This document shows, piece by piece, positions 1 through 64,000 of a DNA stretch of 64,000 bases. Where the stretch lies: NCBI GenBank assembly GCA_963824385.1, contig CAWGPD010000004.1:32001-96000 (forward strand), in the 5' to 3' direction. The DNA comes from an uncultured Nitrososphaerota archaeon. GTDB taxonomy: Archaea > Thermoproteota > Nitrososphaeria > Nitrososphaerales > Nitrosopumilaceae. Both the position numbers and the translations under genes were made by a program. Below the pieces are notes generated by a model that saw only the letters and a list, made by a program, of their open reading frames with translations, did no database searches and was not told where the DNA came from. Position 1 is the stretch's first letter. Each line of letters opens with the position of its first letter.

Positions 1-48
1 AAACAATACGCGGTGATTCTATTTGTTGAATTATCCACATAATACAAA

Positions 49-3000
49 ATGAAACTTACACTACTAATTTTTATTTTCTTTACGATACTGTTAGTTTTTC
101 CACAGTATGCTTTTTCAATAGAGTCGCTGAATAATTCCAATAACACCATATCTAGCACCGCAAACCAGAGTACACTGTCCATGCCATCCCAGATAACTAG
201 CAATGTTACATCTACTATCTCCAGTACTACAAATCCTCAAAATAACACTAGTCAATCATCTACTATCTCCAGTACTACAAATCCTCAAAATAACACTAGT
301 CACTCATCTACTATCGCCAGTACTACAAATCCTCAAAATAACACTAGTCAATCATCTACACCACCCACTCAAGGATACAACACGACATCATCTTATCATG
401 GCGTACAGCAAAGACCATTTTCAAATAATATGACTGCATACAACATGACATCATCTTATCATGGTGTACAGCAAAGACCATTTTCAAATAATATGACTGC
501 ATACAACATGACATCATTTTATCACGAGGTGCAACAAAGACCTACTCTACCAGTAAATTCTATGCATTCTACATCCGTTATCTTAATTCCAAATCTTGCT
601 ATGATGAATCAAGGATCTCCCATAACATTCACTGTTCAAGTCACTGACACATCAAACTCGCCAACTATTCCAACAGGTATAGTATTTTGGAGTGACGGAA
701 ATATTGGAGGTTTCTTTAATTCTGCCACATGTGGAATTTCATCTGGCGTCTGTATTGTATCATATATGCCACCGCAAAATTATGTTGGTACAATAACAAT
801 AACTGCAAGCTATGCTGGAGATAGTATGCACTCTAGCAGCTCTAACACGTCCACTTTGACATCAAGCATGCTTCATGTAGTTATCACAACTATCGTACCA
901 AACATTATTCCAATAACTCCTGGTTCAGAGGTACGGTTTACTGCAACACTTACCGATACATCGAATCTACCAATCACTCCCACTGGAACTATATCGTGGA
1001 GTGACGGAAATGTAGGAGGCGTATTTAGTACTTCTTACTGTATTTTGTCGTCTGGAATCTGTACTGTATCATATACCCCGCCGCAAAATTATGCAAGTGA
1101 GATAATAATAACTGCAAGCTACGGCGGAGATGTTTCCCATTCTCCAAGTGTGGGAACATTTATCGTTCCACCCAATCTACTTGATAACACTACAACAACT
1201 ATTGTACCCAATATTGTTACAGTTAATCCAGGATCTCAAGTGCAACTGGGGGTATCAGTATATGATGCATACCACTCACAATCCATTCCAACTGGTACTG
1301 TATTTTGGAGCGATGGTAATTCAGGTGGCACATTTAATCCAATTTCATGCATGCTTTCATCGGGGAATTGTACTGTATCATATACCGCTTCTAGCACCCC
1401 CCCAAATTCAATAATAATGACTGCTGAATATCAGGGGGACAACATACACTCTAGTAGTGCAGGCACTTCATCTATAATTACATCTTCTCGTTCTAATACT
1501 ATCACAACTGTCACACCAAACCCAGTGACAATACCTAGAGGTTCTTATGAATTGTTTACTGCAACACTTGCTGATACGTCCAGCTCACCAGAACCCGTCA
1601 CTGGTACTGTATCATGGAGTGACGATAATTCAGGTGGCACATTTAATCCAGTCTCCTGTATCATTTTGTCCAACACCTGTACTGTTTCATATACTCCTTT
1701 GGCATCATCTGCAAATCAAATAACAGTTAATGCCACATATGGCGGAGACAACACACATTCTAGTAGCTTTGGCACATCGCAATCGTCCATAATTGTACTT
1801 CCACCTTCACTCTCGTTGAATACTGATCAATTGTATTATGCGTATGGAGATGCAGTTACTTTATCGGTTAAACTTCCAGGCCAAAGTCTCCAAAGCATTG
1901 CTGTTGGAGTTTCAAATCCAAAAGGTGACAATATCATATCAAGAACAATAACGACAGATGAGAATGGAACAGGATCCATGCAATTCAAAATTCCGGATAG
2001 TTATCAGACTGGAGTCTACCAAGATGTTGTCAATGCGCTTGTTGATGGAAGAAATTATACAAACTCCACCCAGTTTACGGTACTCAAATCTCATGGTGTA
2101 GCAATTGACTCGGTACAAATCACAAATCAGCAAGGAAGTCCTGTTTCAATGCTAGCAAAGGGTCAGAACGGATTTATCAAGGTCTCACTTTCATCAGATG
2201 AAAAAATGCCTGCACTCTTGACACTCAATCTCTTTGATGCCAACCAGAGTAGTCTTGGAACCACATCTATCCAATCAATTGTAAATCCTGGGACTTCGCA
2301 ACTAATCCTGTCATTTTTCATCCCATCTAATGTCCAAGCTGGATTGGCAAATGTTTTCACTGATGTATATTCTGATTGGCCAACCAATGGAGGAACGCCG
2401 CTGACTCCAGAGTCTTGTCTTGCAGCGGATCTCCAGAATCCCTCTACACTTCCAATATCATATGTACCAGTCCCTTCACACAGCTGCGCAAGTTCATCTA
2501 ATGGCCCATCTCCCGGAATTGGAAATACGCTATCTACCGCAATGACAAGTAACCAAGATTATGCAACACTTGGAGTTGTAATCCAAAATGATACCATGAC
2601 ATTTATGAGTCCTAGTGAGGCGCATCTTCTCGCACTTGCATATGAGAACGGCACGGCAAAAAATAATTCAATCAGTTCAGTAGGAACAGTACATGTTAAT
2701 CTGAGTAGTATGAGTTCAAATGGTACAAGTATCACAGTTTCTGGAAGTCCATCCAATTCAACTTCAATTCAATTTACAACACTGGTAGGCTCAAGTCTTC
2801 AAAACAATCCCATGGCAACAAAAATTTTGCAAGAGATTACTGCATCCAAGCAACAGGTAGCAAACATTTTAGGAAATGAGACTGCCAATACACTAAATCA
2901 ACAATTGGTTTTACAGCAAAGACAGGCAGCATCTAGTCAACTCAAACAAGACCTTACCACACTTGAACAGGCAAGTGCGTCCACTACACCGGATGTAGCA

Positions 3001-3681
3001 TATTCAAACTTTCTTACAACAGTGAGTGACAATAAAACTATACCTGTATTCCAAGATGAATTTAATTTCATGAAACAGAGAATATCTGTAGCAAATACTG
3101 CAATGCAGAATACACTTAACACTGGAGGAAGTTTAGAACAAGCACTTGCAGTCTTTGACCAATATGCTACCATAAACTATGTCCAAATGGTCAGCATTAA
3201 CAACGAATTGGAGGTTGAAAATGGCCTTGCAGATAATAAAATCCAATCATGCTTTAATGATATGGGGCAGCTAACTGTCATAAATGGAATAAATCCATGT
3301 GTTGCAAATGTAGAAAATAATTCTACGGAACCAAGCGGAATCACAATTGTATCAGTACAACCTACTGACCAGCAAGGTAATCCTGTATCCTTGATACAAA
3401 GAGGACAGACTGGATATGTCAAGGTAGTAATTGACTCTGCGGTAACTGGGCAATCTCTTATAACTGTAAATATCTTTGACTCTAACGTAAGTAGTCTTGG
3501 CACTGCATCTGCACAGTACGCATTAAGCCCAGGACAATCACAAGTAATTCTTCCATATTATGTCCCGTCAGATTCTGCGGCAGGATTATCTAGTGTCTAT
3601 GCCAATGTATTTACAGACTGGCCAAATAAGGGAGGGGTACCACAATCCAATGAACTATCATACTTTGTCGGAATTTCATAG
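49..3681 (+). CDS. Large secreted S/T/N-rich surface protein with four Ig-like repeats and a duplicated beta-sandwich-like domain
   Basis: Signal peptide; four ~100-aa repeats (WSDG..C..C.V.Y..Y.GD..H..S); domain at aa ~685-790 recurs at the C-terminus (Q.T.QQG.PVS..G..G..KV ... DWP..GG.P). Confidence 0.8.
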   Translation: MKLTLLIFIFFTILLVFPQYAFSIESLNNSNNTISSTANQSTLSMPSQITSNVTSTISSTTNPQNNTSQSSTISSTTNPQNNTSHSSTIASTTNPQNNTSQSSTPPTQGYNTTSSYHGVQQRPFSNNMTAYNMTSSYHGVQQRPFSNNMTAYNMTSFYHEVQQRPTLPVNSMHSTSVILIPNLAMMNQGSPITFTVQVTDTSNSPTIPTGIVFWSDGNIGGFFNSATCGISSGVCIVSYMPPQNYVGTITITASYAGDSMHSSSSNTSTLTSSMLHVVITTIVPNIIPITPGSEVRFTATLTDTSNLPITPTGTISWSDGNVGGVFSTSYCILSSGICTVSYTPPQNYASEIIITASYGGDVSHSPSVGTFIVPPNLLDNTTTTIVPNIVTVNPGSQVQLGVSVYDAYHSQSIPTGTVFWSDGNSGGTFNPISCMLSSGNCTVSYTASSTPPNSIIMTAEYQGDNIHSSSAGTSSIITSSRSNTITTVTPNPVTIPRGSYELFTATLADTSSSPEPVTGTVSWSDDNSGGTFNPVSCIILSNTCTVSYTPLASSANQITVNATYGGDNTHSSSFGTSQSSIIVLPPSLSLNTDQLYYAYGDAVTLSVKLPGQSLQSIAVGVSNPKGDNIISRTITTDENGTGSMQFKIPDSYQTGVYQDVVNALVDGRNYTNSTQFTVLKSHGVAIDSVQITNQQGSPVSMLAKGQNGFIKVSLSSDEKMPALLTLNLFDANQSSLGTTSIQSIVNPGTSQLILSFFIPSNVQAGLANVFTDVYSDWPTNGGTPLTPESCLAADLQNPSTLPISYVPVPSHSCASSSNGPSPGIGNTLSTAMTSNQDYATLGVVIQNDTMTFMSPSEAHLLALAYENGTAKNNSISSVGTVHVNLSSMSSNGTSITVSGSPSNSTSIQFTTLVGSSLQNNPMATKILQEITASKQQVANILGNETANTLNQQLVLQQRQAASSQLKQDLTTLEQASASTTPDVAYSNFLTTVSDNKTIPVFQDEFNFMKQRISVANTAMQNTLNTGGSLEQALAVFDQYATINYVQMVSINNELEVENGLADNKIQSCFNDMGQLTVINGINPCVANVENNSTEPSGITIVSVQPTDQQGNPVSLIQRGQTGYVKVVIDSAVTGQSLITVNIFDSNVSSLGTASAQYALSPGQSQVILPYYVPSDSAAGLSSVYANVFTDWPNKGGVPQSNELSYFVGIS
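209..360 (+). repeat. Intragenic 48-bp tandem repeat x3 (SSTISSTTNPQNNTSQ)
   Basis: catctactatctccagtactacaaatcctcaaaataacactagtca repeated with 48-nt period. Confidence 0.85.
385..542 (+). repeat. Intragenic 63-bp tandem repeat x2.5 (TSSYHGVQQRPFSNNMTAYNM)
   Basis: acatcatcttatcatgg at 385 and 448, degenerate third copy at 511. Confidence 0.85.
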
Positions 3682-4153
3682 ACAAAACCTGAATAGGTTC
3701 CTATTCATATTTATGGCGGCATTACTTGCATTTTCAGGAATATCCGATTCTTTTGCACAGATAGAACAATCCATAACTCTTGTTACAAACAAGGACGCTT
3801 ATCTTCCAGGGGACACCGTTCAACTAAGCGGTGTAGTGACAGGACAGTCAAACGTATTAGTTGCATTGCAAATCAAAGATTCTTCTGGAAATCTAATACT
3901 CATTAGAACTGTTCAATCGGATCAAAATGGAAACTTTGCACTACAGTTTAAGATTCCGCCTACTGCAACATCTGGCAATTTCAACATAGCAGCCAGCGCA
4001 AAGATCAATGGTTTCATTGTAACACAAACCAAGACAATGGCTGCAACGGTTCCAGAGTTTGGCAATCTATCAATGTCTATGTTTGTGATTTCATTCATTT
4101 TAATTATTACAGTATTTACTTTTTCAAGCAAATTCAAAATGTATCAGAGATAA
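3650..4153 (+). CDS. PEFG-CTERM sorting-domain surface protein (start uncertain, 3650-3713)
   Basis: Signal-like hydrophobic N-terminus, Ig/MG2-like domain (TNKDAYLPGDTV), VPEFG + TM helix + basic tail. Confidence 0.8.
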   Translation: MNYHTLSEFHRQNLNRFLFIFMAALLAFSGISDSFAQIEQSITLVTNKDAYLPGDTVQLSGVVTGQSNVLVALQIKDSSGNLILIRTVQSDQNGNFALQFKIPPTATSGNFNIAASAKINGFIVTQTKTMAATVPEFGNLSMSMFVISFILIITVFTFSSKFKMYQR

Positions 4154-4196
4154 GCATCTAAAAACTTACAAATAGATGTAAATCCAACTAGTAAAT

Positions 4197-5333
4197 ATGA
4201 CAATAAAAAATATCACAGTTTTGGGGTCTGGGATAATGGGACATGGTATTGCTCAAGTGTCTGCAATGGCAGGATACAGTGTAATTTTACGCGATATAGA
4301 ACAACAATTTCTTGACAAGGCCATGGAAAAAATCAAGTGGTCATTAGACAAGCTAGTATCAAAACAAAAAATAACAGAACAGCAAGGAAAAGAAATATTT
4401 TCAAGGATTACACCGATTGTAGATTTGGCCCAATCTCTCAAAGATTGTGATTTGATGATCGAAGTAGTACCCGAAATAATGGAATTAAAGAAAAAAGTAT
4501 ATGTCGAAGTAGACAAAGTTGCTCAACAAAAGACAGTCTTTGCATCTAACACAAGCACTTTACCTATTACAGAAATTGCAAATACTACATCAAGACCAGA
4601 GAGATTTATCGGAATCCACTTTTTCAATCCGCCACAATTGATGAAGCTGGTTGAAGTAATTCCAGGACAGAAAACATCAAAGGAATTGTTAGATGCAACA
4701 ATTAACTTTGTAAAATCAGTCTCAAAAGAACCAGTTGTATGTAAAAAAGACGTACCTGGATTTATTGTAAATAGACTATTCATTCCGCTAATACATGAGG
4801 CTGCATACGCAATGGATCGCACAGGTGCAACAAAAGAAGAGATTGATTCTGCAGTAAAATTCACATTACATTTTCCGATGGGCATATTTGAATTGGCAGA
4901 CTTTACAGGAATGGATGTAATTCACAAAGCTACAACAGAGATGCATTCTAGAGACAAAAAGGTCATCAACCCCCATCCGTTAATTGAAAAACTATACAAT
5001 GAAAAGAAACTAGGACAAAAAACTGGAGAAGGATTCTACAAGTATTCTGGAGAGCAATATGAGAGAATCAATCTAACTGAAGATCTTGCAAAGAAATTCA
5101 ATCCAATACAACTGCTAGGAAATATACTGAATAATGCTGCGTGGCTTGTAACAAATCAGGCAAGTGATGTTCCGGAGATTGAAAAGGCGTTGTTACTTGG
5201 AATGGGCCTCAAAAAGCCATTATTTGATACAGCAAAAGAATTTGGAATACAAAAAATCGTAGAGGAATTACAAAAACTATCTAAAGAGAATCAGTTCTAT
5301 GAACCAGACCCGTATTTAAAATCTATAAGGTAG
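4197..5333 (+). CDS. 3-hydroxyacyl-CoA (probably 3-hydroxybutyryl-CoA) dehydrogenase
   Basis: GSGIMGHGIA Rossmann motif, SNTST, HFFNP catalytic motif, PGFIVNR. Confidence 0.92.
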   Translation: MTIKNITVLGSGIMGHGIAQVSAMAGYSVILRDIEQQFLDKAMEKIKWSLDKLVSKQKITEQQGKEIFSRITPIVDLAQSLKDCDLMIEVVPEIMELKKKVYVEVDKVAQQKTVFASNTSTLPITEIANTTSRPERFIGIHFFNPPQLMKLVEVIPGQKTSKELLDATINFVKSVSKEPVVCKKDVPGFIVNRLFIPLIHEAAYAMDRTGATKEEIDSAVKFTLHFPMGIFELADFTGMDVIHKATTEMHSRDKKVINPHPLIEKLYNEKKLGQKTGEGFYKYSGEQYERINLTEDLAKKFNPIQLLGNILNNAAWLVTNQASDVPEIEKALLLGMGLKKPLFDTAKEFGIQKIVEELQKLSKENQFYEPDPYLKSIR

Positions 5334-5838
5334 AATTAATTTTTGCCAGAATTACTGTAACAGCTTCTTTTGGTGTATCTACTCCAATTATCATGACATT
5401 TTTCCTATGATCTAGATATTGGTCTGCATATTTTTCTGCAACCCCTCCACTTGTTTTGATTGCAACAATTGGTTTTTTGTGCATGTATGCAGCACAAGTT
5501 TCAGATAATGTTCCAGACCCTCCACCAATAATTATAACCCCATCCCCTGATAACGCAGTAACAAAATCTCTTGCAAGACCAATGCCTGTTGGAATTACAA
5601 TGTCACAATACTCATTTGCAAATGACGCGTCATTTTGAGGTATTATTCCAACAACTAAACCTCCACCATCTTTTGCACCATGGCTTGCAGCCTTCATCAC
5701 ACCGTCTAATCCTCCTGTGATTAAAACAGCTCCTGACTTGGCAATCTCAATTCCTGTGTCATATGCAATTTTAACAAGTTCTGGAGTGGTTCCGTTTTCA
5801 TTATTTCCTATAATCGTAATCTGTATCTTTCTTGGCAA
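5323..5838 (-). CDS. LOG / TIGR00725-like nucleotide-binding protein
   Basis: ITGGLDGVM, GIIP, GGGSGTLSE motifs. Confidence 0.8.
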   Translation of the reverse strand: MPRKIQITIIGNNENGTTPELVKIAYDTGIEIAKSGAVLITGGLDGVMKAASHGAKDGGGLVVGIIPQNDASFANEYCDIVIPTGIGLARDFVTALSGDGVIIIGGGSGTLSETCAAYMHKKPIVAIKTSGGVAEKYADQYLDHRKNVMIIGVDTPKEAVTVILAKINSTL

Positions 5839-5898
5839 ACAAATATGATCTAAAATGCGATAATAAAAATGGTATTTAGAAAATGAAAGAGAAAATAC

Positions 5899-7872
5899 CT
5901 AAGATGAGGTGTTTGTCTCATTCTTTGGAGTCTCTGTTGTAGAAACTGTACCTTCAGGTTTAGTTGCGGCGGTTTCTGTTTTCTTCTTTCTTGGAGCACG
6001 TGGTTTCTTCACTTTGACTTCAGTACTGGTTTTAACACTTTTTGATTTTTCAGTTGTAATAGTTTGTAGTTTTGGTTGTGGGGATGTTTGTGATGGTTGT
6101 GGTCTTTGTCCCTGTTGTGGTCTGTTACCTTGTTGTGGTTTCTGACCTGGTTGTTGTGGTCTTTGTCCCTGTTGTGGTCTGTTACCTTGTTGTGGTTTCT
6201 GACCTGGTTGTTGTGGTCTTTGTCCCTGTTGTGGTCTGTTACCTTGTTGTGGTTTCTGACCTGGTTGTTGTGGTCTTTGTCCCTGTTGTGGTCTGTTACC
6301 TTGTTGTGGTTTCTGACCTGGTTGTTGTGGTCTTTGTCCCTGTTGTGGTCTGTTACCTTGTTGTGGTTTCTGACCTGGTTGTTGTGGTCTTTGTCCCTGT
6401 TGTGGTCTGTTACCTTGTTGTGGTTTCTGACCTGGTTGTTGTGGTCTTTGTCCCTGTTGTGGTCTGTTACCTTGTTGTGGTTTCTGACCTGGTTGTTGTG
6501 GTCTTTGTCCCTGTTGTGGTCTGTTACCTTGTTGTGGTTTCTGACCTGGTTGTTGTGGTCTTTGTCCCTGTTGTGGTCTGTTACCTTGTTGTGGTTTCTG
6601 ACCTGGTTGTTGTGGTCTTTGTCCCTGTTGTGGTCTGTTACCTTGTTGTGGTTTCTGACCTGGTTGTTGTGGTCTTTGTCCCTGTTGTGGTCTGTTACCT
6701 TGTTGTGGTTTCTGACCTGGTTTATTATTTTGATTTGGTTTTTGTCCTGGTTTTACATTTGGATGTGAACCTGGAATCGGTCTCATCTTACTCCATAGTA
6801 CACTCATTCTTGCCTTGTATCCTACACCATATTCTAGCTCATCTGGAACAAGTGTTGCAGGATGGACAAATCCTTGACTTCTAATTGCAATTGCTCTTTT
6901 CATTGCAATGTTTCTAACATAATCCCAGTCTGCAGTTGCAAACCCATCAATTGGACCTGTTAGTACACCATTGTGCATTGAAAAAACAAGTGCGGATACT
7001 ATTGGAATTGCATAATTAATGCTTGCAGGAGAATTTATTTTCACTGGCATTAATGGCATGTGATGACTACCTCTTGTGTTTCCTGCCACAAGATGTGGAT
7101 TGTTAAATGCAGCACCTGCTTCTTCTGTTGCTGGAAAGTCTTTCTGTGTTCGTATTATACAGATTGGATCATCTTTCCCAACATATGTTCCTGCTATGTT
7201 GTGTAGTCTGTCAGTTGATGCAGATAAAATTGGTTGATTGTCCTTGGTATCTACTGTGGATATGACATATCTTCCAGGATACATTAGTGCAGCTTCAAGT
7301 GTTGGCTTGTCTTCCCACATACTTAATGTGGCTATTTTTCCTTTCTCTACATCCATTACTGATATCTTGACACCTTTTGCCAAGTTCTGATTTACAATTA
7401 ATCCAGTGTTTGATAATGCATCAACAAACATTCTGTAAAACGGATAGTTGAATGCACCGGGTTCTGTCTTGTCTGCTGCATAAATTGTAAATGCTTCATT
7501 AGGTCTCTCTTCAAATGTCAATTCTGCGACTCCTGGTCCCATGCCTTTTACATTTCCAGAGAATGAATCTTTTAGCAGATCTTGACCTGCGCCATACAAT
7601 CCTTCACTTTTTGCAACTCTAGTTGCAGCTTCAAATGCACGCCATGCAAGTCCATGAACTTGAGAATTGTTAACACCCTTTGTATGAGTCATAACGATGT
7701 GGATATCATCTCCGCAATATCCAATATAGGAATCAATGAGTAGTCCTTTACCATCTTTTCTTACTTGTGGCTTTACAAGATTTCTTACGGCGGTAAGTAG
7801 GCCATCACTGGGTCTTGTATGTCCTCCGATTCCGCCAACATCAGCTTTGATTACTGTTACTGTAATTTTCAT
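5899..7872 (-). CDS. fbp: Bifunctional fructose-1,6-bisphosphate aldolase/phosphatase with ~290-aa low-complexity C-terminal tail
   Basis: KADVGGIGGH, GDD, GLYGAGQDLLKDSFSGNVKGMGPG, DKTEPGAFN, YVGKDDP, RGSH motifs. Confidence 0.95.
   Translation of the reverse strand: MKITVTVIKADVGGIGGHTRPSDGLLTAVRNLVKPQVRKDGKGLLIDSYIGYCGDDIHIVMTHTKGVNNSQVHGLAWRAFEAATRVAKSEGLYGAGQDLLKDSFSGNVKGMGPGVAELTFEERPNEAFTIYAADKTEPGAFNYPFYRMFVDALSNTGLIVNQNLAKGVKISVMDVEKGKIATLSMWEDKPTLEAALMYPGRYVISTVDTKDNQPILSASTDRLHNIAGTYVGKDDPICIIRTQKDFPATEEAGAAFNNPHLVAGNTRGSHHMPLMPVKINSPASINYAIPIVSALVFSMHNGVLTGPIDGFATADWDYVRNIAMKRAIAIRSQGFVHPATLVPDELEYGVGYKARMSVLWSKMRPIPGSHPNVKPGQKPNQNNKPGQKPQQGNRPQQGQRPQQPGQKPQQGNRPQQGQRPQQPGQKPQQGNRPQQGQRPQQPGQKPQQGNRPQQGQRPQQPGQKPQQGNRPQQGQRPQQPGQKPQQGNRPQQGQRPQQPGQKPQQGNRPQQGQRPQQPGQKPQQGNRPQQGQRPQQPGQKPQQGNRPQQGQRPQQPGQKPQQGNRPQQGQRPQQPGQKPQQGNRPQQGQRPQPSQTSPQPKLQTITTEKSKSVKTSTEVKVKKPRAPRKKKTETAATKPEGTVSTTETPKNETNTSS
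6096..6722. repeat. Perfect 57-bp tandem repeat x11 encoding PGQKPQQGNRPQQGQRPQQ in fbp
   Basis: gacctggtt recurs every 57 nt from 6144 to 6714 with no spacers. Confidence 0.95.
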
Positions 7873-8016
7873 TATTGATGATGATAAAATAGTTCGATTT
7901 ATACCATGTGAAAAAAGTTGATCTCAATGATCGAGTCAGAAAATAATTCAATTTTTGATACAAAAAAAATTAAAAAATGAAAATGCTAATAAAGCCCTTC
8001 TCAAGTAACATCCTTC

Positions 8017-9327
8017 ATGAGTACAGCAGCAGCAAGAAAACCTCACTTGAACATGATTGTCGTAGGACACATCGATAACGGTAAATCTACTACCATGGGT
8101 CACTTTTTAATGGACTTGGGTTTAGTTGATGAACGAACTATTGCTTCACATGCAGCCGAATCCGAAAAGACCGGAAAAGGTGACACTTTCAAATATGCGT
8201 GGGTCATGGACAATATCAAAGACGAAAGAGAGAGAGGTATTACAATCGATTTAGCATTTCAAAAATTTGAATCACCAAAATACTTCTTCACATTAATTGA
8301 TGCACCCGGCCACAGAGACTTTATCAAAAACATGATCACAGGAGCTTCAGAAGCAGACTGTGCAGTGTTGGTCTTATCGGCTAAAGAAGGTGAAACAGAT
8401 ACTGCAACAGCACCAGGCGGACAAGCAAGAGAACATGCTTTCTTACTTAGAACATTAGGTGTTGGACAACTCGCAGTTGCAATCAATAAAATGGATGACA
8501 GTAACTTTTCAGAAGCAGCATTCAAGGCCGCAAAAGAAAAAGCAGAAAAATTATTAAAATCAGTAGGTTACAAGCTTGAAAATGTCGCAATAATTCCAGT
8601 CTCAGGTTGGAAGGGTGACAACTTGGTCAAGAAATCACCAAACATGCCATGGTGGACAGGTAAAACACTATACGAAGCATTTGATGAATTCAAGATGCCA
8701 GACAAGCCAACAGGTAAACCACTCAGAATTCCAGTTCAAGATGTTTATACCATCACTGGTGTAGGCACAGTTCCAGTGGGACGTGTCGAAACAGGAGTTG
8801 CAAAACCAGGTATGAAAATAGTTGTCATGCCATCAGGTGCAGTCGGTGAAATCAAGTCAATTGAAACACACCATACTGAAATGCCTTCAGCAGAACCAGG
8901 TGACAACATAGGATTCAACTTGAGAGGTATTGAAAAGAAAGATATCCATAGAGGCGATGTTATTGGAACAGCTGATGCCCCACCGAATGTTGCAAAAGAA
9001 TTCCGAGCTCAAATCATAGTTATTCACCATCCAACAGCAATTTCACCTGGTTACACACCAGTAATGCATGCACATACAGCTCAAGTTGCAGCAACCATAG
9101 TTGCATTCGAAGCAAAAATCAACCCACAATCTGGCGCAATTGAAGAAGAAAATCCAAAATTCTTAAAGGCGGGAGATTCTGCAATTGTTAGAATCAAGCC
9201 AGTAAGACCACTGTGCATTGAAACATTTGGAGAATTTCCAGAAATGGGACGATTTGCACTGAGAGACATGGGTGCAACAATTGCAGCAGGTATCGTAAAG
9301 GAAATTACTGAGAAATACACTAAGTAA
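8017..9327 (+). CDS. tuf: Translation elongation factor EF-1 alpha
   Basis: GHIDNGKST, ERERGITID, DAPGHRDF, NKMD; archaeal-type C-terminus GRFALRDMG. Confidence 0.98.
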   Translation: MSTAAARKPHLNMIVVGHIDNGKSTTMGHFLMDLGLVDERTIASHAAESEKTGKGDTFKYAWVMDNIKDERERGITIDLAFQKFESPKYFFTLIDAPGHRDFIKNMITGASEADCAVLVLSAKEGETDTATAPGGQAREHAFLLRTLGVGQLAVAINKMDDSNFSEAAFKAAKEKAEKLLKSVGYKLENVAIIPVSGWKGDNLVKKSPNMPWWTGKTLYEAFDEFKMPDKPTGKPLRIPVQDVYTITGVGTVPVGRVETGVAKPGMKIVVMPSGAVGEIKSIETHHTEMPSAEPGDNIGFNLRGIEKKDIHRGDVIGTADAPPNVAKEFRAQIIVIHHPTAISPGYTPVMHAHTAQVAATIVAFEAKINPQSGAIEEENPKFLKAGDSAIVRIKPVRPLCIETFGEFPEMGRFALRDMGATIAAGIVKEITEKYTK

Positions 9328-9336
9328 GGGACCTGG

Positions 9337-9645
9337 ATGACACAGACAGCCCGAATCAAATTAACAAGCACAAGTCTTCAAAGACTGGACGGAGTCTGCA
9401 CTGAAATTAAAGGAATAGGAGAAAAAACTGGTGTCAAAGTAAAAGGTCCAACACCATTGCCAGTAAAAACATTAAACGTCGTTACAAGAAAATCCCCATG
9501 CGGTCAGGGTACAAACACCTATGAAAAATGGGAAATGCGAATTCACAGAAGAGTAATTGACTTGGGTGCAGATGATAGGGCAATAAGACAATTGATGAGA
9601 ATAAAAATTCCAAATGACGTCTACATTGAACTTACTTTGAAATAG
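9337..9645 (+). CDS. rpsJ: 30S ribosomal protein S10 (uS10)
   Basis: GPTPLP, RKSPCGQG, EMRIHRRVID; follows tuf. Confidence 0.97.
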   Translation: MTQTARIKLTSTSLQRLDGVCTEIKGIGEKTGVKVKGPTPLPVKTLNVVTRKSPCGQGTNTYEKWEMRIHRRVIDLGADDRAIRQLMRIKIPNDVYIELTLK

Positions 9646-9658
9646 ATTTTGATATAAA

Positions 9659-9853
9659 ATGTCTGAACCAACTCCAGAAATTCAAGCAGAAGAAAAACCA
9701 GTGACCTTTAGTGTGTACTATTCTTGCATGCGTTGTGGAACCAATGTATCCCAATCCGAATTGTCACGACTACCTGAAATAAAATGCATTTGTGGTTTTA
9801 GAGTATTTACAAAGGTCAGACCACCAGTAGTAAAAACAATAAAGGCTTTTTAA
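9659..9853 (+). CDS. rpoP: RNA polymerase subunit P (Rpo12)
   Basis: YSCMRCG...IKCICGFRVFTKVRPPVVK zinc ribbon. Confidence 0.85.
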   Translation: MSEPTPEIQAEEKPVTFSVYYSCMRCGTNVSQSELSRLPEIKCICGFRVFTKVRPPVVKTIKAF

Positions 9854-10050
9854 AAATCTCTTTTTCCGCGATAAGTATGTGATCTCTGCATATGAGTTCG
9901 CATCTCTTCCATGCTAGAGAAATTCATATTGCATTTTTTACAATCATATGCCTTGTCACTATGATACAACTGCTGATGTTGCATTAAGTATTCTTGCTGT
10001 CTGAATTTTTCTCCACATGTTTCACACTTGAATTTTTTGAATATATGCAT
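9850..10050 (-). CDS. Small double C2H2 zinc-finger protein
   Basis: FKCETC..F....YLMQHQQLYH and YDCKKC..F....MRTHMQRSH; start moved to ATG 10050. Confidence 0.8.
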   Translation of the reverse strand: MHIFKKFKCETCGEKFRQQEYLMQHQQLYHSDKAYDCKKCNMNFSSMEEMRTHMQRSHTYRGKRDF

Positions 10051-10055
10051 AGATA

Positions 10056-10466
10056 CTACCCCATCTTTGCCTTTTGCGCATCCCAACATTCTTTGCACAG
10101 TTGACCATCAAGTATCCAGTGTTTTTTAGGATTATACCGTATCATGCCAAGTGTTTTGTGACATACGGCACAAAATGATTTTTGATTTTTAAATTCAAGA
10201 TCCTTTTTATCAAAACATGTCTTACACAACAAGCCAGTCATATCCCACTGGTATCGTGGTTCCCACAAATCTGGAACATCTTTTTCTATGCCACACGTGA
10301 CACATTTTTGTCGCAAACCAAGTTCGTAGAATTTTTTCATCTGGGTAACATAACAATCCCCGCAAAGAGGTCCCTCAATCTGCCATTCACTTTTAGGCTT
10401 GTGTTTATGCGATGTCTCTTTTTTGCAAATATTGCAAATAACAGGTTTTTTGGAAAACAATCCCAT
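10056..10466 (-). CDS. Hypothetical protein with three CxxC...W...G.LCxxC zinc-binding repeats
   Basis: Three internal repeats, each with 4 Cys. Confidence 0.7.
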   Translation of the reverse strand: MGLFSKKPVICNICKKETSHKHKPKSEWQIEGPLCGDCYVTQMKKFYELGLRQKCVTCGIEKDVPDLWEPRYQWDMTGLLCKTCFDKKDLEFKNQKSFCAVCHKTLGMIRYNPKKHWILDGQLCKECWDAQKAKMG

Positions 10467-10537
10467 GTTTTAAAATAAAACTAAATCCATTAAATAGTTA
10501 TCATAAAGGAAAGAAAATGAGAACGTTCGTTCTCTGT

Positions 10538-10661
10538 TTATTGGCCTAGTGCTTCTTCGAGAAGACTGGCTTGCGTTTAACATACCCTTTTGCTTTGCAA
10601 TCTGCTCAATCTGTGCATATTGTTCAGATGTAAAACAAACTGGCATTGAACGGTCTTTCAT
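10538..10661 (-). CDS. Small ribbon-helix-helix-like protein (apparent +1 frameshift near 10563)
   Basis: MKDRSMPVCFTSEQYAQIEQIAKQKGMLNASQ; removing one T continues SLEEALGQ* to TAA at 10538. Confidence 0.55.
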
Positions 10662-10734
10662 GCATTATGACAGCAACTCTGATTTTATATCCTTTTTGTT
10701 GATTTGCTTTGATCGTCAGGATCGATTTTATGGG

Positions 10735-12129
10735 CTAATCCTTGAATACGTATTTACGCTGACCACGAAGTTCTGGACTACTTCCTACTCCTACTAGTAT
10801 AAACTCTTTTTTGCCCTCAAGAATGTTCTCAGTTGGACCAAGTTTACTTTCATGGATCTGCTCATATTCTTCCAATGACACCTTTCTTCTATCACCTATT
10901 TCTGCCTCCAAATTCATGTTCTTGACAATCTCTTTGTAGGCTGGCATTATGACACCACTGAAGACCATGGCACTACTACCACTTCCATATGATCCAAATC
11001 CAAATCTCTTGTCCTCAAGGTCGGTGCCTTTTTGGAATTCAAACTCTAGACAACTTCTAAAGCCCATGTAAAGTGAAGCCGTGTAAATATTTCCTACTGT
11101 ACTTGATGCAATAAGGGAACTGGCAAGTTTGGAATCATACGCTTCTTGGAATTCCTCAGTTTGAGTAAATCGTTTAGTAAACTCGTGATCTTTTTGCATA
11201 AATTCTTCATCTGCAAGTATTGATTCGATTGTTCCACGTGGATCTTTTGGTGTAGGTTCAGGGATTCCCATTTTTTCTACAATTCCCTTCCAGCGAGGCA
11301 AGCTACGCCACTCATGTCTTAGAAGATACGTCAGCGCCTTTTTACCCATGTTGCTATATGGAAGATGCATGTTGATAAAATCAATATAATCCAAAATCGA
11401 CTCACCTTCCTTTAGTTTTATTATTCCAGTTGATAGTGCTTTTTCTTTGTATGCCATCAACGCCTTTTTGACCTGAATCATGTACAGCAAGTTAGAATAC
11501 TGCCCATTGACAATTGGCGTCTCTTTTCCAAATGGCCTATAGAAATCATATTCATTTTTAATTGAAGTTGAAGTAACTTTAGGATCAAAAGTCATAATTC
11601 GTGGATTGTCGTTCAACAGCATTGCAACAGCACCAGCTCCCTGGGTATATTCTCCACTTGAACCCATGTCATATTTTGCAATATCTGATACCACCACTAG
11701 GGCTGCCTTACCCTCTGCCTCCCCCGCTCTTATCCAATTAGCATTATCATACAAAGCATATGAGCCACTAACACATGCAAACTTGCATTCTATTCCTCCA
11801 CAATGACCAAAGGAATCGTTTCCATAGACTTGTTCTAGCATTCCAATCACATAGGAGTTCATTGCCTTTGATTCATCAAGTGATGATTCTGTTGCAACAT
11901 ATAATCTTCCAATATCTTTTGGAGCAATCTTGTTTCGCTCCATTATTCTCAGACATGCATTTGCGGCCATACATGCAGGGTCTTGATTAGTATCTACAAT
12001 AGCCATTCGAGATACACCTAGACCTTTTTGGAGCTTGTCTGGGTCCATTCCACGTGCCTGTGCAAAGTCTCTAGCATCCACAAACAATCTAGGAACGTAC
12101 AGGGCTATGTCGTCTATACCTGCAGCCAA
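10735..12129 (-). CDS. Hydroxymethylglutaryl-CoA synthase
   Basis: GIDDIALYVP, ATES, ECKFACVSG (catalytic Cys), DIAKY, EYTQGAGAVA, VGNIYTASL, SYGSG; TTG start inferred. Confidence 0.93.
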   Translation of the reverse strand: MAAGIDDIALYVPRLFVDARDFAQARGMDPDKLQKGLGVSRMAIVDTNQDPACMAANACLRIMERNKIAPKDIGRLYVATESSLDESKAMNSYVIGMLEQVYGNDSFGHCGGIECKFACVSGSYALYDNANWIRAGEAEGKAALVVVSDIAKYDMGSSGEYTQGAGAVAMLLNDNPRIMTFDPKVTSTSIKNEYDFYRPFGKETPIVNGQYSNLLYMIQVKKALMAYKEKALSTGIIKLKEGESILDYIDFINMHLPYSNMGKKALTYLLRHEWRSLPRWKGIVEKMGIPEPTPKDPRGTIESILADEEFMQKDHEFTKRFTQTEEFQEAYDSKLASSLIASSTVGNIYTASLYMGFRSCLEFEFQKGTDLEDKRFGFGSYGSGSSAMVFSGVIMPAYKEIVKNMNLEAEIGDRRKVSLEEYEQIHESKLGPTENILEGKKEFILVGVGSSPELRGQRKYVFKD

Positions 12130-12229
12130 TAGCTTCAGACTTCCAATTACAGATATAAGGATTTTGAGAATCTCAATTGATCTCAAAGATTGATATTTTT
12201 TGGCATTTAATGGAAAAATGCCTAAAAAT

Positions 12230-12961
12230 TTATGATTTTAGCTGTGATTTGAATATATTATCAAAAACTTGGAATGGCTGCGCCCCTACAACTTTGGTCA
12301 CAGTGTGATCAGGTAATATAATGAAAAAGTCGGGAGTTCCAGTCAAACCAAGGTTTTTTGCATCAGAAAGACCACCCTCGACGGTAGAAATGTACTTGGA
12401 TTGAGTCATACACTGGTTAAACATATTCTCGTCTAGCCCTACTTGCTTTGCGAACTTTAGTAGGTTGTCAGATGATGCCCAGCCAGTATTTTCGCCAGCC
12501 CAGTTATTGTATAATGTGTCATGATAGTCCCAGAATTTACCTTGCTCTTGTGCACAGTGTGAGGCATGAGCAGCATTCACAGAGTCCTGACCAATTATAG
12601 TGAAATCCTTGAAGACCATACGAACTTTACCCGTATTGATGTAATTTTTGAGAATATCAGGCTCAGTATTATTATAAAATTGATGACAGTAAAAGCATTG
12701 ATAATCTCCAAACTCTATCATCGTAATTGGCGCATCCTTTGAACCTAGTATTGGTGATGTGTTATCTACCAACAAGTGTAGTGTGGCAAGTGCAGATGTA
12801 GTATTTACGTGTCCCGTAGTATTTTCTTGTCCTTGGGTTTGTATTTGTGGAATTTGTATATTTGATTTTTCAGTACCCTGCCCAAACATGAAAAAAACAA
12901 TCACAATAACTGCAACTACAACGCCCACCCCAATCCCTATGGATGGTAGATGAATATTCAA
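12230..12961 (-). CDS. Membrane-anchored DsbA-like thioredoxin-fold oxidoreductase
   Basis: N-terminal TM, EFGDYQCFYC, GTP cis-Pro motif. Confidence 0.9.
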   Translation of the reverse strand: MNIHLPSIGIGVGVVVAVIVIVFFMFGQGTEKSNIQIPQIQTQGQENTTGHVNTTSALATLHLLVDNTSPILGSKDAPITMIEFGDYQCFYCHQFYNNTEPDILKNYINTGKVRMVFKDFTIIGQDSVNAAHASHCAQEQGKFWDYHDTLYNNWAGENTGWASSDNLLKFAKQVGLDENMFNQCMTQSKYISTVEGGLSDAKNLGLTGTPDFFIILPDHTVTKVVGAQPFQVFDNIFKSQLKS

Positions 12962-13039
12962 TAATCAAATAATTATTTTAGATTATTTAGTCCTTGTTGA
13001 AGGGTAATCCAAATAAATGGGCATTCTTGTCAGAAAACT

Positions 13040-14090
13040 GTGAAAAAGGTTTTTGTGAATGGTTATGGTTCTATTGGTAGCAGGATTACTCAATTCATTG
13101 CAGATGATAAAGACATAGAACTAGTAGGAGTTGGCAAATATTCTCCCGATGAGAAAGTTGCAGATGCCATATCTCGGGGATTTCATGTATATGTTCCAAA
13201 GGCAAAGATGGATTCTTTCAAAAATTATAAAATATCTGGCTCATTAGAGGACATAATTTCAGAATGTGATCTAATAATAGATGCCGCCCCAGGCGGGGTA
13301 GGGCATACAAACAAAAAAACACTTTATGAACCAAAAAATGTCAGAGCAATTTTTCAGGGCGGTGAAAAAATAGGAGGACCAGAATCAGTTGCAAATTTGA
13401 TCTTCAACTCTCGTGTAAATTATGAAAAAACATTTAATGAAAAATATGTCATGCAGGGAAGCTGTAATGTAACTGGAATGGGGAGAATACTTCAGCCACT
13501 CAAAGAGAAATATGGAAAAAAGAATCAGGCGATTTGATGCCACACTCATAAGAAGATGGGCAGACCTTGAGGATACCAAGACCCCAGTAAAAGATTCAAT
13601 TGAATGGACTAGAAAACCGCATCATAATGAAGATGTAAAGAGCTACATGGGTGCAGATACCCCATTATTTATTCGAGTATTGAAGGTTCCAACAAGACAA
13701 ATGCATGTTCATTTGATGGATGTTCGATTTGATGGACCTGCACCAAATGTACAAGAAATTCTTGATTTATATAAAAATGAATATGGTATTGCAATATTAT
13801 ACACCGCAAAAGGAACAAAGGATATTCGAGACTTTGCAGAGACTATGAAATTTAATTTCAAAGATACAAACATGATTCACATTCACGCAGATGTGATTGA
13901 GGTTCAGGGTGATGTTATCAAACTTACATATTCTGATGATCAAACCGGAATAGTGGTACCTGAGAATCACATCTTGATGCAGGCAATGTTATTTAATAGG
14001 AAAAGAGAAGATGCGTTCAAACATACTGAGGAATTGTTTCACATGGCAGAAAAGAAAAAACTACTTGAAGAACACTTTGCAAAGAAATGA
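13040..14090 (+). CDS. gap: Archaeal (type II) glyceraldehyde-3-phosphate dehydrogenase, split by a +1 A in the A-run at ~13516-13521
   Basis: VNGYGSIG, FQGGEK, GSCNVTG, RRWAD, VVPEN across ORFs 13040-13537 and 13512-14090. Confidence 0.88.
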
Positions 14091-14274
14091 CACCATATTG
14101 TATGACGATGTGTTATTAGAATGATATTTTGCCAATGTGAACTTATAAAAGAGACACTGTAGAAGTTCACATACACAACACTTTGTTCTCAATCATATCG
14201 AAAAATTTAACGATTAAAACTTATAATTTAACAGTCATGTCAAGCACCTACTCTATCAGCAGAGGTAAAAAATA

Positions 14275-15523
14275 ATGACATCAAACCTGACTTTAGACAT
14301 ACTAATACTGGCAATTATGGTGGGATTGTCTGGGTTTTTCAGTGGTTCAGAGATTGCGTTGATTGGCATAAGCAGAGCAAAGGTCAATCAACTTGTAAAA
14401 GAAAAAGTAAAAGGTTCAGCATCACTTTACAAACTAAAGTCAAACCCAAGCAGAATGCTCGCAACTTTGAACCTAGGTACAAACTTGGTCAACGTAGGGT
14501 CATCTGCACTTGCTACAGCAGTTTCATTAGAGATTTTCGGAAACAACGGTCTTGCAATCAGCTATTGGCATCATGACATTTGTACTTCTAGTATTTGGAG
14601 AAATCACTCCAAAAGCATATTGTAATGCAAATGCAATAAAAATTTCTTTGAAGGTAAGTAGAGTAATACTAGTTTTCAGTTATGTATTTTATCCCTTTGT
14701 GTTACTTTTTGAAAAGATTACAAATGCCATGCTAAAAGTTGTAGGAAGTTCGCACCAACCGCCACCAATTACTGAACAAGAAATTTACAGCGTAATAGAG
14801 CAAGGCTTGGAAGACAAGGCGTTACAAAAACACGAGGGCGAGCTTGTCCATGGAGCACTCAAGTTTGATGATATCGTCATTCGTGCAGTTATGACTCCTA
14901 GAACAAAGATGTTCATGCTTCCAGCAAAGACATTGCTTTTTGATGCAATGCCTTTGATAAGTAAAAGTGGGTATTCAAGAATACCAATTTACAAAGATAC
15001 GCCTGATCAGATTGTCGGCATACTCAATGTAAGAGACTTGTTAAAGCATTTGGAAAAAGATGAAAAAATGCTTTCTTTGGAATCTCTAAGTAGAAAACCA
15101 ATCTTTGTATCCCAAGAACAAAGAATTAGCAAATTACTCCGAGAGATGCAAGGCAGACAAACCCATATGGCAATAGTTGTAGACGAGTTTGGCGGAGTTG
15201 AAGGGTGTGTTACACTTGAAGACTTGTTAGAAGAGATAGTGGGAGAGATAATGGATGAGACCGATTTAGAAGAGCTTAATTTCAAAATGCTGGATAAAAA
15301 TACAATGTTAGCCAATGGAGATGTTGAGATAGATACAATAAATGAGATACTCAAGTCAGAAATTCCACAGGGTGAGGATTATTCTACTTTGAATGCATTA
15401 TTACATGACAAATTAAAAGACATTCCAAAACAAGGAGATAGAATAGTCATAGAATCAGTCAAGATGACAGTAGAAGAAGCAACAAATAATCAGGCAAGTC
15501 GCATAAAAATAGAAAAGATATAA
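14275..15523 (+). CDS. Hemolysin-family CNNM(DUF21)-CBS-CorC protein, split by +1 insertion at ~14560
   Basis: SGFFSGSEIAL, VFGEITPK, VMTPR, YSRIP, VVDEFGG, EDLLEEIVGEI. Confidence 0.88.
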
Positions 15524-15528
15524 GATAA

Positions 15529-16860
15529 CTAAGTTCTAGGCGGAATTGCAAATTTGTTTTGTGGGTCTTTGTGATAATCCACCGGTATGCTAGAATCTTT
15601 CTGGCGACCAGTTAATATTCCTACAACTGTTTCATCTTTCTTTATTACCCCCTCTTCAAGTAATTTCTTGACTCCAGCAGGCACTGCACCTGATGCCATT
15701 TCACAGTCAAACCCATTAAGACCAACAAGTGCCATTCCATCAAGCATCTCTTTATCTGATACTTGGGTTACAATGCCATTTGTAAAATCAAGTGCACGTA
15801 ATCCCTTGAGAATGTTAGCAGGTTTTGCAATTTGTATTGCAGTAGCTTTGGTCTTGGGCCTAATCTGGTTTTTATCCATGTATTCATAATATCTTTTAAT
15901 CAATCCAGTATCAGATTTTCCTTTATTCCAACGTAGTTCAGTATTTTCAAACTTACCATTATACAAATTGTATAAAGTGTTAGCACCTTCTGAATTTGCA
16001 ACCGCAAGTCTTGGAATTTTCTTTATCCAACCCCATTCGTATAACTCCATCAATGCCTTACCACAGCTTGATGTATTTCCAAGTGCACCTCCCGGGTAAA
16101 CTATCCAATCAGGAGGATTCCAATCCAAGAATTCTAACGCCCTAAAAACAATTGTTTTTTGTCCCTCGATTCTAAATGGATTTACAGAGTTTACAGTATA
16201 TCCACCAACTTTTCCTGCCTGTTGCAATGAAGTTGATAGTGCATCATCAAAATTTCCTTTAATTTCCACAACTTGAGCTCCGAATTGAAATGCCTGACTA
16301 AGCTTTCCAGGCGCAACTTCTCCCGCAGGGATGTATACATCACATTCCATCTTCTCGTTTGCTGCATACATTGCAGTCGAAGCTGACGTGTTACCAGTTG
16401 AGGCACATATTATTTTTTTAATTTTAACGAGTTTAGCATGAGTTACAGCAGTTGTCATACCATTGTCTTTGAATGAACCACTTGGATTGTATCCTTCTGG
16501 CTGAAGCCAGAGATTATTTACTCCAACATAGTCTGAGACTCGGGACATGTGATATGGTTTTGATAGTCTCCCCTCTGCACCATCTAATGATACTAGATAT
16601 TTTGAACATTGATCAATGTCTTCAGTATCAATTTGACAAAAATTCAGCAATTCTCGAAAACGCCAAACACCACTTTCATTAAAAATATTATTAGTATGAT
16701 TCCTGCGTTTATAGAATACATCTTTTAATGTAGTAGGAGGTGTAATGCTATATTTTACATCAAGCAAGTGTCCTTTTTCACATTCTATTCTAATGTCAGT
16801 TATAGGATATTGAAGGCCACAGTTTGGGTCTATGCATTTTAAGAATGCGGTAGGTGACAT
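15529..16860 (-). CDS. thrC: Threonine synthase
   Basis: NPSGSFKD (PLP Lys), CASTGNTSAS, NSVNPFRIEGQKT, ILTG. Confidence 0.93.
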   Translation of the reverse strand: MSPTAFLKCIDPNCGLQYPITDIRIECEKGHLLDVKYSITPPTTLKDVFYKRRNHTNNIFNESGVWRFRELLNFCQIDTEDIDQCSKYLVSLDGAEGRLSKPYHMSRVSDYVGVNNLWLQPEGYNPSGSFKDNGMTTAVTHAKLVKIKKIICASTGNTSASTAMYAANEKMECDVYIPAGEVAPGKLSQAFQFGAQVVEIKGNFDDALSTSLQQAGKVGGYTVNSVNPFRIEGQKTIVFRALEFLDWNPPDWIVYPGGALGNTSSCGKALMELYEWGWIKKIPRLAVANSEGANTLYNLYNGKFENTELRWNKGKSDTGLIKRYYEYMDKNQIRPKTKATAIQIAKPANILKGLRALDFTNGIVTQVSDKEMLDGMALVGLNGFDCEMASGAVPAGVKKLLEEGVIKKDETVVGILTGRQKDSSIPVDYHKDPQNKFAIPPRT

Positions 16861-16954
16861 TATGAAAAACTTCGTTGAATCTTATTTAAATCTAAAGGAT
16901 TTTAAATTTAGACAAAATCTTTGTCGTTACATAAAAAACATAAACTAGAATGTG

Positions 16955-17068
16955 TTATTTTTTTGGACCTGAACGCATGTGAAAGTTGATACAACATTTA
17001 CATTCTTTTGATATGCATTCTTTTTCAGATAAATGACCACAAATACCACATTCACAATGAGTTTGCAT
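16955..17068 (-). CDS. 37-aa Cys/His-rich miniprotein (not in ORF track)
   Basis: Hand translation MQTHCECGICGHLSEKECISKECKCCINFHMRSGPKK*. Confidence 0.6.
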   Translation of the reverse strand: MQTHCECGICGHLSEKECISKECKCCINFHMRSGPKK

Positions 17069-17132
17069 CTTTCTTCTGAGGAGGTATCAAATTTAACCAA
17101 TATAGGGGTTCTTCTTGGACAAACAATAGATG

Positions 17133-17477
17133 TTATTTTTTTGATTTTTTAGATTTTTCAGAGGGCTTCTTTCCTGTTTTTTTCTTGTCTTCCATGTGTT
17201 TTGCCTTTGCTTCCTCTGTTTCTTTGCTCTTCTCATCGACTGCCTTCATAACAGCCTGAATCAAGCCATCTAGATCACTGTCAGAAACCTCAGGTTCTAC
17301 AGCACTTGCTATTTGAGTGATAGTATTAGATATGGCGGAGCTTACTTCATCAAAACTCTCAGGATCCTCATATGCCGCATTGTATAGTGCCTTTAACCTT
17401 CGAACATCAGAAAGCACTTGATCGGTCAGGGTTAGACGGTATTTTTTACCATTTATGGTGATTTCCTGAATTATCAT
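17133..17477 (-). CDS. Hypothetical helical protein with Lys-rich tail
   Basis: MIIQEITINGKKY...; protein-like composition; start moved to ATG 17477. Confidence 0.7.
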   Translation of the reverse strand: MIIQEITINGKKYRLTLTDQVLSDVRRLKALYNAAYEDPESFDEVSSAISNTITQIASAVEPEVSDSDLDGLIQAVMKAVDEKSKETEEAKAKHMEDKKKTGKKPSEKSKKSKK

Positions 17478-17554
17478 GCATGCACTCGCCATCATGCTTT
17501 CATAAAGTTTTCTGTAAAAAAGAACAATTACCCGAAAGACATCAAATAAGCAAG

Positions 17555-18448
17555 TTGAATAGAAAATCCCCAAGCAAGTCAGAGAGGTATTTTAGCACAG
17601 GTCTTACCATGATCACATCTAGAGGCACTAATGGACCAAATGTTATGACTGCAGAATGGGTAATGCAGATTTCATACCAACCAGTGTTAATTGGAGCATT
17701 CATCCACGAAGGATCCCAAACATTGAAGAACATAGAAAAAACAAAAGAGTTTGGAATTAACGTCACTTCACAAAAACAAACCACTGAAGTAAATATCGCA
17801 GGAGGGTATTCTGGAACCGAGTTGGATAAATTGAAAATAAAAAGCATTTTCAAACTTGTCACACCACAAAAAATCAAAACGCCTCTAATTTCAGGTTGTA
17901 CAATAAATGCGGAATGTAAACTAGTCCGAAAGCAAAAACTAGGAGATCATGTCATGGTAGTAGGCAAGGTTGTATACATTAGACATGATGATTCTAAAAC
18001 TCCATTAATATATCACAGTGGACGATATTTTGGTCTAGATTCGGGTATAGAACAGGACAGAGTAGTAGTCAATGTACATAAAGATACGTTGAAATATTTT
18101 AAAAATATCGCACAGAAAAAATTTGTTGTAAAATGTGTCGGTGTATTAGTAGAATCAAAAAACAAAATCCTAGTCATATCCAAATCAAAAACTATGTTAG
18201 ACGTGATTCCATTTAGCGTTCCACTCCAAGGCGTGAATCAGAGGAATCACCTCATAGAATTTCTAAAAAACACGGAACTGGACATACAAGTTGGCAAAAT
18301 CCCAATCATGAAGAGATTGATTCTAAAAAATGGCAAAGACATTCAAAGAATAAACTTTGTACTATTTCATGGAAAAAACCTAAAATCATCAAAAGTAATA
18401 AAATGGAAGTATTCTACAGATAACCGTCTAATATCGGCCCTAGTCTAG
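17555..18448 (+). CDS. Flavin reductase-like FMN-binding protein with C-terminal extension
   Basis: GPNVMTAEW, EFGIN, SG..DK, AEC, GDH..VVG.V, PLIY; TTG start inferred. Confidence 0.8.
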   Translation: MNRKSPSKSERYFSTGLTMITSRGTNGPNVMTAEWVMQISYQPVLIGAFIHEGSQTLKNIEKTKEFGINVTSQKQTTEVNIAGGYSGTELDKLKIKSIFKLVTPQKIKTPLISGCTINAECKLVRKQKLGDHVMVVGKVVYIRHDDSKTPLIYHSGRYFGLDSGIEQDRVVVNVHKDTLKYFKNIAQKKFVVKCVGVLVESKNKILVISKSKTMLDVIPFSVPLQGVNQRNHLIEFLKNTELDIQVGKIPIMKRLILKNGKDIQRINFVLFHGKNLKSSKVIKWKYSTDNRLISALV

Positions 18449-18804
18449 ATTATGATATAGTCTAATGCCACTGCATCAGCAAGCAATGAAGCATGCCTTG
18501 AATTTACAATATATCCATTCTTGATATCGGTTGTTGGAACCCATCTGTTTGTAGAGCTATAATGTCTTTTTTCCTTCATCTCTTTTTCAATAACATGTAA
18601 GTCACATTCTCCCTCTTCAATCTGTTGAGTGTCTATGTGTTTTATTGTGATAAGAATTCTCTTTACTTTGACTCGAACTCCAAATCTCCATATGTGATCA
18701 GAAGTATCATCTTCAACTTCGAGTAATTTTAGTTTTATTTCCTTTGTAGCTAGAGCATCTCTGCTTACCAAGCTGCGTTCATCTACAAAATCTTCAAAAC
18801 TCAT
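18445..18804 (-). CDS. Hypothetical protein
   Basis: 119-aa ORF co-oriented with the resolvase gene. Confidence 0.65.
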   Translation of the reverse strand: MSFEDFVDERSLVSRDALATKEIKLKLLEVEDDTSDHIWRFGVRVKVKRILITIKHIDTQQIEEGECDLHVIEKEMKEKRHYSSTNRWVPTTDIKNGYIVNSRHASLLADAVALDYIII

Positions 18805-18822
18805 AATTGTATAAACACAATA

Positions 18823-19416
18823 TCATATTAAAGAAGTATTCGGTTTAGTTAGCACTTGTTTTTTAATAAAAGGCATTATACCATCATCCAGTTTCAGATG
18901 ACTTCTTTTACCCTCAGCCATGGCATATGTATCTCCCTCGTATGTACAAATAAAATCAGTTACAGGGTATTTTTCATCCCATATTTTAAAAAATTCTCGA
19001 AGCTCTCGATGTTCATATATTCCAGTTCCAATTCTTTTCTTGGATGAGAATTTGAAAGCAACAATCATTTTTCTTGTCTGATACAACTCAAAAGTATGTA
19101 TCCACTTCAAACAACGCTGTATCTGATCAAAAGGCACTCTCAAGGTGGTACTTGTACCAGATTTTGCCTCTATTGTGTAAATTGTGTTTTCCTTGGTACT
19201 TACTGCCAGAATATCAGGCAGCCCCACACTGGGAGAACCGAGTCTAAATGCTTTCCAGCCTTCAAGTGCATTGAATCTTTTAACAAGTGTATCTTCCCAA
19301 TTATATCCCCGTTGCCTTCTGGTTCGTGCAATTCTTTGATTAGTTTTTTTACTATTTTTCTTACGAAGTTTGGGTTCAATGCCATTCAAAGCAGTTTGTT
19401 CTATAGACGTCACCAT
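18823..19416 (-). CDS. Hjc-like Holliday-junction resolvase (PD-(D/E)xK nuclease)
   Basis: RGYNWE, SPSVGLPDILA, IEAKS. Confidence 0.8.
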   Translation of the reverse strand: MVTSIEQTALNGIEPKLRKKNSKKTNQRIARTRRQRGYNWEDTLVKRFNALEGWKAFRLGSPSVGLPDILAVSTKENTIYTIEAKSGTSTTLRVPFDQIQRCLKWIHTFELYQTRKMIVAFKFSSKKRIGTGIYEHRELREFFKIWDEKYPVTDFICTYEGDTYAMAEGKRSHLKLDDGIMPFIKKQVLTKPNTSLI

Positions 19417-19611
19417 GTCTTGTGATAATATTAGAGAATTTTGGTGATATAGACTTCATGGTAATTATAGTAACACCTAGACCAGTATTTTTTACAACTT
19501 GTAGGCCATCGCCTTTACAGTTCAGAGCATATTCGTAGATAATAGATTATTTCAAAAAACTGGTCAGGGCATACTCAGCATTAATATGTCATTATTTGAA
19601 ACAACAGAAAC

Positions 19612-19947
19612 ATGTCAACAAATGATGCTCAGATCACATATCTAAAGTACAAAGAATATGGAGATCTTCTAAAAGTAATCTTATATTCATCACAATCAGT
19701 TCTAGGTGCCGTACCTTTGATTTATCATCTAAATCATAATAATCTGAATATCATTTTCATTCAGACAGGAACTATAGGAGGAAACGTCATACATTATCTT
19801 GTGACCAACGGTCCACCCACAAAGAAATTCATAGAATTGAAGAGACTTACTGGAGATTTCCATTTTGTTGACAAGATAGGAACAGATGGCATGTCTTTGT
19901 ACATACCAATTTTAGAATTAGAGAAATCCAATCTCAAATTTCCCTGA
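19612..19947 (+). CDS. Hypothetical protein
   Basis: 111-aa ORF with clean ATG start after an intergenic gap. Confidence 0.65.
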   Translation: MSTNDAQITYLKYKEYGDLLKVILYSSQSVLGAVPLIYHLNHNNLNIIFIQTGTIGGNVIHYLVTNGPPTKKFIELKRLTGDFHFVDKIGTDGMSLYIPILELEKSNLKFP

Positions 19948-19962
19948 TGGCGTATCTTTTCT

Positions 19963-20283
19963 CTAATCTGATTGGAAAACAAATTTTGGGGCTTTGTCGT
20001 AATCACAATATTTTAGTGTCAGATTTTGCCCTTCAATCAGATTAGAATTTCCCTCAAGAGTTCCAAATACGCGTATGCTATTTTCAAATTCTCCTATGCA
20101 GAAATATGTTCCATCTTTGCTAGAAAGTTCTACAAGTGTTGCTTTTTTTGAAACAGGTCTCCATATGACATCTCCAAAGCATTTATTGCAATAATCACTT
20201 GGAGGCCACACCAGGTGCTTACATTTGACACATTCACTACAGACAAAATTATTATTTTTTAATTCAGTTTCAAATCTAGTCAT
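19963..20283 (-). CDS. DUF35-type Zn-ribbon/OB-fold thiolase partner
   Basis: CVKC..VWPPSDYCNKC followed by OB-like strands; overlaps thiolase stop. Confidence 0.85.
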   Translation of the reverse strand: MTRFETELKNNNFVCSECVKCKHLVWPPSDYCNKCFGDVIWRPVSKKATLVELSSKDGTYFCIGEFENSIRVFGTLEGNSNLIEGQNLTLKYCDYDKAPKFVFQSD

Positions 20284-21389
20284 GATTCTAATACCATAAC
20301 AGTTGATGAGGTAGATCCTGCAGACATGTTATGTACAAGGCCTGTTTTTGCACCAGATACTTGTCTTTTTTGGGCATTTCCGTCCAATTGCTGATAAATT
20401 TCAACCACTTGTGCTATCCCAGTTGCACCTAGTGGGTGTCCTGCACCAATCAACCCCCCTCTGGGATTTATTTTCTTATTACTTGTATCGTACAAATCTC
20501 GAACAAATTTTGCGCCTTGTCCTTTTTCACAAAACCCCATGTCTTCCAATTCAATAATTTCGCATACACTAAATGCGTCATGAAGCTCTACAACATCTAC
20601 ATCTTTTGAAGTCTTATGAGACATTTTGTATGCATCTGCAACTGCAGTCTTTGTTGATTCCATTGACGCTAAATCATTATTTTTTGTAAAACTTGCAGAG
20701 ATAGTCTTCTGGCCAATTCCAGTTATCCATATTGGAGTATCAGTATATTTCGTCGCTTTTTCTTCTGAGCAGATTAAAACTGCGGCAGAACCATCACATG
20801 GCATAGAACAATCTAACAATCTTATATTTTCTGTAAGATTTTTGGAATGCATTACATCATCAAGAGAGAATGATCTTTCAAAATATGCTGATGGATTATC
20901 TAATGCGTTTTTATGATTTTTAATAGACACATATGCAAGATCTTCAAGACTTGTTCCATATTTTCTCATATGTGCACTTGTAAACATAGATGCCCAAAAA
21001 ATAGGATGATTGAATTCTCCTCTGGACATATCCCAATTTAGAACAAGACCGGGGTTATCTGTTTTCTCAGCACCTACAACAAGCGCAGTATCTGCAAGTC
21101 CAGATGAAATATAAGCATATGCAGATACTAGTGAGTTCGTTCCAGAATTACACAAACTTTCAACTGAATGAGATATTTTTGGTTTGATTCCAGATAACTC
21201 TGATATAATATTTGCCAGATAATTTTTATTTGCGTTTGTTGAGGTAAGCACCACATCAACATCTTTCTGGTCTAAATTTTTAGTATTTTCAAATATTGGC
21301 TTGATAGATGATAACATCATCGAATCTAATGATTTTTCAGATTTATTGAATTTAGTAATACCTGATGCAACAATTGCCACCCTTTTCAT
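20280..21389 (-). CDS. Thiolase (acetyl-CoA acetyltransferase, SCP2-like)
   Basis: ESLCNSG, KNHKNA, VELHDAF, GGLIGAGHPLGATG. Confidence 0.9.
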   Translation of the reverse strand: MKRVAIVASGITKFNKSEKSLDSMMLSSIKPIFENTKNLDQKDVDVVLTSTNANKNYLANIISELSGIKPKISHSVESLCNSGTNSLVSAYAYISSGLADTALVVGAEKTDNPGLVLNWDMSRGEFNHPIFWASMFTSAHMRKYGTSLEDLAYVSIKNHKNALDNPSAYFERSFSLDDVMHSKNLTENIRLLDCSMPCDGSAAVLICSEEKATKYTDTPIWITGIGQKTISASFTKNNDLASMESTKTAVADAYKMSHKTSKDVDVVELHDAFSVCEIIELEDMGFCEKGQGAKFVRDLYDTSNKKINPRGGLIGAGHPLGATGIAQVVEIYQQLDGNAQKRQVSGAKTGLVHNMSAGSTSSTVMVLES

Positions 21390-22366
21390 TTCATATCACT
21401 TGCAAGTGTTCTAGTTAACATATCAAAAGATTCCCGTACATTGCCAACAGGATTGAATTGAAGTATGGGCAAATCCACTCCAACTTCCATAAATTGTAGT
21501 ATTTTTCTTTGAATATCTTCAGGTGTTCCACATACTGATAAAGAATTTGCCATGTCATCTGTTACAAATTTATAGCTGTCCTTCAAACCATTTTTTTTAT
21601 ACTCGTCAAATATTGCCATTGTTTCATTTTGAAATCCATTAGATGCCAAAAATTCACGATAAATACTTCCTACTGAAACATAAAATGCTATTGTCTGCTT
21701 TGCTCGCGTAATTGCTTTTTCAGAATCTTCAGAAACACAGGTTATTAATTGACATGTAACATCAATTTTTTTCTTGGACTGCATTTTTTTGATTGTCTTC
21801 TTTAATTCTTGCAATGGTCTTAGATAGAATATAACACCATTGGCTATTTCCCAAGTAAGGTCTACCATTTTTTCATTTATCGCTGCAAGATAGATTGGAA
21901 TTTCTTTTCTAGGCGGAATAATTAACAGACCAAAGTTCTTGAGGTTATAAAACTCCCCCTTGTAAGATGTTTTTTCTCCTGAAATTATGAGGCGTATTAT
22001 CTCAACATATTCACGCATTCTTTGTACTGGATTTTTAAATTCCAAACCGTGCCAGTCTTCGACAATCGATTTACTGCTTGTGCCCAAGCCAAGAATAAAT
22101 CTACCATTAGACAAAGTATCAATAGTTGCAGCAGACATGGCTATCAAAGCAGGGCTTCTCGAGTAAATATTGATAATAGATGAGCCCAACTTGGGTTTTT
22201 TTGACATATTTGAAATACCCGATAAAATTGAACTACAATCCATTCCCCACGTTTCTGGGATCCAGATAGAATCTACAGAATAATTGTTTAACACTTTTGC
22301 ACAATCAAATATCTCTTCAACAGACAAGAGAGAACCTAGACTAAATCCAAGTCTCATACTACTCAC
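21386..22366 (-). CDS. LLM-class (likely F420-dependent) oxidoreductase
   Basis: WIPETWG, NIYSRSPA, SNGRFILGLG, IPIYLAA, GTPED. Confidence 0.87.
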   Translation of the reverse strand: MSSMRLGFSLGSLLSVEEIFDCAKVLNNYSVDSIWIPETWGMDCSSILSGISNMSKKPKLGSSIINIYSRSPALIAMSAATIDTLSNGRFILGLGTSSKSIVEDWHGLEFKNPVQRMREYVEIIRLIISGEKTSYKGEFYNLKNFGLLIIPPRKEIPIYLAAINEKMVDLTWEIANGVIFYLRPLQELKKTIKKMQSKKKIDVTCQLITCVSEDSEKAITRAKQTIAFYVSVGSIYREFLASNGFQNETMAIFDEYKKNGLKDSYKFVTDDMANSLSVCGTPEDIQRKILQFMEVGVDLPILQFNPVGNVRESFDMLTRTLASDMK

Positions 22367-23052
22367 TTGGTAGATAGGAATTTTTCATAATGATTAGATA
22401 TCATGAGAGATTCACAATCCTCCATATCTTTGTAAGAATCGACAGATTTCCAAAAAACATTGGAATATTTTACGGCATTTAATGTACCATGTTCGGCAAG
22501 AACTGGAAAAGTGGTGTGTTCTAGATTGCCATCCGTGGGAAGATGTTTTACAATGTCTTTTTTCAAATAATAAATACCCGCATTCATCCAATAATTTGAT
22601 ATTTCTGGTTTTTCTTCAAATCTTTCAACTTTTGTTCCATTGAGATGTACAATCCCAAACATAGTTCGAAGAGGTATAACTGCAACAGAATTTCGATGCG
22701 TTTTTAATTTTCTCAAATCAAGATTTGTTATAACATCACCGTTTGCTACAAAAAAGTCATCAGTGTCAATAAATTTGGCAGCTTTTTTTATGGCGCCAGC
22801 AGTTCCAAGAGGTTCTTTTTCAACAGAATATTCCAATTTGACTCCGAGATTCTTGCTTTCCAGATGTTTTCGTATCTGTTCCGCCCTGTATCCGGCACAA
22901 ACTATGATCTCTTTTATTCCAAATTTCTTAAAATAACGTATCTGCCATTCAATAATCGGATAATTACAAAGAGGTATTAGCGGTTTAGGCAAATAATCTG
23001 TCAAAGGTTTGAGTCTCTTACCAAATCCTCCAGAAAGAAGCAATGCTTTCAC
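22363..23052 (-). CDS. Sugar-phosphate nucleotidyltransferase
   Basis: LSGGFGKRLKPLT..PKPL, EPLGTAG, NGD, EKP, NAGIY. Confidence 0.9.
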   Translation of the reverse strand: MKALLLSGGFGKRLKPLTDYLPKPLIPLCNYPIIEWQIRYFKKFGIKEIIVCAGYRAEQIRKHLESKNLGVKLEYSVEKEPLGTAGAIKKAAKFIDTDDFFVANGDVITNLDLRKLKTHRNSVAVIPLRTMFGIVHLNGTKVERFEEKPEISNYWMNAGIYYLKKDIVKHLPTDGNLEHTTFPVLAEHGTLNAVKYSNVFWKSVDSYKDMEDCESLMISNHYEKFLSTK

Positions 23053-23129
23053 AAAAATAGAGTCAATAGATTTGAATTAAAAGATTTGGAAAAATCATCT
23101 TCATGTATCACTAAAAAGGTACAAATTAT

Positions 23130-23258
23130 TCAGATTTTTTTCTCAGTAATGTAATAATGTAATTCAGTATAGCATTCTACACAATAATCCTCATCTTGAG
23201 TATGCTCACAGTCATACACTTTACTTACATCCTTGCCACATTTAGTACAATTTGCCAC
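23130..23258 (-). CDS. 42-aa zinc-finger-like miniprotein (not in ORF track)
   Basis: GTG start; MANCTKCGKDVSKVYDCEHTQDEDYCVECYTELHYYITEKKI*. Confidence 0.65.
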   Translation of the reverse strand: MANCTKCGKDVSKVYDCEHTQDEDYCVECYTELHYYITEKKI

Positions 23259-23326
23259 AGTCTTAATTATTCAGACCAGTCTTTGAATATTTCCTCAGTG
23301 ATATACAGAATCAACGTAGAGAAAAG

Positions 23327-23713
23327 TTAACTTCGACTTCTGATTTTGATTATACCCAATACGGCAATTATGATTCCAATTCCCAAGACTGCCCCAAACT
23401 CTCGTACTGCACGTGAGTCTTGAGTCTGGCTACCTTGCAATGCAAGTATTATTCCAGTGCCTACTATTATCAGTCCACCTCCAATTATTATCAAAATACC
23501 TAGTTTTTTTGAGGGTTCTTTTCTTGTGATAAAAAAAGAAATTATCAGTAATGCAGAGGGAATTATTCCAAAGATTGAGCCCCTTGCAGATACACTCATT
23601 GGAAGAAATCCTGTCTTCCCACCATTGGCCGCAATCACGTCAAAGCCATAAATTGAAAGCATTACTATTGATATCACGGAGATTATAATGGCAATCTTTA
23701 GTTTCATACACAA
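23327..23713 (-). CDS. Four-TM membrane protein
   Basis: Four hydrophobic segments. Confidence 0.7.
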   Translation of the reverse strand: MCMKLKIAIIISVISIVMLSIYGFDVIAANGGKTGFLPMSVSARGSIFGIIPSALLIISFFITRKEPSKKLGILIIIGGGLIIVGTGIILALQGSQTQDSRAVREFGAVLGIGIIIAVLGIIKIRSRS

Positions 23714-23773
23714 GACGTTCTCTGGATATAGCTAATAAACCTTAGATGCGCCTTAGTAGATAACAGAATGAAA

Positions 23774-24466
23774 TTAGTGAAACAATTTAATCGTGTTAAA
23801 TATGATGTCTCCAAAAATTAGCTGGACTACAAATCCTCCAAAAATATAGATCACGTATGGAATTCCGGGTGTAACCCAAGTGTCAGGAGAAGAACAAAAC
23901 TCGGTACTATCGGCATTTTTCATTCCAAAATTCATCTTTTTTATGTTTCCTTCCCGCGTTTCAATGGAAAAACTAAACTGAGGATGTTTTGAACGATGTC
24001 CTACAAACATGGCAAAAATCTTGTTCTTTCTGGATTCATTTTCAAATCCCTTGAAGATATCATCATGTCGAATTAATGAAACTATGTTTCGTAGTATGTT
24101 TATCACTACGGGTATGATAGAAAGTATTATTGTATTAGTCAGAGTTGTAAACGGATTTACTTGAGATGCTGTAAATGTAGAACCCGGAGCAAGAGCTGCT
24201 AAAACAATGAGTGCAAAAGCATCAGCACCTCCGAAGAAGCCAAATCTCCATATTACTAGTGCAACAGGTGCCACAATCAGAGATATTCCAATCATCCAAA
24301 GCGAATTTGAAATATTTGAAGTAAAAAATAAAATAACAAATGCCAAACCACCAAAAATCATCCATATTCTATCATCTATCTCTCTCTTTTTAACATCCGT
24401 ATAGGATGCAATACCAAGCATGATTACTGCTAGAATAATTCTAACACTATTCACATCAAACATCAT
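23774..24466 (-). CDS. flaK: Prepilin/pre-archaellin peptidase (A24, FlaK/PibD-like), copy 1
   Basis: SYTDVKKREIDD, GGAD, WVTPGIPY; multi-TM. Confidence 0.85.
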   Translation of the reverse strand: MMFDVNSVRIILAVIMLGIASYTDVKKREIDDRIWMIFGGLAFVILFFTSNISNSLWMIGISLIVAPVALVIWRFGFFGGADAFALIVLAALAPGSTFTASQVNPFTTLTNTIILSIIPVVINILRNIVSLIRHDDIFKGFENESRKNKIFAMFVGHRSKHPQFSFSIETREGNIKKMNFGMKNADSTEFCSSPDTWVTPGIPYVIYIFGGFVVQLIFGDIIFNTIKLFH

Positions 24467-24970
24467 TACATATCACAATCCATGACTAGAATAAATTTAC
24501 GCATCTCAAATTTATTTATAGATATACCTTAATTATTTGGAGTGGTTTATCAATACAATCTTTCTTTACATGAATACGAAAATCCATGCCAAAATATAAA
24601 CCAAAATCAACATGTGTACAATTACAGCAGTTATGAAAAGAATTTGCATACGAATTAAAAATATCTTGAAACAACAAATGCTTCAAACATATGAAATAAC
24701 CTAATTTAATCATCATACGGTATAATCATCTAAAATTCATAGAGAACTGACGGGGGTCGGTATAGATCTGCATCTAAATTTCTGCCCCATCAATTCAATA
24801 TGTAATAGTGTCTTATCTCTATTAGATGATGTATGTTTATTAAAAATAAACAGATTTTTCAGTAGACACATTTTCAAACCATTATGATGTATATTGTAAT
24901 AGTATGAGAGAAATTTGAATTTAGACTATTTTACGAAAAATTGATAACAGAATATAAAAATCCATCTTGT

Positions 24971-24991
24971 TCGTGTTTGTTTGTTACATAC
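24971..24991. promoter_or_regulatory. Degenerate island motif upstream of the 25031 ORF/TrmB unit
   Basis: TGTTT-GTTTG-TTACA-TAC, core ends 43 nt before ATG 25031; another near match at 24831-24851. Confidence 0.4.
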
Positions 24992-25030
24992 ACACAGTTA
25001 CTGATATCATGGTCTAGATGTTACTTCTCT

Positions 25031-25294
25031 ATGACTTCAATCTCAGCAACAATGGAACTCCCTTTCCAGATGGCAGTTGTCAACTGCAATAGACAAAACA
25101 GGAATACCACGCGATCAATCTGCTTATATATCAACAACAATAGTTATCGATCTACAATGATCGCTATGAGCGCACCTGATCTTCATATAGAAAACAGTTA
25201 CATGCCTAGTTTTGAAGAAAAAAACACATTGTGGCACAATTTAATAGGGAATTACGATCAGAAATTTTATAATTTTAGGAGTGTTTTGTCTTGA
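25031..25294 (+). CDS. Hypothetical protein coupled to TrmB
   Basis: Stop overlaps TrmB start (TTGA); ATG 25031 chosen as start. Confidence 0.4.
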   Translation: MTSISATMELPFQMAVVNCNRQNRNTTRSICLYINNNSYRSTMIAMSAPDLHIENSYMPSFEEKNTLWHNLIGNYDQKFYNFRSVLS

Positions 25295-26103
25295 ATACTG
25301 AAGAAGATCTTTTTTCAACTCTGAAATATTTTGGTCTAGAAGGAGACGATGCTAAGATTTACCTAGGTTTGCTGAGAACAGGAGAAGTAACAGTTGGAAG
25401 TCTATCTGCAAAATTGGATGTAGATAGAGGGAAGACATACAGAGCACTTACAAAATTGCGAAATCTAGGATTGATTACAACAACACTTTCCAATCCGACT
25501 ATATGTAAAGCAGTAAATCCTGAAGAAGCATTCAATGGAATTATTCAGAAAAAACAAGATGAGATTACAACTATGGGAAAACTTTCCAAACAGGTTGTTG
25601 CAAGTCTTGAAGAATTAAAGCGACCAACTCCAGATAATTCCATGTCGTCATTTTCAATCATACAAGGCAGATCAAATATCTATGCAAGAATTGGCAAACT
25701 GGTAACAGAAGCAAACGATGTCGTATATGTAGTAAGCACCGTAGAAGACATAATGAGAATGTATCATACTGCCATTCCGGAAAAGATTAAAGACTGTATC
25801 AAAAGAGGCGGCGAAGTTAGAATAATCACAGAAGTAGAAAATAAACAAGCAATTAGTCTAATACAAAAATTAGGTGCTACTGAAACAAGATTGGGCAAAC
25901 TACCATCAAAAGGAAGAATGGTTGCAGAAAAAGACAAACAAATTGTAATGTCTGGTTCAATGAAAGGAACGATGGATTTGAATGATGACGCGGATTCAAT
26001 TGTACATACAAACTCCACAGAGATAGTAAATAACATATTCAGTCTCTGTGAACACCTGTGGAAGAAATCAAAACCTGTTGAAATGGTATATCAATCAGCA
26101 TGA
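25291..26103 (+). CDS. TrmB-family transcriptional regulator
   Basis: FGL..DAKIYLGLL..G.....LS..L.V.RGKTYRAL..L..LGLI wHTH plus C-terminal effector-binding-like domain. Confidence 0.88.
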   Translation: MNTEEDLFSTLKYFGLEGDDAKIYLGLLRTGEVTVGSLSAKLDVDRGKTYRALTKLRNLGLITTTLSNPTICKAVNPEEAFNGIIQKKQDEITTMGKLSKQVVASLEELKRPTPDNSMSSFSIIQGRSNIYARIGKLVTEANDVVYVVSTVEDIMRMYHTAIPEKIKDCIKRGGEVRIITEVENKQAISLIQKLGATETRLGKLPSKGRMVAEKDKQIVMSGSMKGTMDLNDDADSIVHTNSTEIVNNIFSLCEHLWKKSKPVEMVYQSA

Positions 26104-26168
26104 TATACTTTACAATCAAATCAGATTCAAAATTTCATTTAATCAAATTAGATCTATTACAAATCTAG

Positions 26169-26189
26169 ATTCGTTCAGAATAATCATAC
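26169..26189. promoter_or_regulatory. Island motif upstream of large surface protein
   Basis: CGTTC-AGAAT-AATCA-TAC, core ends 42 nt before TTG 26228. Confidence 0.5.
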
Positions 26190-26227
26190 ACCATCTTATA
26201 TTATATTTTAAAGTGTTATTTTTAGAA

Positions 26228-28870
26228 TTGAAAGCCATAGTCCTAATGCTAATTGTATTAGTCAGTGTTGGAATGATGAAAGCGTATGCAGATGATGGGT
26301 ACAGCTTTGGAGTAAGACTGATTCCTCAAAAACTGATTGAGAATTCAGAGGGCACGTTACAGGTTTACGCATTACACAATGGACATATTTCTCCACAAAA
26401 AATTCAAAACATGATATATTCTTCAAGTGATTCATCAGTATTACAAATAATTGGAGTTGAAAACAGTAATGATGGTTTTACCACCAACATTAAATTAATT
26501 ACATCAAATCATGGAACTGCAAATATTGAATTAGGAGCACCTGGATTTTCTTCAAGTCAAGTGCCAGTAACAGTTTATGGAAATAGCAATTACCCTACAA
26601 AATTACTAGTGCAATCCACCCCTTCGACTTTTTCAGTCAACGGTCCACATGAAGGATATTTCACAGTAGAATTGGCAAATAATGATGGGACACCTGCAAT
26701 TACAGATAATGATATTCTAATCAGTCTTACAACATCAGACAACAAAGTGATTACATTAACTGCCCCGCAAATTATCGTAAAGGCTGGAACGTATTATGGA
26801 ATAGGCAAATTTGAAGTAAAAGAACCAGGTACTGCACAAATATTTGCATCAGGAGAATCATTACAATCTGCAGATTCTACTGTAACAGTCATCCAAAATG
26901 GCTCCCCACATATTCAGATGTTCGTGTATCCTCAGGTAATCAATACTTATCAAGCATCCATAGGATATGTAATCACACAATTAACAGATTCATCAGGCAA
27001 TCTAATGCCAGCAAAAGAAGACATTACAATTCCTGTGAACGTCCTTGATCCTCCTAGTAATGAGACAAATTCAAGTCCCATCTTACATGATGTTACGGCA
27101 TACAACCCAATTGTAATAAAGAAAGGGTCCTATTGGGGATATACCAATTTAGCTGTAAGAGCGGGAGCTAATGCAACTTATACAGTAACTGCATCTGTTC
27201 CAAGCGGATATGTTAATCCAGGACCTGGACAGGTAACTACGGCCACAGGTAAATTTTATGATGACAAATCAGCAGTATTGAGTATTTTACCAATATTGGC
27301 CACTGGAAATGATGAGTTGATAGGCGTCGTACAGTTACAGGATCAAAGTGGAAATCCAGTCATAGCAAGCCATGATCTACAGGTAGAAATAGACTCATCA
27401 GATCCAGATACAATTTCAGTGGACAATGCCATCATGAATAAAGGGACGGGGGTCGCTCTAGTGTTTGCCAAGGTCGGTACAAACATTCCACCACTATTGC
27501 CAGGCATAAGCTCCACGATGATTGCATGCCCAACTTCGACATCAACCACGTCGACATCAACTACGACATCAACCACTTCAACATCAGGATGTAGTACCAT
27601 TACAGGATCTACCGCTCCAGGTATAACATTAACTACAACACCACAACCATTAGTAGGCACCAGTGGTGTTACAGGTGCAGTATCACTACATGTAGTTACA
27701 TATAATGAGCAAACTGTTTACCCCACCATGTTCTTACTCAATAGTAATTCACTTAATCTTGTAGCGCAGTCCCTAATTCCAAATATACTAGGTAACAGTA
27801 ATTTTCCTGTTGCTACATACCTAAAGGATTCGTCGGGTGCAATGACATACTTTTCAGATGATTCAGATCTTAATATTTTGGCTAATGATTATTTTTCAAT
27901 CCCACAAACTACAATACATAAGGGAGACACTGCAGTTGTATCAGAAGCCGATTCCTTAAAGGATGGTTCAACATCCCTTACTTTTATTGCAGGAAATTAT
28001 CAAACATCATTAAATCTCCAGACAAGTAGTACTTCGGCGTCTCAAGTAGCACTAAATTGTTCCAACCCAATTTTTCTCAATATGCCAAATACCATGACTG
28101 TTCAGATTTTTGATTCAAAGTCAAATCCAGTATTTGCTCAAAAAGATATCACCCTAAAATTAGTTTCAACTAACAATCAAATTTTGACACTTCCAGATAA
28201 TGTAACAATCTCAAAAGGACAGTATTATACAACATTTGATGTAACACCAAATTCCATAGGCACGGTACAAGCATCCATCATAGCTGATGACTTGCCTCTT
28301 TCAACATACAAGATTTCAGTAGGTAGTCTGTCTCCAACTTTGAAAATAATCGCACCAAAGTCAGTGTTACCAGGAGACACATTTGTTGCGAGTGTCATAG
28401 CAAAGAATCATGGAGATCCATTAAACAATATGAATATTCAGTGGAAAGTAAACGGTGCAAGTATCCAATCTAGTGACAGTGTAACAAATCAAAATGGAAC
28501 TGCAAACATTGTTTTAGTTCCCAATTCTGGTAGTTCTATCAATCTAGATGTAAACGCTACTGGTTTAGGATACATCCCAGCACCCATTAGTAAGATCATA
28601 ACAATTAATGAAACTGGCTCTAGTTTACCAGTACCAAATAGAAATAGTTCAAGCGTAAATGGTTCCAGTGTGAATGGATCCAGTGGAATTAACCCCAATA
28701 TGTCATCATCTGTAGGAATCCAATCGATATTAAAATTATTCAAAGTCAACGGAATAGACACATTACCAATATTGGTACTTGGCACAATAGCAGCAGGCGG
28801 AGTACTTGTCAAGAAGAACAGCATACTATCACGTAAAACTCAATCAAACACAGGGATAAAATCAAGATAA
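26228..28870 (+). CDS. Large membrane-anchored Ig-like repeat surface protein
   Basis: Signal peptide, repeated VQL.D..G.P..A..DI.I modules, Cys-flanked Thr/Ser insert, C-terminal TM + KK. Confidence 0.8.
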   Translation: MKAIVLMLIVLVSVGMMKAYADDGYSFGVRLIPQKLIENSEGTLQVYALHNGHISPQKIQNMIYSSSDSSVLQIIGVENSNDGFTTNIKLITSNHGTANIELGAPGFSSSQVPVTVYGNSNYPTKLLVQSTPSTFSVNGPHEGYFTVELANNDGTPAITDNDILISLTTSDNKVITLTAPQIIVKAGTYYGIGKFEVKEPGTAQIFASGESLQSADSTVTVIQNGSPHIQMFVYPQVINTYQASIGYVITQLTDSSGNLMPAKEDITIPVNVLDPPSNETNSSPILHDVTAYNPIVIKKGSYWGYTNLAVRAGANATYTVTASVPSGYVNPGPGQVTTATGKFYDDKSAVLSILPILATGNDELIGVVQLQDQSGNPVIASHDLQVEIDSSDPDTISVDNAIMNKGTGVALVFAKVGTNIPPLLPGISSTMIACPTSTSTTSTSTTTSTTSTSGCSTITGSTAPGITLTTTPQPLVGTSGVTGAVSLHVVTYNEQTVYPTMFLLNSNSLNLVAQSLIPNILGNSNFPVATYLKDSSGAMTYFSDDSDLNILANDYFSIPQTTIHKGDTAVVSEADSLKDGSTSLTFIAGNYQTSLNLQTSSTSASQVALNCSNPIFLNMPNTMTVQIFDSKSNPVFAQKDITLKLVSTNNQILTLPDNVTISKGQYYTTFDVTPNSIGTVQASIIADDLPLSTYKISVGSLSPTLKIIAPKSVLPGDTFVASVIAKNHGDPLNNMNIQWKVNGASIQSSDSVTNQNGTANIVLVPNSGSSINLDVNATGLGYIPAPISKIITINETGSSLPVPNRNSSSVNGSSVNGSSGINPNMSSSVGIQSILKLFKVNGIDTLPILVLGTIAAGGVLVKKNSILSRKTQSNTGIKSR

Positions 28871-28942
28871 GACAGTTTTTGACATAGATAACTAATCCAA
28901 ATTTTAAAAGATACAATGTGTTGTAATAATAAATCAAACACA

Positions 28943-28965
28943 AGTATGTTCAATGCGAACATACT
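28943..28965. promoter_or_regulatory. Perfect palindromic island motif
   Basis: AGTATGTTC-AATGC-GAACATACT (9-bp perfect inverted repeat). Confidence 0.7.
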
Positions 28966-29052
28966 AAAAATTATCATTAGAAAGTTTTAATTGAAAATAA
29001 TGAAACCCACGTCTCACAATCAAATTTTTCTCACACCTAGGAGCAATCACGA

Positions 29053-29940
29053 ATGAATAGCAATTTTTTGTCAGGTCTACAAAATAAATTATCAGGTAAA
29101 ATAAAAACTCAAAATAAAAATAATGGTATACTTTTTTCACCCTTGACACTAGGAAAAAATCTAAACCAATGCACTATTGAGGAAATCATGCCACATCTGT
29201 TAGTCTATTCATCAATGGCAACAATTGAAAGCAAAGAAAAGATATGGGTGGCCACATCAATGCTTGTCAGATTTCTTTCATCTCACACAAATAATTTAGT
29301 AGTAATGGAATCTGACACTCCAGTTGGAATGATAGGAAGTAAAGAAGTATTACAAGGTCTTTATGAGAATCCTAATCATGAATTTTTCTCAGAACATACT
29401 GTTCATGAGGTGATGAATAAAGGGATTGACATAGTATCGCCCAAAACAAGAGTATATGATCTGCTAAACAAGATGAGTTATCTTGGTAGAGACTTTGCTC
29501 TAATTCAAACAACAGATGGCGAATTTTCAACCATCTCTGCCAGGCGATTGTTAGAAGTAGGCATACTTTGTGATACCGCAATAAAAGTTTCAGACATGCC
29601 ATCAAAGAAAATAGTGACATTCCAAAAAGAAGATACGATAGATTTTCTGATAAAAGAGATGCTGAAAAACAACACTGATGTGGTCATATTAGAGCATACT
29701 CCATTATTTGTTACACCGCAGATAATCTTTGAGAAAATATCTGAATTAAATTATCTAGATGGAATTGACAATTTTCTTAATTCAAAGATCAGTACGCTAA
29801 ATTTGAAAAGTGGGCGCATAATTCCAGATAATATCACAGTACCTGAAATGTGCAAAATTATGTTAAGTATGAAAAATGCATTTGTAATGACTCAAAATAA
29901 CGTATTGACACCATGGGATTTGATTACAACTTTTGCTTAG
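29053..29940 (+). CDS. CBS-domain protein
   Basis: PVGMIGSKEVL, TVHEVMNK..VSPKT, VLTPWDLI. Confidence 0.75.
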   Translation: MNSNFLSGLQNKLSGKIKTQNKNNGILFSPLTLGKNLNQCTIEEIMPHLLVYSSMATIESKEKIWVATSMLVRFLSSHTNNLVVMESDTPVGMIGSKEVLQGLYENPNHEFFSEHTVHEVMNKGIDIVSPKTRVYDLLNKMSYLGRDFALIQTTDGEFSTISARRLLEVGILCDTAIKVSDMPSKKIVTFQKEDTIDFLIKEMLKNNTDVVILEHTPLFVTPQIIFEKISELNYLDGIDNFLNSKISTLNLKSGRIIPDNITVPEMCKIMLSMKNAFVMTQNNVLTPWDLITTFA

Positions 29941-29957
29941 GAGTATGAAATAACCAC

Positions 29958-30948
29958 ATGACACAAAGAATGACTGATAAAGAATACTCGATAAGCCAAT
30001 GGAGAAGACAACTTGAATATTTAACAAACGAATTAAACAAAACCACAGAACAGATACAATTGCTAGAAATTTTTGGCAATTCAAAATCAGAAATGGTTTT
30101 TGAAAAGCCAGGGCACGAAATTAGTGAACTAATGAGAAAACAAAATACTATTTCACATGAGATAATCACAATTAAAAAGAGAATTCAGAAACTTAGTGCA
30201 AAGACCATACTTAAAGTAGAATTGCTAATACTACCAGTAGTTGTAATATTGTTATTTTTTGTTGCAACAAACTATTCAATTATGCCTGCAGAACAAGGTT
30301 CAACCATAAAGACACATTATGTGATAGAAGATCTTCAAGGGAATTCCGTGGGCAATTACAAGCATTGGAGCATCATAAGCGGTACGCCATTAACTGTAAA
30401 TATTAAGAACCATGCAAATGTCAGTGATCAAAAAATCCAAGATGTAGAAAATGCCATAATGTCAACAGATAGCATTACGGGAGACAGTTCAACTCTATAT
30501 CAGTCAGCATCAGGAATGAAATCAGCGTATTTCAAAGGATGGCAGGGAGCAGTTCAGACAGCATATGCTAATACCAAGTACAACATTCCAGAAAAATTTG
30601 ACATAATCCAATCTGACAACAGCGAGGGAAACATAGTGGTAACACTTTCTACAGTGAAATCTGAAGATGGGTATTCAGGGGTCACAAGGACCATAGTAAA
30701 TGGAAATCAAATTCTAAAAACATTCATCACAATATTTGATTCAGACAAATTGACTGACAGTCAATTAGAATCAACAGTAAGACAAGAATTTGGGCATGCT
30801 TTAGGATTACCATATACGGATAATCCAGCAGATTCTCATGCATGAATCTATCTCGACCACTAATTCATACATATCAGAATGTGATATCAATGCCCTGCAA
30901 AAAGTATACAATGATGTAGATCCCGCTGGAAACTTTTGTAATGGCTAA
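29958..30948 (+). CDS. Membrane-anchored matrixin (M10)-like protein with degenerate Zn site; +1 frameshift at ~30833
   Basis: Coiled-coil N-terminus, TM, QEFGHALGLPY; corrected frame gives DLM Met-turn and SECDINALQKVY to TAA 30948. Confidence 0.75.
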
Positions 30949-30989
30949 AACTAGTTTCAATACCAAGTGTATTTTAATCAAATAAATTA

Positions 30990-31508
30990 CTAGAATGTCC
31001 TGCCCTTTTGCAATTGACATAGGACATCAAAGTATGCTTTTATTTGTGCATGAGACGGATTTAATTCTTTGATTGCAGCTATGTCTACATTCAATTGTTC
31101 TAGTTTAGAATAAATTTCCTTATCTTCCAATGTATCTATTAATGCTTCAAGTTTGAATGGTTTTTTCATTATCTCAGTTATTTGTTTGAGACTTTTGACC
31201 GATTCAAAGAAAGTCTCTTGAACATAACCAGAAGCAAAGATTATTCTCTGATGAGGATTTATTTTTAGAATTTCTTTTGCAGTCTCAAGTCCATTTTTAA
31301 TTGGCATTTGATAATCTAAAATGACTGCATCAAAAGGAGGCACTGTATCATCAGGAGTATTTTGAGATTCTTCTATACGATAAATCTTCAAGCATTCATC
31401 GCCATTATTAGAGGTTGTAACCTTGTGTCCTTTTTCTTCTAAAACATACACGTATTGATCTAAGATATCTTTCTCATCCTCAGCTATCAGAACATGCATG
31501 AATCCCAA
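30990..31508 (-). CDS. Response regulator receiver with short C-terminal extension
   Basis: IAEDE, ILDYQMP..NG, FASG, KKPF. Confidence 0.9.
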   Translation of the reverse strand: MGFMHVLIAEDEKDILDQYVYVLEEKGHKVTTSNNGDECLKIYRIEESQNTPDDTVPPFDAVILDYQMPIKNGLETAKEILKINPHQRIIFASGYVQETFFESVKSLKQITEIMKKPFKLEALIDTLEDKEIYSKLEQLNVDIAAIKELNPSHAQIKAYFDVLCQLQKGRTF

Positions 31509-31749
31509 ATGTTGGATATGACATATATCTCATTTGCAAGTTTGTCCAGTTCGAATCAGACACAGATTAATCTAAAGGCACTACATAGACCATGTAAGAT
31601 CTGAGGACCTTGCCTATCATTCCCAAAAGACATGCAGTGATTCTCAGTTCTTGATTTTTCCCAATGGTCAACAATATGCCAAATTGGAACTTCTCATAGG
31701 CATATTATTGCAGATTGTGTTATCTATCAAGAAGGAGAAGTTCAGTTAA

Positions 31750-33505
31750 ATGAATCAAATGTGGTATGTAACCATTCTAGTATTTACAATATCAGTAAGT
31801 GTTCTAATTCACTATTCCTACGGGGAAATAACCAGTGTAGACACAGGATGGGGAAATAGAGGAATTGGGGTAGACCCAACAACTGATAAAATATACGTAA
31901 CAGACTCGGTCACAAGTAACATTTCGGTAATTGATGGATTTACAAATAAAATCACAAATTCTATACATCTTGGAAGTAATTCACTTTTTTCAAATGCAGG
32001 TGCAGCACGAGCTGATGTCAATCCCATAACAAACATCATCTATGTTACAGACAGGCTAAACAATCATGTAACTGCAATAAATGGAAGTACAAATACAATA
32101 ATTGCAAACATACAAGTACAAAGTAATCCTTGGGGGATATCAGTAAATCCTTCTACCAATAGAATATACGTAACAAACCTACTATCAAATTCTGTTTCAG
32201 TAATAGACGGCTCTACAAACAATGTCATTTCAAATATTCAAGTTCAAAATGGCCCATGGGGGATCATTGCAAATCCTACAACCAATCTTGTTTATGTTGC
32301 AAATAGTCTTTCAAACTCAATTTCAATCATAGATGGCACAAACAATACAGTAATTGGGAACATACCGCTAGATGGAGGTCCATGGGGAATCACACTAAAT
32401 CCCCTAACTAACATAATCTATGTGAGCCATTGGGGGGCAGGTACAGTATCGGTTATCAATGGTACTGATAATCAAATCATAGCAAATATCCCAACAGATG
32501 CAGGTTCATGGGGAATTATTACAAATCCATTAACAAACAAAATTTATCAAACAAGTGAACAAACAGGAGATATTTTTGAAATAGATGGCAATACAAATAC
32601 TGTCATAAATCAATTCAAGTCAGGAATTTCTGCACGTGAGATTGCAATAAATCCAATTACAGACAAGATCTATGTATCAAGTTTATTTTCAAATAATCTT
32701 CAAGTCATTGATGTTCCATCAGGCATAGACAACTCAACTTCCTCATCAGACAATCTGAATCAAACATTAGGAAATCTTGGAACACCACCAAATACAATAA
32801 AGATAACACCTGAACAGCTTTCCAACATAATTGGAAATAGCACACTATTAAAAATGAGCCCAGAACAACTGGCCGAGATGTTAAAAAGTGATCCAACTCT
32901 TAATTTATCTCCATCCCAATTGGAAAAGATCTTGGGAAATAATTCTACATTGGCTCAATATCTCAATAGTACCACAGCACAGAATTCTACATTGAAAATT
33001 AGTTCACAACAACTGGCCGAGATGTTAAAAAGTAATCCTACTCTTAATTTGTCTCCATCCCAATTGGAGAAGATCTTGGGAAATAATTCTACATTGGCTC
33101 AGTATCTTAATAGTACCGCAGCACAGAATTCTACATTGAAAATTAGTCCACAACAACTGGCCGAGATGACTGGGGATAATAATATGATGGGTATGACTCC
33201 TGCCCAATTAGAAAAAATGCTAGGAGACAATGCCACATTAGAATCTTACTCTTGACAAACTACAGGAATTCATGAATACTAATACCACAAAGAATTTTAA
33301 TTCCACCATTTCCTTTGCCCCAGGAGACATGGCAAACCTTACTCAGGATTTAATCAAATCCCAATTAAATAATGTCACACAGACCAATCAAACTAATTTG
33401 AATACGATTATTCTCCATGTCATGTGTACAGTAAAAACGGGAGATCTTAGCAAGTTATTTGACAACATGGCAATGCCGCTATCAGATTGCCAAATTGGAG
33501 AATAA
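31750..33505 (+). CDS. Secreted YVTN/YncE beta-propeller protein with repetitive helical stalk; +1 frameshift at ~33250
   Basis: Seven P.GI..NP.TN.IYV.N repeats; corrected frame joins ORF 33272-33505. Confidence 0.8.
32865..33168 (+). repeat. Intragenic 144-bp near-perfect tandem repeat x2
   Basis: caactggccgagatg at 32866, 33010, 33154. Confidence 0.8.
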
Positions 33506-33657
33506 GTCAAATCTAGTCATACACTCGATCAGACGGGTAACTTGAATTGAAAGCTTATCTCATCTAAACAATCACGTGTTTTTAAATCACTTTTATGTAC
33601 TTGGTACAATGACTAGAAAATTTTTTTGGCATAATTTAGCATAGGTGTAATGTAATC

Positions 33658-35538
33658 ATGCAAAATGAGAAAAGACAAATTCAGTTAGATTTGGTAACAA
33701 AAATGATAGAGGTGATACTTTTCAAAGTAGGGTTTGGAAAAGATTTTAAGTTGAACAAAATTAACATCCCAATTGAAACTCGGAAGAAACACTTGCCAAT
33801 GATTTCATTATATGAAAAAATAATAAAAATATCTACCAATAACGAAATAAAATCTCAGCCAAATTTTGACATGATATTTTTTGGTTTGGCAAATTTTTAT
33901 TATAACATAAACGAATATTCAAAGGCACTACAAAAAATTGATTTTCTTTTAACTCTGGATTCATGCAATGTATATATTTTATACAGCAAAGGAGTGTTGT
34001 TGGAATTATCAAAACTTCCTGAAAAAGCAACAGAATGCTATGAATCAATATTACGAATAAAACCAGATCATGTATCTGCGCTATATAACAAAAGTGTACT
34101 AGATGCAAGATCAGGAAGATATGATAAAGCAATAGAATCACTAGATAAAATTATTACAATTGAACCCAAACATGTTTTATCACAATGTGATAAGGGCATA
34201 CTTTTACTTGAAATGAGTCAGTTCAGAGAAGCAATTACGTGTTTTAATCAAGTATTGGATGTAAATTCAAAACACCTGTCTGCACTATACAACAAAGGAG
34301 TCGCACTAGAATCACTGTCAAGGTTTGATGAGGCGTTAGAGTGTTACGAGTCCGTATTAGCTACAAAGCCAGACCATGCATCAGTATTATCTCGCAAGAA
34401 ATCATTGTTAGAGATATTAGATTTATACAACAAAGGAGTCGCACTAGAATCACTGTCAAGGTTTGATGAGGCGTTAGAGTGTTACGAGTCCGTATTAGCT
34501 ACAAAGCCAGACCATGCATCAGTATTATCTCGCAAGAAATCATTGTTAGAGATATTAGATTTATACAACAAAGGAGTCGCACTAGAATCACTGTCAAGGT
34601 TTGATGAGGCGTTAGAGTGTTACGAGTCCGTATTAGCTACAAAGCCAGACCATGCATCTGCAGTATCGCACAAGAAATCATTGTTAGAGATATTAGATTT
34701 ATACAACAAAGGCATTTCATTACTTGAGACTGGTCATCTAAAAGATGCAATTACGTGTTTTAACAAAGTATTGGATGTAAATTCAAAACACCTGTCTGCA
34801 CTATACAACAAAGGAGTCGCACTAGAATCACTGTCAAGGTTTGATGAGGCGTTAGAGTGTTACGAGTCCGTATTGGCTACAAAGCCAGACCATGCATCAG
34901 TATTATCTCGCAAGAAATCATTGTTAGAGATATTAGATTTATACAACAAAGGAGTCGCACTAGAATCACTGTCAAGGTTTGATGAGGCGTTAGAGTGTTA
35001 CGAGTCCGTATTAGCTACAAAGCCAGACCATGCATCAGTATTATCTCGCAAGAAATCATTGTTAGAAAGATTAGATTCATACGAAAAAGGCATTTCATTA
35101 TTTCAAATGGGCCTCTTGGAGGAAGCAATTACATGTTTTAATCAAGTACTAGACGCAAATTCAAAACACCTGTCTGCACTATACAACAAAGGAGTCGCAC
35201 TAGAATCACTTTCCAAATTTGAAGAAGCATTGCAGTGCTATCAGTCCATAATACAACAAAATCCTCAATATGAGGATGCAGTGTTACAAGCAGGAAAGAT
35301 CCTGTCTTCTTTGGAAAGACATGATGAAGCCATAAAAATCTACGATTTAGGACTAAAATCCAATCCAAATGATGTCAGTATGTTATATTACAAATCCAAG
35401 AGCATGCTTAAACAAGGAAAAGACGAAGATGTGACAAAAATCCTCAATCACATGCTTTCTCTAGATGCCAGATATATTGAACTCTTGAAAAATGAAATAG
35501 ATTTTACAAAACATATCAGGCCCATCGCAAGCACGTAA
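33658..35538 (+). CDS. Tetratricopeptide-repeat protein
   Basis: Repeated ALYNKG..L..L.RFDEA..CY...L...P. Confidence 0.9.
   Translation: MQNEKRQIQLDLVTKMIEVILFKVGFGKDFKLNKINIPIETRKKHLPMISLYEKIIKISTNNEIKSQPNFDMIFFGLANFYYNINEYSKALQKIDFLLTLDSCNVYILYSKGVLLELSKLPEKATECYESILRIKPDHVSALYNKSVLDARSGRYDKAIESLDKIITIEPKHVLSQCDKGILLLEMSQFREAITCFNQVLDVNSKHLSALYNKGVALESLSRFDEALECYESVLATKPDHASVLSRKKSLLEILDLYNKGVALESLSRFDEALECYESVLATKPDHASVLSRKKSLLEILDLYNKGVALESLSRFDEALECYESVLATKPDHASAVSHKKSLLEILDLYNKGISLLETGHLKDAITCFNKVLDVNSKHLSALYNKGVALESLSRFDEALECYESVLATKPDHASVLSRKKSLLEILDLYNKGVALESLSRFDEALECYESVLATKPDHASVLSRKKSLLERLDSYEKGISLFQMGLLEEAITCFNQVLDANSKHLSALYNKGVALESLSKFEEALQCYQSIIQQNPQYEDAVLQAGKILSSLERHDEAIKIYDLGLKSNPNDVSMLYYKSKSMLKQGKDEDVTKILNHMLSLDARYIELLKNEIDFTKHIRPIAST
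34285..35076 (+). repeat. Near-identical 138-bp (46-aa) repeat x5 in TPR gene
   Basis: Units start 34285, 34423, 34561, 34801, 34939. Confidence 0.88.
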
Positions 35539-35568
35539 GACTGAACAATATAATTTTCATTCAAACAG

Positions 35569-35589
35569 AAATGTTTACTCTGAACATAC
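35569..35589. promoter_or_regulatory. Island motif upstream of receiver gene
   Basis: ATGTTT-ACTCT-GAACATAC, core ends 40 nt before ATG 35626. Confidence 0.65.
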
Positions 35590-35625
35590 AAGATTCTATA
35601 TCATAAATTCTTCTTGATATCAGTA

Positions 35626-36120
35626 ATGCAAGACTGGTTCATGCGAATACTAGTAGCTGAAGACTACAAGGAGTTGGCAGATGCATATAAAATGGCATTG
35701 GAGGCAAGAGGCCATCTAGTGACAACTACAAGGGACGGAATAGAATGCATACAGACGTATAAAGAATTTGTAAAATATGGGGCGGATGGAGCACAAGCAG
35801 ATAAATCATATTTTGATGCAGTCATATTGGATCATTACATGCCTGGAATGGATGGAGTAGACGTAGCAAAAGAGATACAGAAAATAAATCCCAAACAAAG
35901 AATAATTTTCATATCTGGAGGCGGTAGAACAGTCATAAAAAAATTCAGAGAAATAAAAGAAAATGTGGAGTTTATGAACAAGCCATTTACATTACATGCT
36001 TTAATCACACAAATCGAGAGTTGGCCACTACACATGTGGCGTGTAAGAGCTAGACAAGGATTTAAGGAGTGGGACGGAGAAGAAGGAACTTCAGTTCCAG
36101 TAGGACCAAGTAGAGCATAA
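35626..36120 (+). CDS. Response regulator receiver
   Basis: LVAED, ILDHYMPGMDG, FISG, NKPF. Confidence 0.9.
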   Translation: MQDWFMRILVAEDYKELADAYKMALEARGHLVTTTRDGIECIQTYKEFVKYGADGAQADKSYFDAVILDHYMPGMDGVDVAKEIQKINPKQRIIFISGGGRTVIKKFREIKENVEFMNKPFTLHALITQIESWPLHMWRVRARQGFKEWDGEEGTSVPVGPSRA

Positions 36121-36250
36121 TAAAACAGAATATGAAAAATAGGAATAATTGTTTGTCTGTTTTGCACACATAAGGACATACAAGCGAGACTATAGACGTT
36201 AATCAAGTGGCACATTCTTTGATAGACAATACCAAAAATATTAGATTCGG

Positions 36251-37723
36251 ATGATGGATATGGATAATCATAAAACAAGTACAAGTTTGAGAATTGGCAT
36301 ATCCGTCGGGATGATCATAATGATGCTAGGTCTTGCAATATTCCTCAATATATTTACGACATATACAATTACAAATCAAATGAAGGCATTATCGGATTTG
36401 AATATCCCAATAATGCATGAAATATCTAGCATATATACAATACAACAAATGCAATACCAAAGTTTTGATAATATTATAGCATATCAAAAAATTGACAATT
36501 CAGAGAATTATAAATTTTCACAGAACCAATTTGAATCATATAACAATCAATTTGATTATCAGATTAAGAAAATAAATGAATTGATAAACAGATATCCAAA
36601 TTATGGACTTGATGATGATACTAACAAAGATCTTAGTCCAATAATTACAAATCTAAACGAAATTGAATCAATTCACTCACAATATGTACAAAAAGCAACT
36701 CAGATTTTTGATTCTCAGGATAAAAATAATGTAAAAAATTCAGACCCAATGCAAACTGCATTAGAAACTAAGCAAAATCAGTTGAACCTAAAGATATCAA
36801 TATTGGATAGTGATATTCAAAATCTCACGGATGTGTTGGGAACTAAAGCAGATGAAAGTAAACAAAAATCAGTTACATTGCAGGCTGTAATTATAATCTC
36901 TGCAGGAATTATCTCACTGGCGCTAGGATATTTTTTGAATCTAATCAACAAAGATCTTATACAAGAGGTAATTAGAAAAACAAGATCTCTTCAGAAAGCA
37001 AATAGAAAACTAGAAAGAATAAGCGTCCTTAAAGATGATTTTATCAATATTGCATCACATGAATTAAAGAGCCCGCTTCATCCGATATACGGCTTTGTAG
37101 AACTTGCACAAAATGGGGACATTGGAACAGATGAGGCTCTTGCAGGGATATCAAAACAGGCACGACAGTTAGAAGAAGTGGCCAATAGAATTCTTGACAT
37201 TGGAAGAATAGATAATGGAATTCTACAACTATCATATGAAAAATTTGACCTAAGTGACTTGTTGCTAGAGATAACATCATCATACAGATCAAACGAAAAG
37301 ATAAAGATTGAAACAAATGTGGAAAAAGGGATCGAGGTAGAAGCAGATAGGATAAGAATTGGTCAAGTGATTCGTAATTTAATTAATAACGCATTGAAAT
37401 TTACTGAAGCTGGTATAATACAAGTTACTACTCAATATGATTTAGAAAAAAACTTGGTTGAAGTTATTGTAAGCGATAGCGGATCTGGGATTCATCCAGA
37501 CATATTACCCAATTTATTTAATAAATTTGCTACAAGGGGACCCAAAACAGAATCCTGGAAAGGCAACGGATTAGGACTATACTTGTGTAGAGGAATAATT
37601 AATGCACATGGAGGCCGCATTTTTGCATACAACAACAAAGAAACTGGGGCTACCATCAAGTTTACTATTCCAATCATGAGACATCTGAGTGCAAGAGAGT
37701 TACACCAGAAAATAATGAACTAG
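36251..37723 (+). CDS. Membrane sensor histidine kinase
   Basis: Two TMs flanking a helical sensor; ASHELKSPL, NLINNALKFT, DSGSGI, GNGLGL. Confidence 0.93.
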   Translation: MMDMDNHKTSTSLRIGISVGMIIMMLGLAIFLNIFTTYTITNQMKALSDLNIPIMHEISSIYTIQQMQYQSFDNIIAYQKIDNSENYKFSQNQFESYNNQFDYQIKKINELINRYPNYGLDDDTNKDLSPIITNLNEIESIHSQYVQKATQIFDSQDKNNVKNSDPMQTALETKQNQLNLKISILDSDIQNLTDVLGTKADESKQKSVTLQAVIIISAGIISLALGYFLNLINKDLIQEVIRKTRSLQKANRKLERISVLKDDFINIASHELKSPLHPIYGFVELAQNGDIGTDEALAGISKQARQLEEVANRILDIGRIDNGILQLSYEKFDLSDLLLEITSSYRSNEKIKIETNVEKGIEVEADRIRIGQVIRNLINNALKFTEAGIIQVTTQYDLEKNLVEVIVSDSGSGIHPDILPNLFNKFATRGPKTESWKGNGLGLYLCRGIINAHGGRIFAYNNKETGATIKFTIPIMRHLSARELHQKIMN

Positions 37724-37743
37724 TACGTTCAGATCGAACACAC
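37723..37743. promoter_or_regulatory. Island motif upstream of receiver gene
   Basis: GTACGTTC-AGATC-GAACACAC, core ends 38 nt before ATG 37778. Confidence 0.65.
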
Positions 37744-37777
37744 TAATCTTAATCATACGAATCAATCAAGACAGCAT

Positions 37778-38182
37778 ATGGGTTTAGACATCCTAGCAGC
37801 TGAAGACAATCAATTTGCAGGATTACAATATAAGAAAATCTTTGAAAAACACCAACATAGCATAACCATAGCAAGAGATGGCGAAGAATGTGTAGAACTG
37901 TACAAAAAGAAACTAGAATACAGTCATGATGGTAGTGAACCGTTTAATGTTGTCTTACTTGATTTTATAATGCCAAAGAAGAATGGTGTTAGAGTAGCAA
38001 AAGACATACTAGAATTAAGACCAAGTCAGAAGATAATTTTTGTCTCAGCTTTTGGAAATGGGGTTTTGGATGACGCCATGGCCATTCTAAAAGACTCGGT
38101 AGAGATTATTCAAAAACCATTCTCTTTAGAGTTTTTGGTAAAAAAGCTTGAAAATAGCTATGCGTTAAAAAACATGCATTAA
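37778..38182 (+). CDS. Stand-alone response regulator receiver
   Basis: AAED, LLDFIMP..NG, FVSA, QKPF. Confidence 0.9.
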   Translation: MGLDILAAEDNQFAGLQYKKIFEKHQHSITIARDGEECVELYKKKLEYSHDGSEPFNVVLLDFIMPKKNGVRVAKDILELRPSQKIIFVSAFGNGVLDDAMAILKDSVEIIQKPFSLEFLVKKLENSYALKNMH

Positions 38183-38266
38183 AATCACAGTTTATTCCAT
38201 TTTGGACGTAATTATTTAAAAAAATTGCAGAGTAGCTTATCTATTGAAAATCAATAATACCTGTAA

Positions 38267-38569
38267 TTGACAGACACCATAATACTAAACCTTCCACATG
38301 CAATGGTCCAGAGCATTAATGACGTATGTAAAAAAGGAAGTTATACTAGACAGGAATTAATCCGAGTCGCAATATCTAAGATGCTTTTTGAGCAATTCAA
38401 ACCAGCACCTGAATCAAACAGTATCATCTCTGAAGAAAAATATTCAGACTCTCAAACAAACTCCGAGAATTCAAACTATGAGATTCCATTGGACAAGATA
38501 ATTTCTGTGCGATATACCCTTGACGATGGAAAAGTAATTCACATAATGCGCGGAAAAAAACAGAATTAA
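38267..38569 (+). CDS. Ribbon-helix-helix (CopG-like) protein
   Basis: TIILNLP..MV..IN..CK.G.YTRQELIRVAI. Confidence 0.6.
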   Translation: MTDTIILNLPHAMVQSINDVCKKGSYTRQELIRVAISKMLFEQFKPAPESNSIISEEKYSDSQTNSENSNYEIPLDKIISVRYTLDDGKVIHIMRGKKQN

Positions 38570-38595
38570 GTTTCCAGCATAATAATCATATTAGA

Positions 38596-39691
38596 TTATC
38601 GAGTATAGGTATTTTTTACTTCATATTTTGGAACAATATTTTTTGGCAATCTTATTGTAAAAATAGTAGGGGGAGATCTAACTGTCAATGTACCTCCGTG
38701 TTGTTCTATTATGTTTTTACATATAGAGAGTCCCAAGCCCGTACCAGTTTGCCGGGTTGTAAATAATGGATCAAATATTTTGGATTGTATCTCAGGCGGA
38801 ATTCCAGAACCCGTATCTTCAAATTCAATTTGTACCGAATAATCCAAATCGGTTGTACGTATTTTTATTTCCCCATTTTCATCCATAGACTTGTATTGCA
38901 TTACTTAATATGTTAGAAAAAACAGCTTCAAGTTTTCTTGAATCACAGTTTATTTGCATATCAGCATATGGTTTAGATATTTTAACCCCTACAGGAATCA
39001 AGGTATTTCCAATAGCGCCATCAACTATTGAAAGAAGAGACGTTTGTTCCAACATCAGGTCTGATCTCTTAACGAAATTTAATACATCATCTATCTGATG
39101 TGTCATTCTCTGAATTGCTCTATCAAATCTTCCAAAATGCTGTAATTTTTCATCGATTCTCATAGTTGGTTTAGCCCGCATTATATCCATAGTATTTTTA
39201 ACAATGGAGAGAGGATTTCTCAAGTCATGAGCAAGTCTTGCGGCCAATTCTCCTATCACTGTAAACTTTTCTGCCCTTATCAAGTCCTGAGTTTTTTCAT
39301 CCACCTGTTTTGCAAGAAAGTCCCGCTGCATAGACAATTCTTTTTCTTTTGATAGAACTACATCTAATTTTGATTTCAAATCTCGCGTCATCTGATCATA
39401 ATGAGATTTTTGTTTCTCAAGTTCAATATTTGATCTTGTCAGTTCATCATTTTTTTTGTTCAAAGAGGCACTAATATCAAGTAAAAATCCCACTTTATCT
39501 TGTAAATCATGATTAATGCCAGATAACTCCTTTATTTTCTCCATGGATTCGCTTGCAATAATTGTTAACCTAGTTTCCTTTTCCTGAAGTTCATGTCTAG
39601 TTGCATCTAATTCCTTAAAGGCCCTACCTGTCAGTACACTAAGGTCCTCTATAAGAGACGACTTTTGTTGCTCAGGCTGAGGTTGTGACAA
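38596..39691 (-). CDS. Cytoplasmic histidine kinase with long coiled-coil N-terminus; +1 frameshift at ~38889
   Basis: LAHDLRNPL, NILSNAIQ in one frame; DTGSGI, FDPLFTT, GTGLGL in the next. Confidence 0.88.
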
Positions 39692-39734
39692 TCCAATATT
39701 AAATCACCCACGAGCTACATTAACCCTTATGGTT

Positions 39735-39755
39735 GTGTGTTTTAAACAAACAAAA
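39735..39755. promoter_or_regulatory. Island motif between divergent HK and USP genes
   Basis: GTGTGTTT-TAAAC-AAACA, 47 nt from HK TTG 39691. Confidence 0.55.
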
Positions 39756-39844
39756 ACGTGTTAGAAATAGAATGATTTAATTTTTCATCCTAAACAAGCT
39801 AAGTAATTTCTATACTAATTTCGTACAATAACATTACATGAGTA

Positions 39845-40285
39845 GTGAATAGTATGACCTTTAGCCATATTTTTGTCCCGTATGATGGATCAAATTATTC
39901 AAAACATGCATTTCATACAGCGTTAGAAATTGCTTTAAAGTTTGGATCAAAAATAACAATTGCCACTTGTTTGTATCAGCCTTCTGAAGATGAACCATTT
40001 TACACATCTGAACATGCCACATCAATTGGCAGTCTAAAGGATAATGCAATTTCAGAGTTGACCAAATTACAAAAAATGGCAGCTACAAGCAAAATTCCAA
40101 TTGTAGCTCATGCAATTTCTTGTCACTCCGTAGTTGAAGCAATAGTAACTTTTGTAAACTCTAACAAAGTGGATCTTGTAGTAATGGGTACCAGAGGTCA
40201 AACTGGATTCAAACCATTATTGATGGGAAGTGTATCAGTGGGAGTATCACAACATGCAATATGCCCCATATTACTTGTAAAATAA
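39845..40285 (+). CDS. Universal stress protein
   Basis: IFVPYDGS..S..A, DLVVMGTRG, MGSVS, CPILLVK. Confidence 0.92.
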   Translation: MNSMTFSHIFVPYDGSNYSKHAFHTALEIALKFGSKITIATCLYQPSEDEPFYTSEHATSIGSLKDNAISELTKLQKMAATSKIPIVAHAISCHSVVEAIVTFVNSNKVDLVVMGTRGQTGFKPLLMGSVSVGVSQHAICPILLVK

Positions 40286-40310
40286 ACTTAGAAATTTAGA
40301 TTTAATATTA

Positions 40311-40941
40311 TCATATAACTAGATTGTTAAAAGTTTTTGATGGATTATACATTCTTCTATAAATTATGATAAATCCTAAAAATTCTAATTGTTCAACAAG
40401 AAGTATCACATCAAGATTAATCATCCAACCGCCCATCATATCATTCATTATGGCATAAGTCATTGAGATGACTTGGTCAACATAGTTAACATTAGATATA
40501 TCAGTCAAAGTATTGCCAGGTCTGAGATTCATAATTTTATGTATCTCATTTGCATTCATTTTTTCTGCACCATAATTCAAAAAGAATCATTTGCGAAACA
40601 AGATGTTTCTCATCAGAATAGACTGTATTTCCTCGTTCAATCCATACAAGGGTGCTACCAAAATAAGCTATTAGTACCAAGGAAAAAACTATGGCAACTT
40701 TTCCAGATTTACCTTTAATTGTCTTTGTCAATTGATTCAAAAACAAGTCACCAAAACGTCCAAGTTTTCTTTTATGTGCTAAAAGTATTAGTACAAACAT
40801 GAGTGAGGAGACAAGACCTAGGCTTCCTATCCAATGTGCTGAAAAATAATTATAAAAGATCATCCTTACAGGAAGAAAAATTCCAGCAATTACTCCAAAT
40901 ACGATTAGTTTTTCTTTAATATCAGGCAGTCTGCTCCTCAA
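40311..40941 (-). CDS. Multi-TM membrane protein; +1 frameshift at ~40580
   Basis: ORFs 40546-40941 and 40311-40580 join if one base of an A-run is removed. Confidence 0.65.
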
Positions 40942-41072
40942 TGCCTACCATTCCCAAATATCCCATGGTGAAAGGAGGTTATTTGCCTATCTCTGATTGC
41001 TATTTTACATTAGGCATTGCATCAAATAATTTTAAAAATAATTTGACAGGGATGAACTTTTAATGAAATGAG

Positions 41073-41456
41073 TTATCTCGACCTAATTACCTTGTTTATA
41101 ATCAGTGCAACATTTGGTCTATCAAATGGTTTTATGATATAGTCTCTCGCACCAGCCTTCATTGCATCTTGTATAACGTGTTTTTGCTCTACTGCTGTAA
41201 CCATTACAACTTTGGCTCTGGGATTAATCCGCAAAATAGACTGGAGTGCATGAATGCCATCTGCTTTTGGCATGTTTACATCCATTGTAACCACATCTGG
41301 CTTGAATTGCTTGTAGGCCTCAACTGCAGCCAATCCATCTCCTGCCTCATAGATTTGAGACGCAAGACCATGTGAGATGAGAATGTCCTTTAATACAATG
41401 CGCATAAAGGATGCATCATCAACTATCAGGAATTTTACATTATTTACAACAGACAT
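41073..41456 (-). CDS. cheY: Chemotaxis response regulator CheY, second identical copy
   Basis: IVDDASFMR, TMDVNMP, VTA, KPF; identical to 45861-46244. Confidence 0.92.
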   Translation of the reverse strand: MSVVNNVKFLIVDDASFMRIVLKDILISHGLASQIYEAGDGLAAVEAYKQFKPDVVTMDVNMPKADGIHALQSILRINPRAKVVMVTAVEQKHVIQDAMKAGARDYIIKPFDRPNVALIINKVIRSR

Positions 41457-41508
41457 TTTACATTCCCATTCCTAAAGTTGGCGAGTTTTTTAGTAAGATG
41501 CCAACATC
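41073..41508. repeat. 436-bp direct duplication of 45861-46296 (cheY plus last 17 codons of cheW)
   Basis: No mismatch seen by eye; offset 4788. Confidence 0.9.
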
Positions 41509-41568
41509 TACAATTCGAGATGTGTTTGAATTTTTTCTAATCATGTTTCTTATAGAATGTATCTGCAT
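41458..41568 (-). CDS. 36-aa chimeric leader ORF ending in the CheW C-terminus
   Basis: [36 protein letters not shown]. Confidence 0.4.
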   Translation of the reverse strand: MQIHSIRNMIRKNSNTSRIVDVGILLKNSPTLGMGM

Positions 41569-41599
41569 AAACATGTTAGAACGAGTCTACATAATATTT

Positions 41600-41626
41600 C
41601 ATGTCTGTATATTTTGAACAGACATG
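41600..41626. promoter_or_regulatory. Island motif upstream of orphan cheY unit
   Basis: CATGTCTGTAT-ATTTT-GAACAGACATG (9-bp inverted arms); core 38 nt from ATG 41568. Confidence 0.55.
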
Positions 41627-41672
41627 TATGGAAATTATTTTATACAATATTTTGATAAACAGCATATAATTT

Positions 41673-42542
41673 TTATAAATTAATTTTTTGAAATATTTTT
41701 TCTTTTGGCATTACAGGATAGAAGATATTTTCAGCTTTTCGGCCTAATAAAAGTTCATCAGAGCCAAGTAGCAAGTAACCTCCATGTTTTAAGCAGTTGT
41801 GGAATTTTTTAAGTATTATTTCTTGAGCGTCTTTCTCGTAATATATCAACACGTTTCTGCAAAATATCACATCATATACATTTTCAGGACTTGATAGAAT
41901 ATCCATTGTTTCAAAACTTACCAAATCTTTGATTTCAGATATTATTTCATATTTTGAGTCTTCGTGATTCCCAATCTTTGTAAAATATTTCTTTTTCAAA
42001 TCCAATGACAAATGTTCAAGGAATTTACTTTGGTATTGCCCATTTTGAGCAAAATCAATTGCTTTGTTATTTATATCGGTCGCCTTAATCCGTATCTCAA
42101 TATTTTTAGAAATCCCAATTTTTTTATAAATTCCACATATGTCATTTAGAAGAATTGCAATAGAATACGGTTCTTCCCCAGATGCACACCCCGCACTCCA
42201 CACGTTAATTATCCCATCAGTTTCAACATTAGACAAGATCTTAGGTACAATTATGGCTCTAAGTGCGTTGAAAACTGCAGTATCTCGAAAAAGACTTGTT
42301 ACATTTATGGATAAAGATTCAAACAAATATGTTAATTCAATTGAATCATTATCCAGAAGATAGAGATACTCGTTAAAATCAGATATTTCTTTAATTTGCA
42401 TTCTTCGTTCTATTCGTCTTTTCAAGAATTGCATTTTGAATCTGCCAATATCTAATTTGTTATTTTCAAAGATACGTTTCATTAAGAGTAGAGAATCCTG
42501 AGTATCAGCAATTGTGTTCTTCACTAAATTTTCTCTATTCAT
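41673..42542 (-). CDS. cheR: Chemotaxis methyltransferase CheR
   Basis: INVTSLFRD, WSAGCASGEEPYSIA, ATDI, FCRNVLIY. Confidence 0.95.
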   Translation of the reverse strand: MNRENLVKNTIADTQDSLLLMKRIFENNKLDIGRFKMQFLKRRIERRMQIKEISDFNEYLYLLDNDSIELTYLFESLSINVTSLFRDTAVFNALRAIIVPKILSNVETDGIINVWSAGCASGEEPYSIAILLNDICGIYKKIGISKNIEIRIKATDINNKAIDFAQNGQYQSKFLEHLSLDLKKKYFTKIGNHEDSKYEIISEIKDLVSFETMDILSSPENVYDVIFCRNVLIYYEKDAQEIILKKFHNCLKHGGYLLLGSDELLLGRKAENIFYPVMPKEKIFQKINL

Positions 42543-42624
42543 AAAATCACCACGTCACAATACTGAATAACATAAAACACTTTTTCCAGATTCGTAGTAT
42601 CTGAGAAAATTTCTTTGATAATCA

Positions 42625-43242
42625 TCATCGACTAATTCCCTTTTTATTCAATAATTTTCGAGCATTATCATGATCTTGAATAATTAACATATGAACAACA
42701 ATTCCACTTTCTTTACCTTCAAGTTCAACCTGTGTTATCATATCATTTGGAGCATTCAGAAATTCTGCAGCATGAGGTTCAAGAATTGATCTGCTTGATG
42801 TAATTGCAAAGTCTGGAGTTGAGAGTTCAACCTTAAGACCAGTATGATCAGATAACGCATTAAAGAATGAACCAGACATGATGTTTCCAACCTCGGAGAG
42901 TGCGGATTTTCCTAGTTCGTCTAATGAGTCGATTTTATCTACACATAATAATTTTGCAGTTATTCTTCTGGCATCTAGATCCTGGATAGAATATAAAATT
43001 CCAATACGAATATCACCCTGGCCTCTTAGAAACACTGAGCATAAGATGAGATCATTTGATAATTTTTTTATTACATCTATTTCAGAAATTTCCTCATGAA
43101 TAGATTTTATTTCATGTTTGAATTGCTCATCCAGTAATGACGATAGGGAAAATCTCGCTCTATCAACTATATTTGCATTCAATACATAGTGAAGAGAGTC
43201 CAATTCATATTGATTTAGTATTTTAGAACTCATTTTACTCAT
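42625..43242 (-). CDS. cheC: CheY-P phosphatase CheC
   Basis: SALSEVGNIMSGSF.NAL...LSTP; che operon position. Confidence 0.85.
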   Translation of the reverse strand: MSKMSSKILNQYELDSLHYVLNANIVDRARFSLSSLLDEQFKHEIKSIHEEISEIDVIKKLSNDLILCSVFLRGQGDIRIGILYSIQDLDARRITAKLLCVDKIDSLDELGKSALSEVGNIMSGSFFNALSDHTGLKVELSTPDFAITSSRSILEPHAAEFLNAPNDMITQVELEGKESGIVVHMLIIQDHDNARKLLNKKGISR

Positions 43243-43245
43243 CGC

Positions 43246-44805
43246 CTAAATCAACATAGAAGGTTCAAGAATCAGTGCCACTCTACCATCTGATAGGATT
43301 GATGCATCAGTAAATGCATCAGAGCCACCAAATGAATTATCTATTTTTTTAACAACAATTTCTTGTTCTTTTTCAAGCGAGTCAACAATCAAACCATAGT
43401 ATTTTCCATTTTTTTCAACAACTACTATGTGAATCTGATCATTTTCAGACATTTCAGGTACAGGAATTATACCAAGAATTGCAGAGGTTCTCAAAATAGG
43501 GATTATTTGCTCTCCTAGTTTGGCCATTTCTTTACCATGCGCGTTTAATATTTCGTGTCTATCAATTGTTAGAGTAGTGAAAATACTTGAAAGTGGCAAA
43601 ATGAATTTTTGATCTCCTATGTTTGCTACCAGGCCACCAATGATTGCCAGACTCAGAGGCATTGTAAGAATTATTGTAGTTCCCAATCCTTTTTCTGTCA
43701 AAATCTTCACTCGTCCTCCAAAATTTTTTACCTGCGTCATAACTACATCCATTCCAACTCCTCTTCCAGAAATTTCAGTCACTTCTTTTGCTGTTGAAAG
43801 TCCAGGAGTACCTATCAGACATATTACTTGTTCATCACTCATTTTTTCTACCTGTTCTTGTGTTACAATATTTTTCTCAACAGCTTTTATTTTTATAGAT
43901 TCGATATCCATTCCGCGTCCATCATCAGTTACTTGGATTTCTACATTGTTTGCCTTGCGAATGGCCCAAAGTCTGATTATGCCTACCGCTGGCTTTCCTA
44001 CTGCTTTTCTGATTTCAGGTGTCTCAATACCATGATCTACAGAGTTTCGTAACATGTGAAGAAGTGGGTCTGCAATGGCATCCAAGACACTCCTGTCAAG
44101 TTCTATGCCTGAGCCATTCATCTCAAGTTTAATTTCTTTTCCAAGTGAAGAAGAAATATCTCTAAGCATTCTGGAAAATCTATTGAACATATCATCGATG
44201 GGGACTAGCCTGATTTGCATCATCTTATGTTGAAGTTCGGTTATCAGACCTCCCAAATTTGTCACAATTTCACGCGTTTCATCGCTCATGTTAGAATATG
44301 GATTTTGTTCAAGACGTATTTTTGATATCATCATTTCTCCTACCAAGTTCATCATGTCATCAAGATTATCCATTCGAACTCTAACTATTGGAAAATTTGT
44401 TTTTTGTGTCACGCCCCGTGATTCAATATCTACCTGAAAGGAATTAGGGTCCTTAACATAATTAAGAAATTCTTGAAGATCAATTGTTTTCTTTTCATCC
44501 TGTACTAATTGTTTTATTAGATCTATGCCATAAAATAACACATTACCTGTTTCAGGAGTTATTCTTTCCTCATTTTGTCGGAATCTGTCAAAAATTTCTT
44601 CTGTAGACTTACAAATTTCCAGAATCTGTTCATATCCCATTGTTGCTGCCATTCCCTTAAGACTATGTGCAGATCGAAATAGATTGTCTACAAGTTCTTT
44701 GGAGTTTGGCTCTCCCTCATATTTTAAGAGATTTTGACTTAGATTCTCTACGTGTTCTAATGCCTCTTGTACAAACAACTCTCGATATTTACTATTTTCA
44801 GACAC
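43246..44805 (-). CDS. cheA: Chemotaxis histidine kinase CheA
   Basis: FRSAHSLKG (HPt), NLVGE, HMLRNSVDHGIE, DDGRG, SGRGVGMDVV, C-terminal CheW-like domain. Confidence 0.96.
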   Translation of the reverse strand: MSENSKYRELFVQEALEHVENLSQNLLKYEGEPNSKELVDNLFRSAHSLKGMAATMGYEQILEICKSTEEIFDRFRQNEERITPETGNVLFYGIDLIKQLVQDEKKTIDLQEFLNYVKDPNSFQVDIESRGVTQKTNFPIVRVRMDNLDDMMNLVGEMMISKIRLEQNPYSNMSDETREIVTNLGGLITELQHKMMQIRLVPIDDMFNRFSRMLRDISSSLGKEIKLEMNGSGIELDRSVLDAIADPLLHMLRNSVDHGIETPEIRKAVGKPAVGIIRLWAIRKANNVEIQVTDDGRGMDIESIKIKAVEKNIVTQEQVEKMSDEQVICLIGTPGLSTAKEVTEISGRGVGMDVVMTQVKNFGGRVKILTEKGLGTTIILTMPLSLAIIGGLVANIGDQKFILPLSSIFTTLTIDRHEILNAHGKEMAKLGEQIIPILRTSAILGIIPVPEMSENDQIHIVVVEKNGKYYGLIVDSLEKEQEIVVKKIDNSFGGSDAFTDASILSDGRVALILEPSMLI

Positions 44806-45859
44806 GTGTAGTCACCGCCTTTACTATTTCAGATATTAAATTATCAGCATCTACCATTTTATCTACCGCGTTCATTTCTTGGGCTGCCTTTGCCATACCA
44901 AATATTATTGATGAGGATTCATTTTGTGCAAGCGTCGTCCCATGTCTTTTCTTAATCATTCTCATTCCAAAAGCACCATCTTGTCCCATTCCAGATAATA
45001 GAATCCCCACAGTATTTGCTCCAAAAACTTCGGAAGCAGATACCATTGTCACATTGATAGAAGGCCTGGCCCCAAATCTCTTAGGACCCTGATTAAGCTG
45101 TATGTGATTTGGAGATCTTACCATCATGTGAAAATCTCCAGGAGCAATCAATGCTTCGCCTTCTTTAATAGCATCACCATCTAAGGCTTCCTTGACCCTT
45201 ATTGCTGAGACATCATTTAGACGTCGTGTAAAAGGAGATATGAAATCTTTTGACATATGTTGGACTATTAGAAATGAGGCAGGTATATCGGATGGAATAT
45301 CTTTAAGAATATTTGTAATTATTCTGGGTGCACCTGTTGATGCTCCAATTACGACAACTCTAGACTCCAAATTTTTGATTCTGTCAAATTTATCATGATA
45401 AGGTTTCAACTTGGATATAGCTTTTGGAACCAGAACATGTGGATTTGATCTAGAAGCAGCATCTATCTTTGAAACCAAGATATTTCCTAAATTACCTGAA
45501 GATGAAGGATTATTGTGAGATATTGAAACAAAATCAACTGCCCCCAGTTCAAGAGAATCAAGAACAAGTTTAGCTCCTGTCTGACTATAACTACTTACAA
45601 CAATAATTGGAATACTTTTTTCTTTCATAGATTTTTCAATGAAAGTTAATCCGTCCATATTTGGCATTTCCAAATCTAAAAGCACAACATCTGTTGGCAT
45701 GTATTTTATTTTTTGCAACGCTTCAAGACCATCACGCGCAGTAGATGAAACTTTTATTCTGCTATCGCGTGTAACGAGTTCTTTTAACATCTCGATCATA
45801 AAAGGAGAATCATTTACAATCATCACATTGATTTGATGCTCTTCGGATGTCAGCATCAT
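44798..45859 (-). CDS. cheB: Chemotaxis methylesterase CheB
   Basis: Receiver domain plus IGASTG, VQHM, LSGMGQDGA. Confidence 0.95.
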   Translation of the reverse strand: MMLTSEEHQINVMIVNDSPFMIEMLKELVTRDSRIKVSSTARDGLEALQKIKYMPTDVVLLDLEMPNMDGLTFIEKSMKEKSIPIIVVSSYSQTGAKLVLDSLELGAVDFVSISHNNPSSSGNLGNILVSKIDAASRSNPHVLVPKAISKLKPYHDKFDRIKNLESRVVVIGASTGAPRIITNILKDIPSDIPASFLIVQHMSKDFISPFTRRLNDVSAIRVKEALDGDAIKEGEALIAPGDFHMMVRSPNHIQLNQGPKRFGARPSINVTMVSASEVFGANTVGILLSGMGQDGAFGMRMIKKRHGTTLAQNESSSIIFGMAKAAQEMNAVDKMVDADNLISEIVKAVTTRV

Positions 45860-45860
45860 T

Positions 45861-46244
45861 TTATCTCGACCTAATTACCTTGTTTATAATCAGTGCAACA
45901 TTTGGTCTATCAAATGGTTTTATGATATAGTCTCTCGCACCAGCCTTCATTGCATCTTGTATAACGTGTTTTTGCTCTACTGCTGTAACCATTACAACTT
46001 TGGCTCTGGGATTAATCCGCAAAATAGACTGGAGTGCATGAATGCCATCTGCTTTTGGCATGTTTACATCCATTGTAACCACATCTGGCTTGAATTGCTT
46101 GTAGGCCTCAACTGCAGCCAATCCATCTCCTGCCTCATAGATTTGAGACGCAAGACCATGTGAGATGAGAATGTCCTTTAATACAATGCGCATAAAGGAT
46201 GCATCATCAACTATCAGGAATTTTACATTATTTACAACAGACAT
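45861..46244 (-). CDS. cheY: Chemotaxis response regulator CheY
   Basis: Receiver motifs; lies between cheW and cheB. Confidence 0.93.
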   Translation of the reverse strand: MSVVNNVKFLIVDDASFMRIVLKDILISHGLASQIYEAGDGLAAVEAYKQFKPDVVTMDVNMPKADGIHALQSILRINPRAKVVMVTAVEQKHVIQDAMKAGARDYIIKPFDRPNVALIINKVIRSR

Positions 46245-46245
46245 T

Positions 46246-46728
46246 TTACATTCCCATTCCTAAAGTTGGCGAGTTTTTTAGTAAGATGCCAACATCAAGT
46301 AAAACAACCAGTTTTTGTCCAGTTTTTGCAATACCTATAACATATGAAATAGACTCAAAACCGCCAGAAACATTACAGTCTACATCTGTAGATGGGATTT
46401 TAATGACTTGATCTACGCCATCGGTCAATAGTCCTACAAGTTTAGAATCTATTTCAACTACAAGAATCATCATCTTGGAATTAATGATATTAGTTTTTGA
46501 AAAACCTAGTTTTTCCTTTAAATCTATAATCGGCATTATGGTACCTCTAAGATTCATCACCCCTTTTACGTAGCCTGGGCTATTTGGAATAACAGTGATA
46601 GATTCCAATGGTCGTATTTCTCTTACTTGATCAATTAGAATGCCATAATTTTCTTGTTTGTTTTTTTCCTCATCATGCAATCTAAATATAATTATTTGAA
46701 AATCTGATACGATAACTTCGCTTGTCAT
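46246..46728 (-). CDS. cheW: Coupling protein CheW
   Basis: [33 protein letters not shown]. Confidence 0.94.
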
Positions 46729-48086
46729 TGTATTAACACCTCTTTTTTCACATGTATTGGTTTTTTATTTCCTGATTCATTTTTGTAATTTTCTGGCAAT
46801 TTAAAAGCAGATACAGTTTTAGATAGATCCTCTGCCATAATAGTCATATTTTGTATCGAAGAAATAATTTCTTGAGTACCCGAAATTTGTTGTTCCGTTG
46901 CAGCAGAAGCTTGCTCTGTTGCAGAGGCATTTTGTTCAGAGACGGCTGCAATTTCAGAAGCTGCTTTTGATAATTTTTCTATTTCAGATACTTGTGTTTT
47001 AGTAGTATTTGCTACATCTAAAACATTAATTGATACATCTTTTACTTTGGATGCAATCTCGTTTAGAGATCTTAGTGCCTTGTCAATTACAATTCTACCC
47101 TCAGCAACTTCTTTAGTACTGCCTTCGATACTTTCAACTGTAGATTGTGCATCTTCCTGAATCTTTGCTATCAACTCGGCAATTTCTTCAGATGATCTTG
47201 CAGAACCTTCGGCTAATCTTTTGACTTCGTCAGCTACTACTGCAAATCCTTGTCCTGCCTCTCCAGCACGGGCAGCCTCAATAGTAGCATTAAGTGCCAA
47301 CAAATTAGTTTGGTCCGCAATTTTTCTTATAACTTCTAAAACAGTTGTGATTTCCCTGCTTCTATCTGCCAACTCTCTGATTTTTTTTGAGGAATCATTA
47401 GTTACACTGATTATCTTAGACATTCTAAAATCAGCTTCAGAAGCAGATTTTGACCCAGTCTCAGATATCAAACCGACTTCTCTCACTAAAGTGGCAGCCA
47501 TTCCAGATTTTGCTTCCAGTTTTTTCATATCAGCAGTAAGTTTTTCTACAACTCTGCTTGTTTCTTCAAGTTCTTTAGCTTGTAACTGAGAACCTTTTGA
47601 TATTTGTGAAATCGTAGATGAGATTTGCTGTACAGACGAATTCATTTGTTCTGTAGAAGATTGGACTTGTTCAGAATTAAAGGTCACAAGTGTGGAACCG
47701 TCGCGTACTTGATAGACCAATAAACGTAATCCTTTCAACATCTCTTTGAAAGAATTTTTTAATTTACCAAGTTCATCGTTTGAATTAGAATCACTAATTT
47801 CTAGTGTCAAGTCACCTTCACTTATTTTTCTAGCAATTGCCTCCATCTCAAGTATTGGCCCAGATATTGATTTGGCCAAAAAATATGCAAAAGTACCGAC
47901 TATGCACTGCATTACAATTCCAGTTACGACATAATGTAAGATAGTACTCAGAGTTTGCAAGTCGGATTGTTGTAATGAAAAATAACTTATCAAAGAAATA
48001 GATGCAATTGACAAGGCAGAAACTACATTTACCATCACAATTATTTTTAGATTAAGACTTTTAGTTAGAGGGTTAGTTATTGCCAA
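46725..48086 (-). CDS. Methyl-accepting chemotaxis protein (2 TM, HAMP, MA; almost no extracellular domain)
   Basis: [41 protein letters not shown]. Confidence 0.95.
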
Positions 48087-48130
48087 AGATGAGTCAATGT
48101 ATGAAGCTTAAATAATGATAATATGTTCAC

Positions 48131-48151
48131 GTATGTTTGAATCGATCATAC
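48131..48151. promoter_or_regulatory. Island motif upstream of mcp-che operon
   Basis: GTATGTTT-GAATC-GATCATAC, 48 nt from TTG 48086. Confidence 0.65.
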
Positions 48152-48234
48152 AATTTCGCAAAAATATGATGCCCGTATAAGAAGATCAAAGTCAATTTTT
48201 CAAATAAAACCCAGTCTATCCAATATTGTATTTA

Positions 48235-49359
48235 TCAGTTAATTTTCTGTATGATTACGGAATGCAATCCAGAAGCATATGATTCATAACCTGGAGAATA
48301 GGCATGAGCAATACAGCATTTATCTCCACGATAATCTGTAATCATGAAATCTTTCTTTTTTTCAAAAAGCATATTTCTTCCAAGAAACTCAATTCTATCA
48401 TCAAGTATGAGGTCTTGAGAGTCTGCAAAAATAAGACCGTCATCATCAACAATGCATATTCTAGTAGTGTGTTTTTCTGCATCAATAAGATGAGATTGCT
48501 TTACAATTTTTTGTGCCATGTCTTCCCATCTAAAAAATGCACCCAGCACACCTATGATTTTACCATGTTGATATCCTCCCTCACGAACAGCGCATGAAAA
48601 AACAAGACTTACTTCATTATGCACCAAAGTATTTCGGGTAACTTTTTGAAAACCGAATTCTTTTCCATTGCTAGTTTTCAGTGCAGTCTCAAACCATTCT
48701 GAGCCTTTTACGTTTGCACCTACTATGTTAATATTTTCTGGTCGTCCATTTGCTACAATGTTTCCATCCAAATCACATAACATTAGATCAAAATATACAG
48801 TATATGAATTCAAGATGATGCTAAAACGCTTTTCGGCTAGATCATAACCACCTCTTGTCTTTCTTGTTAATGCGTTAACTAAACTATCATCTGTAGCCCA
48901 CCAAATGACATTAATGGATCTTTCAAAGAGATTTCTGTCAACAATATCTATATTTGTAAGCGCAAGATCAGATAAGCGAGTTCCCCTAACATTAGTAGCT
49001 TGTATTCTTATCAAATTTTCTAATTCGTTTAAGGCATCATGACTTTCAATACGCATTTTTTTATTGACCACCCCTATTTTATTAGAAAGTTCATTCATTT
49101 GCGCTGCAACTACTGAGAATGTCTTTCCAGCTAAACCTGCCCTGCTTGCTTCAATTCTAGCATTTATTGCAATCATCTGTGTTTGTCCATTTAGTTTTCC
49201 AATTTCATGAATTGCTGAATCTACTTTATTTTTCAACATTTGTGACAATTCTGCTACACGTTCAAGTGTAAAGTTATTTTCATCCATTTGCGACGTTAGT
49301 TCTGGGGCAATCCCACTTTTTTGATTTTCAGATTCACTCAATAGCATATCAGAATTCAT
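48235..49359 (-). CDS. Soluble protein: short MCP signalling tip followed by Cache-like sensor domain
   Basis: QMIAINARIEASRAG..G..FSVVA; D.DGNIVA, WF, FSCAVR, IIGVLG, VDDDG; no TM. Confidence 0.75.
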   Translation of the reverse strand: MNSDMLLSESENQKSGIAPELTSQMDENNFTLERVAELSQMLKNKVDSAIHEIGKLNGQTQMIAINARIEASRAGLAGKTFSVVAAQMNELSNKIGVVNKKMRIESHDALNELENLIRIQATNVRGTRLSDLALTNIDIVDRNLFERSINVIWWATDDSLVNALTRKTRGGYDLAEKRFSIILNSYTVYFDLMLCDLDGNIVANGRPENINIVGANVKGSEWFETALKTSNGKEFGFQKVTRNTLVHNEVSLVFSCAVREGGYQHGKIIGVLGAFFRWEDMAQKIVKQSHLIDAEKHTTRICIVDDDGLIFADSQDLILDDRIEFLGRNMLFEKKKDFMITDYRGDKCCIAHAYSPGYESYASGLHSVIIQKIN

Positions 49360-49446
49360 CTAAATCGCCATGTTTTACAAACAATTGGAATTGACAAGAG
49401 ATATTTTGCATAAGAAATTCATCGTATCATATTCTTATAGGATATA

Positions 49447-49467
49447 GTCTGTTTAGCACAAACATAC
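49447..49467. promoter_or_regulatory. Island motif upstream of soluble chemoreceptor
   Basis: GTCTGTTT-AGCAC-AAACATAC. Confidence 0.65.
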
Positions 49468-49642
49468 AGAAAAAGAATCCATAGTTTGCATGGCATAAAT
49501 GAATGAAAAATTAGCCAATCAACTACACCCTAGTCTGCGTAAAGAGGAATCGGACATGACATTTATGCCCAAATCGACATATCGGGAACAATCCAGATAT
49601 TTGCATATAAACAACAAAGCGTGAAATGCCTACTGGAACCTA

Positions 49643-49663
49643 GTTCGATCAAGATGCACAGAC
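49643..49663. promoter_or_regulatory. Island motif upstream of archaellin 1
   Basis: GTTCGATC-AAGAT-GCACAGAC, core ends 39 nt before ATG 49699. Confidence 0.55.
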
Positions 49664-49698
49664 GGATGGATAATACGAACTAGTCAGATTCCAGATCA

Positions 49699-50400
49699 AT
49701 GACAACTTCCGTAAGAAGTAGAAAGACACGTCGTGGAGTCATCGGCATCGAGTCCGCAATAGTTATGATAGCATTCGTAATCGTTGCTGCAGCTTTAGCC
49801 TTTGTCGTCCTCAACATGGGTTTTTCAACAACACAAAAGGCAAAGACAGCAATTTCATCCTCTGTCACAGAATCCAGCAGTGCACTTGAGATCGCAGGCA
49901 AAGTAACAGGCTTTGGCTATATCTCACAAGGTGTACTCAACGCCACAGTTATCCCTCTAAAGGTAGCAGGTGGTGGAGATGCAGTAAGTCTGGATCCTGC
50001 TCTGACAGATGTCAAGTATTACAGCAACACCGTAAGATATGACAACATCTTTGGTGCAGGTTGCGCGTTAGGAAATCAAACAACTCCTGTACTTAATGCA
50101 ACACATGCAGCAAATCTTGCAATAACAAGCGGCTGTATTACCGGTAGTACCCTTCCAAGTGAAGGAAACGGCCAGGTACCCCACATGACAAAAGGAATCA
50201 TTTACTGGGATGTGAACATAAACAACAACAACATACTTGACGTAGGTGAACATGCAAACTTGTTAATCATGTACGCCAGTAGTGATAGACCAGCACAGCT
50301 AGATAATATCAAGGCTGAGATCATCGTACCAACTGGTTCTGCATTGACTGTAGAAAGACAAGTGCCAGCAATTACCACACAAAATGTGGATTTAGGCTAA
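49699..50400 (+). CDS. flaB: Archaellin type A, copy 1
   Basis: Class III signal RRG/VIGIESAIVMIAFVIVAA; EIIVPTGSALTVER. Confidence 0.95.
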   Translation: MTTSVRSRKTRRGVIGIESAIVMIAFVIVAAALAFVVLNMGFSTTQKAKTAISSSVTESSSALEIAGKVTGFGYISQGVLNATVIPLKVAGGGDAVSLDPALTDVKYYSNTVRYDNIFGAGCALGNQTTPVLNATHAANLAITSGCITGSTLPSEGNGQVPHMTKGIIYWDVNINNNNILDVGEHANLLIMYASSDRPAQLDNIKAEIIVPTGSALTVERQVPAITTQNVDLG

Positions 50401-50422
50401 GCAGAAAACTTATTCTAACAAC

Positions 50423-50440
50423 CTTTCTTTTTTTATTTTT
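50423..50440 (+). terminator. Oligo-T archaeal terminator-like tract after archaellin (also ~51304-51321 and ~52185-52202)
   Basis: ctttctttttttattttt ~22 nt after each stop. Confidence 0.6.
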
Positions 50441-50542
50441 AATTAAATCAATTATAAATTATCTTGCATAATAATTTCTTTTTGAAATTATATTTTTTAA
50501 TTTATTACTATACGATAATCCACAGTCATGACATAGAATGTT

Positions 50543-50563
50543 GTTTGATCAATAAACACACAC
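50543..50563. promoter_or_regulatory. Island motif upstream of archaellin 2 (copy at 51424-51444 for archaellin 3)
   Basis: GTTTGATC-AATAA-ACACACAC, core ends 39 nt before ATG 50599. Confidence 0.55.
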
Positions 50564-50598
50564 TGTCGGATAATACCATACCGTGGATATCACTAGTA

Positions 50599-51282
50599 AT
50601 GAAATCTACAACAAGAAGTAGAAAGACTCGTCGTGGAGTCATCGGTATAGAGTCTGCAATAGTTATGATAGCATTCGTAATCGTTGCTGCAGCTTTAGCC
50701 TTTGTCGTCCTCAACATGGGTTTTTCAACAACACAAAAGGCAAAGACAGCAATTTCATCCTCTGTCTCAGAATCCAGCAGTGCACTTGAGATCGCAGGCA
50801 AAGTAACAGGCTTTGGTGATGTCTCAGCAGGTTCACTCAACGCCACAGTAGTACCAATCAAGGTAGCAGGTGGTGGAGATTCAGTAAGCTTGGATCCTAC
50901 TCTGACAGACATCAAGTATTACAGCAACACCGTAAGATATGACAACATCTATGGTGTGAATTGTGTATTAGGCTCAGCCACATACAACAATGCATCAGCA
51001 GCAATTGATGCCGCAGTTCTTGCAGGCTGTACTAACGCCAATTCATTAACTGGCGGAGCACCACATTCTACCCAGGCAATTATTTACTGGGATGTGAACA
51101 TAAACAACAACAGCATACTTGATCAAGGTGAACATGCAAACATGGTCATTCAATATGATAGTGCAGACAAACCAAAACAGCTAGATGACATCAAGGCTGA
51201 AATCATCGTACCAACTGGTTCTGCATTGACTGTAGAAAGACAAGTGCCAGCAATTACCACAAACATAGTTGACCTAGGATAA
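50599..51282 (+). CDS. flaB: Archaellin type B, copy 1
   Basis: MKSTTRSRKTRRG/VIGIESAIV; start set at ATG 50599. Confidence 0.95.
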   Translation: MKSTTRSRKTRRGVIGIESAIVMIAFVIVAAALAFVVLNMGFSTTQKAKTAISSSVSESSSALEIAGKVTGFGDVSAGSLNATVVPIKVAGGGDSVSLDPTLTDIKYYSNTVRYDNIYGVNCVLGSATYNNASAAIDAAVLAGCTNANSLTGGAPHSTQAIIYWDVNINNNSILDQGEHANMVIQYDSADKPKQLDDIKAEIIVPTGSALTVERQVPAITTNIVDLG

Positions 51283-51479
51283 GCAAAAACTTATTCTAAC
51301 AACCTTTCTTTTTTTATTTTTAATTAAATCAATTATAAATTATCTTGCATAATAATTTCTTTTTGAAATTATATTTTTTAATTTATTACTATACGATAAT
51401 CCACAGTCATGACATAGAATGTTGTTTGATCAATAAACACACACTGTCGGATAATACCATACCGTGGATATCACTAGTA

Positions 51480-52163
51480 ATGAAATCTACAACAAGAAGT
51501 AGAAAGACTCGTCGTGGAGTCATCGGTATAGAGTCTGCAATAGTTATGATAGCATTCGTAATCGTTGCTGCAGCTTTAGCCTTTGTCGTCCTCAACATGG
51601 GTTTTTCAACAACACAAAAGGCAAAGACAGCAATTTCATCCTCTGTCTCAGAATCCAGCAGTGCACTTGAGATCGCAGGCAAAGTAACAGGCTTTGGTGA
51701 TGTCTCAGCAGGTTCACTCAACGCCACAGTAGTACCAATCAAGGTAGCAGGTGGTGGAGATTCAGTAAGCTTGGATCCTACTCTGACAGACATCAAGTAT
51801 TACAGCAACACCGTAAGATATGACAACATCTATGGTGTGAATTGTGTATTAGGCTCAGCCACATACAACAATGCATCAGCAGCAATTGATGCCGCAGTTC
51901 TTGCAGGCTGTACTAACGCCAATTCATTAACTGGCGGAGCACCACATTCTACCCAGGCAATTATTTACTGGGATGTGAACATAAACAACAACAGCATACT
52001 TGATCAAGGTGAACATGCAAACATGGTCATTCAATATGATAGTGCAGACAAACCAAAACAGCTAGATGACATCAAGGCTGAAATCATCGTACCAACTGGT
52101 TCTGCATTGACTGTAGAAAGACAAGTGCCAGCAATTACCACAAACATAGTTGACCTAGGATAA
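51480..52163 (+). CDS. flaB: Archaellin type B, copy 2 (identical)
   Basis: Identical translation to 50599-51282. Confidence 0.93.
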   Translation: MKSTTRSRKTRRGVIGIESAIVMIAFVIVAAALAFVVLNMGFSTTQKAKTAISSSVSESSSALEIAGKVTGFGDVSAGSLNATVVPIKVAGGGDSVSLDPTLTDIKYYSNTVRYDNIYGVNCVLGSATYNNASAAIDAAVLAGCTNANSLTGGAPHSTQAIIYWDVNINNNSILDQGEHANMVIQYDSADKPKQLDDIKAEIIVPTGSALTVERQVPAITTNIVDLG

Positions 52164-52335
52164 GCAAAAACTTATTCTAACAACCTTTCTTTTTTTATTT
52201 TTAATTAAATTCAAGATGGAATATAATTTACAATCATATGTGAAGATCCAAGTGTTTTTGCGTTCTAAAAAATTACCCTATTAGTCTAATTTGAACAAGC
52301 GTCGTCGTTTTGTTTTATTACCAAGTACTTTTTTT

Positions 52336-53316
52336 ATGAGTCAGATATACGGCATTGTATTTCTATTTGCCATATTTTTCATCACATCAACATCATATGC
52401 ATTTGCTGATAGTTCTAGCATACCATGGGAGGTAACAATAAAGACAAATCCTGGAGTAAATAGTACATCTTACTGGCCTCCAGAGATACAAGCTAGACAA
52501 AATGATACAATCCAGTGGACTAACAATGACACAACGGCACACACTATCACAAGTGGTGTACCGGATAAACCGACATATTACGGAAAAATATTTGATAGTG
52601 GTACAATCAACCCAGGGGAGACATATTCTCTAAAAATCCCATCTGGCCATGAATGGTCAGCATATTATTATTTTGATAAAATTCATCCATGGATGACTGG
52701 TAAAATTGATGTAGGGGTAGCATATCTGGAAACCTCTCCAGATTTTAACATAGAAACAGATAAAGAAGTTTACTCTGATGGTGATATTGTTAGAATTTCT
52801 GGAGTTGTAACAAATACAGATCAAATAACACCTGTCATAATCCAGATATTTGATAGCCAGCGAAATCTAGTCTTTCTAAATCAAACCAATATACTTCAAG
52901 ATCATAGTTTCTTGTACGAATTCAAGGCTACAAATTCAATCTTCAAGACTGACGGAAATTATAAAATCAAATCATATTATGGATTCCCATCCACAATAAC
53001 CGATGTTGATATTTCGTTTAATCAAACCCAGTCATCAGCATCCAATACATACTACATTCCACAATATATCAAAAATAATGCAAAATGGTGGGCAGGCGGA
53101 GAAATAACTGACAACGAGTTTATCAACGCAATTCAATTTTTGATCAAAAACGGATACATGTTAATTCACACATCAAATATGTCAAAAATCAACTCACCGA
53201 TAATTCCCATCTGGATTAAATACAATGCTGGAAATTGGACAGCAGGTAATGTTTCAGATGATGAGTTTGCATCAAGCATATCATATCTGATAAACCACGG
53301 CATCATTCAGATATAG
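52336..53316 (+). CDS. Secreted cupredoxin-like + Ig-like protein with C-terminal IPxW-type repeats
   Basis: Signal peptide; W.N.D...HTITSG..FDSG.I.PG..Y, YFDKIHPWMTG; IPQYIKNNAKWW and IPIWIKYNAGNW. Confidence 0.8.
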   Translation: MSQIYGIVFLFAIFFITSTSYAFADSSSIPWEVTIKTNPGVNSTSYWPPEIQARQNDTIQWTNNDTTAHTITSGVPDKPTYYGKIFDSGTINPGETYSLKIPSGHEWSAYYYFDKIHPWMTGKIDVGVAYLETSPDFNIETDKEVYSDGDIVRISGVVTNTDQITPVIIQIFDSQRNLVFLNQTNILQDHSFLYEFKATNSIFKTDGNYKIKSYYGFPSTITDVDISFNQTQSSASNTYYIPQYIKNNAKWWAGGEITDNEFINAIQFLIKNGYMLIHTSNMSKINSPIIPIWIKYNAGNWTAGNVSDDEFASSISYLINHGIIQI

Positions 53317-53333
53317 AATTTTTCAAATTTTTT

Positions 53334-53354
53334 GTTTGATCATACCAAACATAC
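53334..53354. promoter_or_regulatory. Island motif upstream of archaellin 4 / fla operon
   Basis: GTTTGATC-ATACC-AAACATAC, core ends 40 nt before ATG 53391. Confidence 0.65.
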
Positions 53355-53390
53355 TTGAGGATTAAGCCTAGACGTTTCATAAAACAGTCA

Positions 53391-54092
53391 ATGAAACACG
53401 AACTGAGAACTAGGAAAACACGTCGTGGAGTCATCGGCATCGAGTCCGCAATAGTTATGATAGCATTCGTAATCGTTGCTGCAGCTTTAGCCTTTGTCGT
53501 CCTCAACATGGGTTTTTCAACAACACAAAAGGCAAAGACAGCAATTTCATCCTCTGTCACAGAATCCAGCAGTGCACTTGAGATCGCAGGCAAAGTAACA
53601 GGCTTTGGCTATATCTCACAAGGTGTACTCAACGCCACAGTTATCCCTCTAAAGGTAGCAGGTGGTGGAGATGCAGTAAGTCTGGATCCTGCTCTGACAG
53701 ATGTCAAGTATTACAGCAACACCGTAAGATATGACAACATCTTTGGTGCAGGTTGCGCGTTAGGAAATCAAACAACTCCTGTACTTAATGCAACACATGC
53801 AGCAAATCTTGCAATAACAAGCGGCTGTATTACCGGTAGTACCCTTCCAAGTGAAGGAAACGGCCAGGTACCCCACATGACAAAAGGAATCATTTACTGG
53901 GATGTGAACATAAACAACAACAACATACTTGACGTAGGTGAACATGCAAACTTGTTAATCATGTACGCCAGTAGTGATAGACCAGCACAGCTAGATAATA
54001 TCAAGGCTGAGATCATCGTACCAACTGGTTCTGCATTGACTGTAGAAAGACAAGTGCCAGCAATTACCACACAAAATGTGGATTTGGGATAG
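53391..54092 (+). CDS. flaB: Archaellin type A, copy 2
   Basis: Mature protein identical to 49699-50400; different signal N-terminus MKHELRTRK. Confidence 0.95.
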   Translation: MKHELRTRKTRRGVIGIESAIVMIAFVIVAAALAFVVLNMGFSTTQKAKTAISSSVTESSSALEIAGKVTGFGYISQGVLNATVIPLKVAGGGDAVSLDPALTDVKYYSNTVRYDNIFGAGCALGNQTTPVLNATHAANLAITSGCITGSTLPSEGNGQVPHMTKGIIYWDVNINNNNILDVGEHANLLIMYASSDRPAQLDNIKAEIIVPTGSALTVERQVPAITTQNVDLG

Positions 54093-54104
54093 GGAGGATA
54101 TGAT

Positions 54105-55368
54105 TTGAAAATCATCAATTCCAACCCCCTTTTTTTATTAACAAAACTATCTAGAAACACACGAATATTTATCGCCATTAGCTCAATAGCATGTTACGGA
54201 TTATTTCTATACGAATTACTACCTGAATATCTCTTTAACATTTCATTCTCATTATACTATTTCATATTACCACTTGTAGCTATTATCGGAATACTAGTTG
54301 TTGTACCAAAAGTAATGACAAAAGATACGCCAAAACCAGTTATTCAAAATTATGAACAAATCGATTCACAGTCAGAACAAGCCCCAGAGATGACATCATT
54401 TGCAGCCCCAAAACAAGAAAGTGGTATAATTCAAGCCAATGGTAATGATGGCGGAATAATTTCAGACATTATACTTCCAACACCAGAACAAATGCCAGGA
54501 CAATTACCACAACAAGCCCAAACACCATCACAAATGTCAAATCCAACAGTTGTACATCAGCCAGTGGTAGACGAAAGTATTCTTAAAGACATGGTAACAA
54601 AAGCAGTTGATCCATTTCAAAGAGAACTAACCAGAATGCAAGATATAATAAGTGATGTAAGATCTGAAATTAATTCAACCAAATCAATCATTCAAGATTT
54701 AACTTTGACATTTGAGACATCATTAACTGATCTCAAGGCATTTCAAGCAGAGATTGCAAATCCTCTCAATTTTATGCGCAAGTATTTTGACTCAATTGAT
54801 ATCAAGAATCTTTCAGATCCTACACTTCCACTATACTCTGAACAATCACCTGTTCCACCTAGCCATAATTCAAATGTAGAAATTTCACATTCAAAGAAAG
54901 AATCAGATTCAGATGTAGAACCAAATCAGATACAGTCATCAAATGAAGAGTCCAATAAAATTACAATGCCAAAACAAGGTGAAGAAGAAAGACACGAATC
55001 AGAACTTCATGATACACTTCCTTTCAAACAATTATTCAGTGGTAGTCTCACACTAGGAAAACTCATGAATACTACAACAGTATTGGAGGAAATTCTACAG
55101 ACAGTGGACAGAGATTCAATCGATATGCTCATAGAACAATGCAAACTGATGGGTCTAAAACAAGAGGATGAGCATGTCATTTACAACATAATTAACATGA
55201 TGGACCAATCAGGGCTATCTGTTAAAGAAATACTAGTAATGCTATACAAATTTGGCAAAGTCATGGGAATATCAGACAAGGAAGCTGATCTAGTGTATGC
55301 AAAGACTCATGATGAGTCAAGGAAAAACTCCAAGTCACATTGTAACGGTGGAATCAAAAGGTAATTAG
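54105..55368 (+). CDS. Membrane-anchored archaellum accessory protein (FlaC/D/E-like); probable +1 frameshift at ~55305
   Basis: Between flaB and flaG; 2 TM, P/Q linker, coiled coil ending in ANPLNF, helical C-domain. Confidence 0.6.
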
Positions 55369-55370
55369 AC

Positions 55371-55841
55371 ATGGGAAGTGCAGTTATCACCGAAGCAATT
55401 CTTCTAATAGCATCAGTAATCATAGCGGGAGCACTTGCGGGAGTAGTTATGACAAAAGTAGGAACATTCCAGTCTACATTTACACAGACAACTGAGAATC
55501 AAAAACAAACAGTATTGACAAATATCAAAATTCTTTATGCGCAAAATCCCACTGGAACAAGTGTAACTGCGTGGGTGAAAAATGTTGGGACTTATTCGAT
55601 TACAGATACGCAAAATATCGATGTGTATTTTGGACAGACTGGATCAATGCAAAAAATACCATATAATGCAGCAGGTGGTCCAACTTGGACATTTGCTAGT
55701 CCAGTAACCAGTTGGAGTAAAGCAAATACTGTTCAAATCAACATTACAGATCTGTCTACCATATCATGTAGTAGTGTATACGAATTACAAGTAACAACAC
55801 CTAACGGAGTTAGTGATGAATACTTCGTTACTTTCTGTTAG
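55371..55841 (+). CDS. flaG: Archaellum protein FlaG (ArlG)
   Basis: MGSAVITEAILLIASVIIAG, WVKNVG, IDVYFG, VTTPNG. Confidence 0.88.
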   Translation: MGSAVITEAILLIASVIIAGALAGVVMTKVGTFQSTFTQTTENQKQTVLTNIKILYAQNPTGTSVTAWVKNVGTYSITDTQNIDVYFGQTGSMQKIPYNAAGGPTWTFASPVTSWSKANTVQINITDLSTISCSSVYELQVTTPNGVSDEYFVTFC

Positions 55842-55854
55842 TAGGTGATGTAGT

Positions 55855-56379
55855 TTGGGACTAAGTATAGCAATTTCGGGCTGCATTGTCACTTTTTCTA
55901 TTGTATATGCAATGATGTCCTTTCCTGCAATAATTGATGATACTACTAAAATAAGCACGTCTTCAGTACAAATGTCAAATACTCTAAATGCCATCATGCA
56001 TACAAATATTGAAATTTCAAATCTACAAAATGCACATAATAATGATACAGTCACATTCTCAGTGACCAATACAGGAAATACCATCTTGTGGAATTACAAG
56101 CAATTTGATGTCATAATCACATATCAGCCCAACACAGAAGCATCCCCGAAATTAACTGAAGTTCTCCATTATACTAATAGTTGTACTGCATTAGCATCAG
56201 ACTATTGGTGCATTCAAAGTATCACAAATGATCTTATTCATCCAGGATTACTTGATCCAAAAGAGATCGCAAACGTTCAGGCAAATTTACAAAATCAAAC
56301 TAATCAGACTAGTACTTTGACGCTCAATTTTGGAACAGATAACGGAGTAATGGACACAAGTTCGGTGAAGATAACATGA
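55855..56379 (+). CDS. flaF: Archaellum protein FlaF (ArlF)
   Basis: MGLSIAIS hydrophobic N-terminus, NTGN, FDVII, PGLLDP.E, TDNG. Confidence 0.85.
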   Translation: MGLSIAISGCIVTFSIVYAMMSFPAIIDDTTKISTSSVQMSNTLNAIMHTNIEISNLQNAHNNDTVTFSVTNTGNTILWNYKQFDVIITYQPNTEASPKLTEVLHYTNSCTALASDYWCIQSITNDLIHPGLLDPKEIANVQANLQNQTNQTSTLTLNFGTDNGVMDTSSVKIT

Positions 56380-57077
56380 TTAAAACAATACCAACAGGCA
56401 ATGAGGAAATAGACAGACAGCTCGCTGGAGGCATACCTACACCTTGTTTGATGATGATAGAGGGCGAACATGGTACTGGAAAGAGTGCATTAGGAGCTCA
56501 GGTAGTTCAAGGAATGCTGTCCTCGAAAATGAAAGTATTGTGCATTACAGAAAACACTGTCAAAGACTATATTGAAAAAATGAAGACAATTACATTTAAT
56601 TTTACAACGCCATTTTTACAAAATCGATTTTCAATATTGCCATTGCATGTATATGGTGCAGTATGGTCTCAAAAACAATCTTCGTTCTTGCTACCAGTAA
56701 TTGGTCGATATATTAGCAGCAATGCCAAGAATTTTGATTGTGTTATAATAGATTCAATATCTTTGTTGACAATGTATTCAGATACAGATAGTATACTAGA
56801 TTTTCTGACCAGATGCAAATATCTTGTTTCAACAGGCATGACAGTAATACTGACGATGCACAAGACATCAGTTCCAGCGGATGTATCAATGAGAATAAAG
56901 TCTGCATGCGATGTATATTTTTCACTAAGTACTGCAAGCATAGGTGGAAAAGCTGTAAAAGTTATGCAAGTTGTAAAATTGATAGGCTCAAGTGAAGCAT
57001 CAGAATCATCTTTTGCTTTTGAGATTGATACCAATTTTGGGATAAAGATTGTACCAATCTCTACAGCTAATGCATAA
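56376..57077 (+). CDS. flaH: Archaellum KaiC-like ATPase FlaH (ArlH)
   Basis: TGNEEIDRQLAGGIP, GEHGTGKS, IIDSIS, GIKIVPIS. Confidence 0.93.
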   Translation: MIKTIPTGNEEIDRQLAGGIPTPCLMMIEGEHGTGKSALGAQVVQGMLSSKMKVLCITENTVKDYIEKMKTITFNFTTPFLQNRFSILPLHVYGAVWSQKQSSFLLPVIGRYISSNAKNFDCVIIDSISLLTMYSDTDSILDFLTRCKYLVSTGMTVILTMHKTSVPADVSMRIKSACDVYFSLSTASIGGKAVKVMQVVKLIGSSEASESSFAFEIDTNFGIKIVPISTANA

Positions 57078-57116
57078 TAGGGAGAAAAATGAAAAAAACA
57101 AATCGAGGTAAATGAG

Positions 57117-58787
57117 TTGGGGTTTAATTTTTCACTAGTAACTGACAAAAAATTTTCAGAGGCACTGAAAAAGTCTGAACACTTGAAGAGTTACCTATCA
57201 AATTACATTGACAAGGGAAATCCCATACCAATATTTACTGAAAAGTTAGAAGGAGAACACAAAAAACTAAAAGATCCTAACTTGATTTATCCAATATCAG
57301 AAAACACTTACATTCACATCAATCCGCATTCTGCTTCAGCTGACGGTTATGTTGAATATGCAATAATAGAGCCAGATGAGCCCAATCGCGAACTAATGGA
57401 AAATGCCGACAAGTTATTTGCATTACATGCAGGAAACATGAATCCACCAATTGAGCTCACTGAGAGATTTAACATGATTGATCAATATCTGGACAAGACA
57501 ATTTTAACTTCAAATGCATTAATTGACTATTCCAAGATGGATATCTTCAAATCAAAGAATCTGTCAGTATATGAAAAGGATGTACCAAGTCTAAAATATC
57601 ATTTTCTGCGTAAGAGGGCAGGAATGGGCCTTCTTGATCCATTCCTTACCGACCCCAACCTAGAAGATATTTCAATAGTAGGAGCTGGTAACATGTACGT
57701 CATCCATAAGATGTTTGGCGCACTAAAATGCCCTGTTTTTTTAAGTGCCGAGGAAATCGATGATCTTATAATCAGTATGGCCGAGCAGTTTGGTAAGACT
57801 GTATCTCATGCAAAACCGGTTATAGACGCCACACTTCCAGAAGGCTCTAGAATCAACATTGTATTTGGAAAAGATGTTAGTAGAAAAGGAACAAATGCCA
57901 CAATCAGAAGATTTGCAAGCACTCCGCTCTCAATAACACAGATCATTCCAAGTAAAGCCATGGTATCAATTGAAGCGGCATACTTGTGGATGATGTTGGC
58001 AGAAGGAATGAGTGTATTCATTAATGGAGAGACTGCATCAGGAAAGACCACCACAATGATGGCACTTACGGCTTTTATTCCATCCAACTGGAAAATTGTC
58101 AGCATTGAGGATACACCTGAGCCTACACTGCCACACAACAACTGGATTAGTGAGGTTACAAGAGATACTGGAAACCCAAGTTCAAGTGTAACAATGTTTG
58201 ATCTCTTAAAGGCTGCATTAAGACAAAGACCTAACTATATTTTCGTAGGAGAAATCAGAGGTGCCGAAGCCAACATTGCATTTGGAGCCATGCAGACAGG
58301 TCACCCCGTAATTAGTACATTCCACGCTGGAAACATGACTGCGTTAATTCAAAGAATTACCAACCCCCCAATGAACATACCAAAAACAAACGTAGAGAAT
58401 TTGAATTTAGCAATGTTTCAAGCAGCAGTAACAGGTCCAGATGGTAAGAGAGTTAGAAGAGTATTATCAATTAACGAAGTCATCGGATACAATCCGGAAG
58501 GAAACAATGTAATGTTCATTCCAGTTTTTAATTGGGATCCTGGTACGGATACAGTCAAGTTTAGAGGAAAGGGAAGTAGCGCATTATTTATTTCAAAACT
58601 TTTAGAAAAAAGAGGAATGTCAAGAAAAGATGAAGGTTTGCTTTATGAAGAACTTGCACTGAGAACCAAAATTTTGGACAAGATGGTTGAAAAAAAGATT
58701 TTCAATTTTTATGATGTATATGATTCCATATCTAGGTGCAGAGAAATCGGTCTTGAGCAATTCTTAAAGGAGCTTAATGCACTTTGA
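57117..58787 (+). CDS. flaI: Archaellum motor ATPase FlaI (ArlI)
   Basis: DPNLEDIS, GETASGKTT, IEDTPE, ALRQRPNYIFVGEIRGAE, QTGH..TFHA. Confidence 0.95.
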   Translation: MGFNFSLVTDKKFSEALKKSEHLKSYLSNYIDKGNPIPIFTEKLEGEHKKLKDPNLIYPISENTYIHINPHSASADGYVEYAIIEPDEPNRELMENADKLFALHAGNMNPPIELTERFNMIDQYLDKTILTSNALIDYSKMDIFKSKNLSVYEKDVPSLKYHFLRKRAGMGLLDPFLTDPNLEDISIVGAGNMYVIHKMFGALKCPVFLSAEEIDDLIISMAEQFGKTVSHAKPVIDATLPEGSRINIVFGKDVSRKGTNATIRRFASTPLSITQIIPSKAMVSIEAAYLWMMLAEGMSVFINGETASGKTTTMMALTAFIPSNWKIVSIEDTPEPTLPHNNWISEVTRDTGNPSSSVTMFDLLKAALRQRPNYIFVGEIRGAEANIAFGAMQTGHPVISTFHAGNMTALIQRITNPPMNIPKTNVENLNLAMFQAAVTGPDGKRVRRVLSINEVIGYNPEGNNVMFIPVFNWDPGTDTVKFRGKGSSALFISKLLEKRGMSRKDEGLLYEELALRTKILDKMVEKKIFNFYDVYDSISRCREIGLEQFLKELNAL

Positions 58788-60275
58788 TGGAAAAATTAGC
58801 CATTAAGGAAAAACTTGCAAGTATGCGCAAATCAGATGAGGATTTGCTATATTTTGTAGCGTTTCTATACGCATTGGCAACAGGAGAGGTCGGCTCAGTG
58901 GATTTGATTAAAAGTGGAGTAACTTCAGGATATGGTAGGTATTCAGATTCATTTAGAGAGGTGTACCGACTTGGAGTAGGATGGGGATATGGTTTGGCAA
59001 GATCATGTGAAATGATTGCCTCAAAGATGAAAGACAACTCTGATCCTCTAAAACAGACTACTAGTAAAATTGTCTCAGGTGATAAGATTGGGAGATGAGC
59101 TACGTGTATTTTTCACAGACGAGATGGCATCTGCAATTCATGTGTATTCAATACGCTATGAACGCAGTTTAGAGACTCAGAAACTTTTCCTTGAAATGTT
59201 TTATACAATTTCATCAACTGCGTCTTTTATGATTGCCTCAAACTCCATCATGGCAATGCTCATGGGAAGTTCCAATTCAGAATCAGTTTTCACCATGTCC
59301 TTTGTGGGAGTAATAGTAAGTATGGGAGCCTTCATAGTCATCATGTACGTATTATTTCCAAAAGATAAATTATCAACTGGAAAATATACGGGTTCACAAA
59401 AGTTCAAGATGACTTTTTTTGTAACTCTTGGTGCAGGTATTGCTATTGGGATAGCTCTTACTCTTACCAATCTAGTACCTCTTCCTCTCGTAGTAGTAAT
59501 TGCAGTTATTCCATTGTTTGTACCAGGATTCATTGCTCGAAAATTAGAAGCAGAATTGAGAAGTTATGATGAATGGTATCCTCCGTTTATCAGACATTTT
59601 GGTGAGATATACACAATGGTAGGTTCCATGGGACAGGCACTTGATGCAGTGCTTAGAAGTAATTTTGGTCCACTCCAAAAACATATTGTAGCATTTAAGA
59701 ACCGCATAAAAAATAGAATAAATTCAGAAACATCTTTTGAGATATTTTCAATGGAATCAGGAACTGCCATAATTGAATCAGGAAACACCATCATGTCACG
59801 AGCTCTTCTCAAAGGAGCAAACATGAATGAGGTAGGCAACAAAGTATCAGAAATTTCTTCCAAACTAAATGAATTGAGGTCAAAGAGAGTACAGACATCA
59901 AAAACTTTTGAGACCATAGTCATTGTACTCCATGGTCTTACCATGGCAATTTTTGGCTTGATGGCTACACTTATTGAAGTATTTCACAAATTGTTAGCAA
60001 CAGTACCCGTTTCAACTAATGCAGGATTCACACTAAGTCCAATTGATCCTAACTTTGTACACATGATGATGCCTCTAGTTGTGATTGCCACATCCACCAT
60101 AAACGCATTGGCAGTAAAGGTTGGTCAGGGAGGCCTCTTCAAGACAGTGTTATTTAATATTGCAATGTTGACTGTCATTGGAGGAATTACAATGTATGGA
60201 ACTACTGCAGCATTAAGCCAATTTCTTACAAGCCACATATTGGATAGTTATGCTCCAACTGCTCCAGGTCATTAG
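58784..60275 (+). CDS. flaJ: Archaellum membrane platform FlaJ (ArlJ); +1 frameshift at ~59057
   Basis: ORFs 58784-59098 and 59070-60275 join into a polytopic protein after flaI. Confidence 0.87.
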
Positions 60276-60351
60276 ATCAATCAAGTAAATAATAGTTTAA
60301 TTTGAATAAAGTAAAAAACAAATGATTAAAATAATTTATAAAATTATAGTG

Positions 60352-60768
60352 TCAGTTAGTTGAAATATTTTGTATTTTCCTAGCCAACAGTTCATTAACT
60401 GTATGTACTACTTTTTGCATGTCAAACGGCTTGTATATTATTGCATCTGCACCCAAGTCTTCTAATTTTTTTATGGTCTCAGAACGGACATCTCCTGTAA
60501 TCATGACCATGATAGCACGTGGATTTACTTTTTTGATTTGCTCTAGGGCATAAAATCCATCATAATTTGGCATCATGACATCTGAGAAAATAACATCTGG
60601 AACCAACTCTTGGTAAACTTTTTCAGCTTGTTTTCCATCAAAAGCCGTTCCTACCACAGTAACATTACAAATCTCTAAAAATTCAACAAATAGATTTACA
60701 GTATCTTCGTCATCATCAACTACAATTGCGCTACACCTATTTTTTTCGACTCTACCTACATCCATCAT
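60352..60768 (-). CDS. Stand-alone response regulator receiver
   Basis: VVDDD, SDVMMPNYDG, ITG, YKPF. Confidence 0.9.
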   Translation of the reverse strand: MMDVGRVEKNRCSAIVVDDDEDTVNLFVEFLEICNVTVVGTAFDGKQAEKVYQELVPDVIFSDVMMPNYDGFYALEQIKKVNPRAIMVMITGDVRSETIKKLEDLGADAIIYKPFDMQKVVHTVNELLARKIQNISTN

Positions 60769-60956
60769 ACAAATAGCGTAAATCGGAATGCTCTAATATT
60801 ATCCAGTGTGTCAAGATTAGACAAACAGTATATGTTCAGAATCATTTTTAAAAATCATCACAATCCCTTCAAAAGCACCCATTAATTCTCGAGTTCCTAG
60901 TACGGGAATATTAGAACTATTGAACTACTATCTGGCATGTCATACAGAAAAATTAC

Positions 60957-61628
60957 ATGCAAGGGGATTTTAACAAATTATCTACAAGTAATGGCATGTT
61001 AGGATTTGATTCCCTCATAGGGAGATCCATAGTGGTCATAATAAAGAAAAATTTGGCTCAAAATACGCTCGAAAAAATTGAAAATAGAGTATTTGAGAAA
61101 TTTGGTACAAATTTAACTCAAGTATCCAACGATTTCCCGAAACTGGATTTGATCCTAAGAGAGTTCTTTGGAGATGGAGCAAATATGATGGAAAGACAGT
61201 TACTGCAACATATAATATCAGTACAACAAAACAAGATTGAAAAAAAAGAAGGGATAACCATTGAAGATCAGTACATCAACAGAATAATACTAGAAGCAAT
61301 AGGAGATGATGACAAAAAAAATATTTTGAATGCGGTTCTTGACAAACCAAGAGTAATTTCAGAGATCCTAGAGATTTGCAAAATACCACAGACGTCAGGT
61401 TACAGAAAAGTCAACAACTTGATCCAAAATGGATTACTAATAATTAATGGACATGAATCAACAACAGATGGACGAACCATAAACAAGTATCAACCAGTAT
61501 TTGAGAATATTCAAATCCATGTGGAAAGAAATAAAGTTACAGTACAAGTGCAACTAAGAAAAGAATATCTTGAGAACAGCAGTATCTTTACTATGCACTT
61601 CCAAAACCTCATGACACATATTCCTTAA
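60957..61628 (+). CDS. Winged-HTH (ArsR-like C-terminal) transcriptional regulator
   Basis: GDDDKKNILN...P.VISEIL....IPQTSGYRKVNNL..NGLL. Confidence 0.75.
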   Translation: MQGDFNKLSTSNGMLGFDSLIGRSIVVIIKKNLAQNTLEKIENRVFEKFGTNLTQVSNDFPKLDLILREFFGDGANMMERQLLQHIISVQQNKIEKKEGITIEDQYINRIILEAIGDDDKKNILNAVLDKPRVISEILEICKIPQTSGYRKVNNLIQNGLLIINGHESTTDGRTINKYQPVFENIQIHVERNKVTVQVQLRKEYLENSSIFTMHFQNLMTHIP

Positions 61629-61727
61629 TTAACAAGTTTTCCACACAGCAGTGCAAATAAGGAGTTTACATATGTAACACCCTATTACACACAGACATCT
61701 AAAGAGTGCCAACTGTATTACAGTAAC

Positions 61728-62594
61728 ATGACATTAGATACAACCAACATTTCAATTTCTGAAGCAATGTTAAACATACAGCCAAGTGATCAGGAGGTAT
61801 TATATGATAAAATTAAAAATGAATTATCAAAATTCGGATTAACTTCCAACCAATCCAAAGTTTTTCTATTTTTAGAAAAAAACGGATCAAGTACAGCTAC
61901 ACAAGTAAGCAATGCCCTCAAAGTACCAAGAACTGAAACCTATCACCTTTTAACAAATTTACAAAACAGAGGCTTGGTGTCTGCGTCATTTCAACATCCA
62001 ATCAAGTTTATGGCATCACCTCTTGATTCAGCCATAAACATACTAATCAATACAGAGAAGGAACGAGTTAAGAACTTGGAAAACAAGGAAAGAGACATAG
62101 TAGCACTCTGGAAAACTTTACCTCATTTTGGAATAAATAAAGAAGAAATAAGCGATGGAAAATTCCAAATTCTCCAAGGTCTAAACCAGATGTCTGGCAA
62201 AATAAGCGAGGTGGTTACAAATGCAAAGAAATCCATTCTAATGCTTGCCACAGAAAAAGATTTGATGAAATTTTATCATGCAGGACTTTTAGAATTATTA
62301 AAAGATTCCAAAGTAGACGTGCAGCTTGTTTCGTCATCATCAAGTAAAACAGAGTATATTTTTTCAGATGCCTTTAAAAATAAAGTAAAAAGAATGCCAC
62401 AGAAAATCAAGGAGGATTTATGTTTTATTATAAAAGATGATGATGAAATAATATTATTCATAAAGAAGACTAACGAAACTTCGCAGAATATGTTAGCCAT
62501 GTGGACAAATTCTAATTCCATGACATACACATTGAAATTATTATTTAGCTATATTTGGTCAAATTCCCGATATTTTAAATCTAAAAACGTCTAG
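61728..62594 (+). CDS. TrmB-family transcriptional regulator, paralogue 2
   Basis: FGLTSNQSKVFLFL..G..TA..VS..LKVPRTETYHLL..L..RGLV. Confidence 0.88.
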   Translation: MTLDTTNISISEAMLNIQPSDQEVLYDKIKNELSKFGLTSNQSKVFLFLEKNGSSTATQVSNALKVPRTETYHLLTNLQNRGLVSASFQHPIKFMASPLDSAINILINTEKERVKNLENKERDIVALWKTLPHFGINKEEISDGKFQILQGLNQMSGKISEVVTNAKKSILMLATEKDLMKFYHAGLLELLKDSKVDVQLVSSSSSKTEYIFSDAFKNKVKRMPQKIKEDLCFIIKDDDEIILFIKKTNETSQNMLAMWTNSNSMTYTLKLLFSYIWSNSRYFKSKNV

Positions 62595-62637
62595 TAGAAA
62601 TTAAATTTTTACGACAATAAAGAATTAACAGACTTGA

Positions 62638-63333
62638 TCATAAAGAGTGGATAAGCCTTAAGATCAAATCCCCATACATAATCTGAATTATAAAACCGCC
62701 TGTTATGTACAACACATAAGGTAAACCTGGTGTGACCCATACATCAGTTTCATAACAAAATGATGTTTTTTCTGCATGTTTTGGTGAAAAATCAAGGTGT
62801 CTCTTACCATCAATCATCTGTTCAATACAGAAACTATGTTTTGGATTTTTTGTTTTATATCCTACAAACATCGCTAATATTTTTTTCAGATGCGACTCGT
62901 CAATACCACTGAATATATCATTACCCCGAGTTATAGATACGACATTTCTACCCAAGTTGACAAAAAGTGGAATTACAGTTAGAATTGATGCGTTCTCTAG
63001 TGTTGTAAAAGGTGAGATTAGAGATGGAGTCATGCCAGACATCGGAGCAATACCTGCAAGAACTATCAAGCAAAATGCATCTGCACCTCCAAAGATTCCA
63101 AATCTCCACAATACCAGAGCAATTGGAGCTACAATCAAGGATAGGCCCATAGTTTTTAGATCAGGCCAAAAGTTCGGACTTGCAAATAGCAACAGTACTG
63201 CCACCGCTGAGAAACCAATCCAGAATTTGTCGTTAATTTCCCTCTTTTTGAGATCTATTACAGATGCCAATCCAAGCATGGTAATAGCTATGACAATCCT
63301 AACCATATGAAGATCAAAAAAACCATCTAACAT
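62638..63333 (-). CDS. flaK: Prepilin/pre-archaellin peptidase (A24), copy 2
   Basis: DLKKREIND, GGAD, WVTPGLPY; paralogue of 23774-24466. Confidence 0.85.
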   Translation of the reverse strand: MLDGFFDLHMVRIVIAITMLGLASVIDLKKREINDKFWIGFSAVAVLLLFASPNFWPDLKTMGLSLIVAPIALVLWRFGIFGGADAFCLIVLAGIAPMSGMTPSLISPFTTLENASILTVIPLFVNLGRNVVSITRGNDIFSGIDESHLKKILAMFVGYKTKNPKHSFCIEQMIDGKRHLDFSPKHAEKTSFCYETDVWVTPGLPYVLYITGGFIIQIMYGDLILRLIHSL

Positions 63334-63670
63334 GTGACTTTCTCGCCTTGTGAAGTATAGATTTTTAGGCTAATTTCCAAAATTGGAAGACCGATCTTAT
63401 ATCTAAGAGATTGAGAGAAAAGAACATGAAATTTTTGCCATCTTTTCACAATCCCAAGACCCGAGGATATAGCACGTATTATGCCATAGTTCTTGTAATT
63501 GTAACAGGCGTGATAATTTTGAACACATTCCAAGTTATACATCAAAACATCATCCAAATCTCGATGACCTTTTTTGAGGGATATTTCTCATTATTCATGT
63601 TAATTCGAAATGAGAAAGTAGGTAGTGGATTTTTAAGACATGTTACATATGTCAAGTCATTCACAATATC

Positions 63671-64000
63671 CTAATTTCCCCCCATTCCTGATACTTTTTC
63701 TTTTAGCCCTGTTATAATTTCAGATATTTCCTCAAACATTTCTCTTTTCTTAAAAATCAGTATTCCAATTCCTGCAACCACCGGAATAACCAACATCAAT
63801 GGATTAACATCGCCCAGTATTGACAGATTGGTTTTCGGAGCATTATCTGATGGAGTACTACTTACAAGAGGAGCATTAATTGTAATATCTTTTGAAGAAG
63901 TAGTTACTGTGTATGAACCACCTGAAACACTTGCTTCAATGTGAACTTGTCCTGGACTATCGGCTACAAAAGTTATTTTTGCGGTTCCCTGAGAGTTTAT
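63671..64000 (-). CDS. 3' end of membrane-anchored Ig-like surface protein (runs off window)
   Basis: INSQGTAKITFVA...KDITINAP...NPLMLVIPVVAGIGILIFKKRE...GN*; resembles C-terminus of 26228-28870. Confidence 0.75.
   Translation of the reverse strand: MNSQGTAKITFVADSPGQVHIEASVSGGSYTVTTSSKDITINAPLVSSTPSDNAPKTNLSILGDVNPLMLVIPVVAGIGILIFKKREMFEEISEIITGLKEKVSGMGGN

Follow-up and report, generated by a model that had tools for sequence, protein, structure and literature searches.

Are the motility, chemotaxis, signalling and surface-protein genes of an ammonia-oxidising archaeon controlled together through a single operator? The question is raised by a 37.5-kb motility island in a member of the genus Nitrosotalea (genome 1.68 Mb), which we studied within a 64,000-nt stretch of DNA, here called the window. 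A first-pass annotation had reported that a palindrome recurs in the intergenic DNA of the island. We scanned the window with the pattern GTNTGTTYNNNNNRAACANAC, allowing up to two mismatches, with 100 dinucleotide shuffles as the background. The window has 14 matches, all confined to positions 24831-59058, compared with a shuffle mean of 1.81 (sd 1.27, largest 7); 0 of the 100 shuffles had 14 matches, so the motif is not as frequent in shuffled DNA. The recurrence of the motif is thereby confirmed, while its register had to be corrected: the operator is a 21-bp palindromic dyad with 8-bp arms, GTNTGTTY-N5-RAACANAC, which starts 3 nt before the core starts given earlier. We found no description of this motility operator in the literature.

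The dyad is also concentrated in the island when the whole genome is considered. With at most one mismatch there are 12 copies in 1.68 Mb, nine of them in a 29-kb part of the window (24831-53334). Scoring with a position weight matrix in which the spacer was neutralised yields nine sites of at least 15 bits in the island versus three in the remaining 1.64 Mb, all three of them intergenic. When each of the nine seed sites is left out in turn, it scores 15.3-23.4 bits, values equalled by only 0-4 of the 1,639,700 outside positions. A matrix trained solely on sites from other genera gives 11 island matches of at least 14 bits versus eight elsewhere. In an unbiased k-mer comparison of island and other intergenic DNA, words from the dyad half-site rank first among 5-mers and 6-mers and third among 7-mers; counts of exact-palindrome dyads in this genome alone fail multiple-testing correction (best p 3.3e-5 over 4,352 tests). 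These results show that the dyad is far commoner in the island than chance allows.

Seventeen sites had been proposed, eight as strong and nine as weak. All of the strong sites are supported, at 11.2-25.8 bits, as are five of the weak ones (24831, 24975, 49643, 50543 and 51424, at 11.0-21.0 bits), so that 13 score at least 11 bits. Two more (26169 and 60806) are marginal here but kept in a related genome, G014, and two fail: 36200 at -10.2 bits and 52283 at -1.7 bits. The spacings claimed for the sensor kinase and the cupredoxin gene rest on these rejected sites. The island transcription units without a detected dyad include a TPR gene, the kinase at 36251, orf131 and the cupredoxin gene.

At the left of the island, the dyad GTTTGTTTGTTACATACACAC (24975..24995, plus strand, 21.0 bits) lies 35 nt before the ATG at 25031 and is the predicted autoregulatory site of the orf87-TrmB1 operon. 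Here a fast-evolving small ORF, orf87 (87 aa; 25031..25294, plus strand; 38-48% identity), precedes and overlaps the gene for TrmB1, a 270-aa TrmB-family winged-helix regulator (25291..26103, plus strand) that is our candidate dyad binder. A distal second site, GTATGTTTATTAAAAATAAAC (24831..24851, no strand assigned; 19.3 bits, one mismatch), stands 144 nt upstream of the operon's dyad and has a counterpart of at least 12 bits in only 3 of 33 orthologous loci. The weak dyad ATTCGTTCAGAATAATCATAC (26169..26189, plus strand, 5.9 bits) lies 38 nt before the TTG at 26228 of an 880-aa surface protein; its ortholog in G014, at the same place, reaches 11.0 bits. The perfect dyad GTATGTTCAATGCGAACATAC (28944..28964, plus strand, 25.8 bits, no mismatches) precedes a pair of CBS-domain genes whose ATG (29053) is 88 nt away; a nearer ATG, at 35 nt, starts only 18 codons. 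It is kept in 32 of 33 orthologous loci, and the remaining locus is cut short.

Several sites serve signalling genes. AAATGTTTACTCTGAACATAC (35569..35589, plus strand, 11.2 bits) lies 36 nt before the ATG at 35626 of a receiver protein, and its orthologs in G014, G015 and G016 score 15.7-20.2 bits. Conserved in the same three genomes are GTACGTTCAGATCGAACACAC (37723..37743, plus strand, 22.4 bits), 34 nt before the ATG at 37778 of a unit made up of a receiver gene and ORF 38267, and two overlapping registers at 39731..39755 (no strand assigned; 19.9 and 12.2 bits) between a histidine kinase gene (minus strand, TTG 39691 at 43 nt) and a Usp gene (plus strand). GTCTGTATATTTTGAACAGAC (41603..41623, minus strand, 24.6 bits) precedes an orphan cheY copy whose ATG (41456) is 146 nt away; a nearer ATG, at 34 nt, starts 36 codons. 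The che operon (MCP-cheW-cheY-cheB-cheA-cheC-cheR) has a dyad at 48131..48151 (minus strand, 21.3 bits) with a TTG (48086) 44 nt from the edge of the 21-bp core, in place of the 47-48 nt given earlier; in G014, G015 and G016 there is an ATG at 40 nt. The perfect dyad GTCTGTTTAGCACAAACATAC (49447..49467, minus strand, 23.4 bits) precedes an MCP-signal/Cache gene at 48235-49359, which had been taken for a cytoplasmic kinase with a gap of 47-48 nt; its ATG (49359) is 87 nt from the dyad, and an ATG at 35 nt starts 20 codons. Near the right end, the weak variant GTGTGTCAAGATTAGACAAAC (60806..60826, minus strand, 7.0 bits) lies 37 nt before the ATG at 60768 of a receiver gene, and its G014 counterpart, GTGTGTCGACATCAGACAAAC, adjoins the orthologous receiver gene at the same place.

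All four archaellin genes have a dyad on the plus strand. Archaellin 1 (ATG 49699) has one at 49643..49663 (11.0 bits; 18.6-22.1 bits for its orthologs in G014, G015 and G016), and archaellin 2 (ATG 50599) has GTTTGATCAATAAACACACAC at 50543..50563 (13.7 bits). The site of archaellin 3 (51424..51444, 13.7 bits; ATG 51480) is identical to that of archaellin 2, of which the gene is an exact tandem duplicate (881-bp tandem repeat). GTTTGATCATACCAAACATAC (53334..53354, 22.7 bits) precedes the ATG at 53391 of archaellin 4 and with it the arl operon, which runs to arlJ at 60275; its asymmetric form, with GTTTGATC as the distal and AAACAYAC as the proximal arm, recurs at archaellin promoters in three other genera. 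The proposal that a shared palindromic operator marks archaellin, arl, che, receiver, sensor and surface-protein promoters is borne out.

The position of the dyad is as regular as its sequence. Its promoter-proximal edge is 34-38 nt from the start codon at 11 of the 15 island sites. The distances include 35, 35, 35 and 36 nt for archaellins 1 to 4, 34, 36 and 37 nt for the three receivers, and 35 nt for ORF 25031. For the dyads at 28944, 41603, 48131 and 49447 the closest ATG of the downstream gene is 87-146 nt away, 48131 having its TTG at 44 nt. The constant gap that had been claimed holds for most sites, with figures about 4 nt too large because the core had been drawn shorter. Elsewhere, 15 of 50 dyad sites in four Nitrosotalea genomes fall at 34-36 nt and 18 of 40 in four genomes of other genera at 35-36 nt.

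An oriented logo of 41 sites has ATAT at +7 to +10 after the dyad, and the gap of about 6 nt between the two carries no A-rich BRE consensus. Across 601 upstream regions genome-wide, counted from the ATG, a TATA signal occupies -30 to -25 and a BRE signal, rich in A, occupies -38 to -33, both weak in aggregate (at most 0.06 bits per position); the proximal arm of the dyad ends at -36, inside this BRE window. Consistent with the earlier proposal, the dyad sits directly upstream of the BRE/TATA position, abutting the BRE. In congeners, the conserved block of a dyad-driven non-coding transcript starts at +36. We infer that transcription begins some 36 nt beyond the dyad, which would leave most mRNAs of the regulon leaderless, a geometry that draws on the weak aggregate TATA/BRE signal.

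In congeners and in three other Nitrosopumilaceae genera, orthologous promoters retain the dyads but not the flanking DNA. Syntenic islands hold 18 (G014), 14 (G015) and 9 (G016) matches of at least 11 bits, and in one alignment (A1) identity begins exactly at the left edge of the 24975 dyad. Across genera the arms are conserved and the spacers and flanks vary. In 15 additional genomes that have a TrmB1 ortholog, matches to the consensus with at most one mismatch number 7-17, versus 2-7 for a reversed-pattern control; in ten genomes without a TrmB1 ortholog they number 0-4 versus 1-8, which is chance level, related genomes not being independent samples in these counts. The motif is likewise at chance level in related genomes that lack the island. 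In genus g18 most consensus matches lie outside the motility island (only 3 of 15 are inside in G107), and G107 holds three TrmB1-like paralogs, so the assignment of the motif to TrmB1 is less clean there. Beyond the family, G032 has a related dyad, GTTTGTAA-N6-TTACAAAC, 34 nt before an archaellin ATG; its best TrmB1 match is only 28% identical and far from the island.

Which protein would read the dyad? TrmB1 belongs to the TrmB family by its PF01978 match, the N-terminal TrmB-type winged helix-turn-helix (residues 11-78; 53.6 bits, curated cut-off 25.6). No other island protein is as conserved: identity is 94-96% among the nearest congeners and 80-82% in four others, compared with 73-79% for archaellins. 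Its own operon is preceded by a dyad in 33 of 33 loci, at -262 to -331 relative to the TrmB1 start. Orthologs 55-59% identical adjoin archaellin genes in G107, G041, G187 and G319, with the same dyads, and across the motif-bearing Nitrosopumilaceae islands examined, no predicted DNA-binding protein other than TrmB1 is common to all. G107 and G041 also hold TrmB1-like paralogs whose genes have a dyad about 40-50 nt ahead of them.

The AF2 model of TrmB1 (pLDDT 82) has a helix at residues 77-102. Foldseek matched it to TrmBL2 (5bpi, E 3.6e-14 over 266 columns) and TrmB (3qph, E 1e-10), and its C-terminal half to PLD-fold proteins; the TM score is 0.40 because the domains are oriented differently. 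As modelled, the overall fold fits that of TrmB/TrmBL2, with a winged helix-turn-helix, a long dimerisation helix and a PLD-like C-terminal domain. Its length is close to that of TrmBL2 (264 aa). TrmB1 has no match to the sugar-binding Pfam family PF11495 even at E up to 1; some homologs 55-62% identical have a precomputed one.

Of the binders put forward by the first-pass annotation, the TrmB protein at 25291-26103 fits, and the other three are less favoured. For the paralog TrmB2, at 61728, no ortholog was detected in the motif-bearing genomes G014, G004, G016, G010 and G007 (best matches 23-24% identical); in this genome and in G015 its ATG is preceded, at exactly 35 nt, by a different dyad of its own. 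ORF 60957 is interrupted by in-frame stops in six congeners and went undetected in G014. Other-genus islands that retain the motif yielded no counterpart of the RHH-like ORF 38267; the same is true of orf131 and orf89 in the motif-bearing islands of G107, G041, G187 and G319. The link between TrmB1 and the dyad is guilt by association, and their co-occurrence is partly a matter of linkage because the TrmB1 gene sits in the island; TrmB1 is a likely autoregulated activator.

Our main reading, to which we give a probability of roughly 55%, is that the dyad is a conserved cis-regulatory site at about 15 promoters, predicted to be bound by a TrmB1 dimer and likely to activate through TFB/TBP. A TrmB1 dimer would bind the 21-bp dyad at these motility, chemotaxis and two-component promoters, bound TrmB1 would help TFB/TBP onto the adjoining BRE/TATA, and TrmB1 would activate its own promoter too. 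The identity of the binder, its binding as a dimer and activation upon binding are each predictions. The Thermococcales regulator TrmBL1 offers a precedent: it binds the palindrome TATCAC-N5-GTGATA, in vitro it activated two of the three tested templates that carried the motif upstream of BRE/TATA, and from a downstream motif it represses (PMC4706686).

Instead of activating, TrmB1 bound at -56 to -36 could cover the edge of the BRE and block TFB until a signal arrives, so that the motility genes would be de-repressed jointly. With the proximal arm ending inside the BRE window, this fits the position nearly as well. Most archaeal repressors sit over the TATA element or the start; the dyad leaves both the TATA element and the predicted start uncovered. 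TrmB does repress the TM promoter by covering BRE/TATA, and CsmR of Haloferax binds beside the TATA box of arl promoters, its targets rising in the deletion strain (PMC4706686, PMC13286277), but TrmBL1 sites upstream of BRE/TATA activate (PMC4706686), and the missing A-rich BRE consensus between dyad and TATA fits promoters that need help, as described for EarA (PMC5512572). We consider repression unlikely. It is about as doubtful that the dyad is a real operator bound by a protein encoded elsewhere, TrmB1 being merely a member of the regulon. TrmB1 and ORF 38267 are indeed both in operons behind a dyad, and G032 has its related dyad despite its poor TrmB1 match. Against this, no other predicted DNA-binding protein is shared by all the motif-bearing Nitrosopumilaceae islands examined, the motif is at chance level in the ten searched genomes without a TrmB1 ortholog, TrmB paralogs each have their own dyad at the same position, and an N5-spaced palindrome suits a TrmB-type dimer (PMC4706686).

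It is very improbable that no regulator is involved and that the dyad arose by chance or from base composition, was spread as promoter copies when genes duplicated, or serves as an extended core-promoter element for a specialised TFB/TBP paralog. The genome is AT-rich, T/G-rich words are common in it, and the sites at 50543 and 51424 are copies from the exact tandem duplication; yet the other sites precede unrelated genes, the observed count was never reached by shuffles, and the arms are conserved across genera where spacers and flanks vary. As for a core-promoter element, there is no TFB/TBP family match among the 45 island ORFs, and the BRE is short and asymmetric, unlike a dyad of 21 bp.

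The predicted TrmB1-dyad system resembles TrmBL1 (Tgr) and the Thermococcales glycolytic motif, or TGM, in that a TrmB-family winged-helix regulator is paired with an N5-spaced palindrome reused at many promoters. It differs in its arms (GTNTGTTY/RAACANAC, not TATCAC/GTGATA), its targets (motility, chemotaxis and signalling as opposed to sugar uptake, glycolysis and gluconeogenesis), its single fixed upstream position and its phylum; moreover, TrmB1 has the length of TrmBL2 and lacks a match to the Pfam sugar-binding domain. With operator arms and targets (arl, che, receiver, kinase and surface-protein genes) both different, only the N5 dyad layout is shared, and we do not assign the island to the TGM/TrmBL1 regulon. 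EarA of Methanococcus and Thermococcales is likewise a dedicated regulator of archaellum genes, with sites immediately upstream of a weak BRE and a gene often beside arl/che (PMC5512572, PMC10117864), and its hexamer TACATA (PMC10665913) shares ACATA with the arm AACATAC. EarA sites are described as four 6-bp boxes, though, and EarA itself only from Euryarchaeota (PMC10117864); the regulon here also spans che, receiver, kinase and surface-protein genes. By the TACATA-box criterion the sites, single 21-bp dyads at the same position upstream of the BRE, do not belong to an EarA regulon, and an NCBIfam scan of eight island proteins gave no EarA-named match. TFB-RF1 and Ptr2, which recruit TFB or TBP, also bind immediately upstream of BRE/TATA where a promoter needs help (PMC5512572, PMC4706686); they belong to different protein families, and recruitment by TrmB1 is only predicted. 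CsmR of Haloferax volcanii has a motility regulon and a semi-palindromic site, TATCA-N4-TGATA, beside the TATA of arl/motility promoters, but it is described as an Lrp/AsnC-family protein, mainly a repressor, with a different motif, and its homologs in Nitrosopumilaceae as not co-occurring with archaellins (PMC13286277). The 45 island ORFs include no Lrp/AsnC match, and with a different motif as well we do not assign the island to the CsmR regulon.

How far would the regulon reach? Five intergenic matches of at least 13 bits lie outside the island, three of them 37-45 nt before receiver genes, of which the genome has 14 outside the island, and one 39 nt before a HAMP-PAS sensor gene. The regulon would take in off-island receiver and sensor genes, together with a conserved small non-coding transcript in congeners. 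A broader proposal, which we advance tentatively and rate somewhat below an even chance, is that TrmB1 acts with the dyad as a master switch for swimming in Nitrosopumilaceae: TrmB1 would be a positively autoregulated activator of the archaellins, the arl motor operon, the che operon, single-domain receivers and kinases, the surface protein and the small RNA, through one fixed promoter architecture, and the switch would move with the island through its gains and losses among ammonia-oxidising archaea.

In its account of archaellum-gene regulators, a 2021 review on archaeal motility covers only the Sulfolobales (the Arn network) and Euryarchaeota (EarA), and names the Thaumarchaeota as unexplored (PMC10117864). 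If true, the broader proposal would make TrmB1 the first regulator of archaellum genes known from this phylum and would give the TrmB family a new role. The finding itself provides a concrete candidate pair: a single protein and a single 21-bp site that has about 15 targets. Among the most abundant ammonia oxidisers, at least four genera share this pair, and some are in culture. The finding also predicts swimming-programme genes beyond the motor, namely orphan receivers, kinases, the CBS pair, a large surface protein and a small RNA, and the fixed promoter layout could aid the annotation of transcript starts and the design of inducible promoters in archaea that are hard to manipulate.

The 21-bp palindrome that the first-pass annotation had proposed as an operator, GTNTGTTY-N5-RAACANAC, is present in the window and exceeds chance. 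Allowing up to 2 mismatches, we counted 14 matches to this dyad, all between 24831 and 59058, compared to 1.81 +/- 1.27 in 100 dinucleotide shuffles, none of which reached 14. Across the whole G000 genome (the Nitrosotalea genome that holds the window), 12 sites match with at most 1 mismatch, and 9 of these fall in window 24831-53334. When the intergenic DNA of the island (3.9 kb) was set against that of the rest of the genome (262 kb) in a prior-free k-mer comparison, AAACA/TGTTT (39 vs 17.1) and CAAACA/TGTTTG (14 vs 3.3) came first in their respective lists and AACATAC/GTATGTT (7 vs 1.1) third among 7-mers. Likewise, a spacer-neutral PWM found 9 sites of at least 15 bits in the 37.5-kb island and 3 in the other 1.64 Mb. 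Given that this matrix was trained on 9 island sites, we repeated the test by leave-one-out, where the sites scored 15.3-23.4 bits with 0-4 outside positions equal or better, and with a PWM built from 34 other-genus sites only, which at a threshold of 14 bits gave 11 island matches and 8 outside. Counts of exact palindromic 4-/5-mers in G000 alone were underpowered: the best p of 3.3e-5 fails over 4,352 tests, and exact-palindrome dyad counts of 2-4 are not significant after 4,352 or 17,408 tests. The top exact dyads (GTTC-N5-GAAC, TGTT-N7-AACA and GTATG-N11-CATAC) share the register of the motif.

Individual sites needed some revision. The dyads start 3 nt earlier than the core coordinates first assigned to them, and of the 17 sites proposed (8 strong, 9 weak), 13 score at least 11 bits. 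Two more, at 26169 (5.9 bits) and 60806 (7.0 bits), are weak in G000 but have same-place counterparts in the congener G014; they lie 38 and 37 nt from start codons. The sites at 36200 (-10.2 bits) and 52283 (-1.7 bits) are unsupported. An intragenic match at 59038-59058 (14.6 bits), in orf104 just before arlJ, has no counterpart of at least 11 bits in G014 or the congener G015 and is probably due to chance.

Pfam matches place the motility and signalling island at 24.5-60.9 kb of the window, in a genome of 1.68 Mb (5 contigs, ~36% G+C). TrmB1, a TrmB-family regulator by Pfam (25291-26103), is preceded by an 87-aa ORF and followed by a large Ig-domain surface protein, two CBS-type genes, and then receivers, histidine kinases and a Usp gene. 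Next come the che operon (MCP, cheW, cheY, cheB, cheA, cheC, cheR) with an orphan cheY, an MCP-signal/Cache gene, four archaellins with a cupredoxin gene among them, the arl motor genes to arlJ, and one more receiver. The MCP-signal/Cache protein, whose ATG is 87 nt from its dyad, had been taken for a cytoplasmic kinase. In the flanks are a second TrmB gene (TrmB2, ATG 61728), an ORF of unknown family (60957) and two prepilin-peptidase (A24) paralogs at 23774-24466 and 62638-63333, both on the minus strand, which with the TrmB2 module enclose the island; the G014 region that we examined has a single A24 match.

Three features of the island sequence itself deserve mention. A frameshift in the ATPase N-box splits the histidine kinase gene at 38596-39691 (minus strand; overlap 38879-38901), and the same kinase has an uninterrupted frame of 367-376 residues between stops in G014, G015 and a third congener, G016; either the split gene is a pseudogene or the assembly is wrong here. 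An exact 436-bp duplicate at 41073-41508 and 45861-46296 carries cheY plus 52 nt upstream, one copy lying within the che operon; the other, the orphan, follows a dyad of its own and has a 146-nt leader. Two archaellin genes are identical, promoters and dyads included, owing to an exact tandem repeat at 50405-52210 whose period is 881 bp (925 bases agree at this offset); the repeat could be a recent duplication, or assembly collapse or expansion.

The dyad sits at a nearly fixed distance from most of the genes that it precedes. Measured from the proximal edge of the 21-bp core to the start codon, the gap is 35, 35, 35 and 36 nt for the four archaellins, 34, 36 and 37 nt for the receivers at 37778, 35626 and 60768, and 35 nt for ORF 25031; genes starting with TTG have gaps of 38 nt (surface protein), 43 nt (split kinase) and 44 nt (che operon). 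In 601 upstream regions of G000, two signals stand out relative to the ATG, one T/A-rich (-30 to -25) and one A-rich (-38 to -33). Both are weak, at no more than 0.06 bits per position; a pattern of this kind is expected of a genome with many leaderless mRNAs. Oriented and combined into a logo, 41 unique sites (8 genomes in 4 genera) read G-T-t-T-G-w-T-y-A-nnn-y-r-A-A-C-A-n-A-C, followed by ~6 variable nt and then A-T-A-T at +7 to +10, equivalent to -29 to -26 from the ATG. Taken together, the logo and the distances place the dyad at about -56 to -36, and therefore directly upstream of the BRE position, just touching it. A hard-EM TATA/BRE model for scoring promoter strength converged on a motif without positional preference.

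Three dyads, at 28944, 41603 and 49447, have long leaders: the gene's own ATG is distant and the ATG of a short ORF lies at 34-35 nt. These ATGs (window 29000, 41568 and 49411) open only 18, 36 and 20 codons, and the G014 counterpart of ATG 29000 is GTG; they probably mark transcript starts, not coding genes.

In several congeners, a perfect dyad and GATATAT are followed by a conserved ORF-less block of ~70 nt (L086:1152-1220 in G014; also loci L093, L089, L094, L087 and L088). Because the block begins exactly at +36 after the dyad, it lends independent support from the congeners to the dyad geometry. Base pairing is possible between its 5' end (AGUAGAAACCGUGGA) and its 3' end (UCCACGGUCUCUAU); the 19 predicted pairs all show almost no variation, and covariation thus lends no support to the fold. 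An Rfam search with the block returned no match, and we did not find the block in G000. We regard the block as a candidate small RNA belonging to the regulon.

The dyads are conserved within Nitrosotalea, a genus of ammonia oxidisers that belongs to the Nitrosopumilaceae. At 11 bits or more, the syntenic islands of G014 (60 kb), G015 (60 kb) and G016 (23 kb) contain 18, 14 and 9 matches, and these correspond site for site to the dyads of G000. All 33 public loci that encode a TrmB1 ortholog have a dyad 262-331 nt upstream of this gene, before the small ORF; a perfect dyad also precedes the CBS genes in 32, the 33rd locus ending too early. When we aligned 12 of the TrmB1 upstream regions, the left side was unalignable and invariance started exactly at the first base of the dyad, with conservation continuing through a TATA-like CATATC to the ATG. 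We also scanned whole congener genomes with the consensus (at most 1 mismatch), using the reversed pattern as a control. Ten congeners with TrmB1 have 7-16 dyad sites compared to 2-7 for the control, and four complete congeners lacking TrmB1 have 0-4 compared to 2-6. The sites cluster, with 10 of 12 matches within 31 kb in G014 and 8 of 16 within 30 kb in G015.

Beyond the genus, TrmB1 homologs share 54-62% identity. Of 114 genomes drawn evenly from the family, with completeness of 90% or more, 28 contain an archaellin match; 26 of these carry a TrmB1-like gene of at least 53% identity and the other two reach 47-48%, while in the 86 genomes lacking an archaellin match no TrmB1-like gene exceeds 45%. 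Given that the genomes are related and that the TrmB1 gene lies inside the island, this co-occurrence shows co-travel, not function. We then examined 40-60 kb around the TrmB1 ortholog in six genomes. In four of them (G107 and G041 from the genus g18, G187 from g19 and G319 from g21) the ortholog adjoins archaellins, and their islands contain 7, 8, 20 and 16 dyads of at least 10 bits, respectively, preceding archaellin, che, receiver and kinase genes; 18 of the 40 sites of at least 12 bits are 35-36 nt from an ATG. Archaellin promoters in all genera examined have the same asymmetry, with distal arm GTTTGATC and proximal arm AAACAYAC. In the remaining two genomes (G101, G243), the ortholog sits beside a prepilin peptidase and a kinase, apart from archaellin matches, with 2 dyads each. 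Whole-genome counts are 15-17 in five genomes with a TrmB1 ortholog vs 1-3 in five non-motile g19 genomes. The genus g18 is a complication: most consensus matches lie outside the motility island, and there are three TrmB1-like paralogs, two of which have a dyad ~40-50 nt before their own gene.

In another family, the consensus is not enriched in the genomes G032 (2 matches vs 2 control), G036 and G028. In G032, a distant ammonia oxidiser, a related dyad, GTTTGTAA-N6-TTACAAAC (L041:1990-2011), lies 34 nt before an archaellin ATG, and this genome may have a sister system. Three more G032 dyads, of the form GTATGTWA-N6-TTACATAC, occur elsewhere in the genome, and at L040 ~12950-13060 the DNA separating a large ORF from the cheC-like gene holds two direct repeats TACATACAGAT.

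Which protein binds the dyad? We infer that it is TrmB1, the sole predicted DNA-binding protein common to the motif-bearing islands of four genera. It is also the most conserved island protein, 94-95% identical to its G014 and G015 counterparts, compared to 92-93% for ArlH and ArlI and 73-80% for the archaellins. Its predicted model (pLDDT 82) resembles TrmBL2 and TrmB along its entire length and comprises a wHTH, then a long helix and a PLD-like domain. Residues R46, G47, K48, Y50 and R51 do not vary among 36 homologs, whose identity falls as low as 54%, and sit in the third helix (46-58) of the predicted winged-helix domain, which we take as the putative DNA-recognition helix.

As far as these sequence comparisons go, the other candidate binders fail on distribution. 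TrmB2 differs from TrmB1 at three of the five invariant residues, and we found no ortholog of it in the motif-bearing genomes G014, G004, G016, G010 and G007 (best matches 23-24% identical). TrmB2 is preceded by a distinct dyad, ATATGTAACACCCTATTACACAC (8-N7-8; ATATGTAA-N7-TTACACAC), a single-copy sequence at 61670-61692 that ends exactly 35 nt before ATG 61728; G015 keeps this dyad in the same place and near-identical (ATGTGTAA-N7-TTACACAC), and G019 has one of this form just upstream of a TrmB2-like gene. This suggests that each TrmB paralog may be autoregulated via its own variant of a GTATGT-type dyad. ORF 60957 (60957-61628; 223 aa, unknown family) is intact in G000, is not found in the same five motif-bearing genomes, and has 1-3 in-frame stop codons in six congeners (G003, G009, G005, G015, G002, G012). 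ORF 38267, whose RHH-like matches are weak (E 0.008), and the ORFs orf131 and orf89 occur in Nitrosotalea only and were not found in the four other-genus islands (E <=0.05). For a 48%-identical TrmB1 paralog on contig C3 we found no upstream dyad in G000 or three congeners; among its copies elsewhere, G002 has only a 12.6-bit near-match and only the distinct copy in G008 has a dyad. That copy, in a congener without archaellin matches, is a 45%-identical TrmB1-like gene with the dyad GTATGTGTTATTTGAACACAC (L081:1416-1436) 41 nt before its ATG.

The position of the dyad bears on the direction of control. TrmBL1 is reported to bind TATCAC-N5-GTGATA; with its site upstream of BRE/TATA it activated two of three templates in vitro, and a downstream site led to repression (PMC4706686). 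TFB-RF1, Ptr2 and EarA are likewise described as acting from the upstream position (PMC4706686, PMC5512572, PMC10117864), the side on which the dyad lies here. TrmB1 could instead repress from the dyad by blocking TFB, a reading that we consider less likely. Because the dyad resembles activator sites in its position, we favour activation: TrmB1 bound to the dyad would activate the promoters, including its own, in positive autoregulation.

Such a regulon would extend beyond the island. Outside it, G000 has 5 intergenic dyads of at least 13 bits; three lie 37-45 nt before receiver genes, of which there are only 14 outside the island, and a HAMP-PAS sensor gene follows a fourth at 39 nt. Our literature search for this motif, or for an archaellum regulator in ammonia-oxidising archaea, found no description, and a 2021 review calls the phylum unexplored for archaellum regulation (PMC10117864). 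A TrmB-family regulator with a palindromic operator belongs to a known class; what would be new is the job of the regulator.
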